Of a stretch of DNA of 64,000 nucleotides, positions 1-64,000 are shown piece after piece. The notes beneath the pieces are model-generated. The model was not told the origin of the DNA, did not search any database, and saw only the letters and a list, made by a program, of their open reading frames with translations. Within the stretch, counting starts at the first letter, position 1; each line of letters starts with the position of its first letter. A program made the translations under genes and the position numbers. Source of the DNA: Candidatus Marinacidobacterales bacterium (GTDB lineage Bacteria > Acidobacteriota > Vicinamibacteria > Marinacidobacterales > SMYC01); assembly GCA_965250115.1 (NCBI GenBank), contig CBDFNJ010000002.1, positions 3,662,966 to 3,726,965 on the forward strand. The letters run 5' to 3'.

Positions 1-685
1 ACATGCCGTCGCGCTGGCGAATCAGCGCGACGCGCTCCATCATGGTGTCGTCTCGAGACGGCAGTCGAACGACGACGTAGCGTTGTTTTTCGACGCGCAA
101 GTAGTCCGCGAAGGGATCCGGCGCCAGATCGCTCGCGAACCTGAGTCGAGAGACGTTGCGTATCCGCTCGATGTCCTTCGCTTTCAGCTTCTTGTACTTC
201 TTCGAGACGTCGTTTGCGATCCGGTGATAGAGGTTTTGGAAGGGGTCCGCGGTGAATTCGCGGGCCAGGTATGCCGACGCGTCGGCTTCACCTTTGTACT
301 TCTTGTCGAGCCATACTTTGCCGGCCGCGTCCATGGCGCGAATCTCGAGCCTGAGCTCACGACCGTGAGACACCAGGACGGCACCCGATATCGCAAGATC
401 CGCTCCGCCAGTGTCCGGAACGACCCGGACCGCTCCCCAAAAGCCCCCCTCCTCGAAGACGCGCTTCAAACCGACGGGAATATAGCGGGCTTCCGCCTGT
501 CTTACCTCGGGAAAGAAATCTTCCGCTGGCTCGAATACGGTGATCCGCACGTCCAAGAGGCTCGCTTCCGGAGGCACCACGCCGGCTTGCACCAAGACGA
601 CGGGTTTGCTCGCCGCCCAACTCAATGACGCGACCAAGACGCCGGCAAGAAGCGCTGCAGGAAACAGGCTTGTTTTCGAGCTCAT
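1..685 (-). CDS. hypothetical secreted protein, partial (C-terminal part lies beyond window start)
   Basis: Absent from the ORF track because it runs off the window. Minus-strand reading from ATG (685..683) is open to position 1: MSSKTSLFPAALLAGVLVASLSWAASKPVVLVQAGVVPPEASLLDVRITVFEPAEDFFPEV... It has a signal-peptide-like N-terminus. I recognise no family. Confidence 0.5.
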   Translation of the reverse strand, partial: MSSKTSLFPAALLAGVLVASLSWAASKPVVLVQAGVVPPEASLLDVRITVFEPAEDFFPEVRQAEARYIPVGLKRVFEEGGFWGAVRVVPDTGGADLAISGAVLVSHGRELRLEIRAMDAAGKVWLDKKYKGEADASAYLAREFTADPFQNLYHRIANDVSKKYKKLKAKDIERIRNVSRLRFASDLAPDPFADYLRVEKQRYVVVRLPSRDDTMMERVALIRQRDGM

Positions 686-887
686 CACCAATGTCGGCAC
701 CAATCTCGTGTGATCGGAACCTTATCGTATACGCAAAACGGAGGCCAACGCCAAGGCCAGCTCTCGTGGCGTCTCGTGTCTCCCCAATAGGCCGAGACGA
801 CCTATTGTGGAGACGGGGAAGGGCTGGTCCCTGAGCTAGCGTACCTGGCCCTGTCGTTGTAACGTTGGGGCAACGAAGGGCTACCTT

Positions 888-2159
888 ATGAAAACACTGC
901 GCCTCCTGGCTTTGTCGGGCCTCTTGCCGATCTCTTTGCTCGCCACGCTCGTATTCAGCGATGAAAAGACCGCGCCAGGCTGGCATCAGTGGGGAGGGCC
1001 GGATCGCAACTTCCACGCGAAGTCGACCGGGCTCGCGATAGCCTGGCCGGCCGGCGGTCCGAACAAGCTCTGGAGTCGCGCGCTCGGCGAAGGCTACTCG
1101 AGCATTGTCGCCGACCCGGACGCGCTTTACACCATGTACCGTGTCGACGACGACGAGATCGTCGTTTCCCTCGAGGCGGCGACCGGGACGACGCGCTGGG
1201 AGCATCGATACGAAGCGCCTCTGCTCGAGCACATGAACTACGGCATCTGGCTGAGGCGGGGCGGCGCCGGCCCCTATTCGACACCTCTTTTGCTCGGCGA
1301 TGTGGTCTATGCGGTTGGGGCGACGGGCAAGTTCCATGCTCTCGATCGCAAAACGGGCGACGTTCTCTGGTACCACAACCTGGACGAGAAGTTCGAGATG
1401 AGGGGCTACAGCGGCTACGCATCGAGCCCGATCGTCTACGACGGGAACATCATCCTGCCTGTCGGCGGCCGCGGAAAGGCCGTCGTGGCTTTCGATCCCG
1501 CGAGCGGCGCCGTGGTCTGGAAGAACCAGGACTTTCGTCTCGCCCCAGCGTCACCCATCTTGATCGATGTCGACGGTCAGGACCAACTCGTCGTGTTCAC
1601 TCCCGAGGACGTCGTCGGGCTCGATCCCAAGAACGGCGACCTTCTGTGGAGCCACCCTCACAAGACCGAATATGGCCTGAACATCAGCACGCCGGTCTGG
1701 GGAGAAGGCGGCTTGCTGTTCATCTCATCCGCATACAACGGCGGAAGCCGTGTGATTCGTTTGACGCGTGCGAACGGCGAGACCACGGTGGAGAAGCTCT
1801 GGTCGACCAACCGCCTGCGCCTGCACTTCGGCAACGCCATCCGCATCGGCAACTTGATTCTAGGCACCAGTGGCGACTTCGGCCCGGCATTCTTCATCGC
1901 GGTCGATGTCGAAACTGGCGAAGAGGCCTGGAGGGAACGCAGCTTCGGCCGGTCCCAAATGGTCCATGCTGAAGGAAAGCTCGTTATCGTCGACGAAGGC
2001 GGCGACGTTGCGATTGCCTCGGCCGGTCCCAACGGTCTCGAAGTGCACGCGAGAACGGAGCTCCTGACGGAAAACGCCTGGACCGCACCGACACTCGTGG
2101 GAACGCACCTCTACGTCCGGGACCGGAAAAACATCGTGGCCGTGGACCTTGGAGAGTAG
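888..2159 (+). CDS. secreted PQQ-like beta-propeller repeat protein (BamB/YVTN-like)
   Basis: 423-aa ORF with signal peptide MKTLRLLALSGLLPISLLATLVFS. It has repeated Y/W..G.VYA....G.L.A.D..TG...W units typical of PQQ/WD40-like beta-propellers. Ends with a TAG stop. Confidence 0.8.
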   Translation: MKTLRLLALSGLLPISLLATLVFSDEKTAPGWHQWGGPDRNFHAKSTGLAIAWPAGGPNKLWSRALGEGYSSIVADPDALYTMYRVDDDEIVVSLEAATGTTRWEHRYEAPLLEHMNYGIWLRRGGAGPYSTPLLLGDVVYAVGATGKFHALDRKTGDVLWYHNLDEKFEMRGYSGYASSPIVYDGNIILPVGGRGKAVVAFDPASGAVVWKNQDFRLAPASPILIDVDGQDQLVVFTPEDVVGLDPKNGDLLWSHPHKTEYGLNISTPVWGEGGLLFISSAYNGGSRVIRLTRANGETTVEKLWSTNRLRLHFGNAIRIGNLILGTSGDFGPAFFIAVDVETGEEAWRERSFGRSQMVHAEGKLVIVDEGGDVAIASAGPNGLEVHARTELLTENAWTAPTLVGTHLYVRDRKNIVAVDLGE

Positions 2160-2203
2160 CCACGAGCGGGATGAGCACTCTGGCGTATTGCCCGAGCGCT
2201 TGA

Positions 2204-3592
2204 TCAAGGAAAGCGGAATCGAAGGGTCGTTAGGAACTCATCGTGGCCGATATCCTTGCTCGCGTCGATATCGTGAAAGGCGTACTCGAACGTCAGGTCG
2301 ACATTGCTCACGATAGTGACCCGGGCGCCCACGTCGATCTTCGCCCAGTCCCAGAACAGACTGGGCGCGACGAAGCCGGCCGGCGCGCGAAAATCGTTGT
2401 CGAGCCTGGCGTAGCGGAAGACAGGCTCGATCGCGGTGAACAGCGCTCCCGGATCCCCCGGGTCGCCGGACTCGATGCGATAGCCGACTTCGATCTCGAG
2501 GCCCTGGCGCGGCAGCGACGCCGACTCCTCGTTCACGAACTGGAAGAAAGCTCCGAGGTTTCCGAGCTGGGCGTCGAGGTTGAAGCCCCACTCCTTTCGG
2601 TCGTTACCCGCGATGGGAAGACTGACGCCGGCGCCATCGAGTAGGTCGAGGTCGCCTTCGTAGAAGGTCCCGTTCAGAGGAGCTGATTCCGAAAGCTTCG
2701 TTTGGTAGTAGAAACCGAAGACGTCGAGCCCAACGAGCTGGTCGTCCGACAGGAGCCGAAGGCCCACACCGGCTCCGGTCTCCAGGTGATCGTCGAAGGC
2801 GACTTCCTCGACCTCCGCGTGATAGAGGATGGGGATTCCTGCGTTGAAAGTGATCTCGGGGTTGGGCGGGGCTTCGACGCCGTTGTCACCGGCGAGAGCG
2901 TTCGGATCGCGCATGAAGATCGGGTTACCGTTGCTGACCTGGAACCGGAAGTAGAAGTGCTGCCCGAGACTGCCCCCGAGCTGAAACTACAGATCGTTGA
3001 ATCGGTTGAACGCCGTCTGAACCAGTCCGTAGCTCTCGAGCCGACGGAAGAGCTGGCGCTCGAACTTGGGCGCCTTCCCGAACAGAGCGTAGAGGTGGCT
3101 CCCGTGGATCGCCTCGAGCGATTCGTACTTCATGCCGAAGCGAAGGTAGGCCTCGTCGACGTCGACGTTGCGATCGCCGCTCGTTGGATTCCGGTCGTAG
3201 AGATCGACAAGATCGATCTTGACGCGCCCGAAGATCGACCGGGGCAGATTGGCCTCCAGAAACACCGTTGCCTTGCTGAGCTCGAGTGAGGAGCCCGGCG
3301 ACGGGGTTCTCAGCTCGACCCGATCTCGATTGGCCGGGATGAAACCATCGGGGAAGAAGGGAAGCGCGAAGAAGTCGTCCTCGGACCATCGGTAGTGCGC
3401 CTTGACCTCACTGGAGACTTGGAAAATTGTCTCGGAAGGCTCTTCGAACGGGACCTCGTCTGCGCTAGGGAAGAGACCGGAGACAACGACAGCAGGACAG
3501 CGAGAGGCAAACGACGCGGGATCATCGACAACAACTCCTGAAGAGAGGACAATTTCCAAAAAGGGGTCAATACCAGTCGCGTTTCCGGGCAC
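2204..3592 (-). pseudogene. hypothetical beta-rich (possibly outer-membrane) protein interrupted by a single in-frame TAG
   Basis: Track ORFs 2987..3592 and 2204..2914 lie in the same minus frame. They are separated only by TAG (plus-strand cta at 2987..2989). Read through, it gives ...NRFNDL*FQLGGSLGQHFYFRFQVSNGNPIFMRDPNAL... Confidence 0.5.
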
Positions 3593-3621
3593 GTTCGGGG
3601 TCTGCTATTATAGCAACCTCA

Positions 3622-4305
3622 TTGTATCGGTCGAAGATGAACAAGACATTTCTTCTTGTACTCACGCTACTCTGGACTCTTCCCGCATCGAGCCGGGCCC
3701 AGGTCTCGGGCCAGGTCGAAGTTCTGGAAAAAGGCGGCGTGAAGCGCCCCGTCATTCAGGACGTGCTCGTCTATATTGACGGCGTTTCCGTCGAGACAAC
3801 GACGCAGGGTAGCGCCCGGCACCAGACGATCAGGTCCCGCAACAAGGCGTTCGAGCCCCGCGTCGCGGCGGTGCTCGCCGGCACGACGGTGACATTCCCC
3901 AACCTCGACGACATCATGCACAACGTGTTCTCGCTCTCGAAGGGAAACCGCTTCGACCTAGGACTCTACAAGTCGGGTGCGCAGAAGGACTTCGTGCTCC
4001 GGAATCCGGGCCTGGTTCGCGTCTACTGCAACATCCATCCGCAGATGAGCGCCTTCGTTCACGTCACGGACAACCCCTATTACACTTGGGCGCAGCCCGA
4101 TGGCGCGTTTCGCATCGAGGGTGTCCCACCGGGCCGCTACACTCTGAGGGTCTGGAATGAGCAGGAAGAGACGACGAAGCCGGTGCTCGTGACCGAGCAG
4201 GGAGCGAGCGGCGTGCTCGTTCAGCTCGACGTGAGCAGCTACAAGAGGCGCCCCCATCTCAACAAGTTCGGCAAGCCGTACAAGAAGAAACGTGGCAAGT
4301 ACTGA
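3622..4305 (+). CDS. secreted cupredoxin-like protein with C-terminal carboxypeptidase-regulatory-like beta-sandwich
   Basis: Signal peptide MNKTFLLVLTLLWTLPASSRAQ (alternative start 3637). It has a His in IMHNVFS and YCNIHPQM (Cys-x2-His-x2-Met), an amicyanin/pseudoazurin-type type-1 copper ligand pattern. The C-terminus AFRIEGVPPGRYTLRVWNE resembles CarboxypepD_reg. The 3' end overlaps the start of the downstream sensor by 14 bp. Confidence 0.7.
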   Translation: MYRSKMNKTFLLVLTLLWTLPASSRAQVSGQVEVLEKGGVKRPVIQDVLVYIDGVSVETTTQGSARHQTIRSRNKAFEPRVAAVLAGTTVTFPNLDDIMHNVFSLSKGNRFDLGLYKSGAQKDFVLRNPGLVRVYCNIHPQMSAFVHVTDNPYYTWAQPDGAFRIEGVPPGRYTLRVWNEQEETTKPVLVTEQGASGVLVQLDVSSYKRRPHLNKFGKPYKKKRGKY

Positions 4306-6931
4306 ATCCTTGTGGTCTCGGCTCAGCCTGCAGGCGAAGATTTTCTTTCTCTCCCTTTCACTCGTCGTCGGTCTCACCGGCGCACTCCTCCTGTTCTCGT
4401 ATCAACGCGCGACCCGGCTCGCCAACGAGTCGCTCAGCCGGGCTCTGACCAGTACCCGTCAGCTCTACAAAAATCTCGAGACCGACCGTCTCGAGAAGCT
4501 CGCGCTCATCAACTCGGTCCTCGTCGAAAGCCCGTACTTCAAAGCGGCGGTCGCGGAGATGGACGCGGCGACGACACTCGATTCCACCCTCGACATGGCC
4601 GAGCAGGTCGGAAGCGATTTCATGATCGTGACCGACTACGAGGGGAGAATCGTCGCTCGCACGGACGTTCCGACCCAGAGCGGGAGGGATCTCTCGACGA
4701 CCCCTCTCGTCGGTTATGCACTCGGGGGTGAGAGTGCCGGCGGTGTCTGGGGCGAAGACGGCCACCTTTACCACGCCGTTTCGGTTCCCTTGCTCGTCGG
4801 GCCCGAGCTGCTCGGAGCCGTCGTCACCGGCTACGAGATTGGCGACGAGCTCGCCCTTTACATCAAGGGCATCGCGGGCTGCGAGGTCGTTTTCTTTTCC
4901 GCGACCGAGAACGAGGCCTATCGCGAGACGGGCTCGACGCTCGCCGAAGCGACGAGCACGCTCCGGGAGTGGGTCGAGGGAGCCTCGATGGCGTCCGCGG
5001 AGGAGGACGTCCGGCTGTCGCTCGGAGGGGAGGAGTATCAGGCGGTCTTCGCCCCACTGACGACCGTCGACGACGAGCCGATCGGTCTGTTCGCGGCCCT
5101 GCGCTCGAGAGATCGCGAGCTCGCAGCGTTTCGCTCGTTTCAGCGCAACGTGCTGCTCGTCGGTGTGCTCGGTATCGGGCTCGCCGTCCTCGCGAGCCAC
5201 CTGCTCGCGCGTGGCGTGGTCCGGCCTCTCAAGAAGCTCGTGACCGTCACCGATCGTATTCGCGAGGGCGACTACGGAAGCGACGTCGAGGTCAACTCCG
5301 GCGACGAGGTCGGCGCGCTCGCGAAGAGCTTCCGCGCGCTCCTGGGAGAGCTTCGCGAGAAGCAGGTCATGGAGAAATTCATCTCTCGCTCGGCCGCAGA
5401 GATGATTCAGAAGTCCGACGCCGTTTCCGTCGTCACCGGCGGGCGCCGGGCAGTCACCGTGCTCGTCTCCGAGCTGAAATCGTACGCCGCCTTCAAGGAC
5501 GAGAGCGCGGAGCCGAGCGCCGTTCTCGAGCGGGTGAATCGCGCCCTCGAGCGGCAGGCCGAGCTCGTCGAGCGCTACGGCGGGCAAGTCGACAAGTTCG
5601 TCGGCGACCGGATGATGGCCGTCTTCAAGGGGGAGGACCGGGTCTGGCCCGCGATTCGCTGCGCGATCTCGATCCAGCATCTGCTCGAGGCCGATGGCGA
5701 CGAAGAGGCGCTCATGCCGGGCATCGGTGTCAGCGCGGGTGAAGTGATCTTCGGCGCCGTGGGTAGCTCCAATCGGCTCGACTATTCACTGCTGGGGCCC
5801 ACCGTTCACGTGGCCGAGCGCCTGGCTAGCGAAGCGCCTCCGGGCGACGTGCTCCTCGCTCAGAACGCCTACGCTCAGGTTCAGGATCGCGCGTCGGCTG
5901 AGTCGCTGAAACCACTGAAGCTCCAGGGTATCGACGAGGTGATTCCCGTCTACAGCCTCTCGACGGGTACGATTCGGGGGCAGCAGATCGCCTCGTCGCG
6001 GACGGACGCCGGGCTTTCGCAGCGGGACGCGCCCACGCTCGTGGATGGCACCCAGGAGCCGGCCATGACACTCAGCTCGCTCGAGCCGGGCGCGGTGCTC
6101 GGCAAGCGATACGAGATCCGGCGCGTGCTCGGCAGCGGCGGGATGGGGATGGTCTTTCAAGCGAAGGACCACGACCTCGACGAGCTCGTTGCGCTCAAGG
6201 TGCTGCGCCCGGAGATCGCCTCCATGAATCCCAGCATTCTGGAGCGTTTCAAGACCGAGATCCGCGTCGCGCGGCGGATCACCCATCGCAACGTCGTTCG
6301 GACTTTCGACTTCGGCGACGCCAATGGCATCAAGTTCATCAGCATGGAGTTCGTTCAAGGCATGACGTTGAAGCAGCTCATTCGCAGCAAAGGAGCCCTG
6401 CCGATCAGCGTCGGCCTCCAGATCGCGAAGCAGGCATGCAACGGTCTCGTCGCCGCTCACGAGCAGGGCGTCGTCCACCGCGACGTCAAACCGCAGAACA
6501 TGATGCTCACGCCGCAGAGCGAAGTGAAGATCATGGATTTCGGCATCGTACGCGAAAACGGCGAATCGAGCATGACGCAGACCGGGCTGGTGATTGGCAC
6601 ACCCGACTACATGTCTCCCGAACAGGCGGAGGGCAAGGCGGACCTGGATCAGCGAAGTGACATCTATTCGTTCGGGGTGGTGCTCTACGAAATATTCACG
6701 GGGTCGACGCCGTTCAAGGGAACGACGCCAATGGGCGTCGCGATGCAGCACATCCAGGATGCGCCTCCGATACCGCGAAGCCTGAACTCGCAGCTCCCGT
6801 CGGACGTCAAGCAGCTCATCCTGCGCTGCATGCAGAAAGCCCCGGACCAGCGGCATCAGAAGATGGCGGACGTCCAGGCCGAACTCTTTCGCGTCTCGGC
6901 CGCGGTGTCCCGCCAGAGCGCCACGGCTTGA
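4292..6931 (+). CDS. transmembrane sensor: periplasmic domain - HAMP - class III nucleotidyl cyclase domain - Hanks-type Ser/Thr protein kinase
   Basis: 879 aa. TM1 is FFLSLSLVVGLTGALLLF, followed by a periplasmic region of about 250 aa, then TM2 VLLVGVLGIGLAVLASHLLA. HAMP is LKKLVTVTDRIREGDYGSDVEVNSGDEVGALAKSFRALL. The cyclase-homology domain is RRAVTVLVSELKS...VDKFVGDRMMAVFKG...LGPTVHVAERLA. Kinase motifs are GSGGMGMVFQA, ALKVL, HRDVKPQNMML, DFGIV and GTPDYMSPEQ. Confidence 0.9.
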   Translation: MASTESLWSRLSLQAKIFFLSLSLVVGLTGALLLFSYQRATRLANESLSRALTSTRQLYKNLETDRLEKLALINSVLVESPYFKAAVAEMDAATTLDSTLDMAEQVGSDFMIVTDYEGRIVARTDVPTQSGRDLSTTPLVGYALGGESAGGVWGEDGHLYHAVSVPLLVGPELLGAVVTGYEIGDELALYIKGIAGCEVVFFSATENEAYRETGSTLAEATSTLREWVEGASMASAEEDVRLSLGGEEYQAVFAPLTTVDDEPIGLFAALRSRDRELAAFRSFQRNVLLVGVLGIGLAVLASHLLARGVVRPLKKLVTVTDRIREGDYGSDVEVNSGDEVGALAKSFRALLGELREKQVMEKFISRSAAEMIQKSDAVSVVTGGRRAVTVLVSELKSYAAFKDESAEPSAVLERVNRALERQAELVERYGGQVDKFVGDRMMAVFKGEDRVWPAIRCAISIQHLLEADGDEEALMPGIGVSAGEVIFGAVGSSNRLDYSLLGPTVHVAERLASEAPPGDVLLAQNAYAQVQDRASAESLKPLKLQGIDEVIPVYSLSTGTIRGQQIASSRTDAGLSQRDAPTLVDGTQEPAMTLSSLEPGAVLGKRYEIRRVLGSGGMGMVFQAKDHDLDELVALKVLRPEIASMNPSILERFKTEIRVARRITHRNVVRTFDFGDANGIKFISMEFVQGMTLKQLIRSKGALPISVGLQIAKQACNGLVAAHEQGVVHRDVKPQNMMLTPQSEVKIMDFGIVRENGESSMTQTGLVIGTPDYMSPEQAEGKADLDQRSDIYSFGVVLYEIFTGSTPFKGTTPMGVAMQHIQDAPPIPRSLNSQLPSDVKQLILRCMQKAPDQRHQKMADVQAELFRVSAAVSRQSATA

Positions 6932-7035
6932 CCCGCAGTGGCGTGGCCGAGTGGCTGGCTATCGGAGTTACTGCTAGACTGTGCCGTTCGAAGGTCGGCA
7001 AAGACGGGGGAATTGGATTTCCTCGAGGAGGAAAG

Positions 7036-8625
7036 ATGAAGGGGTTCCAAGTGATTGGTGTCGCGTTCCTCGTGCTCGCTGTCACTGTGGGTACGGTGGC
7101 AGCTCAGGGTGATGACGTCGGAACGCTCGTTTTTCCGACATCGACGAAATCACCCGAAGCGCAGGCGCGGTTCCTGCGTGGCGCGGCCATTTTGCACAGC
7201 TTCGGATGGAAGCAGGCCATTACCGAGTTCCAGGCGGCGCAGAAGCTGGACCCGGACTTCGCCATGGCCTACTGGGGTGAGAGTCTTTGCTACAACCATC
7301 CGCTGATCGGCGACAGGGATCTGGATTCGCCTCGTGCAGTCTTGAAGCGGTTGGGAGCAACGCCTAGAGAGCGGCTTGCGAAAGCGCCCACGGATCGGGA
7401 GAAGGGTTTTTTGCAAGCGGTCGAGCTTCTGTGGGCCGAAGCAGATATCGCCGAGCGCAAGATTGGCTACATGGAATCCATGCGAAGTCTCTACGAGAAA
7501 TACTCCAAAGACGACGAGGTCGCTTCGCATTACGCGCTGGCGACAATCGCCGCCGTGCGCCCTACCGGTGACACTACCTCCCGGATGTACGTCGAGGCCG
7601 GGGCGATCGCCCTGGAAGTGTTCGGGCGGAATCCGAGTCACCCCGGTGGCGCTCACTACACCATTCATGCTTTCGACGACCCGGTGCACGCGCCGCTGGC
7701 GCTTCCCGCCGCCCATCGCTTCGCGGAGATTGCGGAAGCCGTATCGCACGCGCGTCATATGCCATCGCACATCTTCATTCAGCGCGGCATGTGGGAACGG
7801 GTCTCGATATCCAACCAATCCGCTTACGAAGCTGCCATCAACCTGTGGGAGCCGGGAGACACCATGGGTGGTGCGCTGCACGCGCTTGAGTGGGGGCAGT
7901 ATGGCGATCTGCAGCGCGGCGACTACGCCAAAGCCAAGACCTGGATGGAAAGGCTCGAGGAGCTGAACGAGAAGAGAGGCTCGCAAGCTCGCGGTGTGTC
8001 GGCCGTGCCGCTGGTGAAAGCGCGCTACGTTCTGGAGACGGAAACGTGGGACGTTAAGCCGGTGACTGAGAAGTCGTCCGCGCACGAGCTTCTGGCGACG
8101 GGTATCAGCGCCTACCATACCGGAGACAAGGCGACGCTCGAAAAAGCCGCCGGTCAGATCCGTGTCGTAGCCGACAAGCAAGCGGCGGACATGTCGCTGT
8201 ACAACCGAGTCGCGAAACCGACGCGCGTCGCGCAGCACGAGGTCGAGGCGCTCGACGCACTGGCAAAGGGTGACAAGATGGGCGCCGTCGAGCACCTCAA
8301 GAAGGGCGTGGAGCTGGCCGAAAGCATGGGTCGACCCAATGGGCCTGCCACACCGTTGAAGCCCGTGCACGAGATCGCCGGAGAGGTTTTCTTGGAGATC
8401 GGCCAGCCGGAAGAGGCCGCGCTGTTCTACCAGGAGTCGCTTCTGCGCACGCCCAACCGGCCCCTGTCCGTTCGTGGACTGGCCCGCGCTCATGCGGCGA
8501 TGGGCAATCGCTCGCTGGCCAGCGAGCAATATCGGAAGCTCCAGAACATCTGGAGCGGGTATTCTGTGCCGGGTCTGAACGAGGTGTCGGACTATCTCAC
8601 TTCAACGGATGCCGAAGGTCAATAA
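7036..8625 (+). CDS. secreted tetratricopeptide-repeat protein
   Basis: ATG at 7036 follows GGAGGAGGAAAG. Signal peptide MKGFQVIGVAFLVLAVTVGTVAAQ. TPR-like repeats (AMAYWGESLCYNH...; LARAHAAMGNRSLASEQYRKL). The track ORF starts earlier at 6928, but that N-terminus lacks a signal peptide and overlaps the upstream gene. Confidence 0.8.
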   Translation: MKGFQVIGVAFLVLAVTVGTVAAQGDDVGTLVFPTSTKSPEAQARFLRGAAILHSFGWKQAITEFQAAQKLDPDFAMAYWGESLCYNHPLIGDRDLDSPRAVLKRLGATPRERLAKAPTDREKGFLQAVELLWAEADIAERKIGYMESMRSLYEKYSKDDEVASHYALATIAAVRPTGDTTSRMYVEAGAIALEVFGRNPSHPGGAHYTIHAFDDPVHAPLALPAAHRFAEIAEAVSHARHMPSHIFIQRGMWERVSISNQSAYEAAINLWEPGDTMGGALHALEWGQYGDLQRGDYAKAKTWMERLEELNEKRGSQARGVSAVPLVKARYVLETETWDVKPVTEKSSAHELLATGISAYHTGDKATLEKAAGQIRVVADKQAADMSLYNRVAKPTRVAQHEVEALDALAKGDKMGAVEHLKKGVELAESMGRPNGPATPLKPVHEIAGEVFLEIGQPEEAALFYQESLLRTPNRPLSVRGLARAHAAMGNRSLASEQYRKLQNIWSGYSVPGLNEVSDYLTSTDAEGQ

Positions 8626-8675
8626 ACTGACTTAGCACGCCACGCGAGGGCGGAGGCTTTGAAGCTTCCGCCCTC
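8521..8675. repeat. direct repeat copy A (3' end of TPR gene plus hairpin), partner at 10168..10321
   Basis: agcgagcaatatcggaagctccagaacatctggagcgggtattctgtgccgggtctgaacgaggtgtcggactatctc...gagggcggaggctttgaagcttccgccctc recurs 1.65 kb downstream. By eye the copies are about 85-90% identical. Confidence 0.85.
8646..8675 (+). terminator. GC-rich hairpin downstream of TPR gene (gagggcggaggc-tttgaa-gcttccgccctc)
   Basis: 12-bp inverted repeat with a 6-nt loop, 20 nt after the stop codon. No clear U-tract follows. It is conserved in repeat copy B at 10293..10321. Confidence 0.35.
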
Positions 8676-8784
8676 TTCGCGCAAGGTCATGGCGGACGCA
8701 CACGGCGAAAGTCAGCGCGGGGAATTGCCATAGGTCCGGCTGCATGCGCCGGATTCTAGCCGCTCATAGTGCCTGCGCCACCTC

Positions 8785-10044
8785 TTATCTTGATTCGCCA
8801 CACCAATCTAAGATGGAGGCAGCCAGAATCTTGGTCGCCATTATTACATCATCTACCGCCACCCACTCATTGTTGGCATGCATCTGTTCCGTCTTTCCCG
8901 GTCCGAAGATGACCGTCGGTGTTTGGCCAGGCATGTTCAAGAATCGAATATCGGCCGCTCCCTCCCGGCCGCAGATTTCCGGTTCGTGCCCAGTTAACTC
9001 CCGAAACTTACGAGCTATTGTTTGGACAATTGGGCTGTCCACTGGTATTTCGGAAGGCACAGCAAAATACCCGGTAAAAACAATTTCCGGTGGATGTTCG
9101 GCCAGCCAAGAATCGGAGGCGACGTATTCCCGGACAAAAGATGTGAATTCAGCTTTGACAGTATCAGAATCTTCGCCCGGCACCGTGGCAAGGCTACCTT
9201 TCAGAAGTGCAGTGTCGGGGAAGGCGCTGTTGTAACTGCCCGCCTCGAATGCACCCACCATGCAAGGAATCGCATTCTTGATGTTCGGATAAAGTGGATG
9301 GCTCGACCTAGACATGCGGAGCTTTTCGAATTCGGCGACGGCTCGAAGCACGGGGTAAGCCTTTTCAATGCCATTGACACCTTCCCACTGGCGCTGAATA
9401 CCTGCTGCTTTGCCCCTAACCGTAATTTCAAACCAGATGCGCCCAATGGATGCTGGCTGGACCTTCATGCTGCTGGTCTCGCAGCAAATTCCTGCGTCCG
9501 CCTTGTACCCTCGCATGACGCAATCTAGCGTGCCGTTTCCGCTAAGCTCTTCATCCACGACGTATTCCAGTATGACGTCGCCGGCCAGTTTGACACCAGA
9601 ACGGACCACGGCTTCTACAGCCATAGTCATAGCGGCAACGCCCGCTTTCATGTCCGAAGTGCCACGGCCATAGATCCGGCCGTCAGCCAAATCTCCAGAC
9701 CAGGGTCCGTGCTCCCAGGCTTCTTTCGCACCAGCGGGAATAACGTCAACGTGTCCATTGAGCAGTAGGGACCGGCCGCTGCTATTCCCCTTTAGGGTAG
9801 CGACCACGTTCGGGCGGCCTTCGTATCCGCGAGAAACTGGAACATAGGCAGGATGTTTCTTAAGAGCCTCCCAGTCCGGCTCGAATACATCGACAGCAAG
9901 CCCTAAATCCGCCATCTTCTCGGCAATAAACTTCTGGATCTCCCCTTCGCTACCGGTCACGCTGGGGTAAGCGATGAGTTGCTGCAAGAATATGATGACA
10001 TCCTTCGACATCGAATCAACAGTATCCAAAACAGTTTCTTTCAC
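8785..10044 (-). CDS. M20 family metallopeptidase (ArgE/DapE/ACY1/CPG2-like deacylase)
   Basis: 419 aa. Motifs GHVDVIPAG, GRGTSDMKAG and VVDEELSGNG resemble the M20 metal-binding motifs (H, D, EE). The region is visibly more AT-rich than its surroundings. Confidence 0.9.
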   Translation of the reverse strand: MKETVLDTVDSMSKDVIIFLQQLIAYPSVTGSEGEIQKFIAEKMADLGLAVDVFEPDWEALKKHPAYVPVSRGYEGRPNVVATLKGNSSGRSLLLNGHVDVIPAGAKEAWEHGPWSGDLADGRIYGRGTSDMKAGVAAMTMAVEAVVRSGVKLAGDVILEYVVDEELSGNGTLDCVMRGYKADAGICCETSSMKVQPASIGRIWFEITVRGKAAGIQRQWEGVNGIEKAYPVLRAVAEFEKLRMSRSSHPLYPNIKNAIPCMVGAFEAGSYNSAFPDTALLKGSLATVPGEDSDTVKAEFTSFVREYVASDSWLAEHPPEIVFTGYFAVPSEIPVDSPIVQTIARKFRELTGHEPEICGREGAADIRFLNMPGQTPTVIFGPGKTEQMHANNEWVAVDDVIMATKILAASILDWCGESR

Positions 10045-10167
10045 CTAACCTCCTTCAAACTTATGAATCTCAGGATTGTTGTAAATGATATATCAGGCGT
10101 TAATTGGTGTCAGTCGCAAAGCACAGACCAGGCAGATTGCCTTCATTGTTGCAAGCTCCGTTCGACA

Positions 10168-10321
10168 AGCGAGCAATATCGGAAGCTCCAGAACATCTAG
10201 GGTGAGTATTCTGTGCCAGGTTTGAAAGAGGTGTCGGACTATCTCGCTTCAACGGACGCCGAAGACAATAAACTGATCCAGCACGCTTCGCGAGGGCGGA
10301 GGCTGAGAAGCTTCCGCCCTC
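10168..10321. repeat. direct repeat copy B (degenerate duplicate of TPR 3' end plus hairpin)
   Basis: Aligns with 8521..8675. It would encode SEQYRKLQNI*GEYSVPGLKEVSDYLASTDAEDNK with an in-frame TAG at 10198..10200 (TGG to TAG relative to copy A). It is not attached to any upstream TPR body. Confidence 0.8.
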
Positions 10322-10482
10322 AGTCTTCTGATTCTGGCTGCGTTTATCGAGATCTCAACCGACTTGACGCTCGCATGGGGAAGGAGAACCACCAGGCGTC
10401 GCGACACAGTCATGGAGCTTGCTGTATAGTCCTGCCAGAAGTGAGACGTGCCTATGTCCACTAGCAGATAGATCGAAGTGTT

Positions 10483-12066
10483 ATGCGCATTTTCCTAATT
10501 CACATTCGCGACCCTCAGTTCTACGCACTGCCTGCGAAGACCGCTGCCCGGAACGGCAACATTCGAGTGATGGGCTTCCCTCCCATTGGCATTATGTCGC
10601 TCTCCGCCGTACTCAAACGCGACGGTCATGAGTGCGTCATGTTCGACCAGGCCAATCCGGAAACGCCGAACGACGTCATCCTGGAGGAGATCCGACGACA
10701 GCTGCCGGAACTGGTGGGCTTGAGCTTTCTGAGCACCACAAGCTACCCCTATGCGAAATTGCTCGTCCGACAGATTCGAGCAACTGATTCAGCGGTACGA
10801 ATCGCTTTCGGCGGGGTCTTCGCCACCTTGAATGCCGAGCGGGTGAAGCTGCAATGTCCCGAAGTCGACTTCGTGTGCCGTGGTGACGGCGAGCAATTGA
10901 TTCTGGACCTCGTGGAACGATTGGACGACCCCACCGGCGTCGCCGGAGTCACCTGGGTCAAAGACGGCGAGCTGGTTCACAATCCCGACCGGCCTCTGGA
11001 CCGCGATCTCGACCAGTGGCCTTTCCCCGACCGAGATAGTCTCGCGCTGGATTTCGTCGAGTCGATGCCTCTCGACGTCCCTGCCGTCCTGTCCCTGGAG
11101 CGGTTTACCACCATGCAGACCTCGCGCGGTTGCCCCTGGCCCTGCGTGTTCTGTGATATTCCGGTCTTCAGTGAAGGGAAGTGGCGCTCGCGCAGTCCCG
11201 AGCATGTCGTAGCGGAGCTCGACCACCTGCAGGCATTAGGCTACGGATCGGTCTATTTCGTGGACGACCACTTTCTGCTGCAACCCAAGCGGATCGAGGC
11301 CATCTGCAAGGGAATCAATGATAGCGGCATCACGATCGAATGGGGCTGCGAAGGGCGCGTCGACTCGGTATGCCAACACCTTTTTCCAGCCATGGCCAAG
11401 GCCCACTGCCGGACGCTCATGCTAGGGATCGAGAGCGGCAGCCAGAAGGTTCTCGACCGGCTCAAGAAGGAGCAGACGCTCGCCGAGGTCGAGACCACCG
11501 TGAGCAATGCCAAAGCGGCCGGAATCGAAATCGTGCACGGGTTTTTCGTCGTTGGGAGCCCGGACGAGACGGCCGAAGACGTCCGCGCCACGTTCGACTT
11601 CGCCTCGAGGCTTGCTTTAGACACCTTCGGCTTCAACCGCCTGTGCGTCTACCGCGGCACCCCCCTCTGGCATGAGTACGTCGAGCGCGGCCTCGTTGAC
11701 GACGCGAACGATTGGTACAAGTATTTCAAGTGCACCGAAATCGACCCCACCTGCCTGTCCGGCGAGGCGGTGAACGCCGAGCGCTCGGCCGGCTTGCGAC
11801 GTTTGTTCCGCTACAAAATCAGGCACTATCCGCTCCAGACCCTCCGCCTGCTGTGGCGTTTTCTCCGTCATATGCCGATACGCGACGTGGCCTACCTGAT
11901 CGTCAAGCCGTTTCTCGGAGCGAAGCGCGGAGAGACCAAGGCCGAGGTGATGTCGCGTGCCGTCGAGCACAGGGCGTCCAAGGATGCGGCGGCAGATCTC
12001 ACGAAGGTGAGCGACGACATCCTCTTGAAGACATACGACTCACAGCCCGAGCGCCGCGCCCAATAG
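10483..12066 (+). CDS. B12-binding domain radical SAM protein
   Basis: N-terminal cobalamin-binding-type domain (VMGFPPIGIMSLSAVLKRDGHECVMFD; alternative start 10570). Radical SAM cluster motif RGCPWPCVFC (Cx3Cx2C), then GIESGSQKVLDRLKK. Long C-terminal extension. Confidence 0.9.
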   Translation: MRIFLIHIRDPQFYALPAKTAARNGNIRVMGFPPIGIMSLSAVLKRDGHECVMFDQANPETPNDVILEEIRRQLPELVGLSFLSTTSYPYAKLLVRQIRATDSAVRIAFGGVFATLNAERVKLQCPEVDFVCRGDGEQLILDLVERLDDPTGVAGVTWVKDGELVHNPDRPLDRDLDQWPFPDRDSLALDFVESMPLDVPAVLSLERFTTMQTSRGCPWPCVFCDIPVFSEGKWRSRSPEHVVAELDHLQALGYGSVYFVDDHFLLQPKRIEAICKGINDSGITIEWGCEGRVDSVCQHLFPAMAKAHCRTLMLGIESGSQKVLDRLKKEQTLAEVETTVSNAKAAGIEIVHGFFVVGSPDETAEDVRATFDFASRLALDTFGFNRLCVYRGTPLWHEYVERGLVDDANDWYKYFKCTEIDPTCLSGEAVNAERSAGLRRLFRYKIRHYPLQTLRLLWRFLRHMPIRDVAYLIVKPFLGAKRGETKAEVMSRAVEHRASKDAAADLTKVSDDILLKTYDSQPERRAQ

Positions 12067-12109
12067 CTTTGGTGGTTGCCCCAGTCGCTTGTTGAAGTGT
12101 TTAGATCTG

Positions 12110-12452
12110 CTATCGCCCCGGCGGGCCAAGGGGGCTCTCTGGACAATCGGTGCGCTCCACGGTGTAGGTTCCGCCCGCAATCTTCCAGCCATCGTGCGTT
12201 CTCACGAGCTGGAAGGCGTCGATGCCGCAGTGGCTGAACTTCCCGTCTCGATGGAAGTCGTAGCGGGTCCACGCGACCGCGATGTCCTGATGAATCATCA
12301 CCTTCGGTTCCCACATCCTCTCGAGGACCCGTTCTCGCCGGGAGCCGGTCGACGAAGTCTTGATTGGAAAAGCTGCGGATGGAATCCGCGACGAGCTCGG
12401 CGCCACTGGCGGAGTTCGTCCTGCGCGTCGTGAAAGCACTCTCGCTGCAGCA
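12110..12452 (-). CDS. NTF2-like (SnoaL/DUF4440-type) small protein; N-terminal half apparently in another frame (possible frameshift)
   Basis: The C-terminal 68 aa (MWEPKVMIHQDIAVAWTRYDFHRDGKFSHCGIDAFQLVRTHDGWKIAGGTYTVERTD) look like the end of an NTF2-like fold. Upstream, the track frame is low complexity, whereas another frame reads SGAELVADSIRSFSNQDFVDRL. The N-terminus is unresolved. Confidence 0.35.
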
Positions 12453-12971
12453 CTAGTCGGCTTTCGGCGGGACGCCGGCGAAAACGTTGACGCGAGGCTG
12501 CGGGTTGCCGTTGAGCCGTCGCCAGGCATTAATGTGGCCGACGCGAGTCAGCGCGTCCGATAGCGGGCCGTTCAGAATGAACCAGACAGGAAACCGAGAG
12601 CCATCACGCTTCAGGACCCCGTGGGTCGCGAGCTCTTCGTCGGAGACGCTATCGAGTTGCTGACGGACTCGACGCAAGCATTCGAGAGTCCGGTCACGAA
12701 GCTCTCTCGCGTCCTCCGTTTCGATGGAATCCCGTTCACTCGCGTCGAATACGCATTGCTTGACCATGTTAGCAAGGTGAAGGACGTGTTTCAGGAGCTC
12801 GCGCATCGACATGCTCTCGGGTCCGGGACGAAAATCGAAGTCCTCGTCGCAAAGTCCCTCCGTCGCCCAGTAGTAGCGAAACGCGAGCCCGTCCACGACT
12901 CTGGCGAAAACGGAGGCGCCGGTGAGCTTTTCCGGTGCCGATGAGATCTCGTATCCGAAACGTTCCGTCAT
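12453..12971 (-). CDS. DinB/YfiT-like family protein
   Basis: About 170 aa from MTERFGYEISSAPEKLTGASVFARVVDGLAFRYYWATEGL... to ...HINAWRRLNG. Helical bundle-like with conserved His residues. TAG stop. Confidence 0.55.
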   Translation of the reverse strand: MTERFGYEISSAPEKLTGASVFARVVDGLAFRYYWATEGLCDEDFDFRPGPESMSMRELLKHVLHLANMVKQCVFDASERDSIETEDARELRDRTLECLRRVRQQLDSVSDEELATHGVLKRDGSRFPVWFILNGPLSDALTRVGHINAWRRLNGNPQPRVNVFAGVPPKAD

Positions 12972-13164
12972 AACTCGTCTCCGCGGGACGGCAAAGGGTA
13001 TCACCAAGCGGCTGCTACGATGGGTTGCCTTCGCCCGGACGCAACGATAGTTTCAGTTCCCACTCGGGTTCATGTTCACGACACGCCGACATTTCCTTGC
13101 CAAAAGATATGATCGGAATCTCGTACTTGTCATATTGACGGTGCGGCGAGTACCATCACGTCGG

Positions 13165-13183
13165 CTATTTTTTAAAAAAATAG
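13165..13183. promoter_or_regulatory. AT-only palindrome CTATTTTTT-A-AAAAAATAG directly upstream of the TonB-dependent receptor start
   Basis: Perfect 9+9 inverted repeat in a GC-rich context. It abuts the SD-like GGGAGAG and the ATG at 13194. Candidate operator. Confidence 0.4.
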
Positions 13184-13193
13184 GGAGAGCGTG

Positions 13194-14921
13194 ATGTTCA
13201 AAAGAAACATTCTGTTGACCACGATGTGCGTTCTCACCGCTATGGGCCTTTTGGCCCAGACTCAGATCACCTCCGGCGTGATCCGAGGCCGCGTTCTCGA
13301 TCAGACAGACGCCGTGCTGCCAGGAGTTACTGTCGAAGTCAGAAACACGGACACCAATCTGATGCGAACGATCGTTACGGACGGGGAGGGGCGCTTCGCG
13401 GCGCTGGCACTGCCACCGGGCCCCTACGTCGTCACCCTCACTCTACAAGGCTTCGCCAGGTTCACTCAGGACGGCGTGATCTTGACCGTGGGGCAGGCGA
13501 TCGACCTCACCATACAGATGCAGCTTACCGGGGCCCAGGAGACGATCACCGTCACCGGTACGACGCTCGTGCAAGTGTCCCGAACAGAAGCGAGCTCTAC
13601 GCTGAACCAGACGACGGTGGAGACGACACCGGTGCTGGGTCGCAAGTTCGAGGACCTGCTCACGCTCACGCCCGGTGTCAGCATCGTGCAGGGACCCGAT
13701 GGTGACATGATCAACTTCGCCGGGCAACGCGGGGCCTTCAACAATATCAGCCTGGATGGAGGCGACTACAATAACGGTTTCTTTGGCGAGCAGGTCGGCG
13801 GGCAGCGGGCCAACGTGGACATCACGCTCGACGCGATTCAGGAGTTCCAGGTGGTGGCCACGGGAGCGAACGCCGAGTTCGGCCGTACCGCCGGGGGCGT
13901 CGTCAACGTCGTCACCAAATCGGGCACCAATCGGGTGAGTGGAAGCGTCTTCCACTTCCAACGCCTGGAAGCGCTGACGTCCGAGGCTTCGGATGGCACG
14001 AAACTCACCGACTTTCACCGTGAGCAAACCGGCGCCACGGTTGGCGGGCCTATCGTCCGCGACCGAGCCTTCTTCTTCGTGGCTGCCGAGAACATCGGCG
14101 GCAACTTCGAACGGCCCAACCTGGGCCGGGCTATCGGAGAGCCCTGCTCCATTCCGAACCCCAACATTATGACGGACGAGGCGCTCATCAACTCCAGCGG
14201 GGATTGCCAGCACGTGGCGCTCCTCAACTTCTTTCAAGACGAGCTGGGGATGGACGAGGGACGTCCGGTGAAACACCCCATAAGCACAACGTCGGTTTTC
14301 TCCAAGTTCAACTTTCGCGTGGCGGATGGGCACGATCTCTCCGTTTCCTACAATTTTCTGGACTCCTCGAACGAAAATGCGACCTTTGACGTCGACACCT
14401 ATGGCACCTCGGCGAACGGGATCGAGGGCGACCAGGCGCGCATCCATGTCCTGAACTTGAATCTCGTCAGCACACCCTCGACGACGTTGCTCAACGAGCT
14501 CCACTTCACCTATTCGCGGGAAGATCGCCCGCGCACGGCGGCGAGCTCTAACTTGGCCGCGGACACCGGGATGGGATTCGACCCCTCCTTTCGCTTCGGT
14601 AATCCCTTTTTTCTCCAGCCCAACGTCGACGAGTTGTTCTGGCGCACGCAGATCAAGGACAACGTGACCATCGTGGCCGGCGATCACACCATCAAAGTGG
14701 GAGGTGAGTGGATCCACTCGGTGAACGACCAAGTCTTTCGCGGCTTCTTCACGGGACGCTATATCTTCGATAGCACGACGGGCTTCCTGCGCTACGCTTC
14801 GCCCGCCGCGCCGGGAGGATACGGCCCCACTACGGTGACCTGCAGCGACGACAGCTACGTCACCTACCCGGCACCCTGTCCGGGCGGCGGCGATTTCACC
14901 GGCGGGCCCCTGCTTTTTTAG
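13194..14921 (+). pseudogene. TonB-dependent receptor (CarboxypepD_reg + plug type), C-terminally truncated
   Basis: Signal peptide, then CarboxypepD_reg-like ITSGVIRGRVLDQTDAVLPGVTVEVRNTDTN...DGEGRFAALALPPGPYVVTL. Plug-like TPGVSIVQG...GQRGAFNNISLDGGDYNNGFFG follows. The ORF ends after 576 aa at a TAG 44 bp before metF. Full-length receptors of this type are about twice as long, so the barrel is mostly missing. Confidence 0.6.
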
Positions 14922-14965
14922 ATTCTGCGGCCCGAGGGCGAGGATCCAAGCGTCCGGCGAGTCGT

Positions 14966-15985
14966 TTGCGCCCGGGAGGGGCGCGACGTAGGATCTCGCT
15001 TATCGTGAACGATACGAACAAAGGTGGCGGCTCCGGTTTTTCGGAGCTGCCTTCGAGGAAACGTCTCACGCGCCACCCTTTTCACGTCTCGTTCGAGTTC
15101 TTCCCGCCGAAGACCCCGGCGGGCTTCGAGAAGCTCAAGGAGACCGCCTCTCGGCTCGCGGAGTTCGAGCCCGACTTCGCCTCGGTCACCTTCGGCGCCG
15201 GGGGTAGCGGGAACATCCGTACGCTCGAGGCTTGCGTCTCCGTACGCGAGGCCATGGGGGCGGACGTCGTGCCCCACATCACCTGTCTCGGCTTGACCCG
15301 AGACGAGGTGGTCGAGCATCTCGATAGCTATGTGGAAGCCGGTTTCACCCGAGTGCTCACGCTGCGAGGCGATGCGCCGCCCGACGCGGCTTCGGCCAAT
15401 GACGTCCACAAGCCCGGCGGCTTTCGTTACGCGAACGAGCTCGTCGGCTACGTCAAGGAGCGGGGCGACTTCCACATCCTCGTCAGTTGTTACCCCGAAG
15501 GCCATCCCGAGGCCGTCAGCTTGCAGTCGGATCTCGACAACTTCGTCCGCAAGGTCGAAGCGGGTGCGGACGCGGCGGTGACGCAGTACTTCTTCAACAA
15601 CGCGGGCTATTTCCACTTCGTCGAAGAAGTCCGTCGTCGCGGCATCGACATCCCGATCGTCGTGGGGCTCATGCCCGTCGCCCCCTACGGACAGGTGCTC
15701 AACTTCTCGGAGAGATGCGGGGCCGACATCCCACTCTGGATCAAGAAGAGAATGGCGGGCTACGAGAACGACCCGGAGTCGCAGTTCGAGCTCGCGGTGG
15801 AGATCGCGGTTACCCAGGCGGAGGAGCTCCTCCGCAACGGCGCCCCGGGAATCCACTTCTACACGCTGAACCGGCCCGAAGCGACGGTGCGGATCTGCGA
15901 GCACTTGCGGGGGCAGAAAGTCAGCTTCGGGCTCTCCTGGCAAGACGCCTACGGAGAGGTCGAGCCCTCCGCCCAGATCTCGTAG
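14966..15985 (+). CDS. metF: 5,10-methylenetetrahydrofolate reductase
   Basis: FEFFPPKT...VTFGAGGS...HITCLG...LTLRGDAP...QYFFN...FYTLNRPEA are hallmark MetF motifs. The true start is probably downstream of 14966 (for example GTG at 15007). Confidence 0.9.
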   Translation: MRPGGARRRISLIVNDTNKGGGSGFSELPSRKRLTRHPFHVSFEFFPPKTPAGFEKLKETASRLAEFEPDFASVTFGAGGSGNIRTLEACVSVREAMGADVVPHITCLGLTRDEVVEHLDSYVEAGFTRVLTLRGDAPPDAASANDVHKPGGFRYANELVGYVKERGDFHILVSCYPEGHPEAVSLQSDLDNFVRKVEAGADAAVTQYFFNNAGYFHFVEEVRRRGIDIPIVVGLMPVAPYGQVLNFSERCGADIPLWIKKRMAGYENDPESQFELAVEIAVTQAEELLRNGAPGIHFYTLNRPEATVRICEHLRGQKVSFGLSWQDAYGEVEPSAQIS

Positions 15986-15991
15986 GCCGAA

Positions 15992-16898
15992 TCACTCCCC
16001 TCCACCACGAGCCAGTAGGGATCGGCGTCGAGTCGTTCGAGCTTCGTCCTTGGATCGGACTAACGAACCGTAGAACCGTGATAGTGAGGGTATTCGTCCT
16101 GAGGGCGCGTTAGCTTCGCGTCGATCAGACGCGAGAGAAGAACGCGACGAATCGCCGCAGCCACGGAGCGGGCTCATCGGATTCGTTGTCGTAGTTCGAG
16201 AGCGACGAGAGCGAGCTTCCACCTTTCGAATAACTGTGACGGTGGGGTCCTCGGCCATTGCCGTGCGCTCGTCGGGCTCGAATCGGAAACGCCCGTGCGT
16301 GGAGAAACACAACTTTCGGAATGCCGTCATGCCGTCCTGATCGGCGTACTCGGCATGTACGACGTTGCCCGCTTCGATATAGATGCGACCCGGCCGACGA
16401 GCGCCATTGGCGATCGTGACCCGTCCCGTCTTTCGGCTCGCGAAGAGAAACTGGAGCACATCGGGAAGATGGTCGTCGCCAAGCGCGCCCTCTAGTGGGC
16501 CTCGTGGCTTGGGTTCGTAGCGCAGCCGACGCGTTTTCGCGGTGAGGAGGCGCATGGTGCTCAGGAGCTCGTCGTCGGTCGCGTCGATCCTGGCGCTGCC
16601 CTCGGTGGAATAGACCGGCGCCAATTGGGGTTTCTTACCGATCAACATCAGCACCGGAATGTCGTGCGTCATCGGATCGTCCTTGATGCTCCTGGCAATC
16701 TCCGATGGGCCCGGCGGTGCGATATCCGGTGACAGCATCACAAGGTCGGGCTGGGATCTCCTCAGCACCGCCTTCGTCATGGAGCCCGAGTTGGAGCTCA
16801 AGACTTTGAAGCCGCCTCGGCGGGCGAGGGCACGGTATCGCCCTGACGGGTGATCCGGACCCGGACCCTCTACGATTAGAACCGTGCGCTTAGACATG
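15992..16898 (-). CDS. response regulator: CheY-like receiver domain + DUF4388 (PATAN-like) domain
   Basis: Start MSKRTVLIVEG (ATG 16898..16896). Receiver ...DLVMLSPDIAPPG...IPVLMLIG. DUF4388-like LPDVLQFLFASRKTGRVTIANG...IYIEAGNVVHAEYADQDGMTAFRKLCF. The C-terminal tail is low complexity. The track ORF's longer N-terminus (to 17080) looks spurious. Confidence 0.8.
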
Positions 16899-17151
16899 GC
16901 ACCCAAGACGCAGCGCAGATACACGAACGGTAGTAGATCGAGGCGCGCGCCATTTCGAACCGTAGTACTGCAAACCGCGGTCCATCCGCTCGAACTTCGT
17001 CGACGGAAAGGACTTGCGTGATCTCGGTCACGTTCGAGCCGTGCGAGAGTGTTCAAAAACCCGACACTCGAGTTTGTCAAAACCCTTTAAGTTTAGACAA
17101 GCTATTGAGTTACACAGGACCAGCGATCTGTAAAGGTAGCCGACGTGTACT

Positions 17152-18390
17152 TTAGAAGAACAGGCTCGCGGAGAGGTAGACCGTCACTGATAGCAGGCCG
17201 TATTCCGATGGGATCGGCCGGTCCTCCGTCGGCGTCGAGTCCCCGAACCCGAGGAAAAACCCTCCGGAAACCGTCGCGTTGTCACTGGCGGAATATGAAA
17301 AGCTCGGTGAAACCGTGGCGCTGCCGTCACCGAGGTTCCAGAGCATTAGCCCCGAGAGGCCCCAGAGAGGATGGATCTCTAGCGAGGCCTGAAGTGCCGT
17401 CTCGTCGCGCCCGATCACCTGCAGCTCGCCGCGGCGAAAAGGCTCTGACTCGAACAGCGCCGGATATTCGTCGGCGGTCGCTGCGCCGAGCCTATCATGC
17501 TGGTATTCGACCACCAGAAATAAATCCCGTCCCCGAATGCGGAAGCGGCGATCGAAGCCCACGGTCCCACGGAGCCGTAGCTCACCCGCGAGCTTCCTGA
17601 CGACCGCCTCCCCGCGGATGGCGGAGGCGCCGAGAGAGCCCGCGACACCGGCCGAGCCGGTGGCCTCGTCGTAGAGGACTCCTCCCCAGCCGGAAAGCTC
17701 CCATCCGCGAAAGGTTGTGAGCCCGCGAGCTAGAGCCGTCATCTCGGTCCCGACGTCCGTCGTTGTTGGTCGCAGCACGACGTCGATCTCGCTCAAAGGA
17801 CTCGGGTAAAAGCGGAGCCGGGCCGCATCCACTCCGGCGCGAAACTGCCGAAACGGATCGGCCGGGTCGAAAGGTGAAAAAGGGTCAGCCGGCGTCAGGA
17901 AGAGGGTCGTGGCCCAGGACATCGCCTGACGTCCGACATCCACTTGGAGGGTCGAGGTAGGACTCCACCCGACGCGGAGGCGGTCGAAGCGATGCTGCCA
18001 CAACAGGTGCTCGCTTTCGGCCAGGGTCCACTGGAGGTCGAGCCACTCGCCCCCTCCGGGAACGCCGCCTACAAAAATGCCAGCCCCGAGATCGCCCTGA
18101 CGTAGCGTGAGAACGTGCTCGTAGGCGGCCTCGAAGGAGAACTCACTGAAGGAGCCTTCCGCCGACATCCGAAACCTGTTGAAGAGCCTGACGCCCCCCG
18201 GGGTGAAGTCGGTAGGATCGATCCACAGAGGCACACCCTGATAGTAGAAAGTAAAAGGATCCGACTGGGGCTCCGCCCAACGTGGAACGAACAAGAGGAG
18301 CCAACCAAGCACAATCGTCCGTGAAGGGCGCCGCAGAGATAGACGCAAAGACAGGTTCCTATGCCCCTTTACCGCGAAGAGCGTTCTCAA
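17152..18390 (-). CDS. hypothetical outer-membrane beta-barrel-like protein
   Basis: 412 aa with alternating beta-strand-like composition, ending ...LSVTVYLSASLFF (aromatic C-terminus). It is the last gene of the ABC/LolA-like cluster. Its start codon is uncertain (TTG at 18390 in the track). Confidence 0.6.
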   Translation of the reverse strand: MRTLFAVKGHRNLSLRLSLRRPSRTIVLGWLLLFVPRWAEPQSDPFTFYYQGVPLWIDPTDFTPGGVRLFNRFRMSAEGSFSEFSFEAAYEHVLTLRQGDLGAGIFVGGVPGGGEWLDLQWTLAESEHLLWQHRFDRLRVGWSPTSTLQVDVGRQAMSWATTLFLTPADPFSPFDPADPFRQFRAGVDAARLRFYPSPLSEIDVVLRPTTTDVGTEMTALARGLTTFRGWELSGWGGVLYDEATGSAGVAGSLGASAIRGEAVVRKLAGELRLRGTVGFDRRFRIRGRDLFLVVEYQHDRLGAATADEYPALFESEPFRRGELQVIGRDETALQASLEIHPLWGLSGLMLWNLGDGSATVSPSFSYSASDNATVSGGFFLGFGDSTPTEDRPIPSEYGLLSVTVYLSASLFF

Positions 18391-18540
18391 GAGAGTGGGG
18401 GCGTAGCTCGCTGAGTCCCTCTCCCCGCTCGGGGAGAGGACAGGTGAGGGGATTGGAGCGTCTTCCGCCTTCGCGCTTCGAGTTTGGGCGAGACCGTGAC
18501 GAGGCCTTGACTGAGTCGGGACGGCGCGCGACCTCCATTA

Positions 18541-18690
18541 GTGCCGCGGGGCCCCACCTTAATCGCAACGCGCCTGCCTCCGGCAGGCTAGCCCTCCGCT
18601 CGACAGGCTCGCTGCGGGAAGCGGCACGGCTTCTCGCTTCGCGCTTGCGCGGTGCGCTCGGGCTGAGGGCTCCTTCAAGACTTCCGCTCG
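18541..18690. repeat. intergenic repeat R1 (shared blocks gccgcggggccccacc / cggcttctcgcttcg / gcgctcgggctgagggctcc)
   Basis: Three sequence blocks are shared with 20698..20790. Both copies sit in intergenic gaps of the same minus-strand operon. Confidence 0.7.
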
Positions 18691-19397
18691 TCCGAATCGA
18701 TGGCTCCATCGACGAGGCGAATGAGTCGGCGCGACCTCTCCATCACCTGAGTATCGTGGGTGGCGAAGACGAAGGTCGTCTGAAGCTCCCGGTTGAGCTC
18801 TTCCATTACGTCGAGAAGCGACTCGCTCGCCGCGGTGTCGAGATTCGCGGTAGGCTCGTCGGCAAGCACGAGCGCGGGCTTGCCAACGACGGCGCGTATC
18901 ACCGCGACGCGCTGCTGTTGTCCTCCCGACAGCTTGCCAGGACGCCGGTCCTCGAGCCCGGTGAGCCCGGTGCGCTCGAAGAGCTCGCGCACGAACCGCT
19001 CGCGCTCGATTTTCTCGACGCCCTGCAGCAGCAGTGGGAACTCTGCGTTCTCCATGGCCGTCAGCACCGGCAGCAGATTGTAGGCTTGAAAAACGAAACC
19101 GACCTGCTCGAGCCGCAGCCGTGCCAACTCCTGGGTTCCCATGCGTGTCATATCGTGACCAGCTACCCAGACGCCGCCCCGCGTCGGACGGGTCAACCCA
19201 CCAATGACGTTCAGGAGAGTGGTCTTGCCGGAGCCCGACGGTCCGGCGAGCGCAGTGAACTCCCCGCGCTCGATGGCCATGGTCACGCCCCGAACCGCCT
19301 TTACCTCTTCCGCCTCTTGCTCGAAGATCTTCCAGAGGTCCTCGGTGCGGACCGCGGGGTCTCTCGACGCTCCCATCGGCTCCCCGTCCTCGCTCAT
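18675..19397 (-). CDS. ABC transporter ATP-binding protein (LolD/MacB-type)
   Basis: Start MSEDGEP (ATG 19397..19395) overlaps the upstream permease stop (ATGA). Walker A GPSGSGKTT, signature LSGGQQQRV, Walker B LVLADEPT. Confidence 0.9.
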   Translation of the reverse strand: MSEDGEPMGASRDPAVRTEDLWKIFEQEAEEVKAVRGVTMAIERGEFTALAGPSGSGKTTLLNVIGGLTRPTRGGVWVAGHDMTRMGTQELARLRLEQVGFVFQAYNLLPVLTAMENAEFPLLLQGVEKIERERFVRELFERTGLTGLEDRRPGKLSGGQQQRVAVIRAVVGKPALVLADEPTANLDTAASESLLDVMEELNRELQTTFVFATHDTQVMERSRRLIRLVDGAIDSDERKS

Positions 19398-20668
19398 CGC
19401 TCGAACTTCATCGCCTCGGCAACGTCGATGCGGGTGGCCCGAAACGCCGGATAGAGCGAGGCGAGACCGCCTATCAAGAAGATGAACACCAGAGACTGCG
19501 CGACGCGGGCGATGGTGAACTGGGGCACGATCACCGGGTCCATAACGATGCCCGAGAAAGTGAACTCCTCGTCCCACATTCCCGTGATGTCGAGACCATC
19601 GCGCCAGAAAAACCAAGTAATGAAGAGACCCAATCCGATGCCGATAATACCGCTGATCGTAGTCAGTACCAGGCCTTCGATCAGCACAAGGCTACCCGTC
19701 TGTCGGGGCGTGAGTCCGAGAGCTTGCAGCACGCCGAACTCACGGTGGCGTTGCAGCACCGACATCAGAACCGTGTTCACAATGCCGAGAGCGATGATTG
19801 AGAACAAGATGCCCTGGAAGAGATAGTTGCCGAAGTCGTCTATCTTAACGGCCGCATCGAGCTCGGGCATGGACTCACGCCACCCCATGACGACGAGCTT
19901 CCCGTCTCGAATCGGCTCGGCGAGCCTCCGAGCAAGCGCGGTCTGAATAGGCCCCACCGCACCGCTCCCCTGGACGAGGACCGCGATATTGGTCACGCCG
20001 CTCTCCGAGCGAAGCCACGTCTCCGCGGTCGAGAGCGGGATGTGGACGAGCGACTGATCGATCTCGGGCACGCCGCTTCGGAAGACCCCGACGACGCGGA
20101 CAAGTTGACCCGCGATCTCCCCCTCGGCGTCCTGAGCCGTGAGGACGAGACGAGACCCGAGTCGAAGGTCGAGGCTTTCGACCAGGCCAAGACCGACGAA
20201 AGCCGCGAGGTGGTCGTCGGGTTGAAGGTAGCGTCCCTCGGTGGCCTTCTCGTCGAGCACGGTGAAGTCGGCCTCCGCCCGGGGGTCGACGCCGACGATC
20301 TCGACCGGGCGTGCGCCGCTCGGTGAGCTCGCGAGTCCGCTCACCGTCAGACGGGGCGAGACCGCGGCGAGTTGCACCGCCACGTCGGTCTCGGAGAGCG
20401 CTTGCTCGGCGACCGCCCGCGCCTCCGATGTCAGGCGATCTTCGATCTTGCGGCTGTTCTGGAAACGCGATGTTTGAATCGAAAGGTGACCGCCCCCCAT
20501 ACGTACCGCCGACTCGATCCAGGCCTCATGGGTTCCGTCTCCCAGCGGAAGCGTGATCGTGAGGAGAGTGCCGCCGACGATCATCGCGAGGGCCGTCAAG
20601 AGCGTTCGCCTCAGGTAGCGCCGCAAGTTGCGAAAGGCGAGACGGACGATCACTCCAAAACGAGTCAT
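19394..20668 (-). CDS. ABC transporter permease, FtsX/LolE-MacB family
   Basis: 424 aa. N-terminal TM, large periplasmic domain, C-terminal FtsX-type 3-TM bundle (FQGILFSIIALGIVNTVLMSVLQRHREFGVLQALG). Confidence 0.9.
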   Translation of the reverse strand: MTRFGVIVRLAFRNLRRYLRRTLLTALAMIVGGTLLTITLPLGDGTHEAWIESAVRMGGGHLSIQTSRFQNSRKIEDRLTSEARAVAEQALSETDVAVQLAAVSPRLTVSGLASSPSGARPVEIVGVDPRAEADFTVLDEKATEGRYLQPDDHLAAFVGLGLVESLDLRLGSRLVLTAQDAEGEIAGQLVRVVGVFRSGVPEIDQSLVHIPLSTAETWLRSESGVTNIAVLVQGSGAVGPIQTALARRLAEPIRDGKLVVMGWRESMPELDAAVKIDDFGNYLFQGILFSIIALGIVNTVLMSVLQRHREFGVLQALGLTPRQTGSLVLIEGLVLTTISGIIGIGLGLFITWFFWRDGLDITGMWDEEFTFSGIVMDPVIVPQFTIARVAQSLVFIFLIGGLASLYPAFRATRIDVAEAMKFER

Positions 20669-20697
20669 CTTTTAGTGCTCACTCGCCTCCTCCATCA

Positions 20698-20790
20698 ATG
20701 CCGCGGGGCCCCACCCCCACGGCTTCTCGCTTCGGGTCTCGGCTTCGCCTCGCCCTGCGCTCGGGCTGAGGGCTCCGCCTCGCTCGCGCA
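20698..20790. repeat. intergenic repeat R2 (partner of 18541..18690)
   Basis: atgccgcggggccccacccccacggcttctcgcttcgggtctcggcttcgcctcgccctgcgctcgggctgagggctcc. Confidence 0.7.
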
Positions 20791-20816
20791 GTGTGCACAA
20801 CTTTTTCGGCACGCCG

Positions 20817-22076
20817 CTAGAGCCCCGAGAGTGTGTCGGCCGGAGGAATGCGTGCGGCGCGTGCCGCGGGATAAAGAGCCGCCACCAGCGCCGTCAGCAA
20901 GAGGGCCACGGCAGACCAGGCCGCGGCCGAAACGTTGTACTCCACCCGAAGCGTCGGTCGCATGAGCGCTCCGAGCATCGTGAAGTCTCCGTAGATGAAG
21001 CTCAAGTCGATCTCGACATGCTGCAGCCAGGCAATCGTCGGGAAGGTCACCATCGCGCCGAGGAGGAGACTCAACGCCCCCATGGCAATGGCCTCCGCGA
21101 CAATGGTCGTGACGACTTGCCTCTGCGTCGTGCCGAGTGCAAGCATCACCGCGAACTCCCGTCGCCTCTCGAAGGTCGCCATCAGCATCGTATTGGCGAC
21201 GCCGAAGACGGCGACGGCGAATACGATCACGATGACGATGAAGTACCACGACTCTAGTAGTCGAACGTAGTCGAGCATTTCGGGGCGCAATCGAGTCCAT
21301 GGCTCGACCTCGACGGGCGAATCCATCGAGTCGAGACGCTCGCGCAGCCGGTCCGCCGCTTGCGGCGCCAGCCAGGGGTCCCTCGTCGTCGCGGCGGCGA
21401 TTTCGTGAACGCGGGAAGAGTCCAGCGCCAGCAGCTCTTGAAGCGGCCCAAGCGCGACGAGAGCGTAGGAGCTATCGACGTCCGCCATACCGGTATGGAA
21501 GATCCCCGTGACTCGGAAGAGATCGTTGCCCATCGAGCCGTCTGCCGCCGGCGCCACGATGACGACTTCGTCACCGATCTCGACGCCGAGCTGCCGGGCC
21601 ATCTCGTCCCCCACGAGAAGCTCTTGCGCGTCGTCCGCCGGTGCGCGGCCGGACAGGAGTCCGCTGAGGATGCGGCTGACGCCGACCTCTCGTTCGGCAT
21701 CGATGCCCATCAACATGCCGGCCGAGGTCGCGTTTCCAGAGCTCACGAGCCCCCCCGCATAGACCCGCGGAGTCGCGGCCGAGACGACTGGATCGGCGAC
21801 GACCGTCGCCACGAGCTCCTCGACGTCGACGCCCTCGTTCCCGCCGATCGTCTCGTAGAGACTCCGTTCCGGCCGATAGTCGAGAGAGTGGATCTGGAGC
21901 TGTCCACTCAGGAGCCCCGTGCCGCTCTCGATCATCTCCGCCTTCAGACCGTCGGCCCAGCCCACCAGAAAAACGACCGCGAAGTAGCCGAAGGCGAGCC
22001 CGAGCGCCGTGATCAGGCTACGCCGACGATTGCGTCCGAGGTTCCGCCAACCGATGCGGTACCAGGGGAAAGCCAC
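20817..22076 (-). CDS. ABC transporter permease, FtsX/LolC-MacB family
   Basis: 419 aa, GTG start. The architecture matches the adjacent permease (ESWYFIVIVIVFAVAVFGVANTMLMATFERRREFAVMLALG). Confidence 0.9.
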   Translation of the reverse strand: MAFPWYRIGWRNLGRNRRRSLITALGLAFGYFAVVFLVGWADGLKAEMIESGTGLLSGQLQIHSLDYRPERSLYETIGGNEGVDVEELVATVVADPVVSAATPRVYAGGLVSSGNATSAGMLMGIDAEREVGVSRILSGLLSGRAPADDAQELLVGDEMARQLGVEIGDEVVIVAPAADGSMGNDLFRVTGIFHTGMADVDSSYALVALGPLQELLALDSSRVHEIAAATTRDPWLAPQAADRLRERLDSMDSPVEVEPWTRLRPEMLDYVRLLESWYFIVIVIVFAVAVFGVANTMLMATFERRREFAVMLALGTTQRQVVTTIVAEAIAMGALSLLLGAMVTFPTIAWLQHVEIDLSFIYGDFTMLGALMRPTLRVEYNVSAAAWSAVALLLTALVAALYPAARAARIPPADTLSGL

Positions 22077-22082
22077 TACGAC

Positions 22083-22832
22083 CTATCTCCGCCGTTTGAG
22101 CATTTGCAGGGAGAAGAACGACCGGTCCACATCGATTCCGAACTTGAGCTCTCGATAACGAACCGACGTTCTCTCTCCCGCCTTGTCTTCGGGGTACATA
22201 TCCATGGCCGCCGGCACGAGTTGGCCACCCATGTCTCGGAAGTCGCTGAAATCGAGCCTACGTACCAGGTTGCCGTCTTCATCGTAGTAACGGGCCCAGA
22301 GAGGCATCATGTCGGCCTTTCTCACCCGATACTCCACACGCCCCCAGACGACGGGGGCCTCCGGCCTCGGCGCCAAGACGAACTCCCAGACCGCGACACC
22401 CTCCCGCTCTCCGTCGAAGCCGAGCTCGATATCGTAGTCCTCAACCAGCCGAGACTCCTTCACGAGGTCGTCGTTCGTGAAGTGGGAGCCCATCCAGGAT
22501 CCCATCATCATGGAAGCCGGGATCTTGATGGTACGATCGACTTTCGGGAGATAGTTCCAAATGTCGTCCTCGGCTTTGAGCGTTGCCGTGCCCGCCTCTT
22601 TCGCTGGCGCCGTGACTCGCACGAGAGAGAACTCCGTTCCGAGCGACCACATCTCCATCGTCAGGCTTCGTTGCCAATGCTCGGTCTCGACTTCCATCGT
22701 TGCCACGCCGTGGCTCGAGTCCCCGCGGAGAATTCGATCGACTCGATCGATGATCTCCCGCGGCGTCTCTCCCGAGGTTGCTTCAGGCGCGAGAGCCAGA
22801 GCGCCGAAAAGGAGATAATAGGTGAATTTCAT
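22083..22832 (-). CDS. LolA-like outer-membrane lipoprotein-sorting protein (DUF1571-type)
   Basis: Signal peptide MKFTYYLLFGALALAPEA. About 25 kDa beta-rich protein at the head of the LolCDE-like operon. Confidence 0.7.
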   Translation of the reverse strand: MKFTYYLLFGALALAPEATSGETPREIIDRVDRILRGDSSHGVATMEVETEHWQRSLTMEMWSLGTEFSLVRVTAPAKEAGTATLKAEDDIWNYLPKVDRTIKIPASMMMGSWMGSHFTNDDLVKESRLVEDYDIELGFDGEREGVAVWEFVLAPRPEAPVVWGRVEYRVRKADMMPLWARYYDEDGNLVRRLDFSDFRDMGGQLVPAAMDMYPEDKAGERTSVRYRELKFGIDVDRSFFSLQMLKRRR

Positions 22833-22855
22833 AACCCTTCGCGGAGGATAGCATA

Positions 22856-23119
22856 ATGAACGAACCCGAGTGGTATCAGCACGATGGAAGCTACATCCTC
22901 GTCACCGAAAGCAAAGCACCGCTGACGCCCGCCATGGTCACCGCCGTCGCGATCGCCATTCTGCTCACGCTCGGGCTCTGGCTCCTTTTGAGCTTCGGCC
23001 CCGAGTCCTTCCGAACGAGAGACCGGCTAGAAAAAGCGGAATCGATTCGCGCGAGCGAAGGTTCCCAGGTCGTTGAAACGAACGCCATACTTGCGAAGCG
23101 CCGGGAGCACCCAGGGTGA
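22856..23119 (+). CDS. small hypothetical membrane protein (questionable)
   Basis: 87 aa with one TM segment (AMVTAVAIAILLTLGLWLLLSF). GGAGGA lies upstream. It overlaps the convergent desaturase 3' end by about 90 bp, which lowers confidence. Confidence 0.3.
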   Translation: MNEPEWYQHDGSYILVTESKAPLTPAMVTAVAIAILLTLGLWLLLSFGPESFRTRDRLEKAESIRASEGSQVVETNAILAKRREHPG

Positions 23120-24019
23120 CAGGAGCTGTCGCAAGTAGAAGGGCTGGTCGACGACGTAGTGGTGAAAACTGTGCGTCGTCCCGAAGTTGAAACAGAACAG
23201 CTGCAGCGGCCAAAGAAAGATTGGATTGAGAACCTGGGTCTCTTCGTTCACGTTCGAAACGTCTTCGTAGTAGTGGACGTTCGAGGAGATCAACTGTAGG
23301 GCTGCCTGGCGCAGATAGTTCGGCACCACCCAGGAGACGGCGAGAACCTCGACCCACGGATAGAGCGTCACGAACCATTCCGACGGGGCAAGGCCGAAGG
23401 CCCGGAAAGCGTGGTAGGCGAGAAAGCTCATCGAGACGAGCACGAAGAGCGGATAGACGGGAAGAGACGCCAGGGCGAGCCGCCGCCTGGAAAAGCCGGG
23501 GACTTCCGCCTCCAACACTTTCGTGTTGAGGAGAAACGCAAGCGCACCGTCGACGGTCGCGAGCACTCGACGGAATCCCCACGGCGTGCCCAGGCCGAGC
23601 AGTCGTTCTTCGACGTCGGTCGCCGTCCCCGAGGCCCGGTGATGGTGGAAGTGGATCTCGCGCCGGTACCACCCGTGGACGACGTTGCCGCGAAAAACCC
23701 AGGCGACGAGCATCATCACGTTCGCGACGCGAGGACGGGCCTTGAAGTAGAGCACGTGAATCAAGTCGTGCTCGATCTCGTGCAGGATCGAGGCAAGAAA
23801 AGCGTTCACAAAAAGACAAAGGTACCAGGGAATGACGTTCAGCCAGTAGAACCCGGCCGAGACCAGCATGCCGCTCGCTGACAGAAGGCAAAGCACGGCC
23901 CCGATCCCGTCCTGATGTCTCAGCACCGCGTAGCGCGCGACCAGGCGCTTCTCGCCGCGTCGAATCCATTTCCGAATCCGGCGAGCTCGCTCCTCCGCTA
24001 GGCCGACTCTATCCGCCAT
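23027..24019 (-). CDS. membrane fatty-acid desaturase family protein
   Basis: Three His boxes: HEIEHDLIH, HFHHH and HSFHH. Multiple TM segments. Confidence 0.85.
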   Translation of the reverse strand: MADRVGLAEERARRIRKWIRRGEKRLVARYAVLRHQDGIGAVLCLLSASGMLVSAGFYWLNVIPWYLCLFVNAFLASILHEIEHDLIHVLYFKARPRVANVMMLVAWVFRGNVVHGWYRREIHFHHHRASGTATDVEERLLGLGTPWGFRRVLATVDGALAFLLNTKVLEAEVPGFSRRRLALASLPVYPLFVLVSMSFLAYHAFRAFGLAPSEWFVTLYPWVEVLAVSWVVPNYLRQAALQLISSNVHYYEDVSNVNEETQVLNPIFLWPLQLFCFNFGTTHSFHHYVVDQPFYLRQLLSPWVLPALRKYGVRFNDLGTFARANRFRFF

Positions 24020-24127
24020 TTGCCGTTAGCATAGCGCAGGTCAGGTTACCATTCGACAAGGCCCGAGCTCCCGAAGAGGGCTTCTCCGCGATGCAACCAC
24101 CGAGTCCTCACGACTATAATCGCGAGC

Positions 24128-24601
24128 ATGACGCGCGAGCCGTCCGAAGACGATCGCCAAACGCTCGATTTGGCGCGGGAGATCTTCGAAGAAAAAGTCC
24201 CCTTCAATCGAATCCTGGGAGTCGAGCTCGACGAGCGGACCTTCGAGAGCGTGCGCGTCAAGTTTGCCTATCGGGACGATCTCGTCGGTAATTTCATCAG
24301 GAAGAGCCTTCACGGTGGCGTCATCTCCGCGACGCTCGATCTCACAGGTGGGCTCGCCGCCTTCGTCGGCGCTATGGAGAGCATGGACGGAAGCTCCCTC
24401 GCGGACAAGAAGAAGCGGTTAACCAACGTCGGCACCATCGATCTCCGCGTCGACTATCTGAGGCCCGGCATCGGAGATCACTTCCTGTGCTCGGGTCGCG
24501 TTCTGCGCGTCGGCAACAAAGTGGCGGTCGCACGAATGGAGCTTTCGAACGACAGCAACGAGCTCATCGCCGTCGGCACTGGCACCTATCTCGTCGGCTA
24601 G
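24128..24601 (+). CDS. PaaI-family hotdog-fold thioesterase
   Basis: 157 aa. NRILGVELDE...LHGGVISATLDLTGGLA...GTGTYLV is typical of PaaI/YigI thioesterases. Confidence 0.85.
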   Translation: MTREPSEDDRQTLDLAREIFEEKVPFNRILGVELDERTFESVRVKFAYRDDLVGNFIRKSLHGGVISATLDLTGGLAAFVGAMESMDGSSLADKKKRLTNVGTIDLRVDYLRPGIGDHFLCSGRVLRVGNKVAVARMELSNDSNELIAVGTGTYLVG

Positions 24602-24705
24602 TTTCGATGGTGCGTGCCTCCGCAAACGCCAAGTCAGGTGACCGAAGGCCTAGAGCCGCAATCTCGTAGAGCAGCCCGCCGAAACCGGTCACTGGTCGCG
24701 GGTTA

Positions 24706-25812
24706 TCAAACCTCGCGGGAGTAGCGGCGGACCTTCGCCTCATCCACCTCGACCCCGATGCCGGGCCCGGCGGTGAGCGCGACGTGGCCGCCGGAGAGCT
24801 CGAGCGGCCGCTTGATGAGGTCGTCGGTCAGATAGGTATTGGTCAGGCTCACACCCCAGTCGAGTGTGGGGATCGCAGCCGCAATGTGGGTCATCGCCGA
24901 GGAGGCGATGCCCGTTTCGGCCATCTTGCAGGCGAGGTTTACCTTCATTCCGAGCCGCTCGCAGACTTGCCCGGCCTCTACAACCGCTTGCATGCCGCCG
25001 AGCTTGATCGTCTTGAGGCTGCCGCCGGCGATACCCACCTCGTGGTGGCGCCTCAGGTCATCCATCGAATGCAGGCCCTCGTCGGCGCTGATCGGAATGC
25101 CGGTCGCCTTCGCGACGCGCGCGATGCCGTCGAGTTCACCCACCGGCACCGGCTGCTCGAAAAAAGCGAGGGGCGTGTCCCCCAGCGCGCGCAGGTAGGC
25201 GATCGCCTGGTCGACATTGAAACCCTGGTTCGCGTCGGAGCAGACGAGCAGCTTGCCATTGCCCAGCGCCTTGCATACCTCGCGGGTGCGTTCCGCATCA
25301 TCGAGCGGATCGCCGACACCCACTTTGACCTTGAACGCAATGTAGCCCTCCGCCTTGGCCTTGAGTGCGTCCTCGACATCAACGACCGTTCCCTTCCCGC
25401 TGCCGATCAGGCACAGGAGCGGTGCCCGCTCGCGCCGCTTGCCGCCCAGCAGCTCGCAGGCGGGCGTGCCGGTCGTCTTACCGAGCGCATCGTGTAGCGC
25501 CACCTCAATCGCTGACTTGGCGCCGTCGTTGCCGTAGAGATAGAGATCAGAGCGCTGCATGACCGCGGCAATGTCGTCGCCATCGATGCCCTCGAGGCGC
25601 GGCGCCAGGTGTCGCACGGCCGCAACCATGCCCTGGACTGTCTCGCCGGTCATCGAGGGTGCCGAACCTGCTTCGCCCCAGCCCACGACGCCTTCCGTGG
25701 TCTCGAGGCGCACCAGAGCGTTGTTGGCGGCGCGCACTTCTTCGAACGACATCTTGACGGGTTGGATCATCGGAATGCTGATTCCGATGGCCTCAATTTT
25801 CTTGATCCTCAT
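24706..25812 (-). CDS. enolase-superfamily enzyme (mandelate racemase/muconate lactonizing enzyme family)
   Basis: 368 aa. KVKVG..., ...FEQP..., and metal-ligand Asp/Glu context (CSDANQG, SADEG) are typical of MR/MLE. Confidence 0.9.
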   Translation of the reverse strand: MRIKKIEAIGISIPMIQPVKMSFEEVRAANNALVRLETTEGVVGWGEAGSAPSMTGETVQGMVAAVRHLAPRLEGIDGDDIAAVMQRSDLYLYGNDGAKSAIEVALHDALGKTTGTPACELLGGKRRERAPLLCLIGSGKGTVVDVEDALKAKAEGYIAFKVKVGVGDPLDDAERTREVCKALGNGKLLVCSDANQGFNVDQAIAYLRALGDTPLAFFEQPVPVGELDGIARVAKATGIPISADEGLHSMDDLRRHHEVGIAGGSLKTIKLGGMQAVVEAGQVCERLGMKVNLACKMAETGIASSAMTHIAAAIPTLDWGVSLTNTYLTDDLIKRPLELSGGHVALTAGPGIGVEVDEAKVRRYSREV

Positions 25813-25904
25813 TTCGGCCTCCTGGGGACATCATCTCGCGGACGGTTTCGTCGGCGAGTCGCGCTAGCTCTCCTAGAAGCTCTCCATGGTAACTGTAGAG
25901 GAGC

Positions 25905-27497
25905 TCAGCTCCGTTCGGCTTTCTTGTGGAGTCCCATGTCCTCGAGACGTTTGTAGAAGGTCTCCGAAGAGACGTCCAGAAGCTTGATGGCTTTCCTTCG
26001 ATTGCCCTTCGTGAACTCGAGCATCTGAAGAATGTGTTTTCTCTCGGCATCTTCCACGACGTGCCTGAGCGACGCTGGGCGGCCCGAGCCGCTCCCAGCG
26101 CCCGCCGAGCGCCACGGACCAGGGGCCGAGCGGAGAAAGTCGGGAAGATCGTCGGGAAGCACCTCGGCATGGTCGACAAGGCAGGACACGCACTCCACGA
26201 CCTGCTGGAGCTGTCGCACGTTGAACTCCCAACCGTAGCTCTTGAGCACGTCGACGGTTCCCGGCGCGAAGCGCTTCGGCGAGCCGGAACGACCGAACCG
26301 CTCGGCGAAATGCTCGACCAGCACGGGGATGTCGTCGCAGCGCTCGCGCAGTGGAGGAATCACGATGCAGTGGCCGAGCCGCGCGAGCAAGTCGGTACGA
26401 AATCTTCCTTGTTCCATCAGCTTCTCCAGAGGCCGGTTGGTGGCCGAGACCACCTGCACGTCGATGTGCTTCGGGCTCGTGTCGCCCACGCGATAGATTT
26501 CACCGGAGTCGAGGAAGCGAAGGAGCTTGACCTGAACGGCGGGATCGATATCCCCGATCTCGTCGAGAAACAGCACACCGCCGTCCGCCACCTCGAAGTA
26601 ACCCTTCTTGTCCTGGCTCGCCTCGGTGAATGCGCCTTTCACGTGCCCAAAGAGCTCCGACTCGACGAGGTTCGGGGCGAGCGCGGGAATCGAAACGGGA
26701 ATGTAGGGCTTTCCCGACCTTTTCGAGTTCGCCGCGTAAGCCCGGGCAAAGAGCTCTTTGCCCGTGCCCGTCTCGCCGCGCAAGAACACCCGGGCTCCCG
26801 CGGCGGCGAATCGCCGCACATCCTCGTAGGCCTGTAGAAGCGCGGGGGCGTGCCCGACGATCCGATGCCGCAGAAGCTCGCCTTGAAGCAGCTCAAGTGC
26901 GTCCACTTGTGTTCTCAAGTCGGCGGATGCGCGGTCGTGCTCCTCGATGCGATCGAGGAGCAAGGACGCGTAGCCCGCCGCCGCCGTCAAAAACTGCAGG
27001 TCGCGACGGTCGAAGGGTTGGTGGTCGCGCCGATCCACGTAGATGAGAGCCCTCACCGGGCTCTTTCCCAGCGGCACGCAGATGACTGAGCGGATGCCGA
27101 ACTTTTGGACGCTCACCGACTTTTCGAATTTGGGATCCCGCAGGACGTCGGTGGCGAGAAGAGCGAGGCCCGATTCGCGCGACCGCTCGAGCGCGGTGCG
27201 ACTGATGCTCCAATCATCCTCGGGCCGATCCAGGTCGAGCGCGTGCACGGCGAGTGGCCGGTAGGCGCCGTGGGGAGAAACGGCGAGGACACAGGCGTGA
27301 TCCGGGGCGAGATGCTCGATGATCGCACGTTGGAAGGTGCGAAGGACCTGTCCGACGTCGCGCTGCTCGAGCAGGAGCTTTCCGATCTCGTAGAGCGCGC
27401 GCATCCGTCCCGAGGCAGACGTGGCGGCCTCGTCGGGCAAAGGGGCGGCCGGGTCCAGAGTAGCTTGGTTCGCGAGCTCGTCCACGATGCCTCCCAT
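25905..27497 (-). CDS. sigma54-dependent transcriptional activator with N-terminal GAF domain
   Basis: GAF-like region RMRALYEIGKLL...VCVPL. AAA+ Walker A GETGTGKELFARA. GAFTGA-loop variant reads GAFTEA. Walker B GVLFLDEIGD. C-terminal Fis-type HTH (HKILQMLEFTKGNRRKAIKLLDVS). Start set at ATG 27497 (MGGIVDEL). The track's TTG start at 27617 adds 40 aa. Confidence 0.85.
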   Translation of the reverse strand: MGGIVDELANQATLDPAAPLPDEAATSASGRMRALYEIGKLLLEQRDVGQVLRTFQRAIIEHLAPDHACVLAVSPHGAYRPLAVHALDLDRPEDDWSISRTALERSRESGLALLATDVLRDPKFEKSVSVQKFGIRSVICVPLGKSPVRALIYVDRRDHQPFDRRDLQFLTAAAGYASLLLDRIEEHDRASADLRTQVDALELLQGELLRHRIVGHAPALLQAYEDVRRFAAAGARVFLRGETGTGKELFARAYAANSKRSGKPYIPVSIPALAPNLVESELFGHVKGAFTEASQDKKGYFEVADGGVLFLDEIGDIDPAVQVKLLRFLDSGEIYRVGDTSPKHIDVQVVSATNRPLEKLMEQGRFRTDLLARLGHCIVIPPLRERCDDIPVLVEHFAERFGRSGSPKRFAPGTVDVLKSYGWEFNVRQLQQVVECVSCLVDHAEVLPDDLPDFLRSAPGPWRSAGAGSGSGRPASLRHVVEDAERKHILQMLEFTKGNRRKAIKLLDVSSETFYKRLEDMGLHKKAERS

Positions 27498-27705
27498 CTC
27501 GATCACCGGACGGACTATTGTGTTGTGGGGGACGAAGACTTGTCCACAGTTGGCGAGATCGACGACCGGGCATCGAGCTCTTGACCGAGGTCCTCCTCCG
27601 TCGAATTGGTAGAGCAATACCTATGCCAGGAGCGAAGGCGCGGTTCGCGGGAAAGCGGAGGGACAGCGTTTCGATTCCCGAACGGGTGCTCGATCTTCGA
27701 AACGT

Positions 27706-29265
27706 TTATTGAAGCTGGAACGTCACGGTGAGCGTCGCTTCGACAGCGATCGGAACGCCGTCTTGCGTGGCCGGATCGAACTTCCATTGGCGGACGGCTT
27801 CGACCGCAGCCTCGTCCAAAAACCGAATGGAACGCACCACTACGATATCGGTGACGTCGCCCTCGGGGGTGATGGTGGCCCGAACGATGACGTCACCTTG
27901 TACCCCCATTCTTCGAGCGATGGCGGGGTACTCGGGAGGATCGTAGGTCACTCTGCGCGCCGGGGTAAGCACCGGTTCGGCTTGCTGATCCTCGGGGTCC
28001 GGTTCTTCGTCGCGTTCCGGAATCGGCATGGTCGGTGAGCTTACGACCTCGGGCTCAGGATTTTCCGTTGGCTCGACGTGGGTCTCGGAGACGTCCTCAA
28101 TGAAGCTCTCGGGATCGGGGTCGGGAGCCGTAACGGGCGGTGAAGGTGTCGGTGTCGGCAGCAATTCCTTCGGCGCGGGGGCGGCGGCCTTCTGCTGACG
28201 GGTAGCATCGTCGGGCGTCGTGACCGGAGGCAGCGTTCGGATGCTCGGCGTCGTAAGGGGTGGCGCCGGAAGCACGGGTAGCGTCGTAACCATCAGGCCC
28301 GCCGTGCACCAGGACACGCTGATAGCAGCCGCAGCCGATGCCGCGAAGAGGAACCACCGCCTCCGTACGTCCCGCTCTGACTTGACGCAGCCGCCACGCG
28401 CGTGTCGATCGGTTGCCGTCTGGAGCGAAGCCACGAAGGCGTCCACCGTGGTGGGGCGCACCGCGCGGACGCGAGCGAGCGCCTTCCGAAGCGGCTCGTG
28501 CCAACACCGATCCGGCACGAGGGAAAGAACACGCCGCTGAACTTCCGCCTCCGGAGCGACGTGGAGGTCGTGATTGAACGCGGGCTCGTCTTCCGTACGG
28601 AAGGGCGCCTTGCCGGTCAACATGGCGTAGGTGACCGCCCCGAGCGAAAATACGTCGGTGCGTGCGTCGAGAGCCTTATCGGGATGAAGCGCCCTCTGCT
28701 CGGGCGAAGCGAAACCGATCTTTCCGAACGTGAGACCGAGGGTGCTCGGCGCCGACGAAGCATAGCCGACAGTCTTGGCCACACCGAAATCCAGGACCTT
28801 GGCCTGACCGTCCGAGCAAATCATAATGTTGTCAGGTGACACGTCGCGATGCAGAATGCCCTGCTCGTGCGCGGCGGCGAGCCCGCTCGCGATCTGGCGG
28901 ACGACGTCGAGCGTTTCCTCCGGCGTAAAGAGCTTTCCCGAGAGGAGATGTTCCCGGATGGTTTCGCCCTCGACATACTCCCAGACGATATACTTCGTCC
29001 CGTCGTCGAGCATCGCGTAGTCGTAGAGCGCCACCACGTTCGCATGACGCAAACTCTCGACGAGACGCGCCTCGTTGTGGAAACGCTGCACGAACTCGTC
29101 GTCATCGGCAAGCTCGGTACGCATCAGCTTGATTGCACGCAGCGCGTCCAGACGCAGGTGGCGGGCTCGATAGACCGCGCCCATGCCTCCGCGACCGATG
29201 AGACCTTCGATCCGATACCTGCCATCGATGACGTCACCTTTGGCAAGAATCTTGCTCTCAGGCAT
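27706..29265 (-). CDS. Hanks-type Ser/Thr kinase - TM helix - Pro-rich linker - TonB C-terminal domain fusion
   Basis: Start MPESKILAKGDV (ATG 29265). Kinase motifs GRGGMGAVYRA, AIKLM, HRDVSPDN (catalytic-loop Lys replaced by Ser), DFGVA and GFASPEQ. TM segment WFLFAASAAAAISVSWCTAGLMV. Linker PVLPAPPLTTPSIRTLPPVTTP... The C-terminal 90 aa (TYDPPEYPAIARRMGVQGDVIVRATITPEGDVTDIVVVRS...AVRQWKFDPATQDGVPIAVEATLTVTFQL) match the TonB C-terminal fold. Confidence 0.85.
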   Translation of the reverse strand: MPESKILAKGDVIDGRYRIEGLIGRGGMGAVYRARHLRLDALRAIKLMRTELADDDEFVQRFHNEARLVESLRHANVVALYDYAMLDDGTKYIVWEYVEGETIREHLLSGKLFTPEETLDVVRQIASGLAAAHEQGILHRDVSPDNIMICSDGQAKVLDFGVAKTVGYASSAPSTLGLTFGKIGFASPEQRALHPDKALDARTDVFSLGAVTYAMLTGKAPFRTEDEPAFNHDLHVAPEAEVQRRVLSLVPDRCWHEPLRKALARVRAVRPTTVDAFVASLQTATDRHARGGCVKSERDVRRRWFLFAASAAAAISVSWCTAGLMVTTLPVLPAPPLTTPSIRTLPPVTTPDDATRQQKAAAPAPKELLPTPTPSPPVTAPDPDPESFIEDVSETHVEPTENPEPEVVSSPTMPIPERDEEPDPEDQQAEPVLTPARRVTYDPPEYPAIARRMGVQGDVIVRATITPEGDVTDIVVVRSIRFLDEAAVEAVRQWKFDPATQDGVPIAVEATLTVTFQLQ

Positions 29266-29334
29266 GGACGACGGAAGAATAGTTCTGTCGCTGAAAAGAG
29301 TCAAAGCGAACGGTGTGGTAATTAAGGCAGAGAC

Positions 29335-31457
29335 ATGAGGTATCGAAACACGGGAGCCATAACGCTCTGGGTGCTCGCAGCTTCGCTCGTGCACGCCCAG
29401 GAACAAGAGCGCAAACCCGAGGAACAGGAAGAAGAAAGACCCAGCTACCAGGAGGTTGTCGTCGTGAGCGTATCCCGACTAGAGGAGCAACTCGTCAACG
29501 CGCCCGCGTCGGTGAGCGTTGTTTCCTCCGAGGTCATCGAAGTGTCACCCGCGCAGAACTACGGCGATTTGCTTCGCACTGTGCCCGGGCTCAACGTCAT
29601 CCAGCTTTCCGCCCGCGATATCAACGTGGCGAGCCGCGCCCAAACCGGAACGATCGTGACCTCCCAACTCGCCCTCGTGGACGGCCGCACGGTGTATCAG
29701 GATTTTCTCGGCTTCGTCATGTGGGATCTCATCCCAATCCAGACTGCCGAGATCGACCAGATCGAAGTCATTCGCGGGCCCGTCTCCGCCGTTTGGGGCG
29801 CGAACGCGATGACCGGCGTCGTCAATATCATTACGAAAGCGCCGCGTGACATGCAGAGGACCACGTTGACCGTCGGCTATGGGGGATTCGATCGCGCGGT
29901 CGAAGGGCGGGAGGAGGATAGTGGGGCGCTTCTCTCCCTGGGCGCGACCCACGCCCATGCCGTCAACGATCGCCTGGCCTACAAGCTGTCCGCCGGCGTG
30001 CTCACACAGGATCCGTTTCCCCGGCCCGCCGGGATCGTTCCGAACCCAACTCAAACGCCCTATCCGGCGTTCACAAACCCGGGCAGCACGCAGCCAAAAT
30101 TTGACTTTCGCCTCGACTACGACATTCCGGCGCCATCCCAGGATCCGACTCTCGTGCGCAAGTGGGTCGTGGGAGCGGGCTAGCCCGCTCCCAGGGGATC
30201 ATCCACACCGGCATCGGCCCGTTCGAGGTGGACCCAGATACATCGCTTGGCTATGAACGGTTGAGCTATCGGCACGGGAGCCTCGAGCTCAAGTTCTTCA
30301 CGAACGCGATCTCAGGTGAAGAGCCCGCCCTTCTCACGAGAGGATCCGATGGCGAGCCCATCGTCTTCCGGCTTCAAAATCGCACCTACGACGTCGAGAT
30401 GACGGACTTTCGTGCGCGCGGAAACTCACATCTCATCTCCTACGGTGGCAACTTCCGGCACAACGACTTCGACCTGTCTCTCGCTCCGGCGGGGGACAGT
30501 CGAAACGAGGGGGGCTTCTATGTTCAGGACGAGATCTTCCTCTCCACCCATTTGCGTTGGATCGTGGGTGGACGGGTCGATCGTTTCGACCTCCTGGACG
30601 ACGTTGTTTTCTCGCCCCGTACCGCGCTCTTGCTGAAGCCAACGCAGGACCACACGTTTCGGGTCTCGTTCAACCGTGCGTTCCGCGCGCCCGCCTTCGT
30701 CAACAACTTCCTGGATATCCAGGTTTTGAGCGATATCGATCTGGGCGCCGGCACGCCTTTCGTCTTCCCCGTCAACGCTCGGGGAAGCACCAATCTCAAA
30801 GAGGAATCCTTGACGGCTTACGAGATCGGCTACACCGGCGGCGGCGGGCGCGGACTGGTGCTGAACGCCGCCTTCTTCCTGAACGATACCCGGAACATCA
30901 TTCTGTTCACGCAGACAGGAAGCTACGACAGCCAGAACCCGCCTCCCGGCTGGCCCCTTCCCCCCGGAGTACTGGACCGTCTGGTCGCCCAGGGTATGGG
31001 GCTTCCTTCCGAGCTCGCTTACCGGAACTTTGACCGGGTGCAGAACCGCGGCGTCGAGCTTTCGCTCGACGCGCGCCTCGACGCCCACTTCGGCGCCTTC
31101 GCCAACTATTCCTGGCAGGACGAGCCCGAGCCCTTCAGCTTCGACATCTCGGAGCTAAACCTCCCGTCGAGCTATCTCGCGAACGTCGGCTTCGACTTCA
31201 AAAGCGGCCGCTACTTCGGAACCCTATCCGCGAGCTTCGTCGCCGAAGCCTTCTGGCAAGACGTCCTCGACTCCCGCTTCCATGGGCCGACCGACGCTTA
31301 CACACTCGTGAACGGAACCTTCGGCATTCGCTGGGAAGACGGCAAGCTCACGACCGCAGTAAAGGTAACGAACCTCTTGAACGACGAGATCCAGCAGCAC
31401 GTGTTCGGCGACGTCATCAAACGGCAGATCGTAGGAGAGCTTCGGTTTCGTTTCTAG
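29335..31457 (+). pseudogene. TonB-dependent receptor, frameshifted (plug in 29335..30183, barrel in 30162..31457)
   Basis: Signal peptide, then TonB-box-like EVVVVSVS. Plug ...DGRTVYQDFLGFVMWDLIPI...IEVIRGPVSAVWGANAMTGVVNI. Barrel ending ...VGELRFRF. The two parts are in different frames with the shift at about 30160-30200 (DYDIPAPSQDPTLVRKW / GIIHTGIGPFEVD). Confidence 0.8.
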
Positions 31458-31705
31458 TAGCTGATAGGACTGATTGGTATTTGTATTCGGGGCTGGCGCG
31501 CTGCGCCTCGTTCCCGAAGGCCGTAGCTTCTTCCGCCACCGGCGCACGAAACCCAAAGGCAGAAGTTATCGACGTGGGGGAGCATCCCCTCAGCCCCGAC
31601 GATATCGACTTTGTTATAGACCCCCAACACATTGAAATAGCTTGGTTTGTACGCCGGCTTCGGAGTGCGGCCAATGGCACGCTGGTTGCTTTCGCTTGAT
31701 ACGAC

Positions 31706-32599
31706 ATGTTGAAGCTCCTTTTGATGGCACTCGTCGCGACGCCGCCGTCGGGCACCGACGTCGCCGAGACTCTGCTTCGTGCTACGGCCTACGATCGGAA
31801 TCTCGAAGCGAGAACTTCCAAGGGCTTCCGTCTGGGTGTCGCCTTCGTTCCCGACCTCGCCGAGTCGCGAACGGCGGCTAAGCAGTTTGCCGAGGCCGCG
31901 AACGCGCTCCAAGCCGCGGGCTCCCAGTTCGAACCGGTATGGGTTGAGCTCGTCGCCGTCGAGAGCGAGTCCCAGCTCTATAAATGGATGGAAGAGCACC
32001 ACGTCTCCGCGCTCTACGTACCCGCCGGTCTGGAAGAGATCGTCCCCTCGATCGTCAGCGCGTCGGAGGCGGCTGGGGTGTTTTCGATCGCCGGTTCGTC
32101 CGCCGACGTCGAGCGGGGTCTAGTCATCGGCCTCCGCGTCGGCGGCGGTTCTAAAAAACTCGTGGTGAACATGGCGGCGGCAGAACGCTCCGGTGTCGAC
32201 TTCGACGCGGTTGTGAGGCAAGTTGCGCTGCGGGTCGGTGGCGCTCCCGCCAAGAAAGACCGGAACGAATTGCGCGAAGCGCTGGTTCGCTATACCGAGG
32301 CAATCCAAAAGCGTGATCTCGACGCGCTCCGCGGCGTATGGCCAGCGCTCGAAGACGACGACGAAAAGCGCATCGTGGCCTCCTTCAAAATGACCCGCTC
32401 TCACAAAGTCTCGTTTGCCGTTCTTCGCATCGATCGTCAGGGAGAACAAGTTCGCGCACGCGTGCGGCGCGCGGACAGGCTCGTGACCCGTGAAGGGCAA
32501 ACGGTCACCGCGGGAACACTCGTGGATATCTCGTTCTCGAAGGCCAGCAACGGCGTTTGGCAGATCGAGTCGATGGCGAACGCCAACCCTCTCTCGTAG
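31706..32599 (+). CDS. YfiR-like DUF4154 periplasmic protein with C-terminal NTF2-like segment
   Basis: 297 aa. KLVVNMAAAERSGVDFDAVVRQVALRV resembles DUF4154/YfiR. The C-terminal ~90 aa (SFKMTRSH...VWQIESMANANPLS) look NTF2-like. The N-terminal signal peptide is weak. Confidence 0.6.
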   Translation: MLKLLLMALVATPPSGTDVAETLLRATAYDRNLEARTSKGFRLGVAFVPDLAESRTAAKQFAEAANALQAAGSQFEPVWVELVAVESESQLYKWMEEHHVSALYVPAGLEEIVPSIVSASEAAGVFSIAGSSADVERGLVIGLRVGGGSKKLVVNMAAAERSGVDFDAVVRQVALRVGGAPAKKDRNELREALVRYTEAIQKRDLDALRGVWPALEDDDEKRIVASFKMTRSHKVSFAVLRIDRQGEQVRARVRRADRLVTREGQTVTAGTLVDISFSKASNGVWQIESMANANPLS

Positions 32600-33032
32600 C
32601 GCTCTTAGACTTTCTGCCGTTTACGCTTCCCGCGACGGAACAAGATCACGCCAACCACGGCCGACTGCGACCGACAATGCGATGGCGACAAGGAATCCCG
32701 TGGCTCCGACGCCCAATGGCCCCGCCAAGACCAGCGGCAGCGGAATCTGGAAAAGCCAAAGGCGGTTTCATGGATTAGAAGGAGCGCCTAGCATCCCCGT
32801 CAACTTGCCGAAGGTCATTGCGCCGGCCGTTCCCGGTAAAAAGCTTCCAGAGTAAGGCCGGCCCCGCGATTAGGACTACACGCCAACGCGCGTCGATTGA
32901 AAGGACCTCTTTCGCCCTCTACAATGAGATATAGCTTCCCGACAACTGAAGAACAACCCTTGATGAGACCCTGACGGTTCGGGGGATGTCGCGAGTCCCC
33001 TCCCGTCACCGGCGCATCCAAAGGAGTGAAGA

Positions 33033-33886
33033 ATGGCTGCGAGCTCGCGTTGGCTGCTGCTTGCATTTTCCCTTACTTTGTCTGCCCGCGCCTCATCGTT
33101 CCAGTACCGGTACCCCGATTACATCGATGAAAAGTATCGTCCCGCCTACCACATGGTTCCGGGCGACAGAGAGCGCATTCGCTTCATCAACTCCGTACCC
33201 ATCACTAAGATCTCCCTCGAGCGGCCAGGCTGTTATAGCGGCTTGTGTGGGGTGTATAAAGTCACTTTCTACAAGCGCGGCGCGGCCATTTATGAAGGCA
33301 GGAGAAACGCCGAGCGGGTGGGCAAGTTCATCGGAAAGGTCAGCCTTCAAGATTACGGGAAGCTCTGTCACTTGCTCGAGAAGCTCGACTTCCAGAGCTT
33401 CAGGGATGCCTACGTCTCACCGGAGCTCCATGGCAAGACCGTCACCATCCGTGTGGAGCTAAAGGACTCTACGGAGAAAGTCATCCTCGACTATGGCCTT
33501 TGGGAGCCGGTCGAGCTCTGGACTCTCCAGAAAACGATCGATGCGCTGACACACGAAACCACGTGGAAAGACATGGACGAGTCCTCTTTGGTTGGCGCGC
33601 TGGAGTTCGGAGATGCGGACTGGGTCCGCGCCGCGATTGCGCATGGAGCAGACGTGAACATCGAGCTCGAGCACGGTCTCACTCCATTGATGTTCGCGGC
33701 ACTCGAGGGACAAGCCAGCGTCGTGCGAGTGCTGCTCGAATCGGGCGTCGACGTGAAGGCCACCATGGAGGGAGGCATCAATGCCTTGCTGGTGGCAGTC
33801 CAAGGCGGTGACGCCGAAACGGTAGGCCTCTTACTCGAGGCCGGTGCCAAGCCGCCGTCCAACCCAGAGTACGGTGTGATCTTTCT
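33033..33886 (+). pseudogene. secreted ankyrin-repeat protein, 5' part (gene split by ISL3 insertion)
   Basis: Signal peptide MAASSRWLLLAFSLTLSARA. About 190-aa N-terminal domain, then ankyrin repeats (HGADVNIELEHGLTPLMFAALEGQASVVRVLLESGVDV...). The reading frame runs into the IS inverted repeat at 33887. Confidence 0.8.
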
Positions 33887-35270
33887 GGGTCTACGCGGAT
33901 TCGTGTGGGTTGAAAACTGCATTTCTGGGTAATGGCGGAAGGAAAGCCGCCACGATCTTCAGCTTGAGATATTCCTCGTCGCGATAGCCGTAGGCGCGTC
34001 GTTGCAGAACACGGATTTTGTTGTTGACCCCTTCAACTAGGCCGAGACTGACTTTGTTCTCCGGATGACAGTAGGAGGCGATACCATCCCAATGGGACTC
34101 GATCATACCGGCGAACTTCTGGTACGGATGCAGGCGTTGCCATTTGAGGCTGTCTTTCCAACGAGTGAAAAAGGCGCGAGCGCCGCGTTCGGTGCGGTAA
34201 TCCCAGAGTTGCCCGAAGGCCTCCTTCAAAATAAAGGCGGTGTTCAGGCGCCGGTTGGCCTGGAGCAACTTTTTGAGTGCGCGGCGACCGTCTAGGCTCA
34301 GGTTCTCCCGCCGGGAAAGCAAAGTGTAACGCTGCCCCTTGATGTACGACCGGTCCTTGCCGCTGAGGCGTTTGTACTCACCGCGCCGGACCTCATCGAG
34401 GGCCTTTGACAGATGACGCATGATATGAAACTTGTCGAAGATGATCCGCGCATTAGGCGCGTTGTGAATCACCGAGTTCCGGAAGGGCTTCCACATATCC
34501 ATGGCGGCCAGCTTGATACGGGCGCTTTTCTTTCCGCCCAGCGCCTTGAAGAACAAATCGATGTCGGTTTCTTTGCGACCCTCACCGCCCACCCAGATGG
34601 GACGCGCCCGCTCCAGGTCGCTGACAATGACGCGATAGTTATGTCCCTTGCGGATGGAGATCTCATCGACACCGATGGCCCGAGGCGCCGGTAGCCCCGC
34701 CCGGTCGACCTGCTCTTGCATGTAGAGCGTATCCAGAGCCTTCACCGTACCGTGGTGCAGACGTTCCATCTCGGCCACCGCCTTGTTCGGCATATCCCTG
34801 CACAGCTTGCCCACATGCGTCGCAAAACGCTGGGTGTAGCGCGAGTTGTTCGCCAGCAAGTCTAGGTGTTCTACATGCACACCGCCGCACCCAGAACAGA
34901 TGACGCGCCAACGCTCGTATTCCAGATAGATCCGCCAGCCTGCCAACGACAGGTCGCGGACCCGGCACACTTGCTTGTCATAGCGCCCCCGGCACCGTTG
35001 CCCACAGTAAGAGCACACAGCTGTTTTTTTCGCCTCTTGAGCTGGATGACGCGGGCGTATCGGTCACCGAATAGACCCTTCAATCCGGCACCAACCACGA
35101 AACCTGGCAGCGCAAACAGCGAGCGGATCGACTGGGAATTTTTCACTCGGTTAGCCTATCCTGAAAATGGACCACTTTTCAGCACCTGATGAAGTACTCG
35201 ATACCTTTTCCACACAATGAGTTACACTGTTTTTCCGTCAGAACTTACCCACACGAATCCGCGTTAACCC
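33887..35270 (-). mobile_element. ISL3-family insertion sequence, copy A (1384 bp), flanked by 8-bp target duplication ATCTTTCT
   Basis: Terminal inverted repeats GGGTTAACGCGGATTCGTGTGGGTAAG / GGGTCTACGCGGATTCGTGTGGGTTGA. Identical 8 bp at 33879..33886 and 35271..35278. The ankyrin ORF resumes in frame after the duplication. Confidence 0.9.
33891..35146 (-). CDS. ISL3-family transposase (requires -1 frameshift at the T7/A7 run 35023..35029)
   Basis: N-terminal part MKNSQSIRSLFALPGFVVGAGLKGLFGDRYARVIQLKRRKK (GTG start). After a -1 slip at CGA_AAA_AAA_C it continues TAVCSYCGQRCRG...C.GCGGVHVEH (zf-ISL3) ... DEVRRGEYKRLSGKDRSYIKGQRYTLLSRRENLS (DDE_Tnp_ISL3). The 375-aa main ORF is intact in this copy. 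Confidence 0.8.
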
Positions 35271-36257
35271 ATCTTTCTTATGGGCGTGGCGATGAACGGT
35301 CTCGCGGACCTCGTGCCGATTCTGCTCGCGCAAGGTGCGGATGTGAACGCTACCGTCGAAGAGGAGATCTTCGGCTTCCGGCCCGGCCAGACCGCGCTCA
35401 TGCTGGCTGCCGAAGGGGGCTACGAAGAGACCGTGAGGACCTTGCTGCGGGCCGGTGCCGATAGCAGCGCCAGAGACCAGCGTGGAATCACCGCATTGCA
35501 GCTCGCCGCTGCTGGTGGTCACGTTGACGTGCTACGTCTTCTGTTGGGTGCCGGCGCCAACGTGAACGCCGCGACTAGGAAGGACGGCAAGACGGCGTTG
35601 ATGGGCGCTGCGGAGATGGGGCATCTTGACAGCCTTCGCCTCCTGCTCCAGGCCGGTGCCGAGGTGAACGCGAAAAGCGACAAAGACGAAACCGCCCTGA
35701 CCCTGGCAGCAGTGAATCGTCGTCCGGAGATGGTTGAGACGTTGCTGTCGGCGGGCGCCGAGGTGAATCCGCAAGCCAAGTTGACTCCCCTATTGGCGGC
35801 CGCCATGGGCGGGAACATTCGTATCGTCGAGGCCTTGCTCGAAAAAGGGGCCGAGGTCAATGGAAAAACGACCGATGAGGAGACTGCCCTGATGGCCGCG
35901 GCGGCGAACGATCACCTCGAGGTCCTCCACCTCCTGTTCAGCAAAGGGGCGAAGGTGAATGCGAGCGATCGGGACGGTCGCACCCCGCTCATACTGGCCG
36001 CTATGGGCCGCCGAGCCAAGACCACGCAAGCCTTGCTAGACCAAGGGGCGCAGGTGAATGCGAAAACCATAGGTGGGATGACCCCACTGATCTACGCTGC
36101 AGCGTTTGGTGCGACGGAGACGGTGGAAATTCTAATCAAAGCCGGCGGCGATGTGAACGCGAAAACCGAGGGCGGGGAGACGCCCCTCCGGAAGGCCACC
36201 CTGTCTGGTCACTCCGAGATCGCTGAGCTGCTCAAGAAAGCCGGCGCGAAAGAATAG
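35271..36257 (+). pseudogene. secreted ankyrin-repeat protein, 3' part (9-10 ankyrin repeats)
   Basis: Continues the frame of 33033..33886 after the target duplication (IFL-MGVAMNG...). Repeated G.TALM.AA..GH.E.V..LL.AGA.VNA units. Confidence 0.8.
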
Positions 36258-36840
36258 GGCTACGTCGACCTTGCGTTATGCCTTCACGGAGTGTCATCTA
36301 GAGCCGCAACTTAGCAGGTGGAAGCCACACCCGAGCTAATGTAGACTTCCCTCACCCTTTCTTTTTCGGGTCTACGCGGATTCGTGTGGGTAAGTCCTGA
36401 CGGAAAAACAGTGTAACTCATTGTGTGGAAAAGGTATCGAGTACTTCATCAGGTTCTGAAAAGTGGTCCATTTTTAGGATAGGCTAACCGAGTGAAAAAT
36501 TCCCAGTCGATCCGCTCGCTGTTTGCGCTGCCAGGTTTCGTGGTGTGCCGGATTGAAGGGTCTATTCGGTGACCGATACGCCCGCGTCATCCAGCTCAAG
36601 AGGCGAAAAAAACAGCTGTGTGCTCTTACTGTGGGCAACGGCGCCGGGGGCGCTATGACAAGCAAGTGTGCCGGGTCCGCGACCTGTCGTTGGCAGGCTG
36701 GCGGATCTATCTGGAATACGAGCGTTGGCGCGTCAACTGTCCCGGGTGCGGCGGTGTGCATGTAGAACACCTGGACTGGCTGGCGAACAACTCGCGCTAC
36801 ACCTAGCGTTTTGCGACGCATGTGACCCTGCCCGGGTTTT

Positions 36841-37179
36841 GTGGACATCAACCGAGGCGCGACAATGCGCCTGGAGGCGTCCATGGGAGAACGACGACGC
36901 AGGAAGTTCACGGGGGAGTTCAAGAAGGAAGCGGTCCGGCTGTTCAGGGAGGGCGAGCGCAGCATCGGCCAGGTCGCTAAGGAACTGGACCTGACGGAAT
37001 CGGCCCTTCGAAACTGGGTGAAACAATACAAAGTTGATCACGGTGAAGGTCCACGCAAGGCTCTGACGACGGCGGAACGTGATGAGCTCCGTTCGCTACG
37101 GCGTCGAGTGCGTACGTTGGAGCAAGAGCGAGAAATATTAAAAAAGGCGGCGGCCTTCTTCGCGAAGGAAAGCGAATGA
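36841..37179 (+). CDS. IS3-family transposase OrfA (HTH)
   Basis: RRRKFTGEFKKEAVRLFREGERSIGQVAKELDLTESALRNWVKQY...LRRRVRTLEQEREILKKAAAFFAKE is a classic IS3 OrfA. Confidence 0.85.
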   Translation: MDINRGATMRLEASMGERRRRKFTGEFKKEAVRLFREGERSIGQVAKELDLTESALRNWVKQYKVDHGEGPRKALTTAERDELRSLRRRVRTLEQEREILKKAAAFFAKESE

Positions 37180-38031
37180 GATTCAAGTTCATTCACGCGG
37201 AGCGGGCCAACTACCCGGTGCGGGTGATGTGCCGAGTCCTGAGGGTATCGACCAGCGGCTACTACGCTCAGATGAAGCGCGCGCCCAGCAGGCGACAGTG
37301 TGAGGATGGGAAGCTGAAGCTGCGCATCCAAGCGATCCACGCCCATAGCCGTGGTACCTACGGCAGGGAGCGTGTACGTCGCCAGCTTGACGGGGAGAAC
37401 GTCGAGGTGGGCAAGCAGCGAGTGGCACGGCTGATGCGTGAGATGGGCCTGCAGGGCCTGCCCAGCAAGCGTTTTCGCCGCACGACCGACAGCAAGCACG
37501 ATCGCCCTATCGCGCCCAACGTGCTCGGCTGGCACTTCGAAGCCGAACGAGCGAACCAGTTCTGGGTGACGGACATAACCTTCATCCGGACTTGGGAAGG
37601 CTGGCTCTACTTGGCGGTCATCCTCGATCTGTTCTCGCGTCGTGTCGTCGGCTGGGCGATGCAGTCCCACCTGCGCGCAGAGCTTGCTCTCGAGGCGCTT
37701 CACATGGCCTTGGGGCGCCGTCTGCCTGGAAGTGGCTTGGTGCATCATTCAGACCGTGGTACTCAATACGCGGCTGCGTCTTACCAGGCCGTGCTCGATG
37801 AGCCGCAAGGGTAATTGTTGGGACAACGCCGTGACCGAGAGCTTCTTCGGCACGCTCAAGACCGAGCTCCTCCACCGATGTAGTTGGCCAACACGACGTA
37901 TGGCCAAAGACGCCGTCGCGAGCTACATCGAGGGGTTCTACAATCCGTATCGACTCCACTCGTCACTCGATTACAACAGCCCAATGGTGTTCGAACGGAT
38001 TCATGACCTCAAAACGGCTCATGCGAGATAA
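37176..38031 (+). pseudogene. IS3-family transposase OrfB (integrase core), internally frameshifted
   Basis: Two overlapping track ORFs (37176..37814, 37642..38031) together cover the rve domain. The frame switch lies near 37790-37810. Confidence 0.75.
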
Positions 38032-38507
38032 TCAACCTGTCCACTTTTCCTGGGCAAGGTCACATGTGGGCAAGCTGTGCCGGACAAGGCGGTGGCCGAG
38101 ATGGAACGTCTGCGCCTCCTAGTTGAAGGGGTCAACAACAAAATCCGTGTGCTGCAACGACGCGCCTACGGCTATCGCGACGAGGAATATCTCAAGCTGA
38201 AGATCGTGGCGGCATTCCTTCCGCCATTACCCAGAAATGCCGTCTTCAACCCACACGAATCCGCGTAGACCCTCTTTTTCTTTCCGACCCAACCCGGAAG
38301 CGAAACCACCTGGGGGGCGAAGGTTTTGCTGCTTGGTCTCGTTTTCCTCATTGCGAGCGTGATGGCCGCGTGTCAGCCCGGGCAGGGACGGCTTCCGGAA
38401 CGCCGCCAAAGTTAAAGTGACCCCCGGCAAGGCCGGGGGCCTATTCATAAGAGCCCCTCGAAGGGGCTGTTCATGAGCCCCCTAAAGGGGTCGATCTTGC
38501 TCCCCAA

Positions 38508-38619
38508 CTACGAGCCCGACCAGTCCATATTCAGCTGGTCCAGACGTTGGTCCTCCTGCTCTTGGTCACGAATGTACTTGCGGACCATCTCTTCGTCCAA
38601 GCCTACGGTCGACACGAAG
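38508..38619 (-). pseudogene. IS200/IS605-family TnpA (Y1 transposase) C-terminal fragment
   Basis: Minus-strand YFVSTVGLDEEMVRKYIRDQEQEDQRLDQLNMDWSGS* aligns with the IS200 TnpA C-terminus (YYVDTVGKNTAKIQDYIKHQLEEDKMGEQLSIPYPGS). It is truncated at the IS3 #2 boundary. No N-terminal part is found on the far side. Confidence 0.65.
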
Positions 38620-38671
38620 TATGAACCGCCCCGGGTTTCCCGGAGACCCCAACTCTTGAGAGGATGGAGTC

Positions 38672-39906
<1,235 letters not shown>

Positions 39907-40693
39907 AACAGTCTCCGGAAAACCCGGGCGGTTCACTAGGCGTCGTTACTGGAGCCCACCTTGGGCTAATCCAGCTCGTCAATCTTGTCTCCGACGCATC
40001 GGGCCCTGTCCCGATTGTGGCAGGGTTTTCCGGGTTTTTTGCAGCTGTTTTTTCTATCCTAGGCGCACTCATGACCTGCCGCCACAGACAGCTAATGAAA
40101 GTTAAACTTGGTTGGATATATCAAGCGGAACACCATCTTGGCCTTGTAAGGACCACCAAAAATCCCAAGGGTGTGATTCCGGAAACCGCGGAGATGATGA
40201 CGCCAATGGAATGGCGTGGCCTAGCCCTACCCCGATTGCTATCTACGAGCGGGCTCATCCTGAGTTTCTACGTCGTGCTGCTTGCGGTCGACATGGTTGT
40301 TGTCTTCTCGTTCGTGATTCTATGAAGTCTGAGCACTGCAACCAATTCCACGCTCGTTGAATAGAGCCAAGTAAGGAAGAAACCCGAGCGATCAGATAGG
40401 CAGTCGCCAATGAGTCCCGACGACATCATCTTCAGCCATCCTCATGATCACTTCCGCTACCGTCACATTGCGGTAGTGCCGAGTACGTGCATTAGGATTC
40501 ACGCACGGCTCGAGTAGAACGCCGCCAATCACCTACCACTCGACCTTCATTTCGAACTGGACAATCTGATGGAGCTCTTCGCCGACAGTTCTCGCAAGCA
40601 TCAATCCCGCCAGGTCCTGATTCGCGGAGACCGGTGTTTGTGTGACCCTTGGACCACCTACTGGAGCGCCTATACCAACGCTTCGGCACCGAT

Positions 40694-42865
40694 CTACTTG
40701 AGGTGCCTCTCCAGGTATTCGAAGACCATCGTCCAGAGGTGGATGACCTCGTTTTGGCCTCGGATACCGTGAGTCTTGTTCGGGTAGAACATCAAGTCGA
40801 ACTGCATTCTGTTCTCGATCAGAGTCTTGATGAGCTGGAACGTATTCTGCGGATGTACGTTGTCGTCCAGGCTTCCGTGAATCAGAAGCAGGCGCCCGCT
40901 GTAGTCGGACGCAGCCTCGACGGGTGAGGTCCTCTCGTAGGCTTCGGGATCCTCGTCTGGCGTTCCCATGTAGCGCTCGGTATAGATCGAATCGTAGAGA
41001 TGCCAGTCCGTCACTGGAGCTCCCGCGATACCGATCTTGAAGAGCCTGGTGTGCGTCATGTGAAACGCCGCAGTGAACCCGCCCCCGCTCCAACCCCAGA
41101 TTCCCGTGCGATCGTTGTCGACGTAAGGCAGCGACGTCAGATACTCGACCGCTACCTCGTGATCCCGGGCGGCCATAGGACCGATGTCATGGTCCGCGAG
41201 AGCAGCATACTTGTGACCCCAGATCGCCGAGCTCCGATCGTCGATTTGGGCCACGACGTAGCCTTGCTGGACGAGGAATTGATGAAAGAGGAATCGACTT
41301 CCGCCCCAGCGGTCACGGATCGTGGGGAATCCGGGCATGCCGTAGGCGTTGACGACCAATGGATACTTCCTGTCAGGCTCCTGCTCTCGCGGCTTCATGA
41401 CAAGCAGGGAGACTTTGGCGCCATCGGGGGTGTCTAGAAGCAGCCTCTCGGGCGGCACGAGATCGTAGTCCCCGAGAGGCATCGCCTCATGAAAGCTCAC
41501 CTCGTCACCGCTCGCGATCTCCACTAGCCTCTCGCCACGCGGATCCATCATCGAGGATCGCCTATCGAGGTAGCGGTCGGCTGTGGGACTCATTTGGATG
41601 GCGTGCGTGCCCCGACCGTCCGTCAGCCGCTCGATGCCGGTACCGTCGAGCCTTACCTGAAACAGGTCGTCCCCGATGGGGTTGTCCCGATTGGCGGTGA
41701 AGTACACGACGTCTCGAGCCTCGTCCAGACCTTCGATCGACGAGACTTGCCACTCGCCCGTAGTCAGAGCACGTTCGAGCTCACCGTCCCCTCGATAGAG
41801 GTAGATGTGGCGGAAACCCGTTCGCTCCGATGTCCACAAAAAGGAGTCGCTCGCTGCGAGAAACAACAAATCGTCCGTAACGTTGACCCAATAGGGATCG
41901 GTCTCCATCAGAGCCGAACGCGAACGGCCGGTTCGAGCGTCCACATAGACGAGCTCGAGCTCGTCTTGTCCCCGATTCAAAAGCTGAACCGCCAACGTCT
42001 CCGCGTCGCGCCAGTCGATCCGGGGGATGTACTCGGCGGCTCGATCGATCCAGACGCTCCTCGCCGTCGCGACCTCCACGATTCCGACGCGGACTCTCGG
42101 GTTCGGGTCTCCCGGTTTCGGGTAGCGCTGGAAATCTACCGTCGCCTGGCGGGATATCTGCTCGACGATGGGATAGGTCGGGACCAGCGTCTCGTCCATC
42201 TCGAGGTAAGCGATCCGCTGGCTATCGGGCGACCAGCGATAGCCCCTACGCACCGAGAGCTCCTCCTGATAGATCCAGTCGAGGTCGCCGTGCAAAATCA
42301 GCTCGCTGCCGCCAAAGGTGACGCGACGCTCTTCACCACCGCCGATCGGCACGACCCACAAGTCGTGCTCGAAGACGAAGGCGACCGAACTCCCATCGGG
42401 CGAGAACTTCGGGTCGATTACAGCGTGCTTGCCGGGCGCCAGCGTCGTCGCCCGATTCGAGGCCAAGTTGTAGAGCACGACGCGGCCCGAGCTCGTAAGC
42501 AAAAGGGTGGAGCCATCCGGCGACCAGAGGTAGTCCGGCACGCCGAAGCGGGTGCGTCGCGTGCGCTCGCGCTCGTCGTCGGTCGCTTGGCCCGGGGACG
42601 GCGCAAACTCTCTCGAAACTTCGGTGTCCAGGAGCACCTGGCGCTCGCCCGTCGTTACGTTATGAAGCCAAAGCTCTCGCCCGCCCGCGGCGGACAGGAA
42701 GAAGCTCAGATTCCCATCCGGGGTCCAGCGAACCTGAGTTGGGGCCGGAGACGAGAGCTCTCCACCAAAGATGGTCTCGATGGTGAGCTTCTTCGTCGAC
42801 TGAGCGTCGGCCGCGGACAGACTGAAAAACAGGAGAACGAAAGCGGTGCGAATCGGCGATCGCAC
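40694..42865 (-). CDS. S9 family serine peptidase (DPP-IV/prolyl oligopeptidase-like, N-terminal beta-propeller)
   Basis: 723 aa, GTG start, signal peptide. Catalytic GWSGGG (nucleophile Ser), then ...HGSLDDNVHPQN... and ...NKTHGI (Asp, His). Confidence 0.9.
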   Translation of the reverse strand: MRSPIRTAFVLLFFSLSAADAQSTKKLTIETIFGGELSSPAPTQVRWTPDGNLSFFLSAAGGRELWLHNVTTGERQVLLDTEVSREFAPSPGQATDDERERTRRTRFGVPDYLWSPDGSTLLLTSSGRVVLYNLASNRATTLAPGKHAVIDPKFSPDGSSVAFVFEHDLWVVPIGGGEERRVTFGGSELILHGDLDWIYQEELSVRRGYRWSPDSQRIAYLEMDETLVPTYPIVEQISRQATVDFQRYPKPGDPNPRVRVGIVEVATARSVWIDRAAEYIPRIDWRDAETLAVQLLNRGQDELELVYVDARTGRSRSALMETDPYWVNVTDDLLFLAASDSFLWTSERTGFRHIYLYRGDGELERALTTGEWQVSSIEGLDEARDVVYFTANRDNPIGDDLFQVRLDGTGIERLTDGRGTHAIQMSPTADRYLDRRSSMMDPRGERLVEIASGDEVSFHEAMPLGDYDLVPPERLLLDTPDGAKVSLLVMKPREQEPDRKYPLVVNAYGMPGFPTIRDRWGGSRFLFHQFLVQQGYVVAQIDDRSSAIWGHKYAALADHDIGPMAARDHEVAVEYLTSLPYVDNDRTGIWGWSGGGFTAAFHMTHTRLFKIGIAGAPVTDWHLYDSIYTERYMGTPDEDPEAYERTSPVEAASDYSGRLLLIHGSLDDNVHPQNTFQLIKTLIENRMQFDLMFYPNKTHGIRGQNEVIHLWTMVFEYLERHLK

Positions 42866-42877
42866 GAGAGCCTGCCG

Positions 42878-43234
42878 TCAGAACATCCCGAGCTGAAGCC
42901 GGGCGGCTTCCGTCATCTTCTCGGGAGTCCAAACGGGCTCCCAGACGACGGTGACCTTGGCCGAGCTCACACCCTCGAGAGCCGCGATCTTGTTCTCCAC
43001 TTCGGGAGGGAGCGATCCCGCGACGGGACAAGCGGGGGAGGTTAGCGTCATGTCGATCTCGACCTCGCCGCCCTCTTTGATCTCGACTTTGTAAATGAGA
43101 CCGAGCTCATGAATGTCGACGGGAATCTCGGGGTCGTAGCACGTCTTCAGAGCCTCGACGACCCGCTCCTCGAGACTCGTGTCTTCCACGTTCTCTGGCA
43201 CTTTCTCTGGCACTTTCTCTTGCTGATCTTCCAT
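42878..43234 (-). CDS. sufT: DUF59 Fe-S assembly protein (SufT/MIP18-like)
   Basis: Start MEDQQEK (ATG 43234). LKTCYDPEIPVDIHELGLIY...LTSPACPVAGSL is DUF59. It is the last gene of the suf operon. The track ORF's N-terminal extension to 43498 overlaps sufU and is spurious. Confidence 0.7.
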   Translation of the reverse strand: MEDQQEKVPEKVPENVEDTSLEERVVEALKTCYDPEIPVDIHELGLIYKVEIKEGGEVEIDMTLTSPACPVAGSLPPEVENKIAALEGVSSAKVTVVWEPVWTPEKMTEAARLQLGMF

Positions 43235-43236
43235 AT

Positions 43237-43686
43237 TTACTCCGTTGATACCGCTTCCCCTTGCTCCGCAAGAGCCGCCCGCATCGTGTGCCAAGCGAGG
43301 GTGGCACACTTCACGCGCACCGGATAGTCTCGCACACCGGCGAAAACGGCGAGCTTGCCCAGACGTTCCGCATCCGCTGTGTCGTCCTTGCCGGTCGCAA
43401 GGTCGTGGAACGCGGTGAAGAGGGCCTCGACGTCCTTCTCGGATTTTCCCTTGAGGACTTCCGTCATCATCGAGGCGGAGGCCGTCGATATCGCGCACCC
43501 CGCACCCTGGAAGCCGACGTCCTGGATCACGCCGTTCTCATCGACGACGAGCTGGAGCGTAATGCGGTCGCCGCACAATGGATTATGTCCCTTGGCCACC
43601 CGGGAGGCATTGGGAAGCTCACGGAAATTCCTGGGCTTCTTGCTGTGATCCAGGATGACTTCCTGGTAGAGGTCTCTCAGATCCAT
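43237..43686 (-). CDS. sufU: SUF system Fe-S cluster scaffold, SufU/NifU family
   Basis: 149 aa. NPLCGD...GAGCAISTASASMMTE...VKCATLAW (three conserved Cys). Confidence 0.9.
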   Translation of the reverse strand: MDLRDLYQEVILDHSKKPRNFRELPNASRVAKGHNPLCGDRITLQLVVDENGVIQDVGFQGAGCAISTASASMMTEVLKGKSEKDVEALFTAFHDLATGKDDTADAERLGKLAVFAGVRDYPVRVKCATLAWHTMRAALAEQGEAVSTE

Positions 43687-43688
43687 CG

Positions 43689-44960
43689 TCAGCCGAAAAC
43701 CTCTTTAACCGTCTGAAGAGCCGCGACGAGGCGATCGATGTCGGCGCGGTTGTTGTAGAGCGCGAGAGATGCCCGGGCGGTCGCGGGAACTCCGTAGCGG
43801 TCCATGACCGGCTGGGCACAGTGGTGCCCGGTCCGGACGGCAACGCCCTCTTGATCGAGGATCGTCCCGATGTCGTGGGGATGAACGCCCTGAAGGACGA
43901 AAGAGAGAACGCTGGCCTTGTGACGCGCTTCACCGATGAGGCGAACCCCGGGTACCGCTCGCAGGGCTTGTGTTCCATAGTCCAAGAGCTCTTCCTCGTA
44001 AGCCGAGACGGCGTCGAGGCCGACCTCGGTCAGATAATCCATCGCCGCGCCGAAACCCACGGCGCCCGCGATATTGGGAGTCCCGGCCTCGAAGCGGAAC
44101 GGAAGACGATTATAGGTCGTCTTCTCGAAACTCACCGAGCTAATCATGTCGCCGCCGCCCTGATAGGGGGGCATCTTTTCGAGCAGTGCCTCTTTCCCGT
44201 AGAGAATACCGATTCCAGTGGGACCGAACATCTTGTGCGCGGAGATGGTATAGAAATCGCACCCCAGGGCCGCTACGTCGATGGCTAGGTGAGGCGCGGC
44301 CTGCGCGCCGTCCACGAGAACCGGCACGTCGCGCTCGTGACAGCGCTCGACGATATTGCGGATCGGATTGATCGTACCCAAGGCGTTCGAGACGTGTCCC
44401 ACAGCAACGATCTTGGTGCGAGGCCCGAGAAGTGACTTGAAGGCCTCCATCTCGAGCTCACCCCGGTCGTCGATGGGCACGACCTTGAGCACCGCCTTCT
44501 GCTGCTCGCAGAGCATCTGCCAGGGCACGATGTTCGAGTGATGCTCCATCGTCGTGATGAGCACCTCGTCGCCCTCAGTCACATTGGCGCGGCCGTAGGT
44601 CTGGGCCACGAGGTTGATGGCTTCGGTAGTGCCGCGCACGAAGACGATCTCGCGCTCCGAAGACGCGTTCACGAACCGCTGTGCCGTCAGTCGTGCTCCT
44701 TCGTAGGCCCTCGTCGCTCGTTGGGAGAGCTCGTGCACACCTCGATGGATATTGGCGTAGTCGTGAGCGTAGAGCTCGGAGACCGCATCAATGACTCGCT
44801 GCGGCTTCTGGGCGCTGGCGGCATTGTCCAGATATACGAGCGGGTTCCCCTTGACGTCCTGGTGAAGCCCTGGAAAGTCCTTTCGGATGCGTTCGACGTC
44901 GAAGGCGCGTTTGCTTCCGCTCTTCGAGGCAAGATGGGTGGAACTCGTCAAACTGCTCAT
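43689..44960 (-). CDS. sufS: cysteine desulfurase SufS
   Basis: Start MSSLTSS (ATG 44960 after GGAGACAG). PLP-dependent class V aminotransferase (ISAHKMFGPTGIG; RTGHHCAQP). Stop overlaps the sufU start. Confidence 0.9.
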   Translation of the reverse strand: MSSLTSSTHLASKSGSKRAFDVERIRKDFPGLHQDVKGNPLVYLDNAASAQKPQRVIDAVSELYAHDYANIHRGVHELSQRATRAYEGARLTAQRFVNASSEREIVFVRGTTEAINLVAQTYGRANVTEGDEVLITTMEHHSNIVPWQMLCEQQKAVLKVVPIDDRGELEMEAFKSLLGPRTKIVAVGHVSNALGTINPIRNIVERCHERDVPVLVDGAQAAPHLAIDVAALGCDFYTISAHKMFGPTGIGILYGKEALLEKMPPYQGGGDMISSVSFEKTTYNRLPFRFEAGTPNIAGAVGFGAAMDYLTEVGLDAVSAYEEELLDYGTQALRAVPGVRLIGEARHKASVLSFVLQGVHPHDIGTILDQEGVAVRTGHHCAQPVMDRYGVPATARASLALYNNRADIDRLVAALQTVKEVFG

Positions 44961-44995
44961 CGCTGTCTCCTCCAAAGACACTAGGTCCAAAGGTA

Positions 44996-46297
44996 CTAGG
45001 CCGCTTCGGCGAAGAGGATCTCGCCAAGCCTGTCGCGCACCGCGGCGATGCGAATCCGTTCGCTGATATCCGCCATGAAGGCCCGGGTCAGAATCTTCCG
45101 GGCCTGCTCGAGGTCGATGCCTCGCGACCGCAGGTAGAAAAGGGCTTCGCTGTCGAGTTGCCCAATCGTCGCACCGTGGGCGCATTTGACGTCGTCGGCA
45201 TTGATCTCGAGCTGCGGGTTGGTGTTCACGAGGGCGTCTCGAGACAACAACAAGTTCCTGTTCTGTTGCTCGGAGTCCGTCTTTTGCGCATCCTCGCGGA
45301 CGATGATACGCCCGTTGAAAACTCCGCTAGCCGCATCGTCCAGAATACCTTTGTAGAGCTCACGGCTCGTGCCGTGCGGCCGTTTGTGGTCGATGACCGT
45401 GTGATGGTCCACGTGCTGGGTTCCTCGAACGACGTAGAGGCCGTTCAGCGTGACGTCGGTGCCCTCACCGTCGAGCAGGGCCCAGATATCGTTACGTGCG
45501 AGCCGAGCGCCAAGCGACAGCGAGTAGTTCGAGAGAGTCGCGTTCCGTTTCTGAACGAAGCTCGAGGTCGCGATATGAAAGGCGGCCGAGCTCTCACGCT
45601 GCACTTTGTAGTGATCGACGACCGCGCTCTCCTCCGCCCGGATTTCCGTCACCGCGTTCGTGAGATAGACCTCACCCTCCAAGCCTCCGTAAGTCTCCAC
45701 GATACGAATCTGGCTCCCGGCTTCGGCGAGAACGACGTTGACCGGATGGCTCACGATCGTCCGTTCACCCGAAACGGTCAGGAAAACCAGGTGGAGCGGC
45801 TCCTCCACGACGACATTCTTGGGAACGTGGACGAAAGCTCCATCGACTATGAAGGCCCGGTTGAGCTCGTAGAACGGCGTCTCGTCGCCGCCTTCCCTCT
45901 CGCCCAGAACGCTCTCGAGCACGTCTCCTCGATCCACGAGAGCTCTCGCGAGCGGTTCCACGACAACGCCCTCCGGCAATTCGCCCAGGGAGGACAACTT
46001 CTCTTCGAAACGCCCGTTCACGAAGACGAGCTCGTGGCGTTTCCACTCGCCGAATCGAAGCTCTTCCAAGAGTGCCGTGGCTGGCCCACCATCGACGGGC
46101 TTCGCCGGATCGAAGGCCGTCGCGCTCAACGAAGCGACATTGGTGAAGCGCCATTCCTCTTGGTCCGTACGGGGGAAGCCCTTCTCGAGGAAACGGTCGA
46201 GCGCCGCACGCCGTGCTTGAGCAAGCCAAGGCGGCTCTCCAGAAGCCTTGCCGAACAGCTCGCGAAACTGGGACTCGTACCTTTCGATGGATTTCAT
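44996..46297 (-). CDS. sufD: Fe-S cluster assembly protein SufD
   Basis: 433 aa. Beta-helix SufBD family C-terminus (QQNRNLLLSRDALVNTNPQLEINADDVKCAHGATIGQLD). Confidence 0.9.
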   Translation of the reverse strand: MKSIERYESQFRELFGKASGEPPWLAQARRAALDRFLEKGFPRTDQEEWRFTNVASLSATAFDPAKPVDGGPATALLEELRFGEWKRHELVFVNGRFEEKLSSLGELPEGVVVEPLARALVDRGDVLESVLGEREGGDETPFYELNRAFIVDGAFVHVPKNVVVEEPLHLVFLTVSGERTIVSHPVNVVLAEAGSQIRIVETYGGLEGEVYLTNAVTEIRAEESAVVDHYKVQRESSAAFHIATSSFVQKRNATLSNYSLSLGARLARNDIWALLDGEGTDVTLNGLYVVRGTQHVDHHTVIDHKRPHGTSRELYKGILDDAASGVFNGRIIVREDAQKTDSEQQNRNLLLSRDALVNTNPQLEINADDVKCAHGATIGQLDSEALFYLRSRGIDLEQARKILTRAFMADISERIRIAAVRDRLGEILFAEAA

Positions 46298-46310
46298 GAC
46301 GCGACGCCGG

Positions 46311-47069
46311 TCAACTCGCTCTCGACTCGAGCCAGCCGTAACCCTCTTTCTCGAGCTTCAGGGCGAGCTCCTTGCCGCCCGATTCCACGATGCGACCGTC
46401 GAAAAGCACGTGCACGAAATCGGGAACGACGTAGTTCAGGAGCCGCTGATAGTGGGTGATGACCAGTATCGATCGCTCGGGGCTTCGCAACGAATTGACA
46501 CCGTCCGCGACGGTCTTCAAGGCATCGATATCGAGCCCCGAGTCGGTCTCGTCGAGAATCGCGAACTGAGGCTCGAGAACGGCCATCTGAAAAATCTCGT
46601 TGCGCTTCTTCTCCCCGCCAGAGAAACCTTCGTTGACGGGGCGGCTGATCAAGTCTTCGTTCATCTCGACGAGCTTGATCTTCTCTCGCACGAGCGCGAG
46701 GAAGTCCATGGCGTCGAGCTCTTCCTCACCCCGGTGTTTGCGAATCGAGTTGAGCGCGGCCTTGAGGAAATAAGTATTGTTGACGCCCGGGATCTCGACG
46801 GGGTACTGGAACGCCAGGAAAACACCCTCGCAGGCGCGATCCTCCGCGGACATCGCCAAGAGATCTTTGCCACGATAAATGACTTCGCCCTGGGTGACCT
46901 CGTAGGTGTCGCGTCCCGCCAGCACCTGGGCGAGGGTACTCTTGCCTGAGCCGTTCGGCCCCATGAGGGCGTGGACCTCACCGGGCTGGATCGTCAGGTC
47001 GATTCCGTCGAGGATTTCGTTCCCCTCCACCCTCGCGTGTAGGTTCTTGATCTCGATCGTGGCTGTCAT
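46311..47069 (-). CDS. sufC: Fe-S cluster assembly ATPase SufC
   Basis: Start MTATIEIKNL (ATG 47069). GPNGSGKSTL, LSGGEKKRNEI, ILDETDSGLD. Confidence 0.9.
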   Translation of the reverse strand: MTATIEIKNLHARVEGNEILDGIDLTIQPGEVHALMGPNGSGKSTLAQVLAGRDTYEVTQGEVIYRGKDLLAMSAEDRACEGVFLAFQYPVEIPGVNNTYFLKAALNSIRKHRGEEELDAMDFLALVREKIKLVEMNEDLISRPVNEGFSGGEKKRNEIFQMAVLEPQFAILDETDSGLDIDALKTVADGVNSLRSPERSILVITHYQRLLNYVVPDFVHVLFDGRIVESGGKELALKLEKEGYGWLESRAS

Positions 47070-47092
47070 CGTATGTTCTCTCTCGTCTCCCG

Positions 47093-48541
47093 TTACCCGA
47101 CGCTGCCCTCGAGGCTGATGCCTAGAAGCTTCTGCGCCTCGACCGCGAACTCCATGGGGAGCTCTCGAAGCACTTCTTTGGCAAAGCCATTGACGATCAT
47201 CGAAACCGCGTCTTCGGTCGAGACGCCGCGCTGATTGCAATAGAAGAGCTGGTCTTCACCGATCTTCGATGTCGTCGCTTCGTGCTCCATCTGGGCGGTG
47301 GGGTTCTTCACTTCGATATAAGGAAAGGTATGCGCTCCGCATCGATCACCGATCAGAAGCGAATCGCATTGGGAATAGTTGCGCGCGTTTGCGGCGCTCT
47401 TCTGGATCTTCACTTGACCTCGATAGGTATTCTGACCGCGTCCGGCAGAGATTCCCTTGGAGATGATCGTGCTCCGGGTGTTCTTGCCGATGTGAATCAT
47501 CTTGGTGCCGGTATCGGCCTGCTGGTAGTTGTTCGTCAGGGCCACCGAATAGAACGCGCCGACGGAGTCGTCTCCGAGCAGCACACAACTGGGGTACTTC
47601 CACGTGATCGCGGAGCCCGTCTCGACCTGGGTCCAGGAGATCTTGGAGGCGACGCCGGCGCACTTGCCACGCTTCGTGACGAAGTTATAGATCCCGCCTT
47701 TACCCTCCTTGTCGCCGGGATACCAGTTCTGGACAGTCGAGTATTTGATCTCGGCCCGATCGAGAGCGACGAGCTCGACGACGGCGGCGTGGAGCTGATT
47801 CTCGTCGCGCATCGGCGCCGTACAGCCTTCCAGGTAGCTGACGTAGCTGCCTTCCTCGGCCACGATGAGCGTGCGCTCGAACTGCCCGGTCTCCGATGCG
47901 TTGATCCGAAAATAGGTCGAGAGCTCCATCGGACATCGAACGCCCTTGGGCACGTAGACGAAGGACCCATCACTGAAGACGGCGGAGTTCAACGTGGCGA
48001 AGAAATTGTCGGTATAGGGGACGACGGTTCCCAGGTACTTCCGTACGAGATCGGGATGCTCTCGGACCGCCTCCGAAAAGCTGCAAAAGATAATGCCGAG
48101 CTCGGACAGCTTACCCTTGAACGTCGTCGCGACCGAGACGCTGTCGAAAACGGCGTCGACCGCGACGCCCGCGAGACGCCCCTGTTCCTCGAGCGAAATG
48201 CCGAGCTTCTCGTAGGTGCGACGCAGCTCGGGGTCGACCTCTTCGAGGCTCTTCGGCTTGTCTTTCTGCTGCTTCGGAGCAGAGTAGTAGCGAAGGTCCT
48301 GATAGTCGATTGGCGGATAGTGCACGTTGGGCCAATCGGGCTCCGTCATAGTGAGCCAGTGCCGATAGGCCTTCAGACGCCACTCGAGAAGCCAGGTCGG
48401 CTCCTCCTTCTTCGCGGAGATCGTCCGAACGACACCCTCGTTCAGCCCTTTGGGGATCGTGTCCGATTCGATCTCGGTGACGAAGCCGTACTTGTAGTCC
48501 TTGTCGACCAGCTCGTGAATTTTCTCGGTCGAGGTGCTCAT
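47093..48541 (-). CDS. sufB: Fe-S cluster assembly protein SufB
   Basis: 482 aa. Highly conserved SufB sequence (…[24 protein letters not shown]…NTYRGQVKI…CDSLLIGD…). Confidence 0.9.
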
Positions 48542-48583
48542 GGCCAGTGATGTCTCCTATGGGTGCCTAGGGCTTATGGCTGC

Positions 48584-49057
48584 CTACCGGCTGCCTAGAG
48601 GCTGAATGACCGGCAATTGGGTCGAGCCTAGATTTTCTGTCAAGCTCGCGAAATCCTCTTCGCACATCTTCGCGATTGTGACGCCGGCCAGCATCCGGAT
48701 GACTTGATCGTTCAGACGGTGCAGTGGGCTCTTGATGTTGCAGGTATCGAATTGATCGCAGTTCCCCAGCTCGGTAACGCACTGCGTGAGTGAAAGGGGG
48801 CCGTCGACCGCCTCGATGACCCGAACGACGTCGATAGCCGTCGCCGGGTGGGCGAGGCTATAGCCCCCCTTGGTTCCCTGTTGGGAGGCGACGATCCCTT
48901 CGCGCGCGAGCTTCTGGAGAATCTTCGCAAGCAAGTCCTGAGGCATGCCGTAGCCCGCGGCAATCTCCCGCGCACTCCACGACGTGCGGTCCCCCTGCTG
49001 GGCGAGGTGCATCAGTGCGATGAGCGCGTAGTCCACTTTCTTCGATAACTGCAGCAT
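48584..49057 (-). CDS. Rrf2-family transcriptional regulator (IscR/SufR-like), first gene of suf operon
   Basis: MLQLSKKVDYALIALMHLA...AREIAAGYGMPQDLLAKILQKLAREGIVASQQGTKGGYSLA. Cys residues in the C-terminal half (TQCVTELGNCDQFDTCNI) could ligate a cluster. Confidence 0.85.
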   Translation of the reverse strand: MLQLSKKVDYALIALMHLAQQGDRTSWSAREIAAGYGMPQDLLAKILQKLAREGIVASQQGTKGGYSLAHPATAIDVVRVIEAVDGPLSLTQCVTELGNCDQFDTCNIKSPLHRLNDQVIRMLAGVTIAKMCEEDFASLTENLGSTQLPVIQPLGSR

Positions 49058-49105
49058 TGACTGTTTTCCAGCGCGACGGCGCGCTCTTATAACTACGACT
49101 AATCT

Positions 49106-49125
49106 GGTCGGATATATAATAGTCG
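49106..49125. promoter_or_regulatory. candidate Rrf2 operator, site 1 (GGTCGGATATATAATAGTCG)
   Basis: AT-rich near-repeat shared with site 2, located 50-150 bp upstream of the rrf2-suf operon start. Confidence 0.45.
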
Positions 49126-49192
49126 CGGCCCGGCCGAGGTGTCAACCGCTAAATCACCACGTACTAAATACATAGCAATATAGGACCTTCTG

Positions 49193-49211
49193 GGTCCGAT
49201 ATATATTAGCG
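49193..49211. promoter_or_regulatory. candidate Rrf2 operator, site 2 (GGTCCGATATATATTAGCG)
   Basis: Second copy of the same motif in the rrf2/PPIase divergent intergenic region. Confidence 0.45.
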
Positions 49212-49290
49212 AGAGGAGAAGAGAGGATCAAGACGAATAAACCGCTCGGCAGAAGGCATCGAGGTTGTGCTAGGCTTCGGGCCATACGCC

Positions 49291-50433
49291 ATGAATTGTC
49301 GCCTTGCTTCCGCCGTCCTTGCCGGCGGCCTCGCGCTCGCCGCAAACCCGGGCTTCGGCCAACCGTCCCTTGAGGAGATCCCGGAGACCAACATTCTCTC
49401 GGGCTCACCGCTGCACATTCCGCTGCGGGGCCAGGACGCGGCGGGGCAAGCCATCAGCTACACGGCCACCACGAGCGACGGGCTCGTCACCGCCACCGCT
49501 CTCGAGGGCAATCGAAGCCTCAGGATCCGAGTCGCCGACTTCGGAGTGATGGTTTTCGAGCTATTCGACGGTCGCGCGCGTCGAGCCACCGACCGGATCG
49601 CGGAGCTGGCGGACGGCGGATTCTACAACGGCGTGATTTTCCACCGGGTGATCGATAACTTCGTCATCCAGGGCGGTGACCCCACGGGCACGGGCACCGG
49701 AGGCTCCGAGCTCCCCAACTTCGCCGATCAGTTCCACGTCGATCTCCAGCACAATCGGACCGGGCTACTTTCCATGGCCAAGGCGGTGGACGACTCGAAC
49801 AACTCGCAGTTTTTCGTCACCGAAGGGCCGCAACGAAACTTGGACTTCCAATACTCCATCTTCGGAATCCTCGTCCGAGGTGAGGACGTTCGCGAGGCCA
49901 TCAGCAACGTGGCTGTCGGCGGTGATGAGGGTGACCGACCGGTGGACGATGTCGTCATCGAGGCTGCCGAGAGCTTCGTCGACGAGCAGAACGGTGTCCT
50001 GATGCTCAAAGCGCCCGAGGGCGCGACCGGTTCCGTGAACGTGACTGTCACAGCTCGAAATCCGAGCGGACAGGAGGCGAGCCGGACGTTTCGGGTCAAC
50101 GTCACGCCGGATACAATCAACAGCGCGCCTTTCCTCGCCGACATCCCGGAGATCAGAACCAAAGTCGACACATCCGTCACCTACCAGCTCGTGGCACTCG
50201 ACGTGGAAGGCGATCCCGCTAGCTTCCTCGATCAGAACACCATGTCGGGCAACGGGATAGCGGTTCCCGTGATCGCCCACCAAAACCTGGTCCACAACGT
50301 TGACTTCGACACCGGTCTGCTCACCATCAACCCGACGAACGGCCTCACCGGCGCTCACCCTATCTCCGTAGCAGCGGCCGTCGCCGCAGCCGCCGTCGAC
50401 TATCAAATCGTCACCGTCGTCTTCGAGCCCTGA
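49291..50433 (+). CDS. secreted cyclophilin-type peptidyl-prolyl cis-trans isomerase with C-terminal Ig-like/beta-rich extension
   Basis: ATG 49291 with signal peptide MNCRLASAVLAGGLALAANPGFGQ. Cyclophilin core FHRVIDNFVIQGGDPTGTGTGG...FFVT. About 170 extra C-terminal residues. Confidence 0.8.
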   Translation: MNCRLASAVLAGGLALAANPGFGQPSLEEIPETNILSGSPLHIPLRGQDAAGQAISYTATTSDGLVTATALEGNRSLRIRVADFGVMVFELFDGRARRATDRIAELADGGFYNGVIFHRVIDNFVIQGGDPTGTGTGGSELPNFADQFHVDLQHNRTGLLSMAKAVDDSNNSQFFVTEGPQRNLDFQYSIFGILVRGEDVREAISNVAVGGDEGDRPVDDVVIEAAESFVDEQNGVLMLKAPEGATGSVNVTVTARNPSGQEASRTFRVNVTPDTINSAPFLADIPEIRTKVDTSVTYQLVALDVEGDPASFLDQNTMSGNGIAVPVIAHQNLVHNVDFDTGLLTINPTNGLTGAHPISVAAAVAAAAVDYQIVTVVFEP

Positions 50434-50490
50434 AGATGTACCTCTCCCTTTGGGAGAGGTCGGCGAGCGGAGCTCGCCAGGTGAGGGTGG

Positions 50491-51861
50491 CTAGCTAGCC
50501 GCAGGTGGGGTTTCGACGAATCGATGGGTATCGGGATGGTAGTCGAAGTGCAACGGTTGGGGCTTCGACGCTCCGGCAGTCAGTACCTCGAGGACGACCT
50601 TCCCCTCCTTCTCCACGAAGATCGCCGCCATGTCCGCGCTCTTCTCGTGGACGAGCTCTATGCTCGACGAGGTCGCACCGATGACTACGATGCCGAGTGA
50701 TTCCGCGAGCTCCTTGAGCTCGGCGACGGATTGCAGGAGATCGCTCTCACTGGAGAGCTTGTCGAGGTTGTCGACCGCAATCAGGCAGGAGGCGCCCGCA
50801 CCCGAACCGATGAGGCCTTGTCTCAGCTCACGCATCCGGGTGACGGCGAGACCCGGCTTCGACTCGACAACGTAGATGCGCTGCAGCCACTCGACGGCTT
50901 GCTCGCCAGTCCGAATGATGTTCTGCCACTGCTTGGAGTCCTTATTGAACTTCCCGGATCGAATCTGCTCCGCAGGTGCGCCGGACAAGCGCGACAGCGT
51001 CTGCAAGCGCAGCTACGCTTTCGAACGTTCGAACGACAGGTAGAGACAGGGAACGCGGCACCGAATGGCGATTTGATCGACGAGCTGCTTCAAGAAATCG
51101 AGACCCCGGCGCTGCTCCTTGCCACCGAGGAGCAACAACCCGGGGCCGAGACCGCCTCGCTCACCATCGAAGCCGTCGAAGCCAGTCTTCAGGTGCTCGC
51201 CCTGCTTCTTGGTGAGATCCGCCAGATAATGGAGCCACTCTCCGCTCTCGGGAGCCAGGATCTCCTCCATGGGCTCCTAAGACGCCTGCCGTAGCGGCGG
51301 GGCACCCCTTTCCGGCAGAACGACGTCCTCTTCCGGCAGCTGCGGCCGCATCGGGGATTCCGGTGCGGTCTCTGGCGTTGGCTCCTCGACTGGAGGCGGT
51401 TCCGGAGCACGGACCGTGACTGTCGGATGCGTTTCGGTCAGACGAGGGCTCGGCGCCGGACTCTCCTCCGCCGCCGAGGGAAGGCTCAGCTCGTCCCCCT
51501 TCAGATGCCCGATCCACTCCGTGAGCGTTTCCATCAAGGGTGCTTCGCCAGCGAATAGATCCTCCACGAAAAAGTCGTCGGGAACGCTCACCGACCGCCG
51601 AGCGAGCGCCCGCTGCAAACTGGTCACGTCCACGTTGGTCCCAGAGTGAGTCATCTCGAAAATGGTCGAGAATATCGACTTGGTGATGGGAAAGTAGAAG
51701 TCGCCTTCAGACAATTCCACGACGATGCGACTCTTGTGGGTCGAGCTCTCCGAATTGGCAGTCAGACACAGGGTCCGAAGGACGGAGGTCTCGAGATCGA
51801 GCAATTCTGCGTGTTCCATGCAAATGCTCCAGCTAGAATCCCAAGAATGGGACAGCATCAA
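50491..51861 (-). pseudogene. DnaB-like protein (DnaB N-terminal domain + Pro-rich linker + RecA-like DnaB C-terminal domain) with two in-frame TAG codons and a degenerate Walker A
   Basis: Track ORFs 51277..51861, 51013..51270 and 50491..51006 share one minus frame. They are separated only by TAG at 51277..51279 and 51013..51015. Continuous reading gives ...PLRQAS*EPMEEILAPESG...TGFDGFDGERGGLGPGLLLLGGKEQRRG...LYLSFERSKA*LRLQTLSRLSGAPAEQ...LIAVDNLDKL...IVVIGATSSS. The Walker A position reads GLLLLGGKE rather than GxxxxGK[ST]. Confidence 0.6.
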
Positions 51862-51981
51862 CAGCGATGTTTTATTGCTATACGTCTATGCTAGCAACAG
51901 AATGGCCGGCGCGCGACGGCCTCACTTCACACCTCGACAGAGAGACTTCACGGCGCAGCCGCTCGTCCGAGTCGAAAAATC

Positions 51982-53846
51982 TTATCCGTTTTCGGTGTAG
52001 AGCCGGCGCAAACTACGCCTCATGACTTTGTTGGAGGCCGTCCGGGGTAGAGCCTCGATAGCGACGACGTCATGAATCTTGAACAGAGGGTTCAGCCGCT
52101 CGGCAATGGCGCGACCCAGCTCGCGCCGCAGTGTCTCGTGCTCGAGATCGCCATGGAGCACGACATAAACGACGAGTTTCTCCGCTCCTTCCCCGCCCGG
52201 CTGCACGGCAACGGCGGCGCTCTCATAGACCGAGGGATGCTCGTTGACGACGCTCTCGAGCTCGAGAGACCCGACTTTGATGCCGCCCAGGTTCATGGTG
52301 TCATCGGCTCTTCCTTGCGCTTTGAAATAGCCGCCGGGAGCCGCGCGATCTGATCGCCGTGACGCCCCAGCACTTCCCCCTTCGGCCCCTTCGGGCATTT
52401 GCCGTAATAGACCTCGTCGTGATTCTTGTTCAGAAGTGTCTGCGACAAACCGAGAGCGGGGGGCACCAGGTAGAGCTCTCCCATCTTCCCTTCCGGGACC
52501 GGCGAGTCGCGTTCGTCCAGAATCACGAATCGCGTCCCGAGCGCGGGAGTGGTGAAGGTAGCCGGCGACGCGGGCTGGAGCACGGTTCCCGTCAGGTGAC
52601 CTCCACCGATCTCAGTGCCGCCGAGGTACTCGATGATGGGAGCTCGATAGCCGGCGCGGCTCATCAGCCACGAATAGTCGTCCGCGTTCGAAGCCTCCCC
52701 CGTCGAGCTGAACAGACGAAGCTTTGACCACTCCCCCTCCTCGACGCTCTCTTTGGCGCGCCAGTTCTTGACCATCGACGGCACGACCCCCAGCATCGAG
52801 ACGGCCGACTCTTCGACGAAGGCCGTGAAGCCCCTGCCGGCCGGTGCTCCTTCGTAGAGCGCTATCGTCGCGCGATTGATCAAGCTCGCGTAGATCAGCC
52901 ACGGACCCATCATCCATCCGATGTTCGTAGGCCAGCAGACGACCTCGTTCTCGTGAACATCCTGATGAAAGTGGGCGTCCATCGCACACTTCAGCGGCGT
53001 CAGCTGTGTCCAGGGGATCGCTTTGGGGTCCCCCGTCGTTCCAGAGGAAAAGAGCACGTTGGTAGCGTGGTACGGATCGGCGAGGTGCGCCTCGAGACCT
53101 TTGTCCGACAAGAAGTCGTCCCATGCGAGGTCTCCTGAGTCGAGCGTCTGAGGGCGAAGCACAATCGCCGTCTCGTCTGTCCGGGCCTCCCGAGCCTTCG
53201 AGTAGAGGCCTATGTCGCGGCCCGCGCGTCGATAGCTCGAGACGGTCACGACCGCGCGGGCATCCGCGATCCGCATCCTTCTCCCGAGCTCTTCCGCCGA
53301 AAAACTGTCGGCGACCGAGACAACACGGCATCCTGCGCGTACCGTACCGAGATAGGCCACGACACATTCGGGTGTCATCGGCATGTAGAGCGCGATCGCG
53401 TCGTTCTTCTGGAAACCACGCGTGTCGAGACCCGCTGCGAATCGGTCGACGAGCCGCTCGAGCTCACCGTAGGTGATCGTCTCCGGCGAACCCCCTTCCT
53501 CTCGGCCGAAGAGGATCGCCGGTTTGTCCGGCGCGGCTATGAAACAGCTTCTCGTGATCTCGAGCTCCGCCCCCGGAAGCCACCGCGGATCGCGGACTCC
53601 CTTCGTCAGGTCGAGGATCCGCACGGGAGCCTTCTCGAAGAGGATGCCGAGGCGGCCGATCGTTTTCTCCCAGAACGCCTCGAGCTCGTTTACCGAGAAG
53701 CGGTATAGATCATCGTAATCGTCGATCCCCACCTCTCGCATCAAGGCCAAGAGGTTCGACCGCTCGCGCGTTCGCGAGTCGGGTCTCCACGCGATCTCGA
53801 GATTCGCGTCCATCGAATCCATCTTATACCCCGAGCCCGACAGCAA
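51982..53846 (-). pseudogene. AMP-dependent synthetase/ligase (acyl- or acetyl-CoA synthetase-like), frameshifted between core and C-terminal domain
   Basis: 52293..53846 encodes the adenylation core (SSGTTGDPK, YGGTEIGG). 51982..52398 encodes AMP-binding_C (GGYFKAQGRADDTMNLGGIKV...PRTASNKVMRR) in another frame. The switch lies at about 52300-52330 (RHGDQIARLP / GGYF), consistent with a 1-nt indel in a G/C run. Confidence 0.75.
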
Positions 53847-54045
53847 TGGTAAGGTGCCCGCATACCGTCACGAGACTACGAAGTCATCGTCATCGGAACC
53901 GGTCAGACGGAAAGCCGCTCGCGAAGGCCTTCGCCCAGGTGGGAAGCGGGTCCGCCTCGACGACGGACCGGCTCGTTCCATACACTACAAAGACACGACC
54001 TGCTCTCGAGCGTTGGAGACTATTGGACCAATAACGGGGAACGTA

Positions 54046-54636
54046 ATGTTGCGTGAACACAAAGACGATGTCGTAGCGGTGGCTCTACTGATTTCCGTCG
54101 CGGCCGCCGTCTCCTACAATTACTTCACGATCGTAGAATATCCGAGCCGTGACGACAGGCTTGAGCTTCACCGCTCGATCGTCGAGGGCGCGGCCCCCTC
54201 TCCTTACAACCATCGCGTATTGATCCCCTTTCTGGCGACCGTCCTCGCGAATTCTCTAAGAAGCCTGGGCGTCTCGTCCCTTTCGAGGGCCGTAACACTC
54301 TCTTACAGGTTCCTTGATTTGGTCGGATGCACGCTTTTTCTTGTGACCCTTTTCTTTTTCCTCAAGAAATGGCACCCGCCGCTCATGTCTCTAGTCGGGA
54401 CGTTGTTTTGCGCGGCGCTTATACCCATTTCACTAAGGGATCACTCCTTTAAGCCCTGGTCTTTGTTTGAAGCCTGGTTCTTTTGTATAGCGATGCTCGC
54501 GACACTCCGCCGACGCCATGGACTCCTCTACTTGATTACCATTCTGGCCTATTTCAACCGTACCACCGGATTGTTCGTCCCTGTGATCTACCTGGCAGGA
54601 GCTTTCGATTTCGAATCCATTAGAAAAAGGGGTTAA
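54046..54636 (+). CDS. hypothetical polytopic membrane protein; 3' end (stop codon) supplied by the ISL3 inverted repeat
   Basis: Start MLREHKDDVVAVALLISVAAAVSY (ATG 54046). About 6 TM segments. The stop codon TAA lies within the ISL3 terminal repeat, so the native C-terminus has probably been lost. Confidence 0.55.
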   Translation: MLREHKDDVVAVALLISVAAAVSYNYFTIVEYPSRDDRLELHRSIVEGAAPSPYNHRVLIPFLATVLANSLRSLGVSSLSRAVTLSYRFLDLVGCTLFLVTLFFFLKKWHPPLMSLVGTLFCAALIPISLRDHSFKPWSLFEAWFFCIAMLATLRRRHGLLYLITILAYFNRTTGLFVPVIYLAGAFDFESIRKRG

Positions 54637-56013
54637 CGCGGATTCGTGTGGGTAAGTTCTGACGGAAAAACAGTGTAACTCATTGTGTGGAAAAGGTATC
54701 GAGTACTTCATCAGGTGCTGAAAAGTGGTCCATTTTTAGGATAGGCTAACCGAGTGAAAAATTCCCAGTCGATCCGCTCGCTGTTTGCGCTGCCAGGTTT
54801 CGTGGTTGGTGCCGGATTGAAGGGTCTATTCGGTGACCGATACGCCCGCGTCATCCAGCTCAAGAGGCGAAAAAAACAGCTGTGTGCTCTTACTGTGGGC
54901 AACGGTGCCGGGGGCGCTATGACAAGCAAGTGTGCCGGGTCCGCGACCTGTCGTTGGCAGGCTGGCGGATCTATATGGAATACGAGCGTTGGCGCGTCAA
55001 CTGTCCTGGGTGCGGCGGTGTGCATGTAGAACACCTAAGACTGGCTGGCGAACAACTCGCGCTACACCTAGCGTTTTGCGACGCATGTGGGCAAGCTGTG
55101 CCGGGATATGCCGAACAAGGCGGTGGCCGAGATGGAACGTCTGCACCACGGTACGGTGAAGGCTCTGGATACGCTCTACACGCAAGAGCAGGTCGACCGG
55201 GCGGGGCTACCGGCGCCTCGGGCCATCGGTGTCGATGAGATCTCCATCCGCAAGGGACATAACTATCGCGTCATTGTCAGCGACCTGGAGCGGGCGCGTC
55301 CCATCTGGGTGGGCGGTGAGGGTCGCAAAGAAACCGACATCGATTTGTTCTTCAAGGCGCTGGGCGGAAAGAAAAGCGCCCGTATCAAGCTGGCCGCCAT
55401 GGATATGTGGAAGCCCTTCCGGAACTCGGTGATTCACAACGCGCCTAATGCGCGGATCATCTTCGACAAGTTTCATATCATGCGTCATCTGTCAAAGGCC
55501 CTCGATGAGGTCCGGCGCGGTGAGTACAAACGCCTCAGCGGCAAGGACCGGTCGTACATCAAGGGGCAGCGTTACACTTTGCTTTCCCGGCGGGAGAACC
55601 TGAGCCTAGACGGTCGCCGCGTACTCAAAAAGTTGCTCCAGGCCAACCGGCGCCTGAACACCGCCTTTATTTTGAAGGAGGCCTTCGGGCAACTCTGGGA
55701 TTACCGCACCGAACGCGGCGCTCGCGCCTTTTTCACTCGTTGGAAAGACAGCCTCAAATGGCAACGCCTGCATCCGTACCAGAAGTTCGCCGGTATGATT
55801 GAGTCCCATTGGGATGGTATCGCCTCCTACTGTCATCCGGAGAACAAAGTCAGTCTCGGCCTAGTTGAAGGGGTCAACAACAAAATCCGTGTGCTGCAAC
55901 GACGCGCCTACGGCTATCGCGACGAGGAATATCTCAAGCTGAAGATCGTGGCGGCTTTCCTTCCGCCATTACCCAGAAATGCCGTCTTCAACCCACACGA
56001 ATCCGCGTAGACC
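54630..56013 (+). mobile_element. ISL3-family insertion sequence, copy C (1384 bp), transposase inactivated; no target-site duplication
   Basis: Same IRs as copy A. It carries the A7 run at 54870..54876, plus a 1-bp insertion (cctaAgactgg, about 55035) and CAG-to-TAG (acacctagcg, about 55068). Flanks tagaaaaa / ttatttca do not match. Confidence 0.85.
54754..56010 (+). pseudogene. ISL3-family transposase, disrupted (A7 frameshift site + 1-bp insertion + nonsense)
   Basis: Track pieces 54754..55029, 54882..55238 and 55087..56010 together cover the transposase seen intact in copy A. Confidence 0.8.
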
Positions 56014-56100
56014 CTTATTTCATTGGTACTGTTCTACTTGGATCGGGAACTATACGCCTCGAGCCGGCAGAGGCCCAGTCAACAAGGCTACACGAGGTGA

Positions 56101-56272
56101 AAAGTCTGAGCTTGTCTCAATCACGAGTGTCCGTTGGATGGAAAACCGCATCCTGGGCACCGCCATCATCGGCGTCGGCGGCGGCGAGGTCATGACGGTG
56201 CTGCAGGTGGCCACGATGGAAGGACTTCCCCACACGGCGATTCGCGACTCCGCTTTCGCACATCCCACGTAG
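56101..56272 (+). pseudogene. C-terminal fragment of a pyridine nucleotide-disulfide oxidoreductase (Lpd/MerA-like dimerisation domain)
   Basis: ...ENRILGTAIIGVGGGEVMTVLQVATMEGLPHTAIRDSAFAHPT* matches the conserved dimerisation-domain end (ILGAHIIGP.AGE.I.E...AME.G.T.EDIA...HAHPT). No upstream part of the gene is present. It abuts the ISL3 copy C end. Confidence 0.5.
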
Positions 56273-56424
56273 TCCGAGTCTCTTAGCAACCTCTTCGCGC
56301 AGTTATGATCCTGTGAACCTCGTCATAGACGCGACGCCGCCGTAGCGGCACTCTCGTAACATGATCGGGATTGAAGGGCTCTCCGAGCACGTCGTGGTAG
56401 TCTTCGCTAGCAGGAAGATATCCG

Positions 56425-56988
56425 TTGAGCACGGAGACCCACGCCGAAGACAAAGAGCTGAGCGAAGCTATGGTCGCTTATCAGCGCGGCAAGCTGTCCG
56501 CCTTCGAGGAGTTGTACCGTCATTTCGCACCCAAGCTGAGGGGATATCTCGCCGCACTGACCTGGGACCACGCTTTGTCGGAAGATCTGCTTCAAGAAAC
56601 GTTTCTACAGATGCATCGGTCCCGGCGAAGCTACATTCCGAGCCGTCCCGTAACCCCTTGGGCTTTCGCCATCGCGCGGTACGTCTATCTGATGGACCGG
56701 CGCGCCTCGACCCGACGCAGGAAGTTCGAGGTGGGGCAGCTCGACGTGCTCCCGGAGATCCCTGTGCCGGCCGCGATGGAGGGTTTCGCGACGCGCGGCG
56801 TCCTTCTCAGAGCGCTCGGAGAGCTGAGCGACGAGCGTCGAGAAGCCGTGCTGCTCCACCACGTCTGGGGCTTCAGCTTCGGAGAAATCGGCGCGATGCT
56901 CGGCATTCGCGAGGGCGCGGCCAAGCTGAGAGCCCATCGCGCCCTGCAAGCGCTGCGCGAGAACGTCACTCGGGATGACGGGAGATGA
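56425..56988 (+). CDS. ECF-subfamily RNA polymerase sigma factor
   Basis: Sigma-70 region 2 (FEELYRHFAPKLRGYLAAL...DLLQETFLQMH) and region 4 (DERREAVLLHHVWGFSFGEIGAMLGIREGAAKLRAHRALQALR). TTG start in the track; alternative ATG at 56470. Confidence 0.85.
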   Translation: MSTETHAEDKELSEAMVAYQRGKLSAFEELYRHFAPKLRGYLAALTWDHALSEDLLQETFLQMHRSRRSYIPSRPVTPWAFAIARYVYLMDRRASTRRRKFEVGQLDVLPEIPVPAAMEGFATRGVLLRALGELSDERREAVLLHHVWGFSFGEIGAMLGIREGAAKLRAHRALQALRENVTRDDGR

Positions 56989-57667
56989 AACGGCGATGAT
57001 TCGGAACGGCTCGTACGAAAGGATCCGCGACGAGATTGCCCGTGACCTGACTCCGGTCACACCGATCCGTCCGGGATGGCAGACCGCGCTCGTCGTACTT
57101 CCCCTTGGTCTGTTCACCCTCAGCGTGGTGCTCCTCGTTCTCGGACTTCGCGCGGACGCGCCCGTCATCGGAGCTTGGCCTCTGTGGGGTCCGCCCAGCT
57201 TCCTCATCGGAGCGGCCTATGGGATTCTCGTTCTGGCGCTCGTTCAGCGCGCGCCGGAGTCGACGACGAGCTGGGTTTGGTGGGCGATCCTTCCTCTGGT
57301 CGCCCTCGGAATTCAGGTTGGCGGGGCGTATTGGACACTCCACTACTCTGGGGGTCTGATCGTCGCGGGGTGGCAGACGGAAGCGAGGTGCTTTCTCGGA
57401 ATCTCGCTCCTGGGCGTGCCGCCGTTGCTCCTCGTGCTGTGGCTGCTTTCTCGGGGCCTTCCCCTTCGACCCAAGATTGCGGGCCTTCTCTCCGGGCTCG
57501 CGGGAGGGCTTCTCACAGACGGGATTTACCGGCTCCATTGCAGCATGTCGTATCCTCGCCACATCGTGACCTTTCACACGGGAGCGATTCTCGTGATAGG
57601 AGTTCTCGGCCTGCTGGCGGGGCTCTGGTGGGAGCGACAACGAGCGCAAAACTTCGCCGCGCGCTAA
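56975..57667 (+). CDS. polytopic membrane anti-sigma factor, NrsF/DUF1109-like
   Basis: Overlaps the sigma gene's 3' end. About 6 TM helices. The size and position match the sigmaF-NrsF arrangement known from Caulobacter. Confidence 0.6.
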   Translation: MTGDETAMIRNGSYERIRDEIARDLTPVTPIRPGWQTALVVLPLGLFTLSVVLLVLGLRADAPVIGAWPLWGPPSFLIGAAYGILVLALVQRAPESTTSWVWWAILPLVALGIQVGGAYWTLHYSGGLIVAGWQTEARCFLGISLLGVPPLLLVLWLLSRGLPLRPKIAGLLSGLAGGLLTDGIYRLHCSMSYPRHIVTFHTGAILVIGVLGLLAGLWWERQRAQNFAAR

Positions 57668-57693
57668 ACTCCGCTAGTTAGCGGAGGCCCGCC

Positions 57694-58698
57694 GTGCAAA
57701 ACATTTGTCCAGGGAATGTCCCGAGCCACGCGATCACCGCCGAAGAGCTGTTCCTCGACCGGCGACGCTTCCTGACGGCGCTCGGAGTCGGTATCGCCGC
57801 CGGGCCGAGCCTCTTAGCGTCACCTCAGCCCGAGCTGCTGGTGCCTCCCTACGAGAACGATGAGGTCTTCCCCGCACGAACGAACGAGGCCTTCGCGCTC
57901 CCCGAGGCCATCGAGCGGAAACGATTGACGCCGAGGGAAGTCGCGGCGAAACACAACAACTTCTACGAGTTCCTGCCCGGCCGGGGCGGAGAGGTTTGGC
58001 GTCATACCGAAGCCTACGAAGTCGAACCGTGGAAGGTCGAGATCACGGGAGAGTGTCACAAACCCTCGACGCTCGATTTGGACGACCTCCTGAGCTTCGA
58101 CCACGAGGAGCGGATCTACCACTTCCGTTGCGTCGAGCGCTGGGCGATGAACGTACCTTGGACCGGCTTTCCGCTTCGCAAGCTGATCGAAAGGGTGGAG
58201 CCGAAAGACTCCGCCAAGTATCTCCGATTCGAGTCCGCGGCGAAGAATGGCGAGATGCCCGGAATCCAAGAAGCCCACTACTACCCGTGGCCCTACCGCG
58301 AGGGTCTTCGCATGGACGAGGCCACGAACGCGCTCGCCATGGTCGTGACCGGCGTCTACGGCAAACCTCTCCTGAAGCAGCACGGCGCTCCCGTACGCAT
58401 CATCGTTCCCTGGAAGTACGGCTACAAGAACCCCAAAGCCATCATCAAGATAGAACTTCTCTCGAAGCAGCCCGAGACGTTCTGGCAGATCCAGCCCCAC
58501 GAGTACGGGTTCATCTCCAATGTGAACCCCTTTATCCCCCATCCCCGCTGGAGTCAGGCCGAGTCGTTCTGGCTCGACGACCAGGAGCGGTTTCCGACGC
58601 CTATTTTCAATGGTTATGGGAGTTACGTGGCCGACCTCTACCCCGAGAAGCCCCGAAGACCGCAAAAAGCGTTGGTCCCGGGGGAAAAAGCTCGCTAG
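57694..58698 (+). CDS. msrP: protein-methionine-sulfoxide reductase catalytic subunit MsrP (YedY-type molybdoenzyme)
   Basis: Tat motif DRRRFLTALGVGIAAG. Sulfite-oxidase-family Moco domain (KHNNFYEF, HFRCVERWAMNVPWTGFPL, PVRIIVPWKYGYKNPKAI). GTG start in the track. Confidence 0.9.
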   Translation: MQNICPGNVPSHAITAEELFLDRRRFLTALGVGIAAGPSLLASPQPELLVPPYENDEVFPARTNEAFALPEAIERKRLTPREVAAKHNNFYEFLPGRGGEVWRHTEAYEVEPWKVEITGECHKPSTLDLDDLLSFDHEERIYHFRCVERWAMNVPWTGFPLRKLIERVEPKDSAKYLRFESAAKNGEMPGIQEAHYYPWPYREGLRMDEATNALAMVVTGVYGKPLLKQHGAPVRIIVPWKYGYKNPKAIIKIELLSKQPETFWQIQPHEYGFISNVNPFIPHPRWSQAESFWLDDQERFPTPIFNGYGSYVADLYPEKPRRPQKALVPGEKAR

Positions 58699-58750
58699 CC
58701 CTGTAACCAATCGAAGCTCCCCCGCAAAGTAGTACTCGAGAGGTGCAGCA

Positions 58751-59437
58751 ATGCGGCAATTCCGAACCAAGAGCTTGAGCGCGTTCGACCTTTTCGAGAG
58801 TTTGGAGCCACGGGAGCTACGGGAGCTTCAGGCTTCTACGCCGGCACGAACCGCCGACAAGGGCCGACTCGTCTACCTGCCCGGAGATCGCCCGGAGGCG
58901 GTGTACTTCCTCGTCGAGGGACGCGTGAAGCTTTCGCGCCTTTCAACGTCCGGCAAAGAGTTCATCCTGGCGATTGTCGAGCCGGGGAGCTTCTTCGGGG
59001 AGACCGGCGTCCTGGACGAGAGACCGCGTGAAACGATGGCCGAAGCGCTCGAGACTTCGACGTTTCTCGTCGTACGAGCTTCGGTTTTTCGGGGGCTGCT
59101 GAAGCGGCGTCCGGAGCTCCTCATGAAGCTTGCCCAGCTCATGGGGCGACGCCAGACGCAGCTCGAGAAGCAGCTGATGGACGTGGTCTACAAGAACGCC
59201 CCTCAACGCCTCGCCGATCTCCTCCTTCAGCTCAGCGAGCACTACGGAGTGCGAGACTCTCGAGGCATTCTCCTGCGCATCAAGCTCAGCCAATCGGCCC
59301 TCGGTAATCTCCTCGGCGTGAGCCGTGAGATCGTGAACCATACGTTCTCGGGGCTGAGGCGGAGCGGTGTCATCGTGATCGCGGACGGTCGGGTCATCAT
59401 CCAGGACCCGGGCGCGCTCGCAGCGCTCGCGGCCTAG
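58751..59437 (+). CDS. Crp/Fnr-family transcriptional regulator
   Basis: cNMP-binding fold (VYFLVEGRVKLSRLSTSGKEFILAIVEPGSFFGE) and a C-terminal HTH (SQSALGNLLGVSREIVNHTFSGLRRSGVI). Confidence 0.85.
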   Translation: MRQFRTKSLSAFDLFESLEPRELRELQASTPARTADKGRLVYLPGDRPEAVYFLVEGRVKLSRLSTSGKEFILAIVEPGSFFGETGVLDERPRETMAEALETSTFLVVRASVFRGLLKRRPELLMKLAQLMGRRQTQLEKQLMDVVYKNAPQRLADLLLQLSEHYGVRDSRGILLRIKLSQSALGNLLGVSREIVNHTFSGLRRSGVIVIADGRVIIQDPGALAALAA

Positions 59438-59487
59438 CTGGCGAAGGCGGCCTGGAGGCCGAGCCGCGCTTGGGTTAAACTCCGCGG

Positions 59488-59847
59488 ATGATTTGGCTGC
59501 GTATCGGTTCTGTAGCCATGTTTCTCGCCGTCGCGCTCGGCGCTTTCGGCGCGCATGCGCTCCGGTCGAGGCTCTCCGCGGACATGCTGGCCGTCTTCGA
59601 AACCGCAGTTCGCTACCACGTTTACCACGCGCTCGGGCTCTTCGCCGTCGCCTGGCTCTCGGACAAGCACCCCTCGTCCCTCGTCACGGCCGCCGGATGG
59701 TCGTTGAGCCTCGGTATTCTCGTGTTCTCCGGATCGCTCTACGTCCTTGCCATGACCGGTGTGCGCTGGCTCGGTGCCATCACTCCCATCGGCGGGACGG
59801 CGTTTCTCGCCGGCTGGGTATTGTTGCTCCTCGCCAGTCTTCGATGA
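59488..59847 (+). CDS. DUF423 family small membrane protein
   Basis: 119 aa, 4 TM helices. AVRYHVYHALGLFAVAW is typical of DUF423. Confidence 0.75.
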   Translation: MIWLRIGSVAMFLAVALGAFGAHALRSRLSADMLAVFETAVRYHVYHALGLFAVAWLSDKHPSSLVTAAGWSLSLGILVFSGSLYVLAMTGVRWLGAITPIGGTAFLAGWVLLLLASLR

Positions 59848-61532
59848 GCCTCGGTCCCGCAACACCTCGCCAGCTCGTCGTCGCGATCGTCCTCGTGGCC
59901 GCGCTCGCATCTTGCGAACCCTCGCGGAGCGAGCCCTTCACGGCTTGGTTCGCCATCGATGGTGCGGCGTTCGAGATCATCGACGAGCTGCGATCTCGAG
60001 GGAAGCTCCCCGCCTTCGACGCGCTCATCCGCTCAGGCACTTCCGGTCCGATGAGGTCGCTCGCGGAGCGACGTCTGATGAGGACGAAGCGTCAACGAGG
60101 CTACTGGTCCCCGATTCTCTGGGCATCGATGGCTACGGGCGTCGTTCCCGAAAAACACGGCATTCGCGACTTTCTGCTTCCCGTTGCGGGAACGTCCCAG
60201 GTCTGGATGGGCTCAGAGGAGGATCCGCCGCAGGCGGAGCTGCGCTTTCCCGAGGTCGCGACGACCGCTCCGGTGCTGCTCCGCGTCCGCCTTCGCTCGC
60301 ATACGCCCAACGGAGAACAATCGATCGGAGTCCGTCTCAACGGCGAAGCTCTCGTCGAGTGGACAGTGGGAGTCGAGTGGAAGGATTATACGATCCCCTT
60401 GGAGCCGGAGCGCCTGCGCCCAGCCAGAAACCACCTGGTCTTCGATCTCTCCCGCCAGAGCCGGCCGGCCGACAACCCGGCCTCCTCCGATCGAAGATTG
60501 CTTTCCGCGGAGCTCGCTAGATTCGCGCTCCTCGACCGCCACGGCGACACGCTCTACGTCTTCGACCCCGTCTACGAGAGGTTCTCCCTGGGGCGGGGGT
60601 TCCACCAGCCCGAAGCCAGGGTGGTCGAGGCCCAGAGCGCACACTTGAGAGTCGCTCCTGTTTGGAGCCTTCTCGGCGATCGCGAGCACCCGGTCTCGAT
60701 CGTCGGCTATTGGACGACGTGGCCCGCATATCCCGTGAACGGCTACCTCGTCTCCTCGCGAATGGGACTACGGGGACGGAGGCAGAACACCCAGCGCGAT
60801 CTCACCTGGCCTGCGGAGCTCGTGCAAGAAATCGAGCCACTTTATCCAGGCGGGGACGCGATGAGCGCCATCTTCGCAAAGGTGCACCTCTCGGATTGCG
60901 AGCCGCCCCTCATCGACGACGAGGGCAGCGTGGTCTCGGATGTTTTGCGACAGGACGAGCTCTACTTCAGGGCGGCGAAGAAGCTACTCCCGGACATGGA
61001 TCGCGGACTCTTCGCTGTTTACTTCGAGTCCATCGACGTAGCGAGCCATGCCTATCTTCACTGGCGTCACGGTGGCGCGCTCCGAGAAGGCTGCCCGGAA
61101 AGCGCCCGCGCTCTCATCGACGAAGTTTACGTTCAGATCGATCGCTGGCTCGGCGAGCTCGTCGCACTCCTGCCGGAAGGGGCGAAGATCGTCGTCGTGT
61201 CGGATCATGGGCTCGTCCCCTCGAACACGGGCGGACTGCACTCACCGGAAGGAATCTTCATTGCCTCCGGGGAAGGGGTTCGGGTGGGAGCGCGGATGCG
61301 AGGCGCAGGGGTTCTCGACGTGGCACCCACGCTCCTCCACCTTTTCCACGAGCCGATCCCTTTTGAGATGGACGGAAAGCTCCTCGTCCAGGCCTTCACC
61401 CGAGAGTGGCTCGAGAGCCATCCTCCCCGCTACATAGATGAGGATATGGACTTCCGTTTCTCCCGAGACGCTTCCGCCGAAGGTGACGAAGAGGCGCTCG
61501 AGAGACTCAGGTCAATCGGATATATCAACTGA
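59844..61532 (+). CDS. alkaline-phosphatase-superfamily lipoprotein (type I phosphodiesterase/nucleotide pyrophosphatase-like)
   Basis: ATG overlaps the DUF423 stop (ATGA). Lipobox LVVAIVLVAALASCEP. AlkP-core-like segments (...IVGYWTTWPAYPVNG..., ...VVSDHGLVPSNTGGLHS...). The track ORF starts at 59493 in this frame, but that stretch overlaps the DUF423 gene. Confidence 0.7.
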   Translation: MSLGPATPRQLVVAIVLVAALASCEPSRSEPFTAWFAIDGAAFEIIDELRSRGKLPAFDALIRSGTSGPMRSLAERRLMRTKRQRGYWSPILWASMATGVVPEKHGIRDFLLPVAGTSQVWMGSEEDPPQAELRFPEVATTAPVLLRVRLRSHTPNGEQSIGVRLNGEALVEWTVGVEWKDYTIPLEPERLRPARNHLVFDLSRQSRPADNPASSDRRLLSAELARFALLDRHGDTLYVFDPVYERFSLGRGFHQPEARVVEAQSAHLRVAPVWSLLGDREHPVSIVGYWTTWPAYPVNGYLVSSRMGLRGRRQNTQRDLTWPAELVQEIEPLYPGGDAMSAIFAKVHLSDCEPPLIDDEGSVVSDVLRQDELYFRAAKKLLPDMDRGLFAVYFESIDVASHAYLHWRHGGALREGCPESARALIDEVYVQIDRWLGELVALLPEGAKIVVVSDHGLVPSNTGGLHSPEGIFIASGEGVRVGARMRGAGVLDVAPTLLHLFHEPIPFEMDGKLLVQAFTREWLESHPPRYIDEDMDFRFSRDASAEGDEEALERLRSIGYIN

Positions 61533-61741
61533 CTCTTCGAGCTTCCTCCTCGTGGCAGCATCCGACAGCTCGCCGTCTCGGATCTCGTTCTAACGATTGA
61601 GCCTTACCACGAGCGCCATTCTACTGCGGCGTCTCACAGGACCGAGCTTCGCCGGCGGCGCCCGACAGAGCCTCGGCCGCGAGTAGCGCCCTTCGGCAAA
61701 GTTCCCTTATCATAGAAGTTACGTTTCAAAATGAGAATCAA

Positions 61742-64000
61742 ATGGTGACGGCGACGAGAAAACGTGGCGGCGATACCGGTGCGAGAGCGGACCTTCTCGG
61801 CTCGCTAGCCCATACGCCGCTGGCAGAAGTGCTCCGAAAGATCGTCCTCGAGGAGCTGAGCGGCGACCTCCAGGTCACCGTACAAAGCGCAATCAAGACG
61901 GTCTACTTCGACCGGGGCTTCGTCGTCTTTGCGTCCAGCGACCTGAAGAGCGACCGACTGGGTGAAAGCATGATCGAAGCCGGCCGGATCTCCCGAGGCG
62001 AGTTCGCTCTTGCCAGCAAGCTGATGAAGAACACCAAGCGCAAGCTCGGTCAGGTGCTCGTCGAGGCTGGCATCGTCGGAGACGAGGAGATCGGCCGCCA
62101 CGTCGCGGCGCAAGTCAACCGCATCGTCCTTTCACTCTTCTCGGAGAAGAGGGGCATGTACAGCTTCGACGAACGCCCAACCGGGATACCCGTCGAGCTC
62201 ATGGTGAGTCTGTCGAGCTACCGGATCTTGATCGAAGGTGTCCGGCGGATGTCTAGGAAGAGCCTGGTGGTCGCGGGGCTGCCTCCGCTCGACACCAGGG
62301 TCGAGATCGCCGATCACGCTCCCTTCTCTCTCGACTTCGAGAAGTTACGCGACGTGGAGAAACAGGTGCTACGGGCGGTCGGCGAGGGCGCGACGATCCG
62401 GCAGTTGGTCGATGGGGTCGGTGGCAACGAAGGCGTGACGCTTCGCGCCTGCTACGGTCTTCTTTGCGGCGGCGTCCTCAAAGCGGAAACACCGGATGCC
62501 CTCGGCCAGCTCCTTCGCGTCCAAGAAGAAACCGGGACCTTCGTCCTCTCCGAGATTCGGCAGAAGGTCGCGAGAAAAAACGAAGAGGTGGCGGAAGCCC
62601 GGCCGCCGGCCTCCGAACCGTCCTCTCCAGAGCCGCGGCCACCCGCACCCGCGGCTCAACGAACTGCGCAACCGATCGAGCCTCTGGCAGCTCCGGTGGC
62701 GCCATCGCTGCCGGCGGCGCCGGCTCCCGAGCGTGTTGCAACACCCGAACCGGCGCTGACCGCGGAACCCTCGACGCCAACGCGCGGATTCCTCGAATGG
62801 CTGACGAACCTCCTCGAAGCCTTCCTGCGCTTTTGTGGAAGACCTTTCGGAGCTGTTGAGCCCTCTCAGGGACTCACCTCGGTAGAGACGGAGCCAATAC
62901 CCCAGCCGCACAAGCAGGAGGCGAGATCGAAGCCGCCTCCGGTCACCCAGCCCCCTTCAACGGCGCCACCGCCGGAGCCCGACGAGCCGCCGACGGTGGA
63001 GGGCACCGGAGTACCGTCATGGTCTCTGAAAGACGCCTCCTCGGAGGATCCGCCGGTCGAGATCGGCGTCGGCATACCCTCCTGGTCGATGAAAGACGAC
63101 CCGTCGAGCGAGGACGCCGAAGTATCGATTGAAACCCTGGGAACGCCGTCGTGGTCGATGAAGGACGATCCGAGCGATTCGAAGCCGAAGCCGAAATCCA
63201 AGCCCAAGCCTAAGCGACGAGCCAAAGCCGTGCCGGCGACGTCGAGGGCTCGCGTCGAACGCCCCATCGCCCCAAAACCGCCGCTCGAGCAAACAGCTGT
63301 CCTACCTGCGGTCGCATTCGAGTCCGAGCAGAAGCCTGAGCCAAAAGCTGAGAATGCCTCGATGGTCCTCGACAAAACGATCGTGGATTTGGACAACGAG
63401 CTCTTTATCGAAGACGGCTCGGATACCGACGCGCCCTCGATGCTGAGCCAGATCCCCGTCGAGAGCGTTGAGATCGACGAGGCAAGCTTCGAGATCGAGT
63501 TCGAGGTCGAGTTCGACGAGGAGTCGCTGGTCGAGCTCGCGGAATCGGAACCCACGGACGCGCCCGTAGCATCTGCCCGCGCCGGAGAGACTGGCCGAGC
63601 GATCGAGAGTCCCGAAGAGAATGTCGAGGCCCCGCAGCCAAGGTCGATCGCAACCACCGACGAGGAAAGCCCATCTGCGACCCATTCCACTCCGCCCGAG
63701 CAAGAGATCGAAGCGGGCGAGGAAGAGGAATCCCAAGCCGCCTCCCGGGCGCGGGAAATGCGCCGGATCAAGCAAGGCGGCGGAGAGAGCCGCCTGCTGC
63801 GCGACGTCAAGCTTCACTTCCGCATGCGCGACTGGGAGGGAGCGGTACCGCTCCTCCAGCAGCTCGTCGAGATCTCGCCCGGCAAGGCGCTGTACCGGGG
63901 CATGCTCGCCCGCGCCATGTCGCGACATCCCGCGATGCGCAAGGAGGCGGAAGAGCACTTCGTCGAAGCCCTCAGGCTCTCGCCCCAGGATCCCGAGCTC
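61742..64000 (+). CDS. large multidomain protein, partial: two DUF4388 (PATAN-like) domains - acidic/Pro-rich disordered region with PSWSMKDD repeats - TPR-like C-terminal region (continues past window end)
   Basis: Absent from the ORF track. My frame translation from ATG 61742 is open to the window end. DUF4388-like LAHTPLAEVLRKIVLEELSGDLQVTVQSAIKTVYFDRGFVVFASSDLKSDRLGESMIEAGRIS...ALASKLMKNTKRKLGQVLVEAGIV, plus a second DUF4388-like stretch. Three copies of [VIT]PSWS[LM]KD[AD] are separated by acidic spacers. The KPKPKSKPKPK and TPR-like ends are RLLRDVKLHFRMRDWEGAVPLLQQLVEISPGKALYRGMLARAM. Confidence 0.7.
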   Translation, partial: MVTATRKRGGDTGARADLLGSLAHTPLAEVLRKIVLEELSGDLQVTVQSAIKTVYFDRGFVVFASSDLKSDRLGESMIEAGRISRGEFALASKLMKNTKRKLGQVLVEAGIVGDEEIGRHVAAQVNRIVLSLFSEKRGMYSFDERPTGIPVELMVSLSSYRILIEGVRRMSRKSLVVAGLPPLDTRVEIADHAPFSLDFEKLRDVEKQVLRAVGEGATIRQLVDGVGGNEGVTLRACYGLLCGGVLKAETPDALGQLLRVQEETGTFVLSEIRQKVARKNEEVAEARPPASEPSSPEPRPPAPAAQRTAQPIEPLAAPVAPSLPAAPAPERVATPEPALTAEPSTPTRGFLEWLTNLLEAFLRFCGRPFGAVEPSQGLTSVETEPIPQPHKQEARSKPPPVTQPPSTAPPPEPDEPPTVEGTGVPSWSLKDASSEDPPVEIGVGIPSWSMKDDPSSEDAEVSIETLGTPSWSMKDDPSDSKPKPKSKPKPKRRAKAVPATSRARVERPIAPKPPLEQTAVLPAVAFESEQKPEPKAENASMVLDKTIVDLDNELFIEDGSDTDAPSMLSQIPVESVEIDEASFEIEFEVEFDEESLVELAESEPTDAPVASARAGETGRAIESPEENVEAPQPRSIATTDEESPSATHSTPPEQEIEAGEEEESQAASRAREMRRIKQGGGESRLLRDVKLHFRMRDWEGAVPLLQQLVEISPGKALYRGMLARAMSRHPAMRKEAEEHFVEALRLSPQDPEL

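Follow-up and report, generated by a model that had tools for sequence, protein, structure and literature searches.

Gene disruptions in a 64-kb window of an uncultured Acidobacteriota species are probably genuine mutations of different ages segregating among near-identical strains

Within the 64-kb window, which is the whole stretch of DNA analyzed here, solid pseudogenes account for 8 of about 47 chromosomal genes (~17%), and three of the five insertion sequence (IS) copies are defective. Comparison with other assemblies indicates that these lesions are probably genuine mutations that differ in age and are polymorphic among co-existing strains with 99.5–99.8% identity. Pseudogenes usually make up a few percent of genes in free-living bacteria at large, a figure that is not specific to this clade. 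Genes that are intact in the window include the housekeeping suf operon, MTHFR and transporters. Most of the disruptions listed in the first-pass annotation of the window are upheld, the exceptions being a proposed frameshift at 12110–12452 and a repeat copy at 10198.

The window was compared with four further assemblies of the same species, which come from different samples, use two contig-naming styles and have 99.5–99.8% DNA identity, and which may nevertheless stem from one project and one sequencing platform. The same-species contig sets that aligned to the window at this identity are L081/L082/L083/L086, L085/L089 and L087, and about 85 kb of same-species DNA was covered in total. A scan of the contigs of other genomes with SufB returned only distant relatives (≤83% identity), whose synteny is limited to the suf operon and which are of no use for dating the lesions. 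The radical-SAM and thioesterase proteins had no exact match elsewhere because the window carries private amino-acid changes there. For the tested disrupted genes, an intact full-length orthologue was found in close relatives, and in the alignments homology continues on both sides of each lesion, inside conserved coding sequence. The ancestral states at the lesions are sense codons conserved within their families, and single-base indels are few and lie in runs of four bases or fewer. The affected or proposed chromosomal features are as follows.

2204–3526, minus strand: pseudogene of a conserved 440-aa secreted protein of no known family, with a stop and a frameshift
10168–10321, plus strand: relic, a 155-nt copy, itself non-coding, of the 3' end of the TPR gene (8521–8675)
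13194–14921, plus strand: truncated TonB-dependent receptor with CarboxypepD_reg, Plug and the start of the barrel, lacking ~45% at the C-terminal end
16125–16672, minus strand: DUF4388 (PatA_N) gene truncated by the loss of 100 nt between direct repeats of 12 nt (16260–16271)
29335–31457, plus strand: TonB-dependent receptor pseudogene in fragments of 282 and 431 aa, one nucleotide missing at ~30176–30178 (VVGAG|LARSQG)
33033–36257, plus strand: DUF6438-ankyrin gene split by ISL3-A into pieces at 33033–33886 and 35271–36257
50491–51819, minus strand: DnaB-like pseudogene with two in-frame TAGs
51982–53846, minus strand: acetyl-CoA-synthetase-like AMP-ligase pseudogene, frameshifted by the loss of one C (C4>C3) at ~52336–52338
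53854–54636, plus strand: open frame entering the left end of ISL3-C, a putative membrane gene with weak coding signal
56021–56272, plus strand: C-terminal remnant (Pyr_redox_dim) of a pyridine-nucleotide-disulphide oxidoreductase, adjoining ISL3-C

The gene at 2204–3526 had been described as a frame at 2204–3592 with one in-frame TAG. This stop (2987–2989) is probably real: a 99.6%-identical strain has CAG at this codon, and Gln is invariant here throughout the family. The first reading overlooked a 1-nt deletion (AA>A) at ~3460, which shifts the frame after codon 21 and removes the signal peptide. Both lesions are private to the window, and the orthologue in L081 is intact at 440 aa. Pfam, NCBIfam and PDB searches left this protein unnamed. 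The repeat copy at 10198, by comparison, does not represent a broken gene. This 155-nt duplicate is a non-coding relic present in all strains, and only the G>A change within it (TGG>TAG, 10198–10200) is private to the window. The proposed frameshift at 12110–12452 is likewise abandoned, as this stretch lacks a coding signal in every frame, matches no family and contains no indel compared with the relative; the open reading frame at 12110–12529 was left unnamed by Pfam, NCBIfam and PDB searches.

Both TonB-dependent receptors that had been reported as damaged prove to be so. Full-length homologues (1024–1104 aa) of the receptor at 13194–14921 align over only their own first ~580 residues; the homology ends at ~14930, and MTHFR begins at 15005. 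This receptor is 575 aa long in all strains, and the loss of its 3' end is fixed in the species. The frameshift in the receptor at 29335–31457 is a G4>G3 change at ~30178, and a sister species keeps the protein whole, with 707 aa (P0140, P0142). The split is fixed in the species, with pieces of 282 (276 in one case) and 431 aa in every same-species assembly that has the locus. The 100-nt deletion in the DUF4388 gene was missed in the first reading and is private to the window, where the domain covers profile positions 1–100 of 122 compared with 1–121 in L087.

The DnaB-like family is conserved in Acidobacteriota and lacks a Walker A motif, with homologues of 420–480 aa in more than 80 genomes. 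The two TAGs previously noted in the window's gene differ in distribution: the first, at 51277–51279 (CAG>TAG), is common to the window and L085, and the second, at 51013–51015 (GAG>TAG), is private to the window and replaces a family-conserved Glu. L086 carries an 8-bp insertion in this gene instead. The frameshift assigned to the adjacent AMP-ligase is also borne out, since the C4>C3 deletion is common to the window and L085 and the frame is kept at the C4 site in L086, although the L086 gene has a 120-nt deletion of its own at ~52147–52267.

Mobile elements account for further disruptions, and the five copies in the window are listed below.

33887–35270, minus strand: ISL3-A, apparently intact, with a 375-aa transposase containing Zn-ribbon, HTH and DDE domains
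36368–38272, plus strand: ISL3-B, defective, interrupted by IS3 copy 1, with TAG for CAG and ~780 nt of its interior missing
36825–38117, plus strand: IS3 copy 1, nested in ISL3-B, with the rve domain of orfB in two frames (~37792–37814)
38473–39906, plus strand: IS3 copy 2, apparently intact, with an ALIL pseudoknot at 38950–39066 in the orfA/orfB overlap
54630–56014, plus strand: ISL3-C, defective, with an added A at 55037 and CAG>TAG at 55067–55069

The ISL3 assignment is based on Pfam matches (PF01610, PF13542 and PF14690) and on 8-bp target duplications at copies A and B; the terminal inverted repeats are GGGTCTACGCGGATTCG and GGGTTAACGCGGATTCG. A candidate N-terminal frameshift in all ISL3 copies was ruled out, as the Zn-ribbon is complete from a GTG start. 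ISL3-A lies inside the ankyrin gene, as first annotated, and is flanked by the duplication ATCTTTCT at 33879–33886 and 35271–35278. This insertion is private to the window; in two other strains the insertion site is empty and the ankyrin gene is intact, encoding 569 aa in L086 and 610 aa in L087. ISL3-B is flanked by the duplication TCTTTTTC. Copies B and C had both been credited with a CAG-to-TAG change plus an indel: ISL3-C has both changes, each scored against the same copy in another strain and each private to the window, and ISL3-B carries the same TAG. No target duplication was found at the ends of ISL3-C, which implies that its two flanks are not ancestrally contiguous. At this junction, the previously annotated Lpd fragment is supported by a weak Pyr_redox_dim match (56021–56269, profile positions 58–101 of 110). 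The accompanying membrane gene is not, given its weak coding signal and the lack of any family match or name in Pfam, NCBIfam and PDB searches.

The IS3 assignment rests on Pfam matches to orfA (HTH_Tnp_1) and to orfB (rve) in the -1 frame. An ALIL pseudoknot (Rfam RF01497) scored 96.8 bits at the orfA/orfB overlap of IS3 copy 2, the same element that is used in the programmed -1 frameshifting of IS3-family transposases, and the sequence thus identifies this frameshift as programmed rather than as a lesion. IS3 copy 1 gave no Rfam match. The frameshift already suspected in its orfB is a real second, non-programmed shift within the rve domain, and both it and all of the chromosomal frameshifts differ in this respect from programmed IS3 frameshifting.

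Across strains, the lesions form nested age classes (species-wide, shared and private). Both receptor lesions are species-wide, and L085 is the only other strain to have the AMP-ligase deletion and the first DnaB-like TAG. Other strains also carry private lesions. L086 (contig_13) has the DnaB-like insertion, the AMP-ligase 120-nt deletion and an extra ISL3, and its DUF4154 gene is called as two pieces; in L089, DUF423 has lost 117 nt and the ISL3 copy carries another stop.

Selection was evaluated on intact genes, in which the private substitutions of the window comprise four synonymous and one non-synonymous changes and so have the look of sites under selection. Relative to the other same-species strains, pN/pS is 0.23–0.89 (~0.5 pooled), and dN/dS relative to the sister species is 0.16–0.28. 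An earlier estimate of dN/dS near 1 against L081 was dropped, as the count had included pseudogenes and two mis-framed genes. Genome decay is expected to drive dN/dS in retained genes toward 1; the values here are elevated, not neutral, and purifying selection on the within-species time scale is weakened, not absent. A pN/pS of ~0.5 is by itself no proof of unusually weak selection, because very recent divergence in ordinary bacteria gives the same value. Rocha et al. 2006 reportedly described how dN/dS depends on time when the bacterial genomes compared are very close. The present data resemble that case in having pN/pS of ~0.5 at 0.2–0.4% divergence and a lower ratio at ~12% synonymous divergence, but the effect covers the excess of amino-acid changes and not the pseudogene fraction or the IS load.

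All five internal stops are TAG, a pattern that had been attributed to decay driven by G:C to A:T transitions. Nothing special of this kind is evident. One of the five is a transversion (GAG>TAG), and the polarized substitution spectrum has a GC>AT excess of only ~1.3-fold per site. In this GC-rich genome, the most frequent codons that a single step turns into a stop are GAG, AAG, CAG, TCG, TAC and TGG, which is why nonsense mutations mostly produce TAG. From codon usage, 55–59% of one-step nonsense mutations are predicted to give TAG, at which rate five of five would arise by chance with a probability of about 0.06. The all-TAG pattern thus follows from codon usage, and a special mutational process is not needed to explain it. 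The TAG contexts have no common sequence motif and no CTAG or methylation-motif anomaly; CTAG is under-represented, as is usual.

A reading in which the internal TAGs are decoded (by reassignment, suppression or pyrrolysine) and the genes stay functional would account for the uniformity of the stops, yet it is virtually impossible. TAG is the commonest genuine terminator, ending 15 of 35 intact genes (TGA 13, TAA 7). The first-pass annotation had rightly argued against reassignment from the use of all three stop codons by genuine genes. The internal sites are also polymorphic, being CAG or GAG in 99.6–99.7%-identical strains; the same genes bear frameshifts or deletions, no tRNA gene lies in the window, and the all-TAG count is itself near chance. 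False stops and frameshifts from assembly or consensus error, for instance through homopolymer indels in long reads or miscalls in methylation contexts, are very improbable as well. This explanation draws on the position of two frameshifts in short homopolymers (G4>G3 at ~30178, C4>C3 at ~52338), on 1-nt differences in a C5/C6 run (54193) and a T6A7 run (13174), and on related contigs that, from their names and the labeling of one as 2x, look like long-read metagenome assemblies. If all assemblies come from one platform, a shared error would be possible for the two 1-nt deletions in G4/C4 runs. Against it, the lesions common to strains are reproduced in two to four independent assemblies from other samples and in both naming styles, and other strains carry private lesions of their own, sometimes in the same genes. 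In addition, ~95% of inter-strain differences are substitutions rather than indels, the TAG contexts share no motif, the private deletion at 3460 is in no long run, and private substitutions in intact genes are mostly synonymous. Errors do not take the form of lesions of 8, 100, 117 or 120 nt or of IS insertions flanked by target duplications. Systematic assembly error, one of two explanations originally offered, is thus disfavored; the other, genuine decay with IS expansion, gains from the recurrence and nesting of the lesions and from the clean 8-bp duplication and empty site of ISL3-A.

Two further explanations accept the mutations as real. According to one, which is somewhat unlikely, the window forms an atypical island that acts as a hot spot for IS elements and dispensable genes, while the rest of the genome is ordinary and genome-wide decay is absent. 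The five IS copies are indeed clustered (33.9–39.9 kb and 54.6–56.0 kb), with nesting. At the IS cluster L085 has other genes, a type I R-M system, which fits a variable region. Among the broken genes, two TonB-dependent receptors and one ankyrin gene come from large redundant families, and the suf operon, MTHFR and transporters are spared. However, point-mutation and deletion lesions extend across 2.9–52.3 kb and not just beside IS copies. Same-species DNA beyond the window contains a truncated AcnX (profile positions 2–158 of 400), an hsdR fragment and further IS copies. The sister locus L084 has, within 20 kb, three IS copies and a truncated orthologue of the 2204–3526 gene, and a third related genome has a 95-aa fragment of an enolase-family gene. 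The other explanation, adaptive loss of surface proteins (one secreted or outer-membrane protein and two TonB-dependent receptors) and of the adjacent AMP-ligase and DnaB-like genes, for example in escape from phage or bacteriocins, is quite improbable. It would fit the independent lesions in the same genes (three lesion sets in the DnaB-like gene, two in the AMP-ligase) and the envelope proteins encoded by three of the eight pseudogenes, but dead genes are also expected to take repeat hits, and the first DnaB-like TAG is older than the second. TonB-dependent receptors are numerous in Acidobacteriota and therefore present a large neutral target. The numbers are also small, and no phage or defense context was found near the affected genes.

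Under the preferred reading of genuine, ongoing mutation, a population of this uncultured species would accumulate gene-inactivating lesions by four ordinary mutational routes: active ISL3 and IS3 elements transpose and mediate rearrangements, short runs of G or C lose one nucleotide, segments of 100–120 nt drop out between short direct repeats, and single-base changes create nonsense codons. The cause may be weak selection or a small effective population size in combination with IS activity. The pattern may extend beyond the window, and a genome-wide claim is an extrapolation from the ~85 kb of the species covered. The stops and frameshifts of the window should be annotated as pseudogenes, neither 'corrected' as errors nor taken as recoding.

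A broader proposal is put forward tentatively and is more doubtful than not: an apparently free-living, multi-megabase species is at an early stage of IS-driven decay, in which each strain has private knock-outs and the adjacent AMP-ligase/DnaB-like pair has been hit independently. If so, a recent bottleneck, a lifestyle shift or selection for loss would be indicated. Should the whole genome show the same density of lesions, an environmental Acidobacteriota population would be undergoing active IS-driven decay and would offer a useful natural case for studying how pseudogenes originate and segregate among co-existing strains. A full-text literature search returned no account of decay through IS elements or pseudogenes in Acidobacteriota, and early decay is seemingly undescribed in the phylum.

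Expansion of IS elements together with pseudogenes is known from Shigella and Yersinia pestis. The same build-up has been described in other recently bottlenecked or host-restricted bacteria, namely Leptospira borgpetersenii (PMC13046281), 'Nostoc azollae' (PMC4369082) and Sodalis glossinidius (PMC7067036). The window resembles the latter three cases in its near-identical, nested and defective IS copies, its IS-split genes, its scattered nonsense and frameshift pseudogenes, the variation of lesions among close strains and the presence of IS copies without target duplications, which points to IS-mediated rearrangement. It differs from them in that nothing points to host association, that the source contig (4.1 Mb) and a sister genome (7.3 Mb) show the genome not to be small, and that selection on intact genes is still measurable both within and between species. 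The process is an ordinary and already known kind of genome decay, here in a new lineage.

Eight solid pseudogenes are present among the ~47 chromosomal genes of the window, and three of its five insertion sequence (IS) copies are defective. The window is chromosomal DNA of 61% G+C that encodes the suf operon, MTHFR, MacB/LolA-type transporters, Ser/Thr kinases and TonB-dependent receptors (TBDRs) with CarboxypepD_reg domains. Homologues of its proteins are labeled Acidobacteriota or Vicinamibacteria, with the best SufB matches in Bryobacterales and other Acidobacteriota (82-83%). No tRNA genes were found in the window, and Rfam gave a single match, to the ALIL frameshifting pseudoknot, in an IS3 element (38950-39066). 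Two of the encoded domain architectures are recorded here: a single 873-aa protein combining dCache, HAMP, adenylate/guanylate cyclase and Ser/Thr kinase domains (4310-6931, +), and a Ser/Thr protein kinase fused to a TonB C-terminal domain (27706-29265, -), divergent from the frameshifted TBDR at 29335.

Comparison genomes were obtained in two ways: by searching for homologues of the 2204-3604 read-through product, which led to an intact protein at 96% identity, and through contigs bearing proteins identical to those of the window. Loci of the following assemblies, which come from strains in other samples, are 99.5-99.8% identical to the window at the DNA level over window positions 1-33886 and 39785-64000:

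L081, L082, L083 and L086: ERZ25067256 contig_13 and equivalent contigs
L085 and L089: ERZ25069191 ctg586098_16x_l
L087: ERZ25071127 contig_15

A 7.3-Mb contig of a sister species (L084; P0140 and other proteins) served as the outgroup.

Several lesions are private, meaning that they occur in the window alone. The gene at 2204-3526 (-) carries the in-frame TAG reported by the first-pass annotation (2987-2989), which is CAG in L081, L082 and L083 and encodes a Gln invariant across the family; it also lacks one A at ~3460, so its signal peptide is out of frame, and both changes are private. The encoded 440-aa secreted protein belongs to a family (P0001-P0120) in which >1000 homologues share 56-76% identity, with no match in Pfam, NCBIfam or PDB. 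A further lesion was overlooked in the first pass: L087 is longer by 100 nt, bordered by a 12-nt direct repeat (window 16260-16271), and its DUF4388 domain is complete (profile positions 1-121 of 122). In the window the domain stops at position 100, which points to a frameshifting deletion there. Two other proposed disruptions are not confirmed. The TAG of the repeat copy at 10198 lies in a 155-nt duplicate of a TPR gene 3' end that all strains carry, the private part being a G>A change only that breaks no gene, and the supposed frameshift in 12110-12452 falls where there is no coding signature in any frame, no family match and no indel in the relative over that stretch.

Other lesions are shared or fixed. 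The TBDR at 13194-14921 is truncated as described: alignments to full-length homologues (1029, 1024 and 1104 aa) cover no more than the first ~580 residues of each, homology stops at ~14930, 75 nt short of MTHFR, and the product is 575 aa in all strains. This is an old truncation, now fixed. For the TBDR at 29335-31457, a tblastn search with an intact 707-aa orthologue located the expected frameshift, a missing nucleotide at ~30176-30178 with the frame switch between VVGAG and LARSQG; the gene is split in every same-species assembly with the locus, into products of 282 (276 in one) and 431 aa. Both TAG codons in the DnaB-like gene (50491-51819, -) are also present. The codon at 51277-51279 is common to the window and L085 and is CAG in L086, and the one at 51013-51015 is private, with GAG, a Glu conserved in the family, in both other strains; L086 has an 8-bp insertion instead, and an ISL3 element upstream of the gene. 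The family (DnaB N-domain and DnaB_C) is intact at 420-480 aa in >80 other genomes and conserved in many Acidobacteriota (P0306-P0392), and may be a conserved pseudo-helicase, since the Walker-A GKT motif is absent from every aligned member. The AMP-ligase frameshift likewise holds: the window and L085 have CCC vs CCCC in L086, which restores ...RLPGGYFKAQGRADD..., and L086 carries a 120-nt deletion instead.

The IS copies and associated features are:

33887-35270: ISL3-A, within the ankyrin gene
36368-38272: ISL3-B, with IS3 #1 nested inside it
38473-39906: IS3 #2, intact, with a programmed frameshift
54630-56014: ISL3-C
ISL3-C junction: 'membrane' ORF, a putative gene
56021-56269: Lpd fragment at the ISL3-C junction, a Pyr_redox_dim C-terminal remnant with a weak match, as first proposed

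ISL3-A is flanked by an 8-bp duplication, ATCTTTCT. In L087 and L086 the site is unoccupied and the DUF6438-ankyrin gene is intact, in agreement with the reported disruption. The frameshift noted in orfB of IS3 #1 is an additional, real one inside the rve domain. Both ISL3-B and ISL3-C had been described as carrying a CAG to TAG change plus an indel. This is correct for ISL3-C (+A at 55037, CAG>TAG at 55067-55069, relative to the same-locus copy in L089); ISL3-B has the TAG, common to ISL3-C, lacks ~780 nt and contains the IS3 #1 insertion. The 8-bp duplications of ISL3-A and ISL3-B are T-rich. ISL3-C has no target-site duplication (flanks AGAAAAAG and TTATTTCA, window 54617-56020), implying that an IS-mediated rearrangement (deletion or inversion) joined its flanks. 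At L085 13891-20450, an hsdR fragment, hsdS, hsdM and another IS3 replace the window IS cluster (36368-39933); L085 is 99.7% identical to the window yet shows large structural variation.

Systematic assembly error, the alternative raised in the first pass, is an unlikely source of the disruptions: the shared lesions recur across samples and across styles of contig naming. Strain-to-strain differences are overwhelmingly substitutions with few single-base indels, and the gene-breaking indels lie in runs of <=4 bases or in no run. The three-way region 39934-51884 has only seven window-private substitutions (four synonymous and one non-synonymous in intact genes). Assembly errors do not take the form of lesions of 8, 100, 117 and 120 nt, or of IS insertions that have target duplications. 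Because of these features, we conclude from sequence comparison that the window lesions are most probably biological. Separately, the private substitutions of L086 in the equivalent region have a transition/transversion ratio of ~1, with 13 non-synonymous vs six synonymous changes in the suf and DPP-IV genes; they are far noisier than those of the window, through either biology or assembly quality.

Decay driven by G:C to A:T transitions, proposed from the recurrent TAG codons, finds no support as a special process. Intact genes end in TAG, TGA and TAA 15, 13 and 7 times; TAG is therefore a stop and, as previously stated, is not reassigned. With window codon usage, TAG makes up 55-59% of one-step nonsense mutations under uniform, transition-biased and GC>AT-biased models (source codons GAG, AAG, CAG, TCG, TAC and TGG), so five TAGs out of five are unremarkable (~0.06). 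One of the five arose by transversion. Pooled polarised substitutions comprise 31 GC>AT vs 15 AT>GC, a per-site excess of ~1.3-fold that is not above the usual bacterial AT bias, and no special mutational regime is indicated. Among the genuine terminators of this species, TAG is also the most frequent (15-16 of 34-35 window genes; 5 of 12 genes outside it, in L081 13527-21323 and L089 15113-20687), compared with 21-27% at loci of other Acidobacteriota with similar G+C (Fisher p ~0.015). In intact genes, pN/pS against the other strains is 0.23-0.89 (pooled ~0.5), and dN/dS against the sister species is 0.16-0.28 at dS ~0.13; the short-range pN/pS is elevated, as recent divergence predicts, and not neutral.

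Each comparison strain has private lesions too, including a 117-nt deletion in L089 that truncates DUF423 (window 59525-59641), intact in the window. In same-species DNA outside the window, AcnX is truncated and hsdR is present as a fragment. In-frame variation also occurs, as a 21-nt indel in a DUF4388/TPR protein (63702-63722, L089 vs window) and a 12-nt repeat at the 5' end of the FeS_assembly_P gene (43191-43202) whose number differs in all three strains. The best-supported explanation is ordinary gene inactivation, in which active IS elements, slippage deletions and point mutation would generate lesions that persist and segregate in the population. The earlier proposal of genuine decay with IS expansion is supported for the window, with its eight pseudogenes and five IS copies; beyond that, the pattern may extend across the genome, reflect an island or include some adaptive loss. 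A full-text literature search turned up nothing comparable in the Acidobacteriota. Genome decay of this type is already known, and the present case is in an Acidobacteriota lineage.

Follow-up and report, generated by a model that had tools for sequence, protein, structure and literature searches.

A gene pair encoding a secreted cupredoxin-type protein and a dCache_3-HAMP receptor kinase, with a substituted cyclase-homology domain as an apparently optional insert

In the window, which here means the whole stretch of 64,000 nucleotides that was analysed, a small secreted copper-type protein and a membrane receptor kinase are encoded by two overlapping genes. Comparison across species indicates that the conserved system is this small protein together with a dCache_3-HAMP receptor kinase, and that the class III cyclase-homology domain (CHD) of the receptor is an optional insert. 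The module is judged to be built of known signalling parts in a new arrangement, and a full-text literature search found no description of a cupredoxin plus dCache_3 receptor kinase module, its yield being the Rv1900c precedent and the Cache census cited below. The genes concerned are the following.

2204..3592, - strand: putative outer-membrane beta-barrel gene, divergent, ~440 aa in relatives, with an in-frame TAG at 2987-2989 in the window
3622..4305, + strand: small secreted-protein gene, 227 aa, TTG start (ORF list)
4292..4305, + strand: 14-bp overlap of the small gene's stop region and the receptor gene's GTG start
4292..6931, + strand: receptor gene, 879 aa, GTG start, frame uninterrupted (ORF list)

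The letters of the overlap, read directly from the window, are GTGGCAAGTACTGA. Its length follows from taking GTG as the receptor start; the public gene call of the identical receptor sequence (P0001) starts at TTG 4310 and gives 873 aa, and the 14-bp overlap is called likewise in other members of the receptor's 90% cluster and in the orthologues L001 and L002. In CHD-less relatives, the spacing between the two genes ranges from a 23-bp overlap to a 13-bp gap. An alternative ATG start of the small gene at 3637 would give 222 aa. The outer-membrane gene was considered as a universal third partner and rejected: iterated jackhmmer found homologues in only 11 of the 70 loci with enough upstream sequence, and three versions of the upstream gene used as queries did not merge into one family, so it is treated as a frequent, non-universal neighbour.

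The product of the small gene is a secreted protein in which a cupredoxin fold, carrying all of the type-1 copper ligands, is joined to a probable transthyretin-like sandwich. A Sec-type signal peptide (~1-26) and N-terminal strands are followed by the cupredoxin domain, the sandwich and a basic C-terminal tail, located as follows.

3817..4071, + strand: cupredoxin domain, residues ~66-150, with the type-1 copper ligand set
3919-3921, + strand: H100, candidate copper ligand, with Asn101 next to it
4027-4029, + strand: C136, candidate copper ligand
4036-4038, + strand: H139, candidate copper ligand
4045-4047, + strand: M142, candidate copper ligand
4072..4236, + strand: candidate transthyretin-like / CarboxypepD_reg-like (Pfam PF13620) beta-sandwich, residues ~151-205
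4237..4302, + strand: conserved C-terminal tail PHLNKFGKPYKK..KY, low model confidence

The cupredoxin fold was recovered by a fold match, and in alignment the four candidate ligands fall on the ligand positions of 9cck and pseudoazurin, with the C-x2-H-x2-M loop in amicyanin spacing. The H-N...C-x2-H-x2-M pattern is intact in 203 of 204 family members examined; in the fetched loci the copper site looks more conserved than it otherwise would, since both genome-scan patterns already contain two of its ligand motifs, HN and Cys-x2-His, but lack the Met. The protein lies below the cutoffs of the Pfam Copper-bind profile PF00127 (15.0 vs 21.2 bits) and of the pseudoazurin profile TIGR02375 (16.2 vs 109.85 bits). 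Compared with amicyanin, pseudoazurin and the Nitrosopumilus cupredoxin 5fc9, its identity is only 20-30%, it has an extra, probably transthyretin-like domain and the conserved basic tail, and it is encoded beside a signalling protein rather than a redox enzyme; 5fc9 moreover carries Arg at the axial Met position. In the tail, H212, N214, K215, G217, Y220 and the last residue, a Tyr, show little or no variation; the tail may serve as a docking peptide.

The receptor runs from TM1 (~15-37) through dCache_3, TM2 (~283-305), HAMP, a helix like a cyclase-transducer element (CTE), the CHD and a disordered linker to a Hanks kinase; the TM segments are hydrophobic stretches read from the sequence.

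4430..5092, + strand: periplasmic dCache_3 sensor, residues 47-267, 41.4 bits vs cutoff 25.7 (Pfam PF14827)
5201..5359, + strand: HAMP, residues 304-356, 53.3 bits vs cutoff 25 (Pfam PF00672), directly after TM2
5360..5446, + strand: helical connector resembling a cyclase-transducer element (..LREKQVMEKFISRSAAEMIQ..), from homologue alignment and the AF2 model
5447..5959, + strand: class III CHD, residues 386-556
5471-5473, + strand: E394, canonically Asp, first metal position, codon GAG
5807-5809, + strand: H506, canonically Asn, transition state, codon CAC
5960..6085, + strand: CHD-kinase linker, residues 557-598, predicted disordered, pLDDT ~30
6110..6859, + strand: Hanks-type Ser/Thr kinase, residues 607-856, 171.2 bits, E 3.6e-50 (Pfam PF00069)

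In the AF2 model, the sensor forms two alpha/beta modules (pLDDT 80-92); a sensor-only search of a large protein database with the periplasmic domain returned just 13 fragments and gave no picture of the outputs joined to this sensor. Connector residues M360, K362, S365, S367 and A369 are invariant within the clade, and the linker is poorly conserved (0.40 identity vs 0.64-0.71 for the domains). The kinase motifs GSGGMGMV, VALK, FKTEIRV, HRDVKPQN, MDFG and SPE are all intact and kept across homologues. The best NCBIfam match of the kinase domain is the Stk1/PknB PASTA kinase (NF033483; 349.8 bits, residues 600-872, profile positions 2-272), under its cutoff of 450, and no PASTA match was obtained. 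The original prediction, made from the letters alone, had described both reading frames with their 14-bp overlap, a HAMP, cyclase-homology and Hanks kinase triple fusion with a periplasmic sensor, and an amicyanin-type Cys-x2-His-x2-Met pattern in the small protein; the ORF list and direct reading, the Pfam domain matches, and the alignment of the ligands with cupredoxins agree with it on all of these.

An artefact of assembly or gene calling, which would have joined a cyclase gene to a kinase gene, is an extremely improbable source of the fusion. Although the source is probably a metagenome-assembled genome, as are the closest relatives, no point in favour of this explanation was found; the 879-aa frame is uninterrupted, the CHD plus kinase architecture occurs in ~65 clusters that come from many different sources and independent assemblies, and the independently assembled genomes L001/L004, L002, L006, L007, L008 and L023 share it. 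Artefact and chance were both rejected on this recurrence in clusters, independent genomes and loci. A 601-aa, seemingly kinase-less protein (P0066) was not counted as an architecture of its own, since it diverges abruptly at the CHD end and looks frameshifted.

When one genome for each species was scanned with sequence patterns, the small gene was detected in at least 592 species. For synteny, 80 loci were fetched from different species, 75 of which were informative downstream, and a dCache_3-like sensor ORF lay directly 3' of the small gene on the same strand in 72 of these 75. The output that follows the sensor varies: kinase alone (56 loci), CHD plus kinase (10 loci) and, in L079, a hybrid histidine kinase with GGDEF-EAL, while in L077 and L084 a cyclase-alone receptor stands in convergent orientation to the small gene. 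Because the output varies and the sensor stays, the small protein appears to be tied to the periplasmic sensor and not to any one output. Most family members carry no CHD. In neighbour-joining trees of sensor, HAMP and kinase or of sensor and HAMP, the two CHD-bearing clades are placed apart and the window's clade sits among CHD-less Vicinamibacteria; the trees have no support values and cannot tell gain of the CHD from its loss. The chance that the pair might not be conserved elsewhere, raised with the original prediction, is thus removed by the co-occurrence, and its framing as a pairing of two output chemistries was right about the fusion and missed the main point, the CHD being an optional insert.

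The CHD matches Pfam Guanylate_cyc PF00211 (residues 386-546, 44.4 bits vs cutoff 21.9, E 1.8e-11), and pairwise HMMER alignments to the solved cyclases 2w01 and 3r5g gave E values of 3.8e-18 and 2.4e-16. In these alignments, 'vlvSElksy' stands opposite 'iltSDlrgf' and 'GptvHvaeRl' opposite 'GaqvNltyRi', so that the predicted D-to-E and N-to-H substitutions are borne out by both. The catalytic signature of the window is E394, K435, D439, S499, H506, R510 and R495. Of the two metal-binding Asp residues, the first is Glu394 and the second, Asp439, is invariant in the clade; in the transition-state pair, Asn is replaced by His506 and Arg510 is invariant. Lys435 (Arg in a few homologues) and Ser499 (Ser/Thr across the clade) form a class IIIb-like substrate-specifying pair.

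The two substitutions had been treated alike and are not equivalent. His at the H506 position is a clade trait, found in ~65 of 70 fusion-clade members (otherwise Tyr, Gln or Ser), whereas Glu at the first metal position is limited, within the fusion clade, to the window and its closest relative, L001/L004, the rest keeping Asp. Thus the fusion clade reads D-K-D-S/T-H-R-R, the window E-K-D-S-H-R-R and L001 E-K-D-S-Q-R-R. Glu at the first metal position can still coordinate metal. All four kinase-less paralogues examined that have the same sensor are fully canonical (D-K-D-T-N-R-R). In a second fusion clade every catalytic residue is lost (e.g. E-T-H-A-Q-S-Q); its CHD is missed by Pfam and is recovered by hhalign to the window CHD (probability 98.9, E 1.4e-17).

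Five of the seven catalytic positions are strictly conserved across >60 clade members (55-73% identity), and the mean identity across the clade is 0.64 for the CHD vs 0.63 for the sensor. The retention of Lys435, Asp439, Ser/Thr499, Arg495 and Arg510, with a CHD conserved like the sensor, indicates that the pocket is still under selection. This conservation of residues and of the whole domain would suit a working enzyme as well as a nucleotide-binding pseudoenzyme. Since the kinase-less paralogues are canonical, the second fusion clade is degenerate and most relatives have no CHD, 'impaired or re-purposed' appears to fit the window-clade CHD better than 'degenerate'. The suggestion of a degenerate or regulatory domain in place of an active cyclase is therefore supported comparatively as to impairment, and was too strong in the word degenerate, five residues being kept.

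A truly bifunctional receptor, with an active adenylyl or guanylyl cyclase turning one signal into both cyclic nucleotide and protein phosphorylation, perhaps with base specificity relaxed like that of Rv1900c, is possible but rather unlikely. It would account for the conservation of the CHD, in which the sixth position is a fixed His and not a drifting one, and for the CTE-like helix ahead of the CHD, as in HAMP cyclases. The soluble Rv1900c of Mycobacterium tuberculosis, joined to an alpha/beta-hydrolase domain, has neither a kinase nor a membrane sensor, and its substrate-specifying residues differ from those of the window CHD. It likewise carries His for the transition-state Asn and is described as active (PMC4886424), so this replacement alone does not imply an inactive enzyme. 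However, the four paralogues keep Asn and no fusion member does, which suggests that function changed when the domains were fused; in the window a metal-binding Asp is replaced as well, the second fusion clade keeps the domain with its whole active site lost, and most family members work without any CHD.

We therefore put forward, with somewhat less than even confidence, a two-gene envelope-sensing module in which phosphorylation is the main output, the CHD an impaired relay and the blue-copper protein a periplasmic co-sensor, the functional steps being ones that we infer throughout. The small protein would bind copper in the periplasm, and copper occupancy or the Cu(I)/Cu(II) state would alter its binding to dCache_3, possibly through the conserved basic C-terminal tail. 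HAMP would relay the change across the membrane, and the Hanks kinase, tethered by the flexible linker of ~40 residues, would be turned on or off by how the two subunits are arranged or how close they lie, and would phosphorylate cytoplasmic targets. Between HAMP and kinase, the CHD may act as an obligate-dimer relay, still nucleotide-binding and catalytically impaired, at most a weak cyclase and not a second main output.

A role of the small protein as copper or redox sensing partner draws support from the strict synteny across phyla and output types seen in the gene order; synteny alone is no proof that this protein touches the sensor. Another explanation, which we regard as possible but rather unlikely, is that the small protein is an electron carrier or copper handler co-expressed with or regulated by the kinase, and that dCache_3 binds a small-molecule ligand of its own. 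Cupredoxins normally carry electrons. Some loci have redox genes in their neighbourhood: L087 one for a multihaem cytochrome, L085 genes for molybdopterin oxidoreductase and cytochromes. The small-protein family, with 12,845 cluster representatives, is far larger than the kinase family and contains multi-repeat giants, not all of which can pair with a kinase. Cache domains also usually bind small ligands directly, as described in the 2016 census (PMC4822843). Against this, the adjacency is very strict, mostly overlapping, in several phyla, and persists when the output domain changes and the sensor remains the same, a pattern that favours the co-sensor reading and that physical partners such as LuxP-LuxQ or TorT-TorS typically show.

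Among known systems, HAMP-containing class III cyclases, such as the mycobacterial adenylyl cyclases Rv3645 and Rv1319c, and the kinase-less paralogues P0073, P0074 and L077 are alike in two TMs, an extracytoplasmic sensor, HAMP, a helical connector and a CHD, and the paralogues also have a sensor of the dCache_3 type and the small cupredoxin gene as a neighbour. These proteins end after the CHD with its canonical residues, whereas the window protein adds the Hanks kinase and the Glu and His substitutions. TOMM kinase/cyclase fusions (TIGR03903) likewise combine a Hanks kinase with a class III cyclase domain; however, their kinase is N-terminal, without transmembrane sensor or HAMP, the order being reversed in the window, and the TIGR03903 score of the window protein, 152.9 bits with only the kinase part matching, lies well under the cutoff of 705.75. 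PknB/Stk1 receptor kinases also place a kinase domain on a flexible linker in a membrane receptor, but in PknB the kinase is N-terminal, with one transmembrane helix and extracellular PASTA repeats and without HAMP, Cache or CHD. In LuxP-LuxQ, TorT-TorS, YfiR-YfiN and HbpS-SenS, a secreted protein encoded beside a transmembrane sensor is thought to deliver the signal periplasmically; the present pair, a putative one as to interaction, differs in its cupredoxin-type partner and Hanks kinase output.

Animal receptor guanylyl cyclases are, like the window protein, single-chain receptors; in them a pseudokinase stands ahead of an active cyclase, which it regulates. In the window order and roles are reversed, an apparently impaired cyclase standing before an intact kinase. 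The animal receptors (GC-A/NPR-A, GUCY2) are described as having a sensor outside the cell together with one domain of protein-kinase fold and one of class III cyclase fold (PMC10463195). This analysis yielded no evidence of shared ancestry between the two architectures.

The gene pair recurs in hundreds of bacteria from soil and sediment. Acidobacteriota and Gemmatimonadota, phyla with an abundant presence in both habitats, are poorly studied; to our knowledge, their signalling is almost undescribed, and the inputs of bacterial Hanks kinases are mostly unidentified. In the text of the 2016 census of Cache receptors, 883 dCache_3 proteins include a Ser/Thr kinase in 1 and a cyclase in 4 (PMC4822843); here, dCache_3 sensor plus kinase was found in hundreds of species, nearly always beside the copper-type protein. 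These observations may, as a speculative rather than a probable reading, reflect an undescribed widespread pathway in which a periplasmic blue-copper protein responds to redox state or copper and acts as ligand for a dCache_3-HAMP receptor Ser/Thr kinase, with a CHD pseudoenzyme relay in some lineages; its hosts would be Acidobacteriota, Gemmatimonadota and some other phyla. If the small protein carries the signal, a cupredoxin would be used for sensing and not for electron transfer, and a bacterial Hanks kinase would gain a defined input. The CHD offers a natural experiment on an enzyme domain turning into a structural relay, since canonical, singly or doubly substituted, fully degenerate and deleted versions share one receptor framework. 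If true, the pathway would be the bacterial counterpart, in mirror image, of the animal receptor guanylyl cyclases and would provide a natural series of intermediates from active cyclase through dead scaffold to loss.

Both ORFs of the pair were found in the window where the original prediction had placed them, including the 14 bp common to the small protein gene and the receptor gene, as read from the window sequence. The features of the region are as follows.

888-2159, + strand: secreted PQQ-like/BamB-like beta-propeller protein, just past the outer-membrane-like gene
2204-3592, - strand: putative outer-membrane protein gene, divergent, with an in-frame TAG at 2987-2989
3622..4305, + strand: small protein gene, ORF of 227 aa
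4237-4302, + strand: basic C-terminal tail PHLNKFGKPYKR...Y of the small protein (residues 206-227)
4292..6931, + strand: receptor gene, ORF of 879 aa
5471-5473: GAG codon of receptor Glu394
5807-5809: CAC codon of receptor His506
6928-8625, + strand: TPR-repeat protein ORF, downstream of the receptor
8521-8675 and 10168-10321: direct repeat of ~155 bp, copies 88-91% identical
8785..10044, - strand: 419-aa ORF in a 1.65-kb low-G+C segment
27709-29478, - strand: another Hanks-type kinase ORF, scoring 180 bits with the kinase profile of the family

In the receptor, dCache_3 (residues 47-267), HAMP (304-356), Guanylate_cyc, the class III cyclase-homology domain or CHD (386-546), and Pkinase (607-856) all scored above the curated Pfam thresholds. 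Hydrophobic segments (~15-37 and ~283-305) lie on either side of dCache_3, indicating that it faces the periplasm, and sequence alignment showed the full set of Hanks kinase motifs to be intact. Every domain was folded in the AlphaFold monomer model, and the interval between CHD and kinase (residues 558-590) had a pLDDT of ~30. The nearest relatives were metagenome-assembled genomes labelled Vicinamibacteria or 'Candidatus Marinacidobacterales', phylum Acidobacteriota. The second kinase ORF of the window is without sensor, HAMP or CHD parts.

The small protein carries a Sec-type signal peptide, and its AlphaFold model (pLDDT 88.6) matched two known folds. In HMMER alignments, His100-Asn101 and Cys136-x2-His139-x2-Met142 fell on the copper ligands of a nitrite-reductase cupredoxin domain and of pseudoazurin; 5fc9 agreed at the His and at Cys-x2-His and has Arg at the Met position. 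The ligand pattern was retained in 203 of 204 family members examined, a count biased towards retention among the fetched loci because the scan patterns included the first-His and Cys-x2-His motifs (not Met). The basic tail is nearly invariant and was modelled with low confidence; it is found at the C-terminus of small proteins from different phyla, also in the copy adjoining a kinase-less cyclase, and could be the contact with the sensor. Of the Pfam and NCBIfam models scanned, only fn3_3 passed its curated cutoff, and that by a narrow margin (24.7 vs 24.4). At E <= 0.001 the family numbers 12,845 representatives, falling to 5,284 at E <= 1e-10. Some relatives are very large proteins in which the cupredoxin part is matched 6-9 times (database homologues P0269, 1154 aa; P0272, 3178 aa; P0287, P0317 and others), and many others are extended at the N-terminus by 110-250 residues; such giant or extended relatives cannot all partner kinases.

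In a pattern scan with one genome per species, at least 592 species carried the small gene; most belong to Acidobacteriota (Vicinamibacteria, Thermoanaerobaculia, Holophagales) or Gemmatimonadota, and a few to Proteobacteria or Latescibacterota. For the neighbour survey, 80 fetched loci were searched with profiles of the individual domains of the window's family, and downstream sequence was usable in 75. A dCache_3-like sensor ORF followed the small gene directly, in the same orientation, in 72 of these 75 loci, and the gene pair is conserved elsewhere. The 72 sensor loci comprised 56 sensor-HAMP-kinase receptors without CHD, in which a low-complexity gap of 28-70 residues separates HAMP from kinase, ten with a CHD (five near-canonical and five degenerate), five ending at a contig edge, and one HAMP hybrid histidine kinase with GGDEF and EAL (locus L079). 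In addition, the canonical kinase-less dCache_3-HAMP-CHD cyclases of loci L077 and L084 adjoin a small-protein homologue (42% identical, E 2e-44) in convergent orientation. The 14-bp overlap recurred in the gene calls of L001 and L002, and in CHD-less pairs the genes overlap by up to 23 bp or lie up to 13 bp apart. Since the same sensor neighbours the small protein while the output varies (kinase, CHD plus kinase, histidine kinase, cyclase), the small protein tracks the sensor domain and not the output, which is the strongest argument for an interaction of the two in the periplasm.

The L079 protein (L079:7579-12441, 1621 aa, Rariloculaceae, Gammaproteobacteria) reads HAMP/histidine kinase/receiver/Hpt/PAS/GGDEF/EAL, and its N-terminus matches the sensor profile only weakly. 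In CHD-less loci (L011, L013, L015 and others), a short motif, LEKYVASL or LEQYVASL, stands just after HAMP and resembles the start of the window's pre-CHD connector, MEKFISRS; the motif may be left over from a CHD since lost, or may just be an exit helix that these HAMP domains have in common.

Alignment to the solved cyclases 2w01 (E 3.8e-18) and 3r5g (E 2.4e-16) bore out both predicted cyclase substitutions, with Glu394 in place of the first metal-binding Asp and His506 in place of the transition-state Asn. For their histories, 29 homologues of the same architecture were aligned, and seven catalytic positions were then tabulated in 83 CHDs.

Residues at the catalytic positions of the CHD (order: first metal Asp, substrate Lys, second metal Asp, substrate Ser/Thr, transition-state Asn, transition-state Arg, phosphate-binding Arg)
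Kinase-less paralogues with the same sensor (P0073, P0074, L077): D-K-D-T-N-R-R, canonical
Unrelated CHD protein in L083: D-K-D-T-N-R-R, canonical
Fusion clade (near-canonical CHD plus kinase, window included), >60 sequences: D-K-D-S/T-H-R-R
Window: E-K-D-S-H-R-R
Nearest relative (L001/L004): E-K-D-S-Q-R-R

The two substitutions thus have different histories: His at the Asn position is a trait of the fusion clade, and Glu at the first metal position is private to one young lineage. A sequencing error as the source of Glu394 was ruled out, since an independent assembly has the same Glu.

Five more distant receptors of ~890 aa (L065, L069, L075, L082, L083), from Thermoanaerobaculia, a deltaproteobacterium and an Oceanospirillales genome, have ~240 residues between HAMP and kinase, in which Pfam detected no cyclase domain. 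This stretch is homologous to the window CHD over 175 columns (hhalign, probability 98.9, E 1.4e-17) with all catalytic positions replaced, for example E-T-H-A-Q-S-Q, and the five CHDs are plain pseudo-cyclases kept within the receptor. In the window's clade, mean pairwise identity in the CHD (0.64) matches that in the sensor (0.63), with the kinase at 0.71 and the linker at 0.40; five catalytic CHD residues are fixed. Because the CHD is conserved like the sensor and these residues are fixed, its pocket is probably still in use, at least for nucleotide binding. The window CHD might be a low-activity cyclase, as Rv1900c, which also has His at the Asn position, is active (PMC4886424); this seems rather unlikely, however, since Asn occurs in every kinase-less paralogue examined and in no fusion member, and since a second clade holds on to the domain after losing the whole active site. 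The same two observations favour a change of CHD role after joining the kinase.

Each part of the module belongs to a known family, and no curated family covers the combination. The TOMM kinase/cyclase model gave the receptor 152.9 bits against a cutoff of 705.75, with the TOMM domain order reversed, and the PASTA kinase model 349.8 against 450, via the kinase domain only. Four kinds of system come nearest to it as functional analogies: HAMP cyclases have the N-terminal two-thirds of the receptor in common, PknB-type receptor kinases share the tethered kinase, animal receptor guanylyl cyclases pair the same two folds with roles swapped, and sensor kinases are known that work with periplasmic accessory proteins. 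A 2016 census of Cache receptors records a Ser/Thr kinase in only 1 of 883 dCache_3 proteins and a cyclase in four (PMC4822843), and a full-text literature search found no study of a module of cupredoxin-type protein and dCache_3-HAMP receptor kinase.

In the neighbouring sequence, the intact 441-aa L001 orthologue of the outer-membrane-like gene has Gln (NRFNDLQFQLGG) at the TAG position. Because both flanks of the TAG are still highly conserved, it reflects either a recent nonsense mutation or an error of assembly. In a locus of the degenerate-CHD clade (L083:5568-6989 and L083:5981-7660), a homologue of this gene shares the orientation of the small gene, and its stop-to-stop frame extends ~12 bp beyond the start of the small-protein match, which suggests that the lineage has a three-gene operon. 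A PQQ propeller gene likewise lies near the pair in L002. The TPR gene probably starts at ATG 7036, opening a signal peptide (MKGFQVIGVAFLVLAVTVGTVAAQ), and therefore need not overlap the kinase gene; its place beside the pair is not conserved in relatives, and its match to the peptide-modification cyclase model TIGR04510 was weak (E 6e-6, far below cutoff). The ~155-bp repeat takes in the TPR gene's 3' end with the hairpin that follows, and its copies bracket the 1.65-kb segment (G+C ~0.54 vs 0.61-0.64), which looks like an insertion with target-region duplication.

Synteny, architecture, fold assignments, both substitutions and a graded decay of the CHD are shown by the analysis. In the proposed mechanism, the small protein would bind copper, its metal or redox state would alter its binding to dCache_3, HAMP would carry this change across the membrane, and the tethered kinase would be the main output, with the CHD as a dimeric, nucleotide-binding and catalytically weak relay. 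What the original prediction observed stands; its interpretation is partly supported, and its framing as two output chemistries shifts to a centre formed by the small protein and the dCache_3-HAMP receptor kinase. The object of interest is this pair, a cupredoxin-type protein and its receptor kinase, which is widespread, and the window shows a variant of it with a probably impaired cyclase domain in the signalling path.

Follow-up and report, generated by a model that had tools for sequence, protein, structure and literature searches.

The M20 metallohydrolase gene analysed here lies between the live 3' end of an intact TPR gene (copy A) and an old leftover of that same gene end (copy A'), in a 64-kb stretch of Candidatus Marinacidobacterales DNA, hereafter the window. 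The model that accounts best for this arrangement, to which we would give about an even chance, is that a one-sided, homology-anchored recombination (insertion-duplication) displaced the 3' end of the resident TPR gene, IS and MITE elements remodelling the junctions afterwards.

An initial annotation of the locus had described imperfect direct repeats of about 150 bp, 85-90% identical. Alignment bears this out: positions 8521-8675 (A) match 10168-10321 (A') at 88.4% over 155 nt (BLAST E 8e-53). The match falls into two gap-free blocks, 97 nt at 91% and 56 nt at 88%, with a 1-nt indel between them, and both edges are sharp. The window holds these two copies and no third, on which ground a dispersed repeat or REP-like element was rejected as an explanation; no copy was found outside the window's species in ~1.4 Mb of fetched loci. 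Copy A comprises the last 105 bp of the intact TPR gene (7036-8625, plus strand; 529 aa, Pfam TPR_2), including the stop codon, and 50 bp containing a hairpin. Copy A', on the same strand, is an orphaned, decaying version of this gene end with its own hairpin; it lies between the divergent promoters of M20 and the radical-SAM gene, has no gene body, as had been noted, and carries a 1-nt deletion near its end. The in-frame TAG reported in it is present at 10198-10200, where A has TGG, but is private to this strain, since the sister strains L006 and L007 keep TGG. Overall the two copies have diverged by 11-14%, and polarisation of private substitutions assigns ~8-9 to A', ~2 to A and ~3 to the tails of the related loci L008 and L010. 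The similarity stops exactly at the 3' base of the hairpin, after which the A' side runs into the radical-SAM block. Copy A' represents the dead 3' end of a TPR gene and did not arise as a fresh target-site duplication; it should be flagged in annotation as a pseudogene fragment, and the 155-bp direct repeat that flanks the M20 segment is neither an IS target duplication nor an IS end.

The hairpin first described as having a 12-bp stem is present in both copies, although the stem is 13 bp. Hairpin A (8646-8675), between the convergent TPR and M20 genes, is predicted to fold into a G+C-rich stem with a 4-nt loop (dG -35.4 kcal/mol, z -5.4), and hairpin A' (10292-10321) reaches -32 kcal/mol. 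The stems of A and A' show 0/26 differences, against 7/21 at non-stem positions (Fisher p=0.002). Both have the G+C-rich stem-loop of an intrinsic terminator; the U-tract is absent, TTCGCGC following hairpin A and AGTCTTC following hairpin A', and a canonical terminator scan called neither. An Rfam search over 8300-10700 returned no RNA family, just two sub-threshold chance matches, and the hairpin pattern had no match in JGI metagenomes. In L001 and L008 other sequence replaces the hairpin after AATAAACT. No gene is terminated by A', and yet both stems remain perfectly conserved.

Between the repeats, M20 occupies 8785-10044 on the minus strand and is, as the initial annotation had it, the sole ORF of note in 8676-10167. 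Its description as divergently oriented holds with respect to the radical-SAM gene only; with TPR it is convergent. The product belongs to the ArgE/DapE deacylase subfamily (Peptidase_M20, with matches to PF01546 and PF07687, Pfam assignment covering the genes at 4292-14921), matching TIGR01910 over its full length at 278 bits (cut-off 217.6) and reaching no equivalog model. The visibly lower GC of the segment is real (53.4% in 8676-10167, 61.0% in the window), and the suggested comparison of codon usage places M20 4th of 52 in codon-usage distance; its GC (0.535) and GC3 (0.564) are the lowest among the 52 ORF-defined genes of the window (means 0.613, sd 0.024, and 0.727, sd 0.060), in keeping with the proposal that the gene was acquired. 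Outside the clade, the relatives that bear a name are ~70% identical and carry the labels Thermodesulfobacteriota, Deltaproteobacteria and Bacillota, none being labelled Acidobacteriota; metagenomic relatives stand at 76-78%. Values of dN/dS are 0.09-0.33. M20 is thus a horizontally acquired gene, intact and under purifying selection, and the acquisition was rightly called old: dS between lineages is 0.07-0.11, and A and A' differ to the extent given above.

M20 is found in at least five contexts. The unit 8785-10167 has ~96% nucleotide identity with its counterparts in L008-L013 and L096-L104, which lie in other surroundings, and the homology ends at 10166/10167; the AT-rich upstream region (10045-10167) therefore travels with the gene, to which it had been attributed. 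It contains an RBS (GGAGG) and, according to a promoter scan, a sigma-70-like match at 10113-10085, and of the private changes in this non-coding region most fall on the window lineage. The native 3' flank of M20 is present in L008, L010, L014, L096 and L097, reduced to 17 bp in L001 and absent from the window.

The history of the orphan tail can be read from the relatives. In at least four related lineages of Candidatus Marinacidobacterales the promoter side of the M20 unit carries what is left of a TPR tail, and the contexts differ, so the orphan tail is older than their split. Before these lineages diverged, M20 and ~110-120 bp of its own upstream sequence had been fused on the promoter side to the last 159 bp of TPR, at a joint equivalent to window 8466/8467, and M20 and tail have since been carried jointly into different contexts. 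Each of the loci L008-L013 and L096-L104 has a TPR tail on the promoter side that begins at the position corresponding to 8467, as is seen upstream of M20 in L008, L010, L096 and L097, which suggests that the segment originally duplicated (TPR tail, stop codon and hairpin; 8467-8675 on the plus strand of the A side) and hence the orphan tail was at least 209 bp long; in the window 8521-8675 alone is still duplicated. The left edge of A' at 10168 arose by a later deletion, for relatives retain a further 54 bp of TPR and, with it, a MITE-like block. Alignment places the old junction between M20 and TPR tail at 10157-10167, as TCCGTTCG followed by GACA.

The TPR protein has full-length homologues at up to 84% amino-acid identity, and the gene's dN/dS against L002/L003 is 0.27. 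Intact TPR of the window type occurs only in the window's species; sister lineages have fragments (a 5' fragment in L001, tails in L008, L010, L096, L097 and L101-L104), and in no relative is a second TPR copy longer than 159 bp. L001 has a 32-bp tail remnant at the same junction, with the radical-SAM gene adjoining, and on the 3' side of M20 a 5' fragment of TPR (6945-7490) beside a homologue of window 1-2166, from which it follows that the window TPR stands at the ancestral position. The locus L095, which encodes an identical TPR protein, was considered as a possible insertion-free allele; it proved to be arranged as in the window, except that repeat elements cut M20 at 8860.

Copy A is 96% identical to the sister-lineage tails, as near as the M20 units are to one another. 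From the distribution of private changes, and from a dS between lineages (0.07-0.11) close to the divergence of A from A' (11-14%), it follows that A and the tail were nearly identical when the lineages split, as would be expected if the donor DNA came from a close relative or from this genome itself. Two tail sites are in conflict, AGT uniting A' with L008/L010 and GGG uniting A with L008/L010, and this requires one homoplasy or some gene conversion; with too few sites, two of them conflicting, the tail phylogeny was dropped as an arbiter between models.

On the other side of A', a B12-binding radical-SAM block identified by Pfam (10392-12090, plus strand) behaves as a separate conserved unit. 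Its similarity to L001 and L016-L018 begins at 10392-10401 and extends to 12061-12090, enclosing the gene itself (10483-12066) and ~90 bp of its own conserved upstream region, with a promoter-like site at 10401-10430 in a promoter scan. The 70-bp spacer between hairpin A' and this block (10322-10391) is found only in the window's species. Similarity of the sequence after the hairpins (109 bp and 70 bp) to the post-tail sequence of L001 and L008 was at chance level by shuffle test in all comparisons but one, and the exception (109 bp against L008, 4/500 shuffles) was dropped as not surviving 12 tests. It had been suggested that in related genomes TPR might be followed directly by the radical-SAM gene; 80 radical-SAM loci taken from GTDB genomes, and the TPR orthologue loci, contained no such case, synteny being poor throughout.

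The segment had also been judged unrelated to IS activity, which proved wrong; the statement that no transposase or inverted repeats are present is correct for intact elements, but 8695-8786 (minus strand) is an IS-end remnant, and the sister strains carry IS elements. The remnant corresponds to the 5' end of an rve-family transposase gene (5' UTR and ~12 codons), matching at 77-80% (E ~2e-10) a stretch that runs from upstream of the rve_3 ORF into it in L096, L101 and L102, and should be flagged as such in annotation. Its 92 bp lie against the M20 stop codon and have taken the place of the native 3' flank. The stretch between the repeats is accordingly a mosaic of a 19-bp spacer (8676-8694, between hairpin A and the remnant, found only in the window's species), the IS remnant and the M20 unit. 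IS activity is in fact pervasive, further insertions being visible at the strain level: an IS256-family element inside A' in L004 and L005, flanked by a target duplication of 8 bp; a junction with an ISAzo13-family element at 8631, beside hairpin A, in L006 and L007; and an IS3-family element in the tail of L103, with a 3-bp target duplication for that family. Independent breakpoints cluster within 2-10 bp. One and the same contig has the M20-A'-radical-SAM segment in two places, L004 and L006.

According to the model that we favour, donor DNA from a close relative would have carried TPR, hairpin and, further on, M20; homology within TPR would have anchored one of its ends, and the other would have entered the resident TPR at ~8467 by an illegitimate joint. 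The mechanism would be homology-facilitated illegitimate recombination (HFIR), although a single-crossover insertion-duplication gives the same product: an entire TPR gene, M20 as passenger, and then the tail of the resident TPR, displaced but still joined to its own downstream DNA (hairpin and radical-SAM gene). HFIR, single-crossover integration and C-terminal displacement are documented sources of orphaned 3' gene regions (PMC3240628; PMC5361080), and the locus has the parts of an HFIR product, namely an intact gene, imported DNA and an orphan 3'-end fragment starting inside the ORF. As to the microhomology, TCCGTTCG is present at the junction, the joint itself being covered by the MITE-like insertion in relatives and by the deletion in the window. 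Neither the donor arrangement (intact window-type TPR followed by M20, with no orphan tail) nor the empty recipient site (TPR followed by radical SAM) was encountered in the TPR orthologue loci, the 80 radical-SAM loci or the ~20 M20 loci. In the window lineage the intact TPR lies on the 3' side of M20, so that live A and orphan A' bracket it, and both junctions were remodelled later. At the old junction a MITE-like block was inserted, most of it being deleted subsequently together with 54 bp of tail, which produced the edge at 10168; at the other, an rve-type IS replaced the native M20 flank and was then itself truncated to the 92 bp that remain. Given this IS scar at the A-side junction, the joining of intact TPR to M20 may also have been IS-mediated.

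That sister lineages hold only TPR fragments, and no intact window-type gene, would also fit a history in which the TPR ORF was interrupted at 8466/8467, and so inactivated with no duplication, by M20 and its native flanks, after which the window lineage alone regained the TPR 3' end (8467-8675 onward) from an intact allele and the old tail became A'; a simple insertion is, moreover, mechanistically easier than a duplicative one. This course nevertheless requires an extra in-register recombination with an intact window-type TPR donor, of which there is none among 5.8 billion proteins outside the window's species. Copy A, in its 96% identity to the sister-lineage tails, bears no foreign sign, the predicted junction of TPR (up to 8466) with native M20 flank is kept in no lineage, and the L001 junction, at ~7490, lies at microhomology, as expected for a later deletion; we consider this history unlikely. 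The same final structure would result if TPR and hairpin had been duplicated in tandem, M20 later entering between the copies and the second copy being deleted up to 8466, with no homology-anchored import. Segmental duplication does occur in the species, as L004 and L006 attest, and A and A' had hardly diverged when the species split; yet relatives keep at most 159 bp of the second TPR copy, and two events (duplication, then insertion with deletion) are called for in place of the one in the favoured model, so that we give this alternative only a minor chance.

Genomic islands are classically recognised by a duplicated gene 3' end on either side of DNA of foreign composition, and the repeats here do enclose such DNA. 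An element using the TPR 3' end as its attachment site could have integrated, restored the gene and left attL/attR-like repeats, the integrase and most of the island being lost since. However, no integrase lies between or beside the repeats, or beside the M20-tail unit in ~20 loci, where IS transposases are the genes next to it. The homology, at 209 bp or more and lacking any defined core, is longer than expected of an att site, and the L001 and L008 tails lack the hairpin. An origin as a decayed island is on these grounds very improbable. The initial annotation had itself proposed a cassette acquisition or duplicative insertion near a terminator, with no part played by IS. Read as a recent, local event that brought in M20 as a 1.5-kb cassette and created the 155-bp repeats, this would fit the sharp repeat edges and the lower GC between them, but a clean insertion of this kind has almost nothing left to recommend it: the left edge of A' was produced secondarily, by deletion, the orphan tail is fused to the promoter side of M20 in other species too (at least four lineages, in unrelated contexts), the inter-repeat segment is itself mosaic and has lost the native M20 3' flank, and A and A' differ from each other as much as species do.

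The TPR tail and hairpin might also be more than a scar, serving as a recombination handle or hot spot that can be used repeatedly: exchange between A and A' would release M20 as a circle able to re-enter any genome with a TPR homologue, and the AATAAACT-plus-hairpin site and 8596-8598 could be points at which several unrelated IS families prefer to enter or break the DNA. If true, this would explain why M20 always travels with the tail, why the stems are conserved and why breakpoints cluster, though we rate its probability as slight. The clustered breakpoints and conserved stems are the sole points perhaps worth more work.

Among known systems, the locus does not resemble an IS or composite transposon: 8676-10167 contains no transposase gene beyond the 92-bp remnant of one's 5' end, and its ends have no terminal inverted repeats besides the two hairpins and no short (2-14 bp) target duplication. 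Nor does it match an integron cassette, M20 having its own RBS and promoter-like site in place of a promoterless start, and the hairpin is no analogue of attC, as it does not travel with M20, which in other contexts is accompanied by a different, native 3' flank. A repeat-flanked gene of low GC is thus not necessarily a self-contained cassette. With genomic islands at gene 3' ends bounded by att repeats the locus shares a segment of foreign composition flanked by the duplicated 3' end, but it has no integrase, the segment is 1.5 kb, the homology is at least 209 bp, and the unit later moved as an IS passenger. Campbell-type single-crossover insertion-duplication (PMC3240628) likewise leaves direct repeats of the homology around inserted DNA and, where the integrating fragment carries a gene 3' end, one complete and one truncated copy; here, in contrast, no circular intermediate or vector is evident, and the repeats are 11-14% diverged and trimmed by later deletions. 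The C-terminal displacement of Rhs, CDI and T6SS effectors, attributed to HFIR (PMC5361080), likewise yields an intact gene, imported DNA and a promoterless 3'-end fragment, with orphan modules that begin inside the ORF and imported DNA anchored by homology on one side only. Unlike those loci, ours involves no toxin/immunity system; the two tails are nearly the same and do not represent polymorphic variants; what is carried is a convergent metabolic gene; a single displacement is seen, with no array; and the mechanism is a proposed one. Finally, IS-end and MITE remnants at both junctions, strain-level insertions and relocation of the segment between IS copies are as seen in the remodelling of other IS-rich bacteria. 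The locus is ordinary genome scarring of a known kind in an IS-ridden acidobacterial genome, with no new element or mechanism, and provides a worked example, from the large IS-rich genomes of marine acidobacteria, of how an acquired gene becomes lodged beside a resident gene, leaves an orphaned 3' fragment behind and is then moved by IS.

Copies A (8521-8675) and A' (10168-10321) form the direct repeat of the 3' end of the TPR gene and its hairpin that the initial annotation had described: they align in two ungapped blocks, of 97 nt (91%) and 56 nt (88%), with one indel between them, at 88.4% identity over 155 nt (BLAST E 8e-53). The repeat is abrupt at both edges, and BLAST finds no third copy in the 64-kb window. 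The TPR gene (7036-8625, plus strand) is intact, encoding 529 aa; copy A comprises its last 105 bp, the stop codon and a 47-nt module ending in a hairpin (8646-8675; 13-bp G+C stem, -35.4 kcal/mol). A' is, as described, without a gene body: TAG at 10198-10200 replaces the TGG of A, one nucleotide is deleted close to the former stop codon, and there is no ORF upstream. Its hairpin (10292-10321; 13-bp G+C stem, -31.6 kcal/mol) terminates no gene, A' lying between two divergent promoters. Both hairpins lack a U-tract, and no Rfam family matches anywhere in the region. Within the 47-nt module stem bases differ at 0 of 26 positions and the remaining bases at 7 of 21 (Fisher p=0.002); such identity of the stems amid diverged bases suggests that the hairpin, which in A' has no gene upstream, is subject to selection or gene conversion. 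In the other-species loci L001 and L008 a different sequence, common to both, replaces this hairpin after AATAAACT.

The only gene between the copies encodes an M20 metallohydrolase of the ArgE/DapE deacylase subfamily (8785-10044, minus strand), convergent with TPR and divergent from a B12-binding radical-SAM gene (10483-12066). The lower GC noted for this segment is borne out (53.4% in 8676-10167 vs 61.0% in the window), and of the 52 ORF-defined genes M20 comes last both in GC (0.535; mean 0.613, sd 0.024) and in GC3 (0.564; mean 0.727, sd 0.060), while it ranks fourth among them in codon-usage distance. Its low GC recurs in every related lineage. Named relatives at ~70% identity are labelled Thermodesulfobacteriota, Deltaproteobacteria, Clostridia, Negativicutes or Bacillota, never Acidobacteriota; among those at 92-97% identity is a set on multi-Mb contigs. 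Composition and the labels of the ~70% relatives together make a horizontal origin of M20 well supported, and a dN/dS of 0.09-0.33 argues that the gene is functional, not decaying.

Relatives were sampled as about 20 fetched loci with M20 at 90-100% identity. Those of the same species are 99.6-99.7% identical to the window in nucleotide sequence. Two (L004, L005) show the window layout plus a 3,016-bp IS256-family element inside A', at 10266-10273, with clear terminal inverted repeats, an 8-bp target duplication (CAATAAAC) and a nested IS3-like insertion; they also carry ~950 bp extra at 2696-2705, with a 10-bp overlap, probably another mobile element. Two more (L006, L007) contain window sequence from 8631 onward, reaching 13184 in L006 and 12770, where the locus ends, in L007. 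It comprises hairpin A, M20, A', the radical-SAM gene and, in L006, DinB; at 8631 it is joined to an ISAzo13-family element, in chromosomal surroundings unlike those of the window. In L095 the TPR protein is identical and M20 is cut at 8860 by multi-copy repeats. L004 and L006 share ERZ25071127 contig_15 (692,685 bp), where M20-A'-radical SAM-DinB occurs twice, at 329-347 kb and again at 679-693 kb, which is the end of the contig. Either the segment is truly duplicated, over at least 5.4 kb, or sequences of different strains were joined in the assembly.

Among the loci of other species, L001 and L015, from one genome, are ~96% identical in M20 and keep the radical-SAM, DinB and outer-membrane genes in window order. 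Of TPR they retain just a frameshifted piece of the 5' part (6945-7490), on the 3' side of M20, and 32 bp of the tail (equivalent to 8597-8628), on its 5' side; they lack 2167-6944 (4.8 kb), which holds an 879-aa dCache-HAMP-cyclase-Ser/Thr-kinase fusion (4292-6931), the homologue of window 1-2166 lying ~90 bp from the TPR upstream region. In two further contexts, a low-GC, IS-riddled glycoside-hydrolase region (L008, L009, L096, L101-L104) and a site adjoining the same outer-membrane gene, inverted (L010-L013, L097-L099), homology with the window extends from exactly the M20 stop (8785) to 10166/10167; beyond it come a ~185-bp block and then TPR tail from the equivalent of 8467. L014 (90% nucleotide identity) has M20 in yet another context, with no TPR sequence at the M20 locus. 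Since the tail lies on the promoter side of M20 in at least four lineages, the association predates their divergence; A' is the window's version of this shared orphan tail, which originally spanned at least 209 bp on the window scale (8467-8675). The relatives' junction reads ...GCAAGCTCCGTTTGACAT, block, then TCCGTTCGTGGACTGG..., and that of the window ...GCAAGCTCCGTTCGACA, with a jump to AGCGAGC (8521-equivalent); the sharp left edge at 10168 thus results from a deletion of ~240 bp, namely the block and 54 bp of tail. The block looks MITE-like, having ~24-bp terminal inverted repeats and a flanking CTCCGTTYG duplication; its end matches two inverted copies in L016, a radical-SAM relative. 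Many 60-190-bp repeat copies are present in L016 (e.g. 296-382, 3021-3101, 7284-7438, 10984-11173, 14097-14253, 14491-14596, 16835-16906), as in L095, and a 2.6-kb segment between two inverted copies has an M20D-type amidohydrolase ORF and no transposase, all pointing to a very MITE-rich genome.

At the other end of M20, a native 3' flank of 130-162 bp is common to L008, L010, L096 and L097 (~40 bp in L014); 17 bp of it are fused to TPR at ~7490 in L001, at microhomology, and it is missing from the window. Here 8695-8786 matches the beginning of an rve_3 transposase gene in L096, L101 and L102, namely its 5' UTR and the initial 12 codons (77-80%, E ~2e-10). The match indicates an IS-end remnant against the M20 stop codon, contradicting the earlier view that IS activity was not involved, and the segment between the repeats is itself a mosaic.

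With the L002 and L003 TPR genes (83% identical) as outgroups for polarisation, private changes number ~8-9 in A', ~2 in A and ~3 in the L008/L010 tails; the non-coding M20 upstream region has most private changes on the window lineage. M20 synonymous divergence between the window and sister lineages is 0.07-0.11; between A and A', 11 of the 108 tail positions are mismatched, and 18 of 129 when all non-stem positions are counted. These values are consistent with A' having decayed neutrally from about the time the species split, while selection maintained A; the tail and A were nearly identical then. The conflict between two informative sites calls for some homoplasy or gene conversion.

The uninterrupted order envisaged in relatives, TPR directly followed by radical SAM, was found neither in 80 radical-SAM loci of GTDB genomes nor at the TPR orthologue loci. 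Among the 80, only L015 has TPR or M20 nearby; L016-L018, the closest other radical-SAM relatives, share only 10397-12090 with the window. TPR orthologues, none of them above 84% identity, have unrelated surroundings, and the window-type gene is intact only in the window's species. A former linkage of TPR tail to radical SAM is nevertheless supported by the order tail, spacer, radical SAM in both the window and L001. The radical-SAM protein is 77-83% identical to MAG proteins labelled Binatia, Nitrospirota, NC10, Verrucomicrobiota, Planctomycetota and others, and reaches no NCBIfam equivalog cut-off (best HpnJ, 159 bits vs 578); such cross-phylum conservation is unusually high for an enzyme without assigned function.

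The neighbourhood bears other marks of rearrangement. The CarboxypepD_reg/Plug outer-membrane (TonB-dependent-receptor-like) gene (13191-14921) encodes 576 aa, 575 aa in L004/L005 and 1013 aa in L001, L010 and L097; given the longer protein and ~1.3 kb extra in L015 between the equivalents of 14920 and 14914, it appears truncated by deletion in the window's species. An IS3-family element (38622-39939) is 98.4-98.6% identical to copies in L102 (9945-11259) and L103 (6249-7567, 9828-11142), whereas the M20 unit (gene and upstream region) of that other species is only ~96.5% identical, which suggests recent spread of the element between genomes; one other-species copy lies inside the TPR tail. 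Immediately beside the window's IS3-family element lies a 212-bp element (38410-38621), probably a MITE or IS fragment; L096 10737-10948 and L101 10773-10984 match it at 98.6% identity, and L012, L102 and L103 match it more weakly. Breakpoints cluster at 8628-8631/10266-10273 (IS256 target duplication, ISAzo13 junction, switch between hairpin and alternative sequence) and at 8596-8598, where three independent ones lie no more than 2-3 bp apart: here the L010/L097 tail stops on its right side, the L001 remnant starts on its left, and an IS3-family insertion in L103 has its 3-bp target duplication.

An intact gene, imported DNA and a promoterless 3'-end fragment that starts inside the ORF and runs into its own downstream DNA are what one-sided, homology-anchored recombination would yield; single-crossover insertion-duplication would give the same product. 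The illegitimate joint would lie at 8466/8467 and the donor would be a close relative, an account to which we give about half of our confidence. Two others, a simple split of TPR with subsequent repair and a tandem duplication of TPR with later entry of M20, seem unlikely, equally so; the data do not separate the leading models sharply, as the loci yielded no donor and no allele with an empty site. A decayed integrase-type island is less probable again. Least credible is the local cassette insertion with its own duplication proposed in the initial annotation: M20 is indeed foreign, but the tail is shared by at least four lineages and the edge of the repeat is secondary.

The repeat described in the initial annotation is confirmed, and the reading given to it is supported in part. 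We regard the feature as a scar that old displacement and duplication left around a gene gained by horizontal transfer, within a genome rich in IS elements. Such scars are of an already known kind, and this one is of low general interest: Rhs, CDI and T6SS loci likewise have orphaned 3' regions, for which one-sided, homology-anchored recombination is the accepted explanation (PMC5361080; PMC3240628).

Follow-up and report, generated by a model that had tools for sequence, protein, structure and literature searches.

Genes and regulatory elements at the locus

The locus lies in a 64-kb stretch of DNA (the window) and comprises a gene for a Ser/Thr kinase (STK) fused to a TonB C-terminal (TonB_C) domain, a divergent TonB-dependent receptor (TBDR) gene 69 bp away, and, downstream of the kinase on the same strand, a gene for a sigma-54 activator (bEBP) (Table 1). 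This arrangement had been recognised in the initial annotation, and the domains named there (Pkinase, TonB_C, GAF, Sigma54_activat, and the TonB-dependent receptor, the last as Plug and barrel) were all found by Pfam.

Table 1. Positions of genes, protein regions, and DNA elements in the window
Feature	Positions	Strand	Basis or remark
bEBP: GAF / AAA+ sigma-54 activator / HTH_8, GAFTEA loop	25905..27485	-	Pfam, orthologues
-24/-12 sigma-54 promoter TGGCAT-N5-TTGC, upstream of bEBP gene	27614..27628	-	Motif scan
Candidate enhancer (UAS), two tandem palindromes GTTTCGA-N3-4-TCGAAAC	27668..27703	-	Motif scan, conservation
STK-TonB_C fusion gene, 519 aa	27706..29265	-	Stop codon 27706-27708; Pfam, orthologues, AF2 model
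Periplasmic TonB_C domain, aa 443-519	27709..27939	-	Pfam, NCBIfam, 6i97_D alignment, pLDDT
Periplasmic Pro-/Glu-rich linker, aa ~329-442	27940..28281	-	Composition, low pLDDT
Single TM helix, aa ~304-328	28282..28356	-	Hydropathy, orthologue alignment, AF2
Cytoplasmic kinase domain, aa ~17-290	28396..29217	-	Pfam, orthologue alignment, PknB matches
Sigma-54-like element TGGCAA-N5-TTGC, 80 nt upstream of receptor ATG	29241..29255	+	Significance uncertain
Sigma-70-type kinase promoter TTGACT-N17-TATTCT	29276..29304	-	Promoter scan; conserved
TBDR in two frames: 29335..30183 Plug, 30162..31457 barrel	29335..31457	+	Pfam, intact orthologues
Receptor TonB box EVVVVSVS, aa 40-47	29452..29475	+	Orthologue conservation
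Exact -24/-12 site TGGCACGCTGGTTGC (31675-31689) and DUF4154/YfiR-like ORF (31706..32599)	31675..32599	+	Not a conserved module part

The fusion protein matches Pkinase at residues 17 to 235 (E = 1.2e-42) and TonB_C at residues 443 to 518, where the full profile is covered (E = 2.5e-23). The score under the NCBIfam model tonB_Cterm is 70.6 bits, above the cutoff of 27.1, and the C-terminal 89 residues align end to end with the Pseudomonas aeruginosa TonB C-terminal domain (6i97_D; E = 1e-11), so that this region scores as TonB_C as had been proposed. The best match for the kinase domain is PknB, both in sequence (E = 9e-42) and in structure (Foldseek E = 1.7e-15). The protein has one hydrophobic helix, with RDVRRR on its N-terminal side in agreement with the positive-inside rule, and the AF2 model places a helix at residues 294 to 326. 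The linker of about 114 residues contains 20 Pro (25%) and 13 Glu in the 80 residues counted (363 to 442), with residues 328 to 428 predicted to be disordered (pLDDT <50), and leads into a confidently modelled TonB_C domain (pLDDT ~90). Pfam, NCBIfam, the 6i97_D alignment, and AF2 thus bear out the described order of kinase, one TM helix, Pro-rich spacer, and TonB_C, which is unchanged in the orthologues. As predicted from its sequence, the fusion is an inner-membrane Hanks kinase with its catalytic domain in the cytoplasm and a TonB_C domain placed in the periplasm by a Pro-rich linker.

The catalytic loop reads HRDVSPDN, with Ser in place of Lys, which had been taken as a hint of an atypical kinase or pseudokinase. 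The HRDxSPxN pattern is found in 60 of the 120 closest kinases, in many architectures, and marks a very large kinase subfamily, while the G-loop, AIK Lys, alphaC Glu, HRD, Asn, DFG, and SPE are invariant across 13 fusion orthologues. The substitution is therefore not evidence of a pseudokinase, and we discarded this reading; the absence of the Lys may reduce kinase activity.

The receptor is indeed frameshifted, as first noticed, with one nucleotide missing from a GGG run near 30172-30180, which separates the Plug (E = 8e-17) from the barrel (E = 1e-36); its orthologues are intact, with 675 to 720 residues. Plug and barrel are the only domains found by Pfam, with no N-terminal signalling (STN) domain. 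The suspected TonB box near the mature N-terminus is located about 19 residues past the predicted signal-peptide cleavage site and is preceded by a Glu-rich stretch. Receptor orthologues share SYEEVVVVSVSKLQE at this position, and the wider TBDR family carries E-[TE]-VVV-[ST]-A-[ST]-K. The box is an ordinary one, hardly different from that of kinase-less TBDR relatives, and no sequence feature marks it as a dedicated partner, a point against the mechanism proposed below.

The bEBP is composed of GAF, Sigma54_activat, AAA_lid_14, and HTH_8 domains (Pfam); the GAF domain in place of a receiver and the GAFTEA loop are both as originally described. Its reading frame is open to 27617, and the start in orthologues, which are 64 to 71% identical with an invariant GAFTEA, corresponds to 27485. 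Among 120 members of the wider family, 103 have GAFTEA and 15 have GSFTEA (together 118). The best NCBIfam similarity, below the cutoff, is to NifA. The GAF domain might respond to a small molecule by itself, leaving the kinase another substrate, and this too speaks against the proposed mechanism.

The -10 element of the kinase promoter ends 10 nt ahead of the ATG, so the mRNA is predicted to be nearly leaderless, and TTGACW-N17-TATTCT is present upstream of the kinase gene in six of six lineages examined. The candidate UAS begins 3 nt past the kinase stop codon, 40 to 75 nt upstream of the -24 element; the tandem type occurs once in the window, against 0.02 occurrences expected in shuffles. 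The bEBP promoter is one of five sites in the window with at most one mismatch. An equivalent sigma-54 site follows the kinase gene in the related loci L002, L003, L006, and L008, where, as read from the sequences, the UAS motif precedes nine sigma-54 promoters (an automated scan confirmed seven and missed two in L002). These pairs of UAS and promoter directly follow the kinase gene and also stand ahead of TAtT, DctP, bEBP, and other genes. Within the window, the only UAS-linked promoter is the putatively autoregulated one of the bEBP gene. The receptor was considered as a sigma-54 output and rejected in the relatives, where the output is the bEBP operon, the TAtT/TRAP transporter, and other genes; the sigma-54-like element upstream of the receptor lies inside the opening codons of the kinase gene, and orthologous loci have no counterpart of it.

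The DUF4154/YfiR-like protein reported to follow the receptor is present with a weak Pfam match (E = 1.8e-6; 28.5 bits, above the gathering score of 24.9), and TGGCACGCTGGTTGC ahead of it is the sole exact -24/-12 consensus match in the window. It is not conserved with the module, being missing from five other lineages and from 80 TBDR loci, and no tandem-palindrome UAS is found in the 260 nt upstream of it.

Conservation of the neighbourhood

An orthologous TBDR lies beside the orthologous kinase in all seven independent lineages (the window with the near-identical contig L001, L002, L003-5, L006, L007, L008/9, and L092) and in none of 80 control genome loci of related HRDxSPDN kinases (Fisher p = 2e-10). 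An orthologous GAF-bEBP is encoded within 6 kb in five of the six lineages with enough flank, compared to 4 of the 80 controls (Fisher p = 2e-5). Fusion orthologues are thus syntenic with the receptor and in most lineages with the bEBP, an association that the initial annotation had proposed to check. The paired orthologues share 43 to 62% identity among kinases and 57 to 70% among TBDRs, and the pairs are divergent with 69 to 330 bp between the genes; the exception is L006, in which IS elements have inserted into this gap. The TBDR is the most constant neighbour, being kept even in L007 and L003, which have lost or relocated the bEBP and TAtT. This comparative evidence supports a functional module of kinase, TBDR, and bEBP.

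The fusion family is small, with about 7 to 9 clusters among 1.84 billion representatives, and its lineage is narrow, the named members being Vicinamibacteria (Acidobacteriota). Few TBDR-family loci have an adjacent STK-TonB_C, with 78 of 80 lacking one. The pairing has recurred independently in the locus L103, where a member of the same TBDR family (49% identity) stands in tandem with an ECF sigma factor and with an STK-TonB_C (33% identity) that is unrelated to the fusion and has a canonical HRDIKPTN loop. The distant STK-TonB_C proteins P0101 and P0106 have no adjacent TBDR, so a receptor partner cannot be deduced from the architecture by itself. Relatives of the bEBP (58 to 59% identity) are encoded beside an STK-TPR in L172, with a 15-nt gap, and near an STK-PEGA in L173 and L174, lending further support to the proposed kinase-to-bEBP link. 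No ExbB/ExbD gene was called in any related locus with a gene table, and no FHA domain or phosphatase is encoded near the kinase–bEBP locus.

A possible relay from receptor to gene expression

The constant pairing suggests an undescribed relay of receptor status to gene expression; in the searchable literature we found no description of an STK-TonB_C/TBDR/bEBP relay. Ligand binding to TBDRs frees the TonB box into the periplasm, as established for BtuB, FhuA, and FecA, and in PknB-type receptor kinases autophosphorylation is governed by oligomeric state or position, sensor-driven dimerisation being the established model. Ligand on the receptor would accordingly release its TonB box, which the tethered TonB_C domain would grab by TonB-like strand pairing, changing how the kinase oligomerises or where it is positioned and thereby its autophosphorylation. 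The kinase would then act on the co-conserved GAF-bEBP, which would bind the tandem enhancer downstream of the kinase gene and switch on -24/-12 promoters, the targets in relatives being the bEBP itself, the TRAP transporter associated with TAtT, and a small number of further envelope genes. If true, the receptor would be an antenna, and the inner-membrane uptake system the response. Synteny shows the functional link, not its direction or contacts; binding of the TonB box by TonB_C and phosphorylation of the bEBP by the kinase are steps that we infer. Besides the generic box and the possible independence of the GAF domain, points against the relay are the scarcity of STK-TonB_C genes beside TBDRs of this family, the distant fusions without a receptor neighbour, the replaced catalytic-loop Lys, the missing FHA domain and phosphatase, and, in the window, the frameshifted receptor and the absent TAtT and TRAP genes. 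We give about even chances to the locus being such a trans-envelope signalling module, with a TonB_C kinase reading the receptor and relaying to the GAF-bEBP.

It is unlikely, in our estimate, that only the kinase and GAF-bEBP form a pair, with the TonB_C domain anchoring to peptidoglycan, binding another ligand, or sampling many boxes, and the receptor merely sharing the regulon. The sensor end does look interchangeable, given the bEBP relatives paired with TPR or PEGA kinases, and the generic TonB box and the distant fusions without a TBDR neighbour point the same way. However, the TBDR is retained even where the bEBP and TAtT are not, it is divergent from the kinase and not under sigma-54 promoters, and a second, unrelated STK-TonB_C again lies directly behind a TBDR of the same family. 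A dedicated TonB paralogue energising the receptor, as HasB does for HasR, with the kinase as a regulatory appendage, would fit the full TonB C-terminal domain, the Pro-rich linker of TonB-like length, and the pairing with a single receptor, but seems highly improbable. The SxxxH motif of Escherichia coli TonB is needed for ExbB/ExbD coupling, whereas the TM helix of the fusion lacks the His, and with it SxxxH, in all orthologues aligned; together with the missing ExbB/ExbD calls, this makes an energising role unlikely. Moreover, instead of a short cytoplasmic tail the fusion has an entire, conserved kinase.

The window copy may itself be inactive, since its receptor is frameshifted, and we consider it possible, though somewhat doubtful, that it is a decaying remnant with a receptor pseudogene, lost transporter genes, and a drifting kinase. 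The identical frameshift is found in L001, a contig from another sample that is 99.7% identical over 14.3 kb, TAtT, DctP, and DctQM were not found in the window, and IS elements lie near the locus. Between the two strains, nonsynonymous to synonymous counts are 8:2 for the kinase, 7:2 for the receptor, and 6:8 for a set of six flanking housekeeping genes (Fisher p = 0.066), but these counts are small. On the other side, the frame is broken by just one base within a run of G, and similar breaks occur in these long-read metagenome assemblies (truncated P0002, P0003, and P0015; genes split or fused in L005 and L007), so a systematic sequencing error is equally possible as its cause. The kinase, bEBP, UAS, and promoters are all intact.

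Comparison with known systems

As in FecA-FecR-FecI, an outer-membrane TBDR has as its genetic partner an inner-membrane protein with a single TM helix that reaches through the periplasm, and this protein is in turn paired with a dedicated transcription factor for uptake genes. In contrast to that system, the receptor has no STN domain, contact would be made by the TonB box itself, the transducer is a Hanks kinase with TonB_C instead of a FecR-type anti-sigma factor, and the signal would pass by phosphorylation instead of regulated proteolysis. A sigma-54 activator takes the place of the ECF sigma factor as the output, but one of the latter is encoded in L103.

Compared with E. coli TonB, P. 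aeruginosa TonB1, and Serratia HasB, the fusion has the same single N-in TM helix, Pro-rich spacer, and C-terminal domain aligning end to end, and it resembles HasB in being paired with one receptor. It differs in carrying a 300-residue kinase in place of the short cytoplasmic tail, and in having neither the SxxxH His nor exbBD genes found nearby. Beyond the TonB-ExbBD energiser, the TonB C-terminal fold also serves in MxcH receptors, which have an N-terminal TonB_C-like domain (NCBIfam NF038079), in AgmX/PglI tail domains (NF033768), and in the Myxococcus gliding proteins GltG and GltJ; unlike the fusion described here, none of these proteins is known to carry a protein kinase or to be tied to a sigma-54 activator.

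The kinase domain is closest to PknB and PknA and, as in PknB and PknD, is followed by one TM helix and an extracytoplasmic sensor. This sensor is TonB_C, whereas those kinases have PASTA or a beta-propeller. In the catalytic loop, Lys gives way to the Ser typical of a large Acidobacteriota/Myxococcota subfamily, and the proposed target of the kinase is a sigma-54 activator. Ser/Thr-kinase control of activators is known from the FHA-domain bEBPs of Myxococcus, whereas the bEBP here carries GAF and not FHA. In PknT/EcfP, the kinase directly phosphorylates an ECF sigma factor (reference 20 of PMC7826278). In these systems too a Hanks kinase replaces a histidine kinase or anti-sigma factor above a specialised transcription factor, but neither is reported to have a TonB_C sensor or a receptor partnership.

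The bEBP itself resembles NifA, NorR, and FhlA in combining GAF, AAA+, and HTH_8 without a receiver domain. Its family is distinguished from them by the GAFTEA or GSFTEA loop in place of GAFTGA and by being recurrently encoded beside Hanks kinases.

The kinase-TonB_C fusion and its neighbours

The ORF map and a Pfam scan recovered every element that the initial annotation had listed at this locus. The kinase domain of the fusion protein (Pkinase, Pfam ID PF00069; aa 17-235, E = 1.2e-42, 146.6 bits against a cutoff of 31.7) is closest by sequence and fold to Mycobacterium tuberculosis PknB and PknA, with the best PDB match being PknB. The assignment of the C-terminal domain to TonB_C was borne out by Pfam (complete domain, aa 443-518, E = 2.5e-23, 82.7 bits against a cutoff of 24.6), by NCBIfam (tonB_Cterm, TIGR01352; 70.6 bits against a cutoff of 27.1), and by an end-to-end alignment of the final 89 residues with the Pseudomonas aeruginosa TonB C-terminal domain (6i97_D, E = 1e-11). 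A single hydrophobic helix (aa ~304-328), preceded by RDVRRR, leads into an acidic linker of about 114 residues, which contains 25% Pro over the stretch counted (aa 363-442) and is disordered in the AlphaFold2 prediction. From the single helix, its basic flank and the disordered Pro-rich linker, the kinase domain is predicted to lie inside the cell and the TonB_C domain in the periplasm, with a spacer of TonB-like length. None of the curated families in the NCBIfam search covers such a fusion, and the open-access literature yielded no description of a kinase-TonB_C protein or of its link to a receptor.

The TonB-dependent receptor starts 69 bp from the kinase gene on the opposite strand and matches the Plug (8e-17) and barrel (1e-36) domains of Pfam in two reading frames. 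These are its only Pfam domains, the N-terminal signalling domain STN (Pfam ID PF07660) being absent. The mature N-terminus (residues 1-40) includes SYQEVVVVSVSRLEE, the TonB box EVVVVSVS is found about 19 residues into the mature protein, and the C-terminus ends in LRFRF. The sigma-54 activator (bEBP) combines a GAF domain with Sigma54_activat (Pfam ID PF00158, 9.4e-57), AAA_lid_14 (1.7e-16), and HTH_8 (6.5e-6), and its orthologues place the true start at 27485.

Orthologues of the fusion share its architecture at 43-62% identity, and those with names belong to the Vicinamibacteria. An orthologous receptor (57-70% identity) adjoins the kinase in every independent lineage examined, where we counted as lineages the window together with its sister contig L001, the related loci L002, L003 to L005, L006, L007, and L008/L009, and the metagenome contig L092. 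Kinase and receptor genes are transcribed divergently across a gap of 69-330 bp (69 bp in the window), and in L006 IS elements are inserted between them. An orthologous GAF-bEBP (64-71% identity, with the GAFTEA loop invariant) lies at most 6 kb away in five of the six lineages with enough flanking sequence. The control consisted of 80 genome loci of other kinases of the same subfamily, drawn from the matches listed in a kinase-profile scan of genome contigs (generic patterns HRD[VI]SPDN and KxLDFGxAK), among which there were paralogues only and no new orthologous loci. A receptor homologue within 10 kb was found at none of the 80 control loci, using a single query sequence at E <= 1e-5, which very divergent receptors could escape, and a bEBP was found at four of them (Fisher test of orthologous lineages against control loci, p = 2e-10 for the receptor and p = 2e-5 for the bEBP). 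The proximity to both partners from which the initial annotation had argued is thus recurrent among orthologues of the fusion. Comparative genomics supports the interpretation as a module, with signalling from receptor to kinase to bEBP as a proposal for its mechanism, and we give this mechanism about an even chance.

Among 1.84 billion representative proteins searched with a profile, the orthologous family comprises seven full-length and two truncated clusters, after which the bit scores fall from 718 to 539 and ordinary kinases begin below the gap. By this search, the family is small; it is also confined to one lineage. More distant kinase-TonB_C proteins were also found (P0087, P0101, and P0106), and neither of the two contexts examined, those of P0101 and P0106, has a receptor neighbour.

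Viewed from the receptor side, 80 metagenome loci carry receptors of the same family (40-65% identity), and an orthologous kinase is present at the closest alone (L092, 65%), indicating that only a single sub-branch of these receptors has the kinase partnership. The next-closest receptors (58-60% identity) have housekeeping neighbours (SpoT, an Mrp/NUBPL-type ATPase, and a 2-oxoacid:ferredoxin oxidoreductase), and the contexts of the closest kinase-less receptors contain no clue to the receptor substrate. A TonB box distinctive of kinase-linked receptors was considered and discarded as not diagnostic, the difference being merely an A-to-V change (VVVVSVS versus VVV[ST]A[ST]) and L092 having the common form. 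Kinases beside relatives of the receptor at three further loci (L126, L138, and L162) were not counted as support; those of L138 and L162 have no TonB_C domain, one having multiple TM segments and one being STAND-like, and L126 ends at a contig edge.

Locus L103 (606-5304) encodes a divergent ECF-type sigma factor, a TonB-dependent receptor (49% identity), and directly after it an unrelated kinase-TonB_C protein, which has 33% identity to the window kinase and a canonical HRDIKPTN loop. We read this as an independent second case in which a receptor and a kinase-TonB_C protein are paired, the transcription factor being a different one. The layout resembles a version of FecI-FecA-FecR that is based on a kinase.

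Elsewhere in the window, a 576-aa protein with CarboxypepD_reg and Plug domains (13191-14921, forward strand) matches only the first 64 of the 838 positions of an Oar-type barrel profile and is followed after 45 nt by an MTHFR gene. It looks like a second, truncated TonB-dependent receptor.

Catalytic loop and role of the TonB_C domain

The Lys of the Hanks kinase catalytic loop (HRDxKxxN) touches the gamma-phosphate. It is absent from the window kinase, whose HRDVSPDN loop the initial annotation took as a possible mark of an atypical kinase or a pseudokinase. The comparison with relatives does not support the pseudokinase reading. The Ser is invariant across the 13 orthologues of the clade, as are the GRGGMG, AIK, E65, HRD, N146, DFG, and SPE motifs, and HRDxSPxN is found in 60 of the 120 closest kinases (P0018-P0120), which have PEGA, TPR, and other architectures. 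A genome scan with [LFH]HRD[VI]SPDN among its patterns gave at least 600 matches. Because half of the closest kinases share the Ser and all other motifs are invariant, we consider that the Lys-to-Ser exchange characterises a large Acidobacteriota/Myxococcota subfamily, which is under purifying selection, and is not a private lesion. No mention of the HRDxSP variant was found in open-access text, and the AlphaFold2 model, built from a 13-sequence alignment, has low confidence for the catalytic and activation segments.

The fusion shares the TonB_C domain with TonB, and it could be read as a dedicated TonB paralogue that energises the receptor. Coupling of Escherichia coli TonB to ExbB/ExbD needs a Ser-x3-His motif in the TM helix, and in this motif the fusion differs from a working TonB, since neither its own helix, WFLFAASAAAAISVSWCTAGLMVTTL, nor that of any orthologue contains a His. 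Furthermore, the gene tables of the related loci that have one list no ExbB/ExbD genes (MotA_ExbB, ExbD) in the roughly 8 kb to either side, and the cytoplasmic part of the fusion is a full, conserved kinase. Taken together, the missing His, the lack of exbBD genes in these flanks and the complete kinase make energy transduction unlikely, and a passive reader of the TonB box is, judged from these sequences, the likelier role. The closest functional analogue of the locus is FecA-FecR-FecI signalling, as the initial annotation had suggested, but the analogy does not extend to the components: the STN domain of the FecARI receptor is missing from this one, and neither the window nor any of the orthologous loci has a FecR-type anti-sigma factor or a FecI-type ECF sigma factor. 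L103 has an ECF sigma factor, with a kinase in the place of FecR.

Promoters, candidate enhancer and proposed signalling

Allowing one mismatch at most, the -24/-12 consensus TGGCAC-N5-TTGC occurs five times in the 64 kb, and three of these sites lie at this locus on the appropriate strands. The one at 29241, upstream of the receptor, is lineage-specific and may be a chance occurrence, and no sigma-54 promoter or candidate enhancer was found upstream of the receptor in the orthologous loci. These loci have exact or one-mismatch sites right after the kinase gene and before several genes, and two tandem palindromes, GTTTCGA-N3-4-TCGAAAC, precede each of these promoters, mostly at a distance of 40-110 nt and at about 230 nt in L008. 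The motif was read from the extracted sequences; of the nine sites in relatives, an automated scan picked up seven and overlooked the two in L002. One tandem site is observed in the window against an expectation of 0.02 per window in shuffled sequence, and we take the motif as the candidate enhancer (UAS) of this bEBP.

Features of the kinase-receptor locus in the window and of the corresponding sites and genes in related loci
Feature	Location	Strand	Remarks
GAF/sigma-54 activator (bEBP) gene	25905..27485	-	
-24/-12 site upstream of bEBP	27614-27628	-	consensus search
Candidate UAS	27668-27703	-	only tandem site in window; starts 3 nt past kinase stop codon
Kinase-TonB_C fusion gene	27706..29265	-	519 aa; ORF map
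Kinase catalytic loop	28827-28850	-	HRDVSPDN, Lys to Ser
-24/-12-like site	29241-29255	+	80 nt upstream of receptor ATG, within first codons of kinase
Kinase sigma-70 promoter	29276-29304	-	near-consensus TTGACW-N17-TATTCT; also in L002, L003, L007, L008, L092
TonB-dependent receptor gene	29335..31457	+	two frames
-24/-12 site before DUF4154 ORF	31675-31689	+	only exact match in 64 kb
DUF4154/YfiR-like ORF	31706-32599	+	PF13689 partial match, profile positions 63-142 of 143
ISL3 and two IS3-family (rve) transposase genes	33891-35018; 37176-37814; 38989-39906	-; +; +	
-24/-12 site before TAtT and bEBP	L002, L006		
-24/-12 site before DctP	L002		
-24/-12 site before 90-aa gene and TAtT-DctP-DctQM	L003		
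-24/-12 site before phosphoesterase-like gene and 405-aa gene	L003		
-24/-12 site before small beta-barrel protein	L006		
-24/-12 site before bEBP	L008		
TAtT (PF16811) TPR lipoprotein and DctP/DctQM genes	L002 9631-10557; L003 10246-14203; L006 9776-10660; L092 3458-3916		

The GAFTGA loop of bEBPs contacts sigma-54. In the window protein it reads GAFTEA, which is invariant in five orthologues, and among 120 members of its family (more than 120 clusters at >=55% identity) GAFTEA is found in 103 and GSFTEA in 15, together 118. The conserved -24/-12 promoters with their common upstream motif argue that the bEBP is active. Four further members of the family were sampled: a kinase-TPR gene lies 15 nt upstream of the bEBP in L172, L173 and L174 have in common a kinase-PEGA gene 3-4 kb away, and L175 has no kinase within 8 kb. 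This small sample, from genomes in which kinases are abundant, supports the view that Hanks kinases are generally paired with bEBPs of this family, with sensor domains that would be exchangeable.

The -10 element of the near-consensus kinase promoter ends 10 nt before the ATG and a Shine-Dalgarno sequence is absent, suggesting that the kinase mRNA is leaderless or nearly so. The picture drawn from these promoters is that of a constitutively expressed kinase, a receptor outside sigma-54 control, and a sigma-54 regulon as the output. In relatives, the core of this regulon is a TAtT-associated TRAP transporter. The literature describes hydrophobic or lipid ligands for such transporters, and the linked TAtT/TRAP genes hint at a hydrophobic carboxylate or something lipid-like as the receptor substrate. 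TAtT, DctP, and DctQM are absent from the 64 kb of the window by tblastn. The DUF4154/YfiR-like protein noted by the initial annotation does follow the receptor (28.5 bits against a Pfam cutoff of 24.9, no NCBIfam match), but it is not conserved with the module and so is not part of it. The exact -24/-12 site lies 17 nt before this ORF, and since the enhancer motif is absent upstream of its promoter, another sigma-54 activator may control the gene.

The only route known to us by which TonB-dependent receptors signal inward runs from an N-terminal signalling domain through a FecR-type anti-sigma factor to an ECF sigma factor, and the TonB box is, as far as we know, a universal sign of receptor ligand occupancy. 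We tentatively propose, at somewhat less than even confidence, that receptor-dependent trans-envelope signalling has a third form, which works by phosphorylation. In it, a TonB_C domain coupled to a Hanks kinase would have taken on a new use, passively reading the TonB box that one outer-membrane receptor exposes. One output could replace another, with a GAFTEA bEBP serving at this locus and an ECF sigma factor at L103, and the system would form one branch of a broader Acidobacteriota pathway, to our knowledge not yet described, where Hanks kinases with varied sensors (TonB_C, PEGA, TPR) control one GAF-bEBP family. If so, the TonB box itself would serve as a signalling output, a Hanks kinase could stand in for an anti-sigma factor, and sigma-54 activators without receiver domains could be driven by Ser/Thr phosphorylation. 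The proposal would also give a testable function to the common, uncharacterised Pkinase-TonB_C architecture, to the large GAFTEA bEBP family, and to the TAtT-associated TRAP transporters of soil Acidobacteriota, in which we know of almost no signalling pathway that has been studied. For TonB research the concept would come as a surprise, but its weight is limited because the family is small and lineage-restricted and because the copy in the window may be defective.

State of this copy and other genes of the window

Comparison with intact orthologues traced the receptor frameshift, already recognised in the initial annotation, to the loss of 1 nt in a GGG run near 30172-30180; one additional G there would give back a receptor of 707 aa. 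The frameshift is common to the window and L001, which comes from another sample and is 99.67% identical to the window over 14.3 kb. Between the two, the ratio of nonsynonymous to synonymous substitutions is 8:2 for the kinase and 7:2 for the receptor, compared with 6:8 for six flanking housekeeping genes (Fisher p = 0.066, module genes versus housekeeping). The substitution counts, the frameshift, the missing transporter genes, and the nearby IS elements together hint that this copy is decaying, although the break concerns one base within a run of G. Because of this position, and because the kinase genes of several relatives from similar assemblies are broken in a comparable way within the Pro-rich linker, the frameshift could equally well be a systematic sequencing error: P0002, P0003, and P0015 are truncated by apparent frameshifts there, and neighbouring genes are split or fused in the long-read loci L005 and L007. 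The IS content at about 34.0-40.3 kb differs between the window and L001 (1-3225), which points to recent IS activity near the locus.

Two ankyrin-repeat proteins, of a kind that few free-living bacteria have, are encoded at 33033-33932 and 35280-36257 (both forward strand); one carries a fused DUF6438 domain and the other has seven repeats. An 879-aa protein (4292-6931, forward strand) joins dCache_3, HAMP, adenylate/guanylate cyclase, and Hanks kinase domains in one chain, an unusual case of two different output domains on one sensor.
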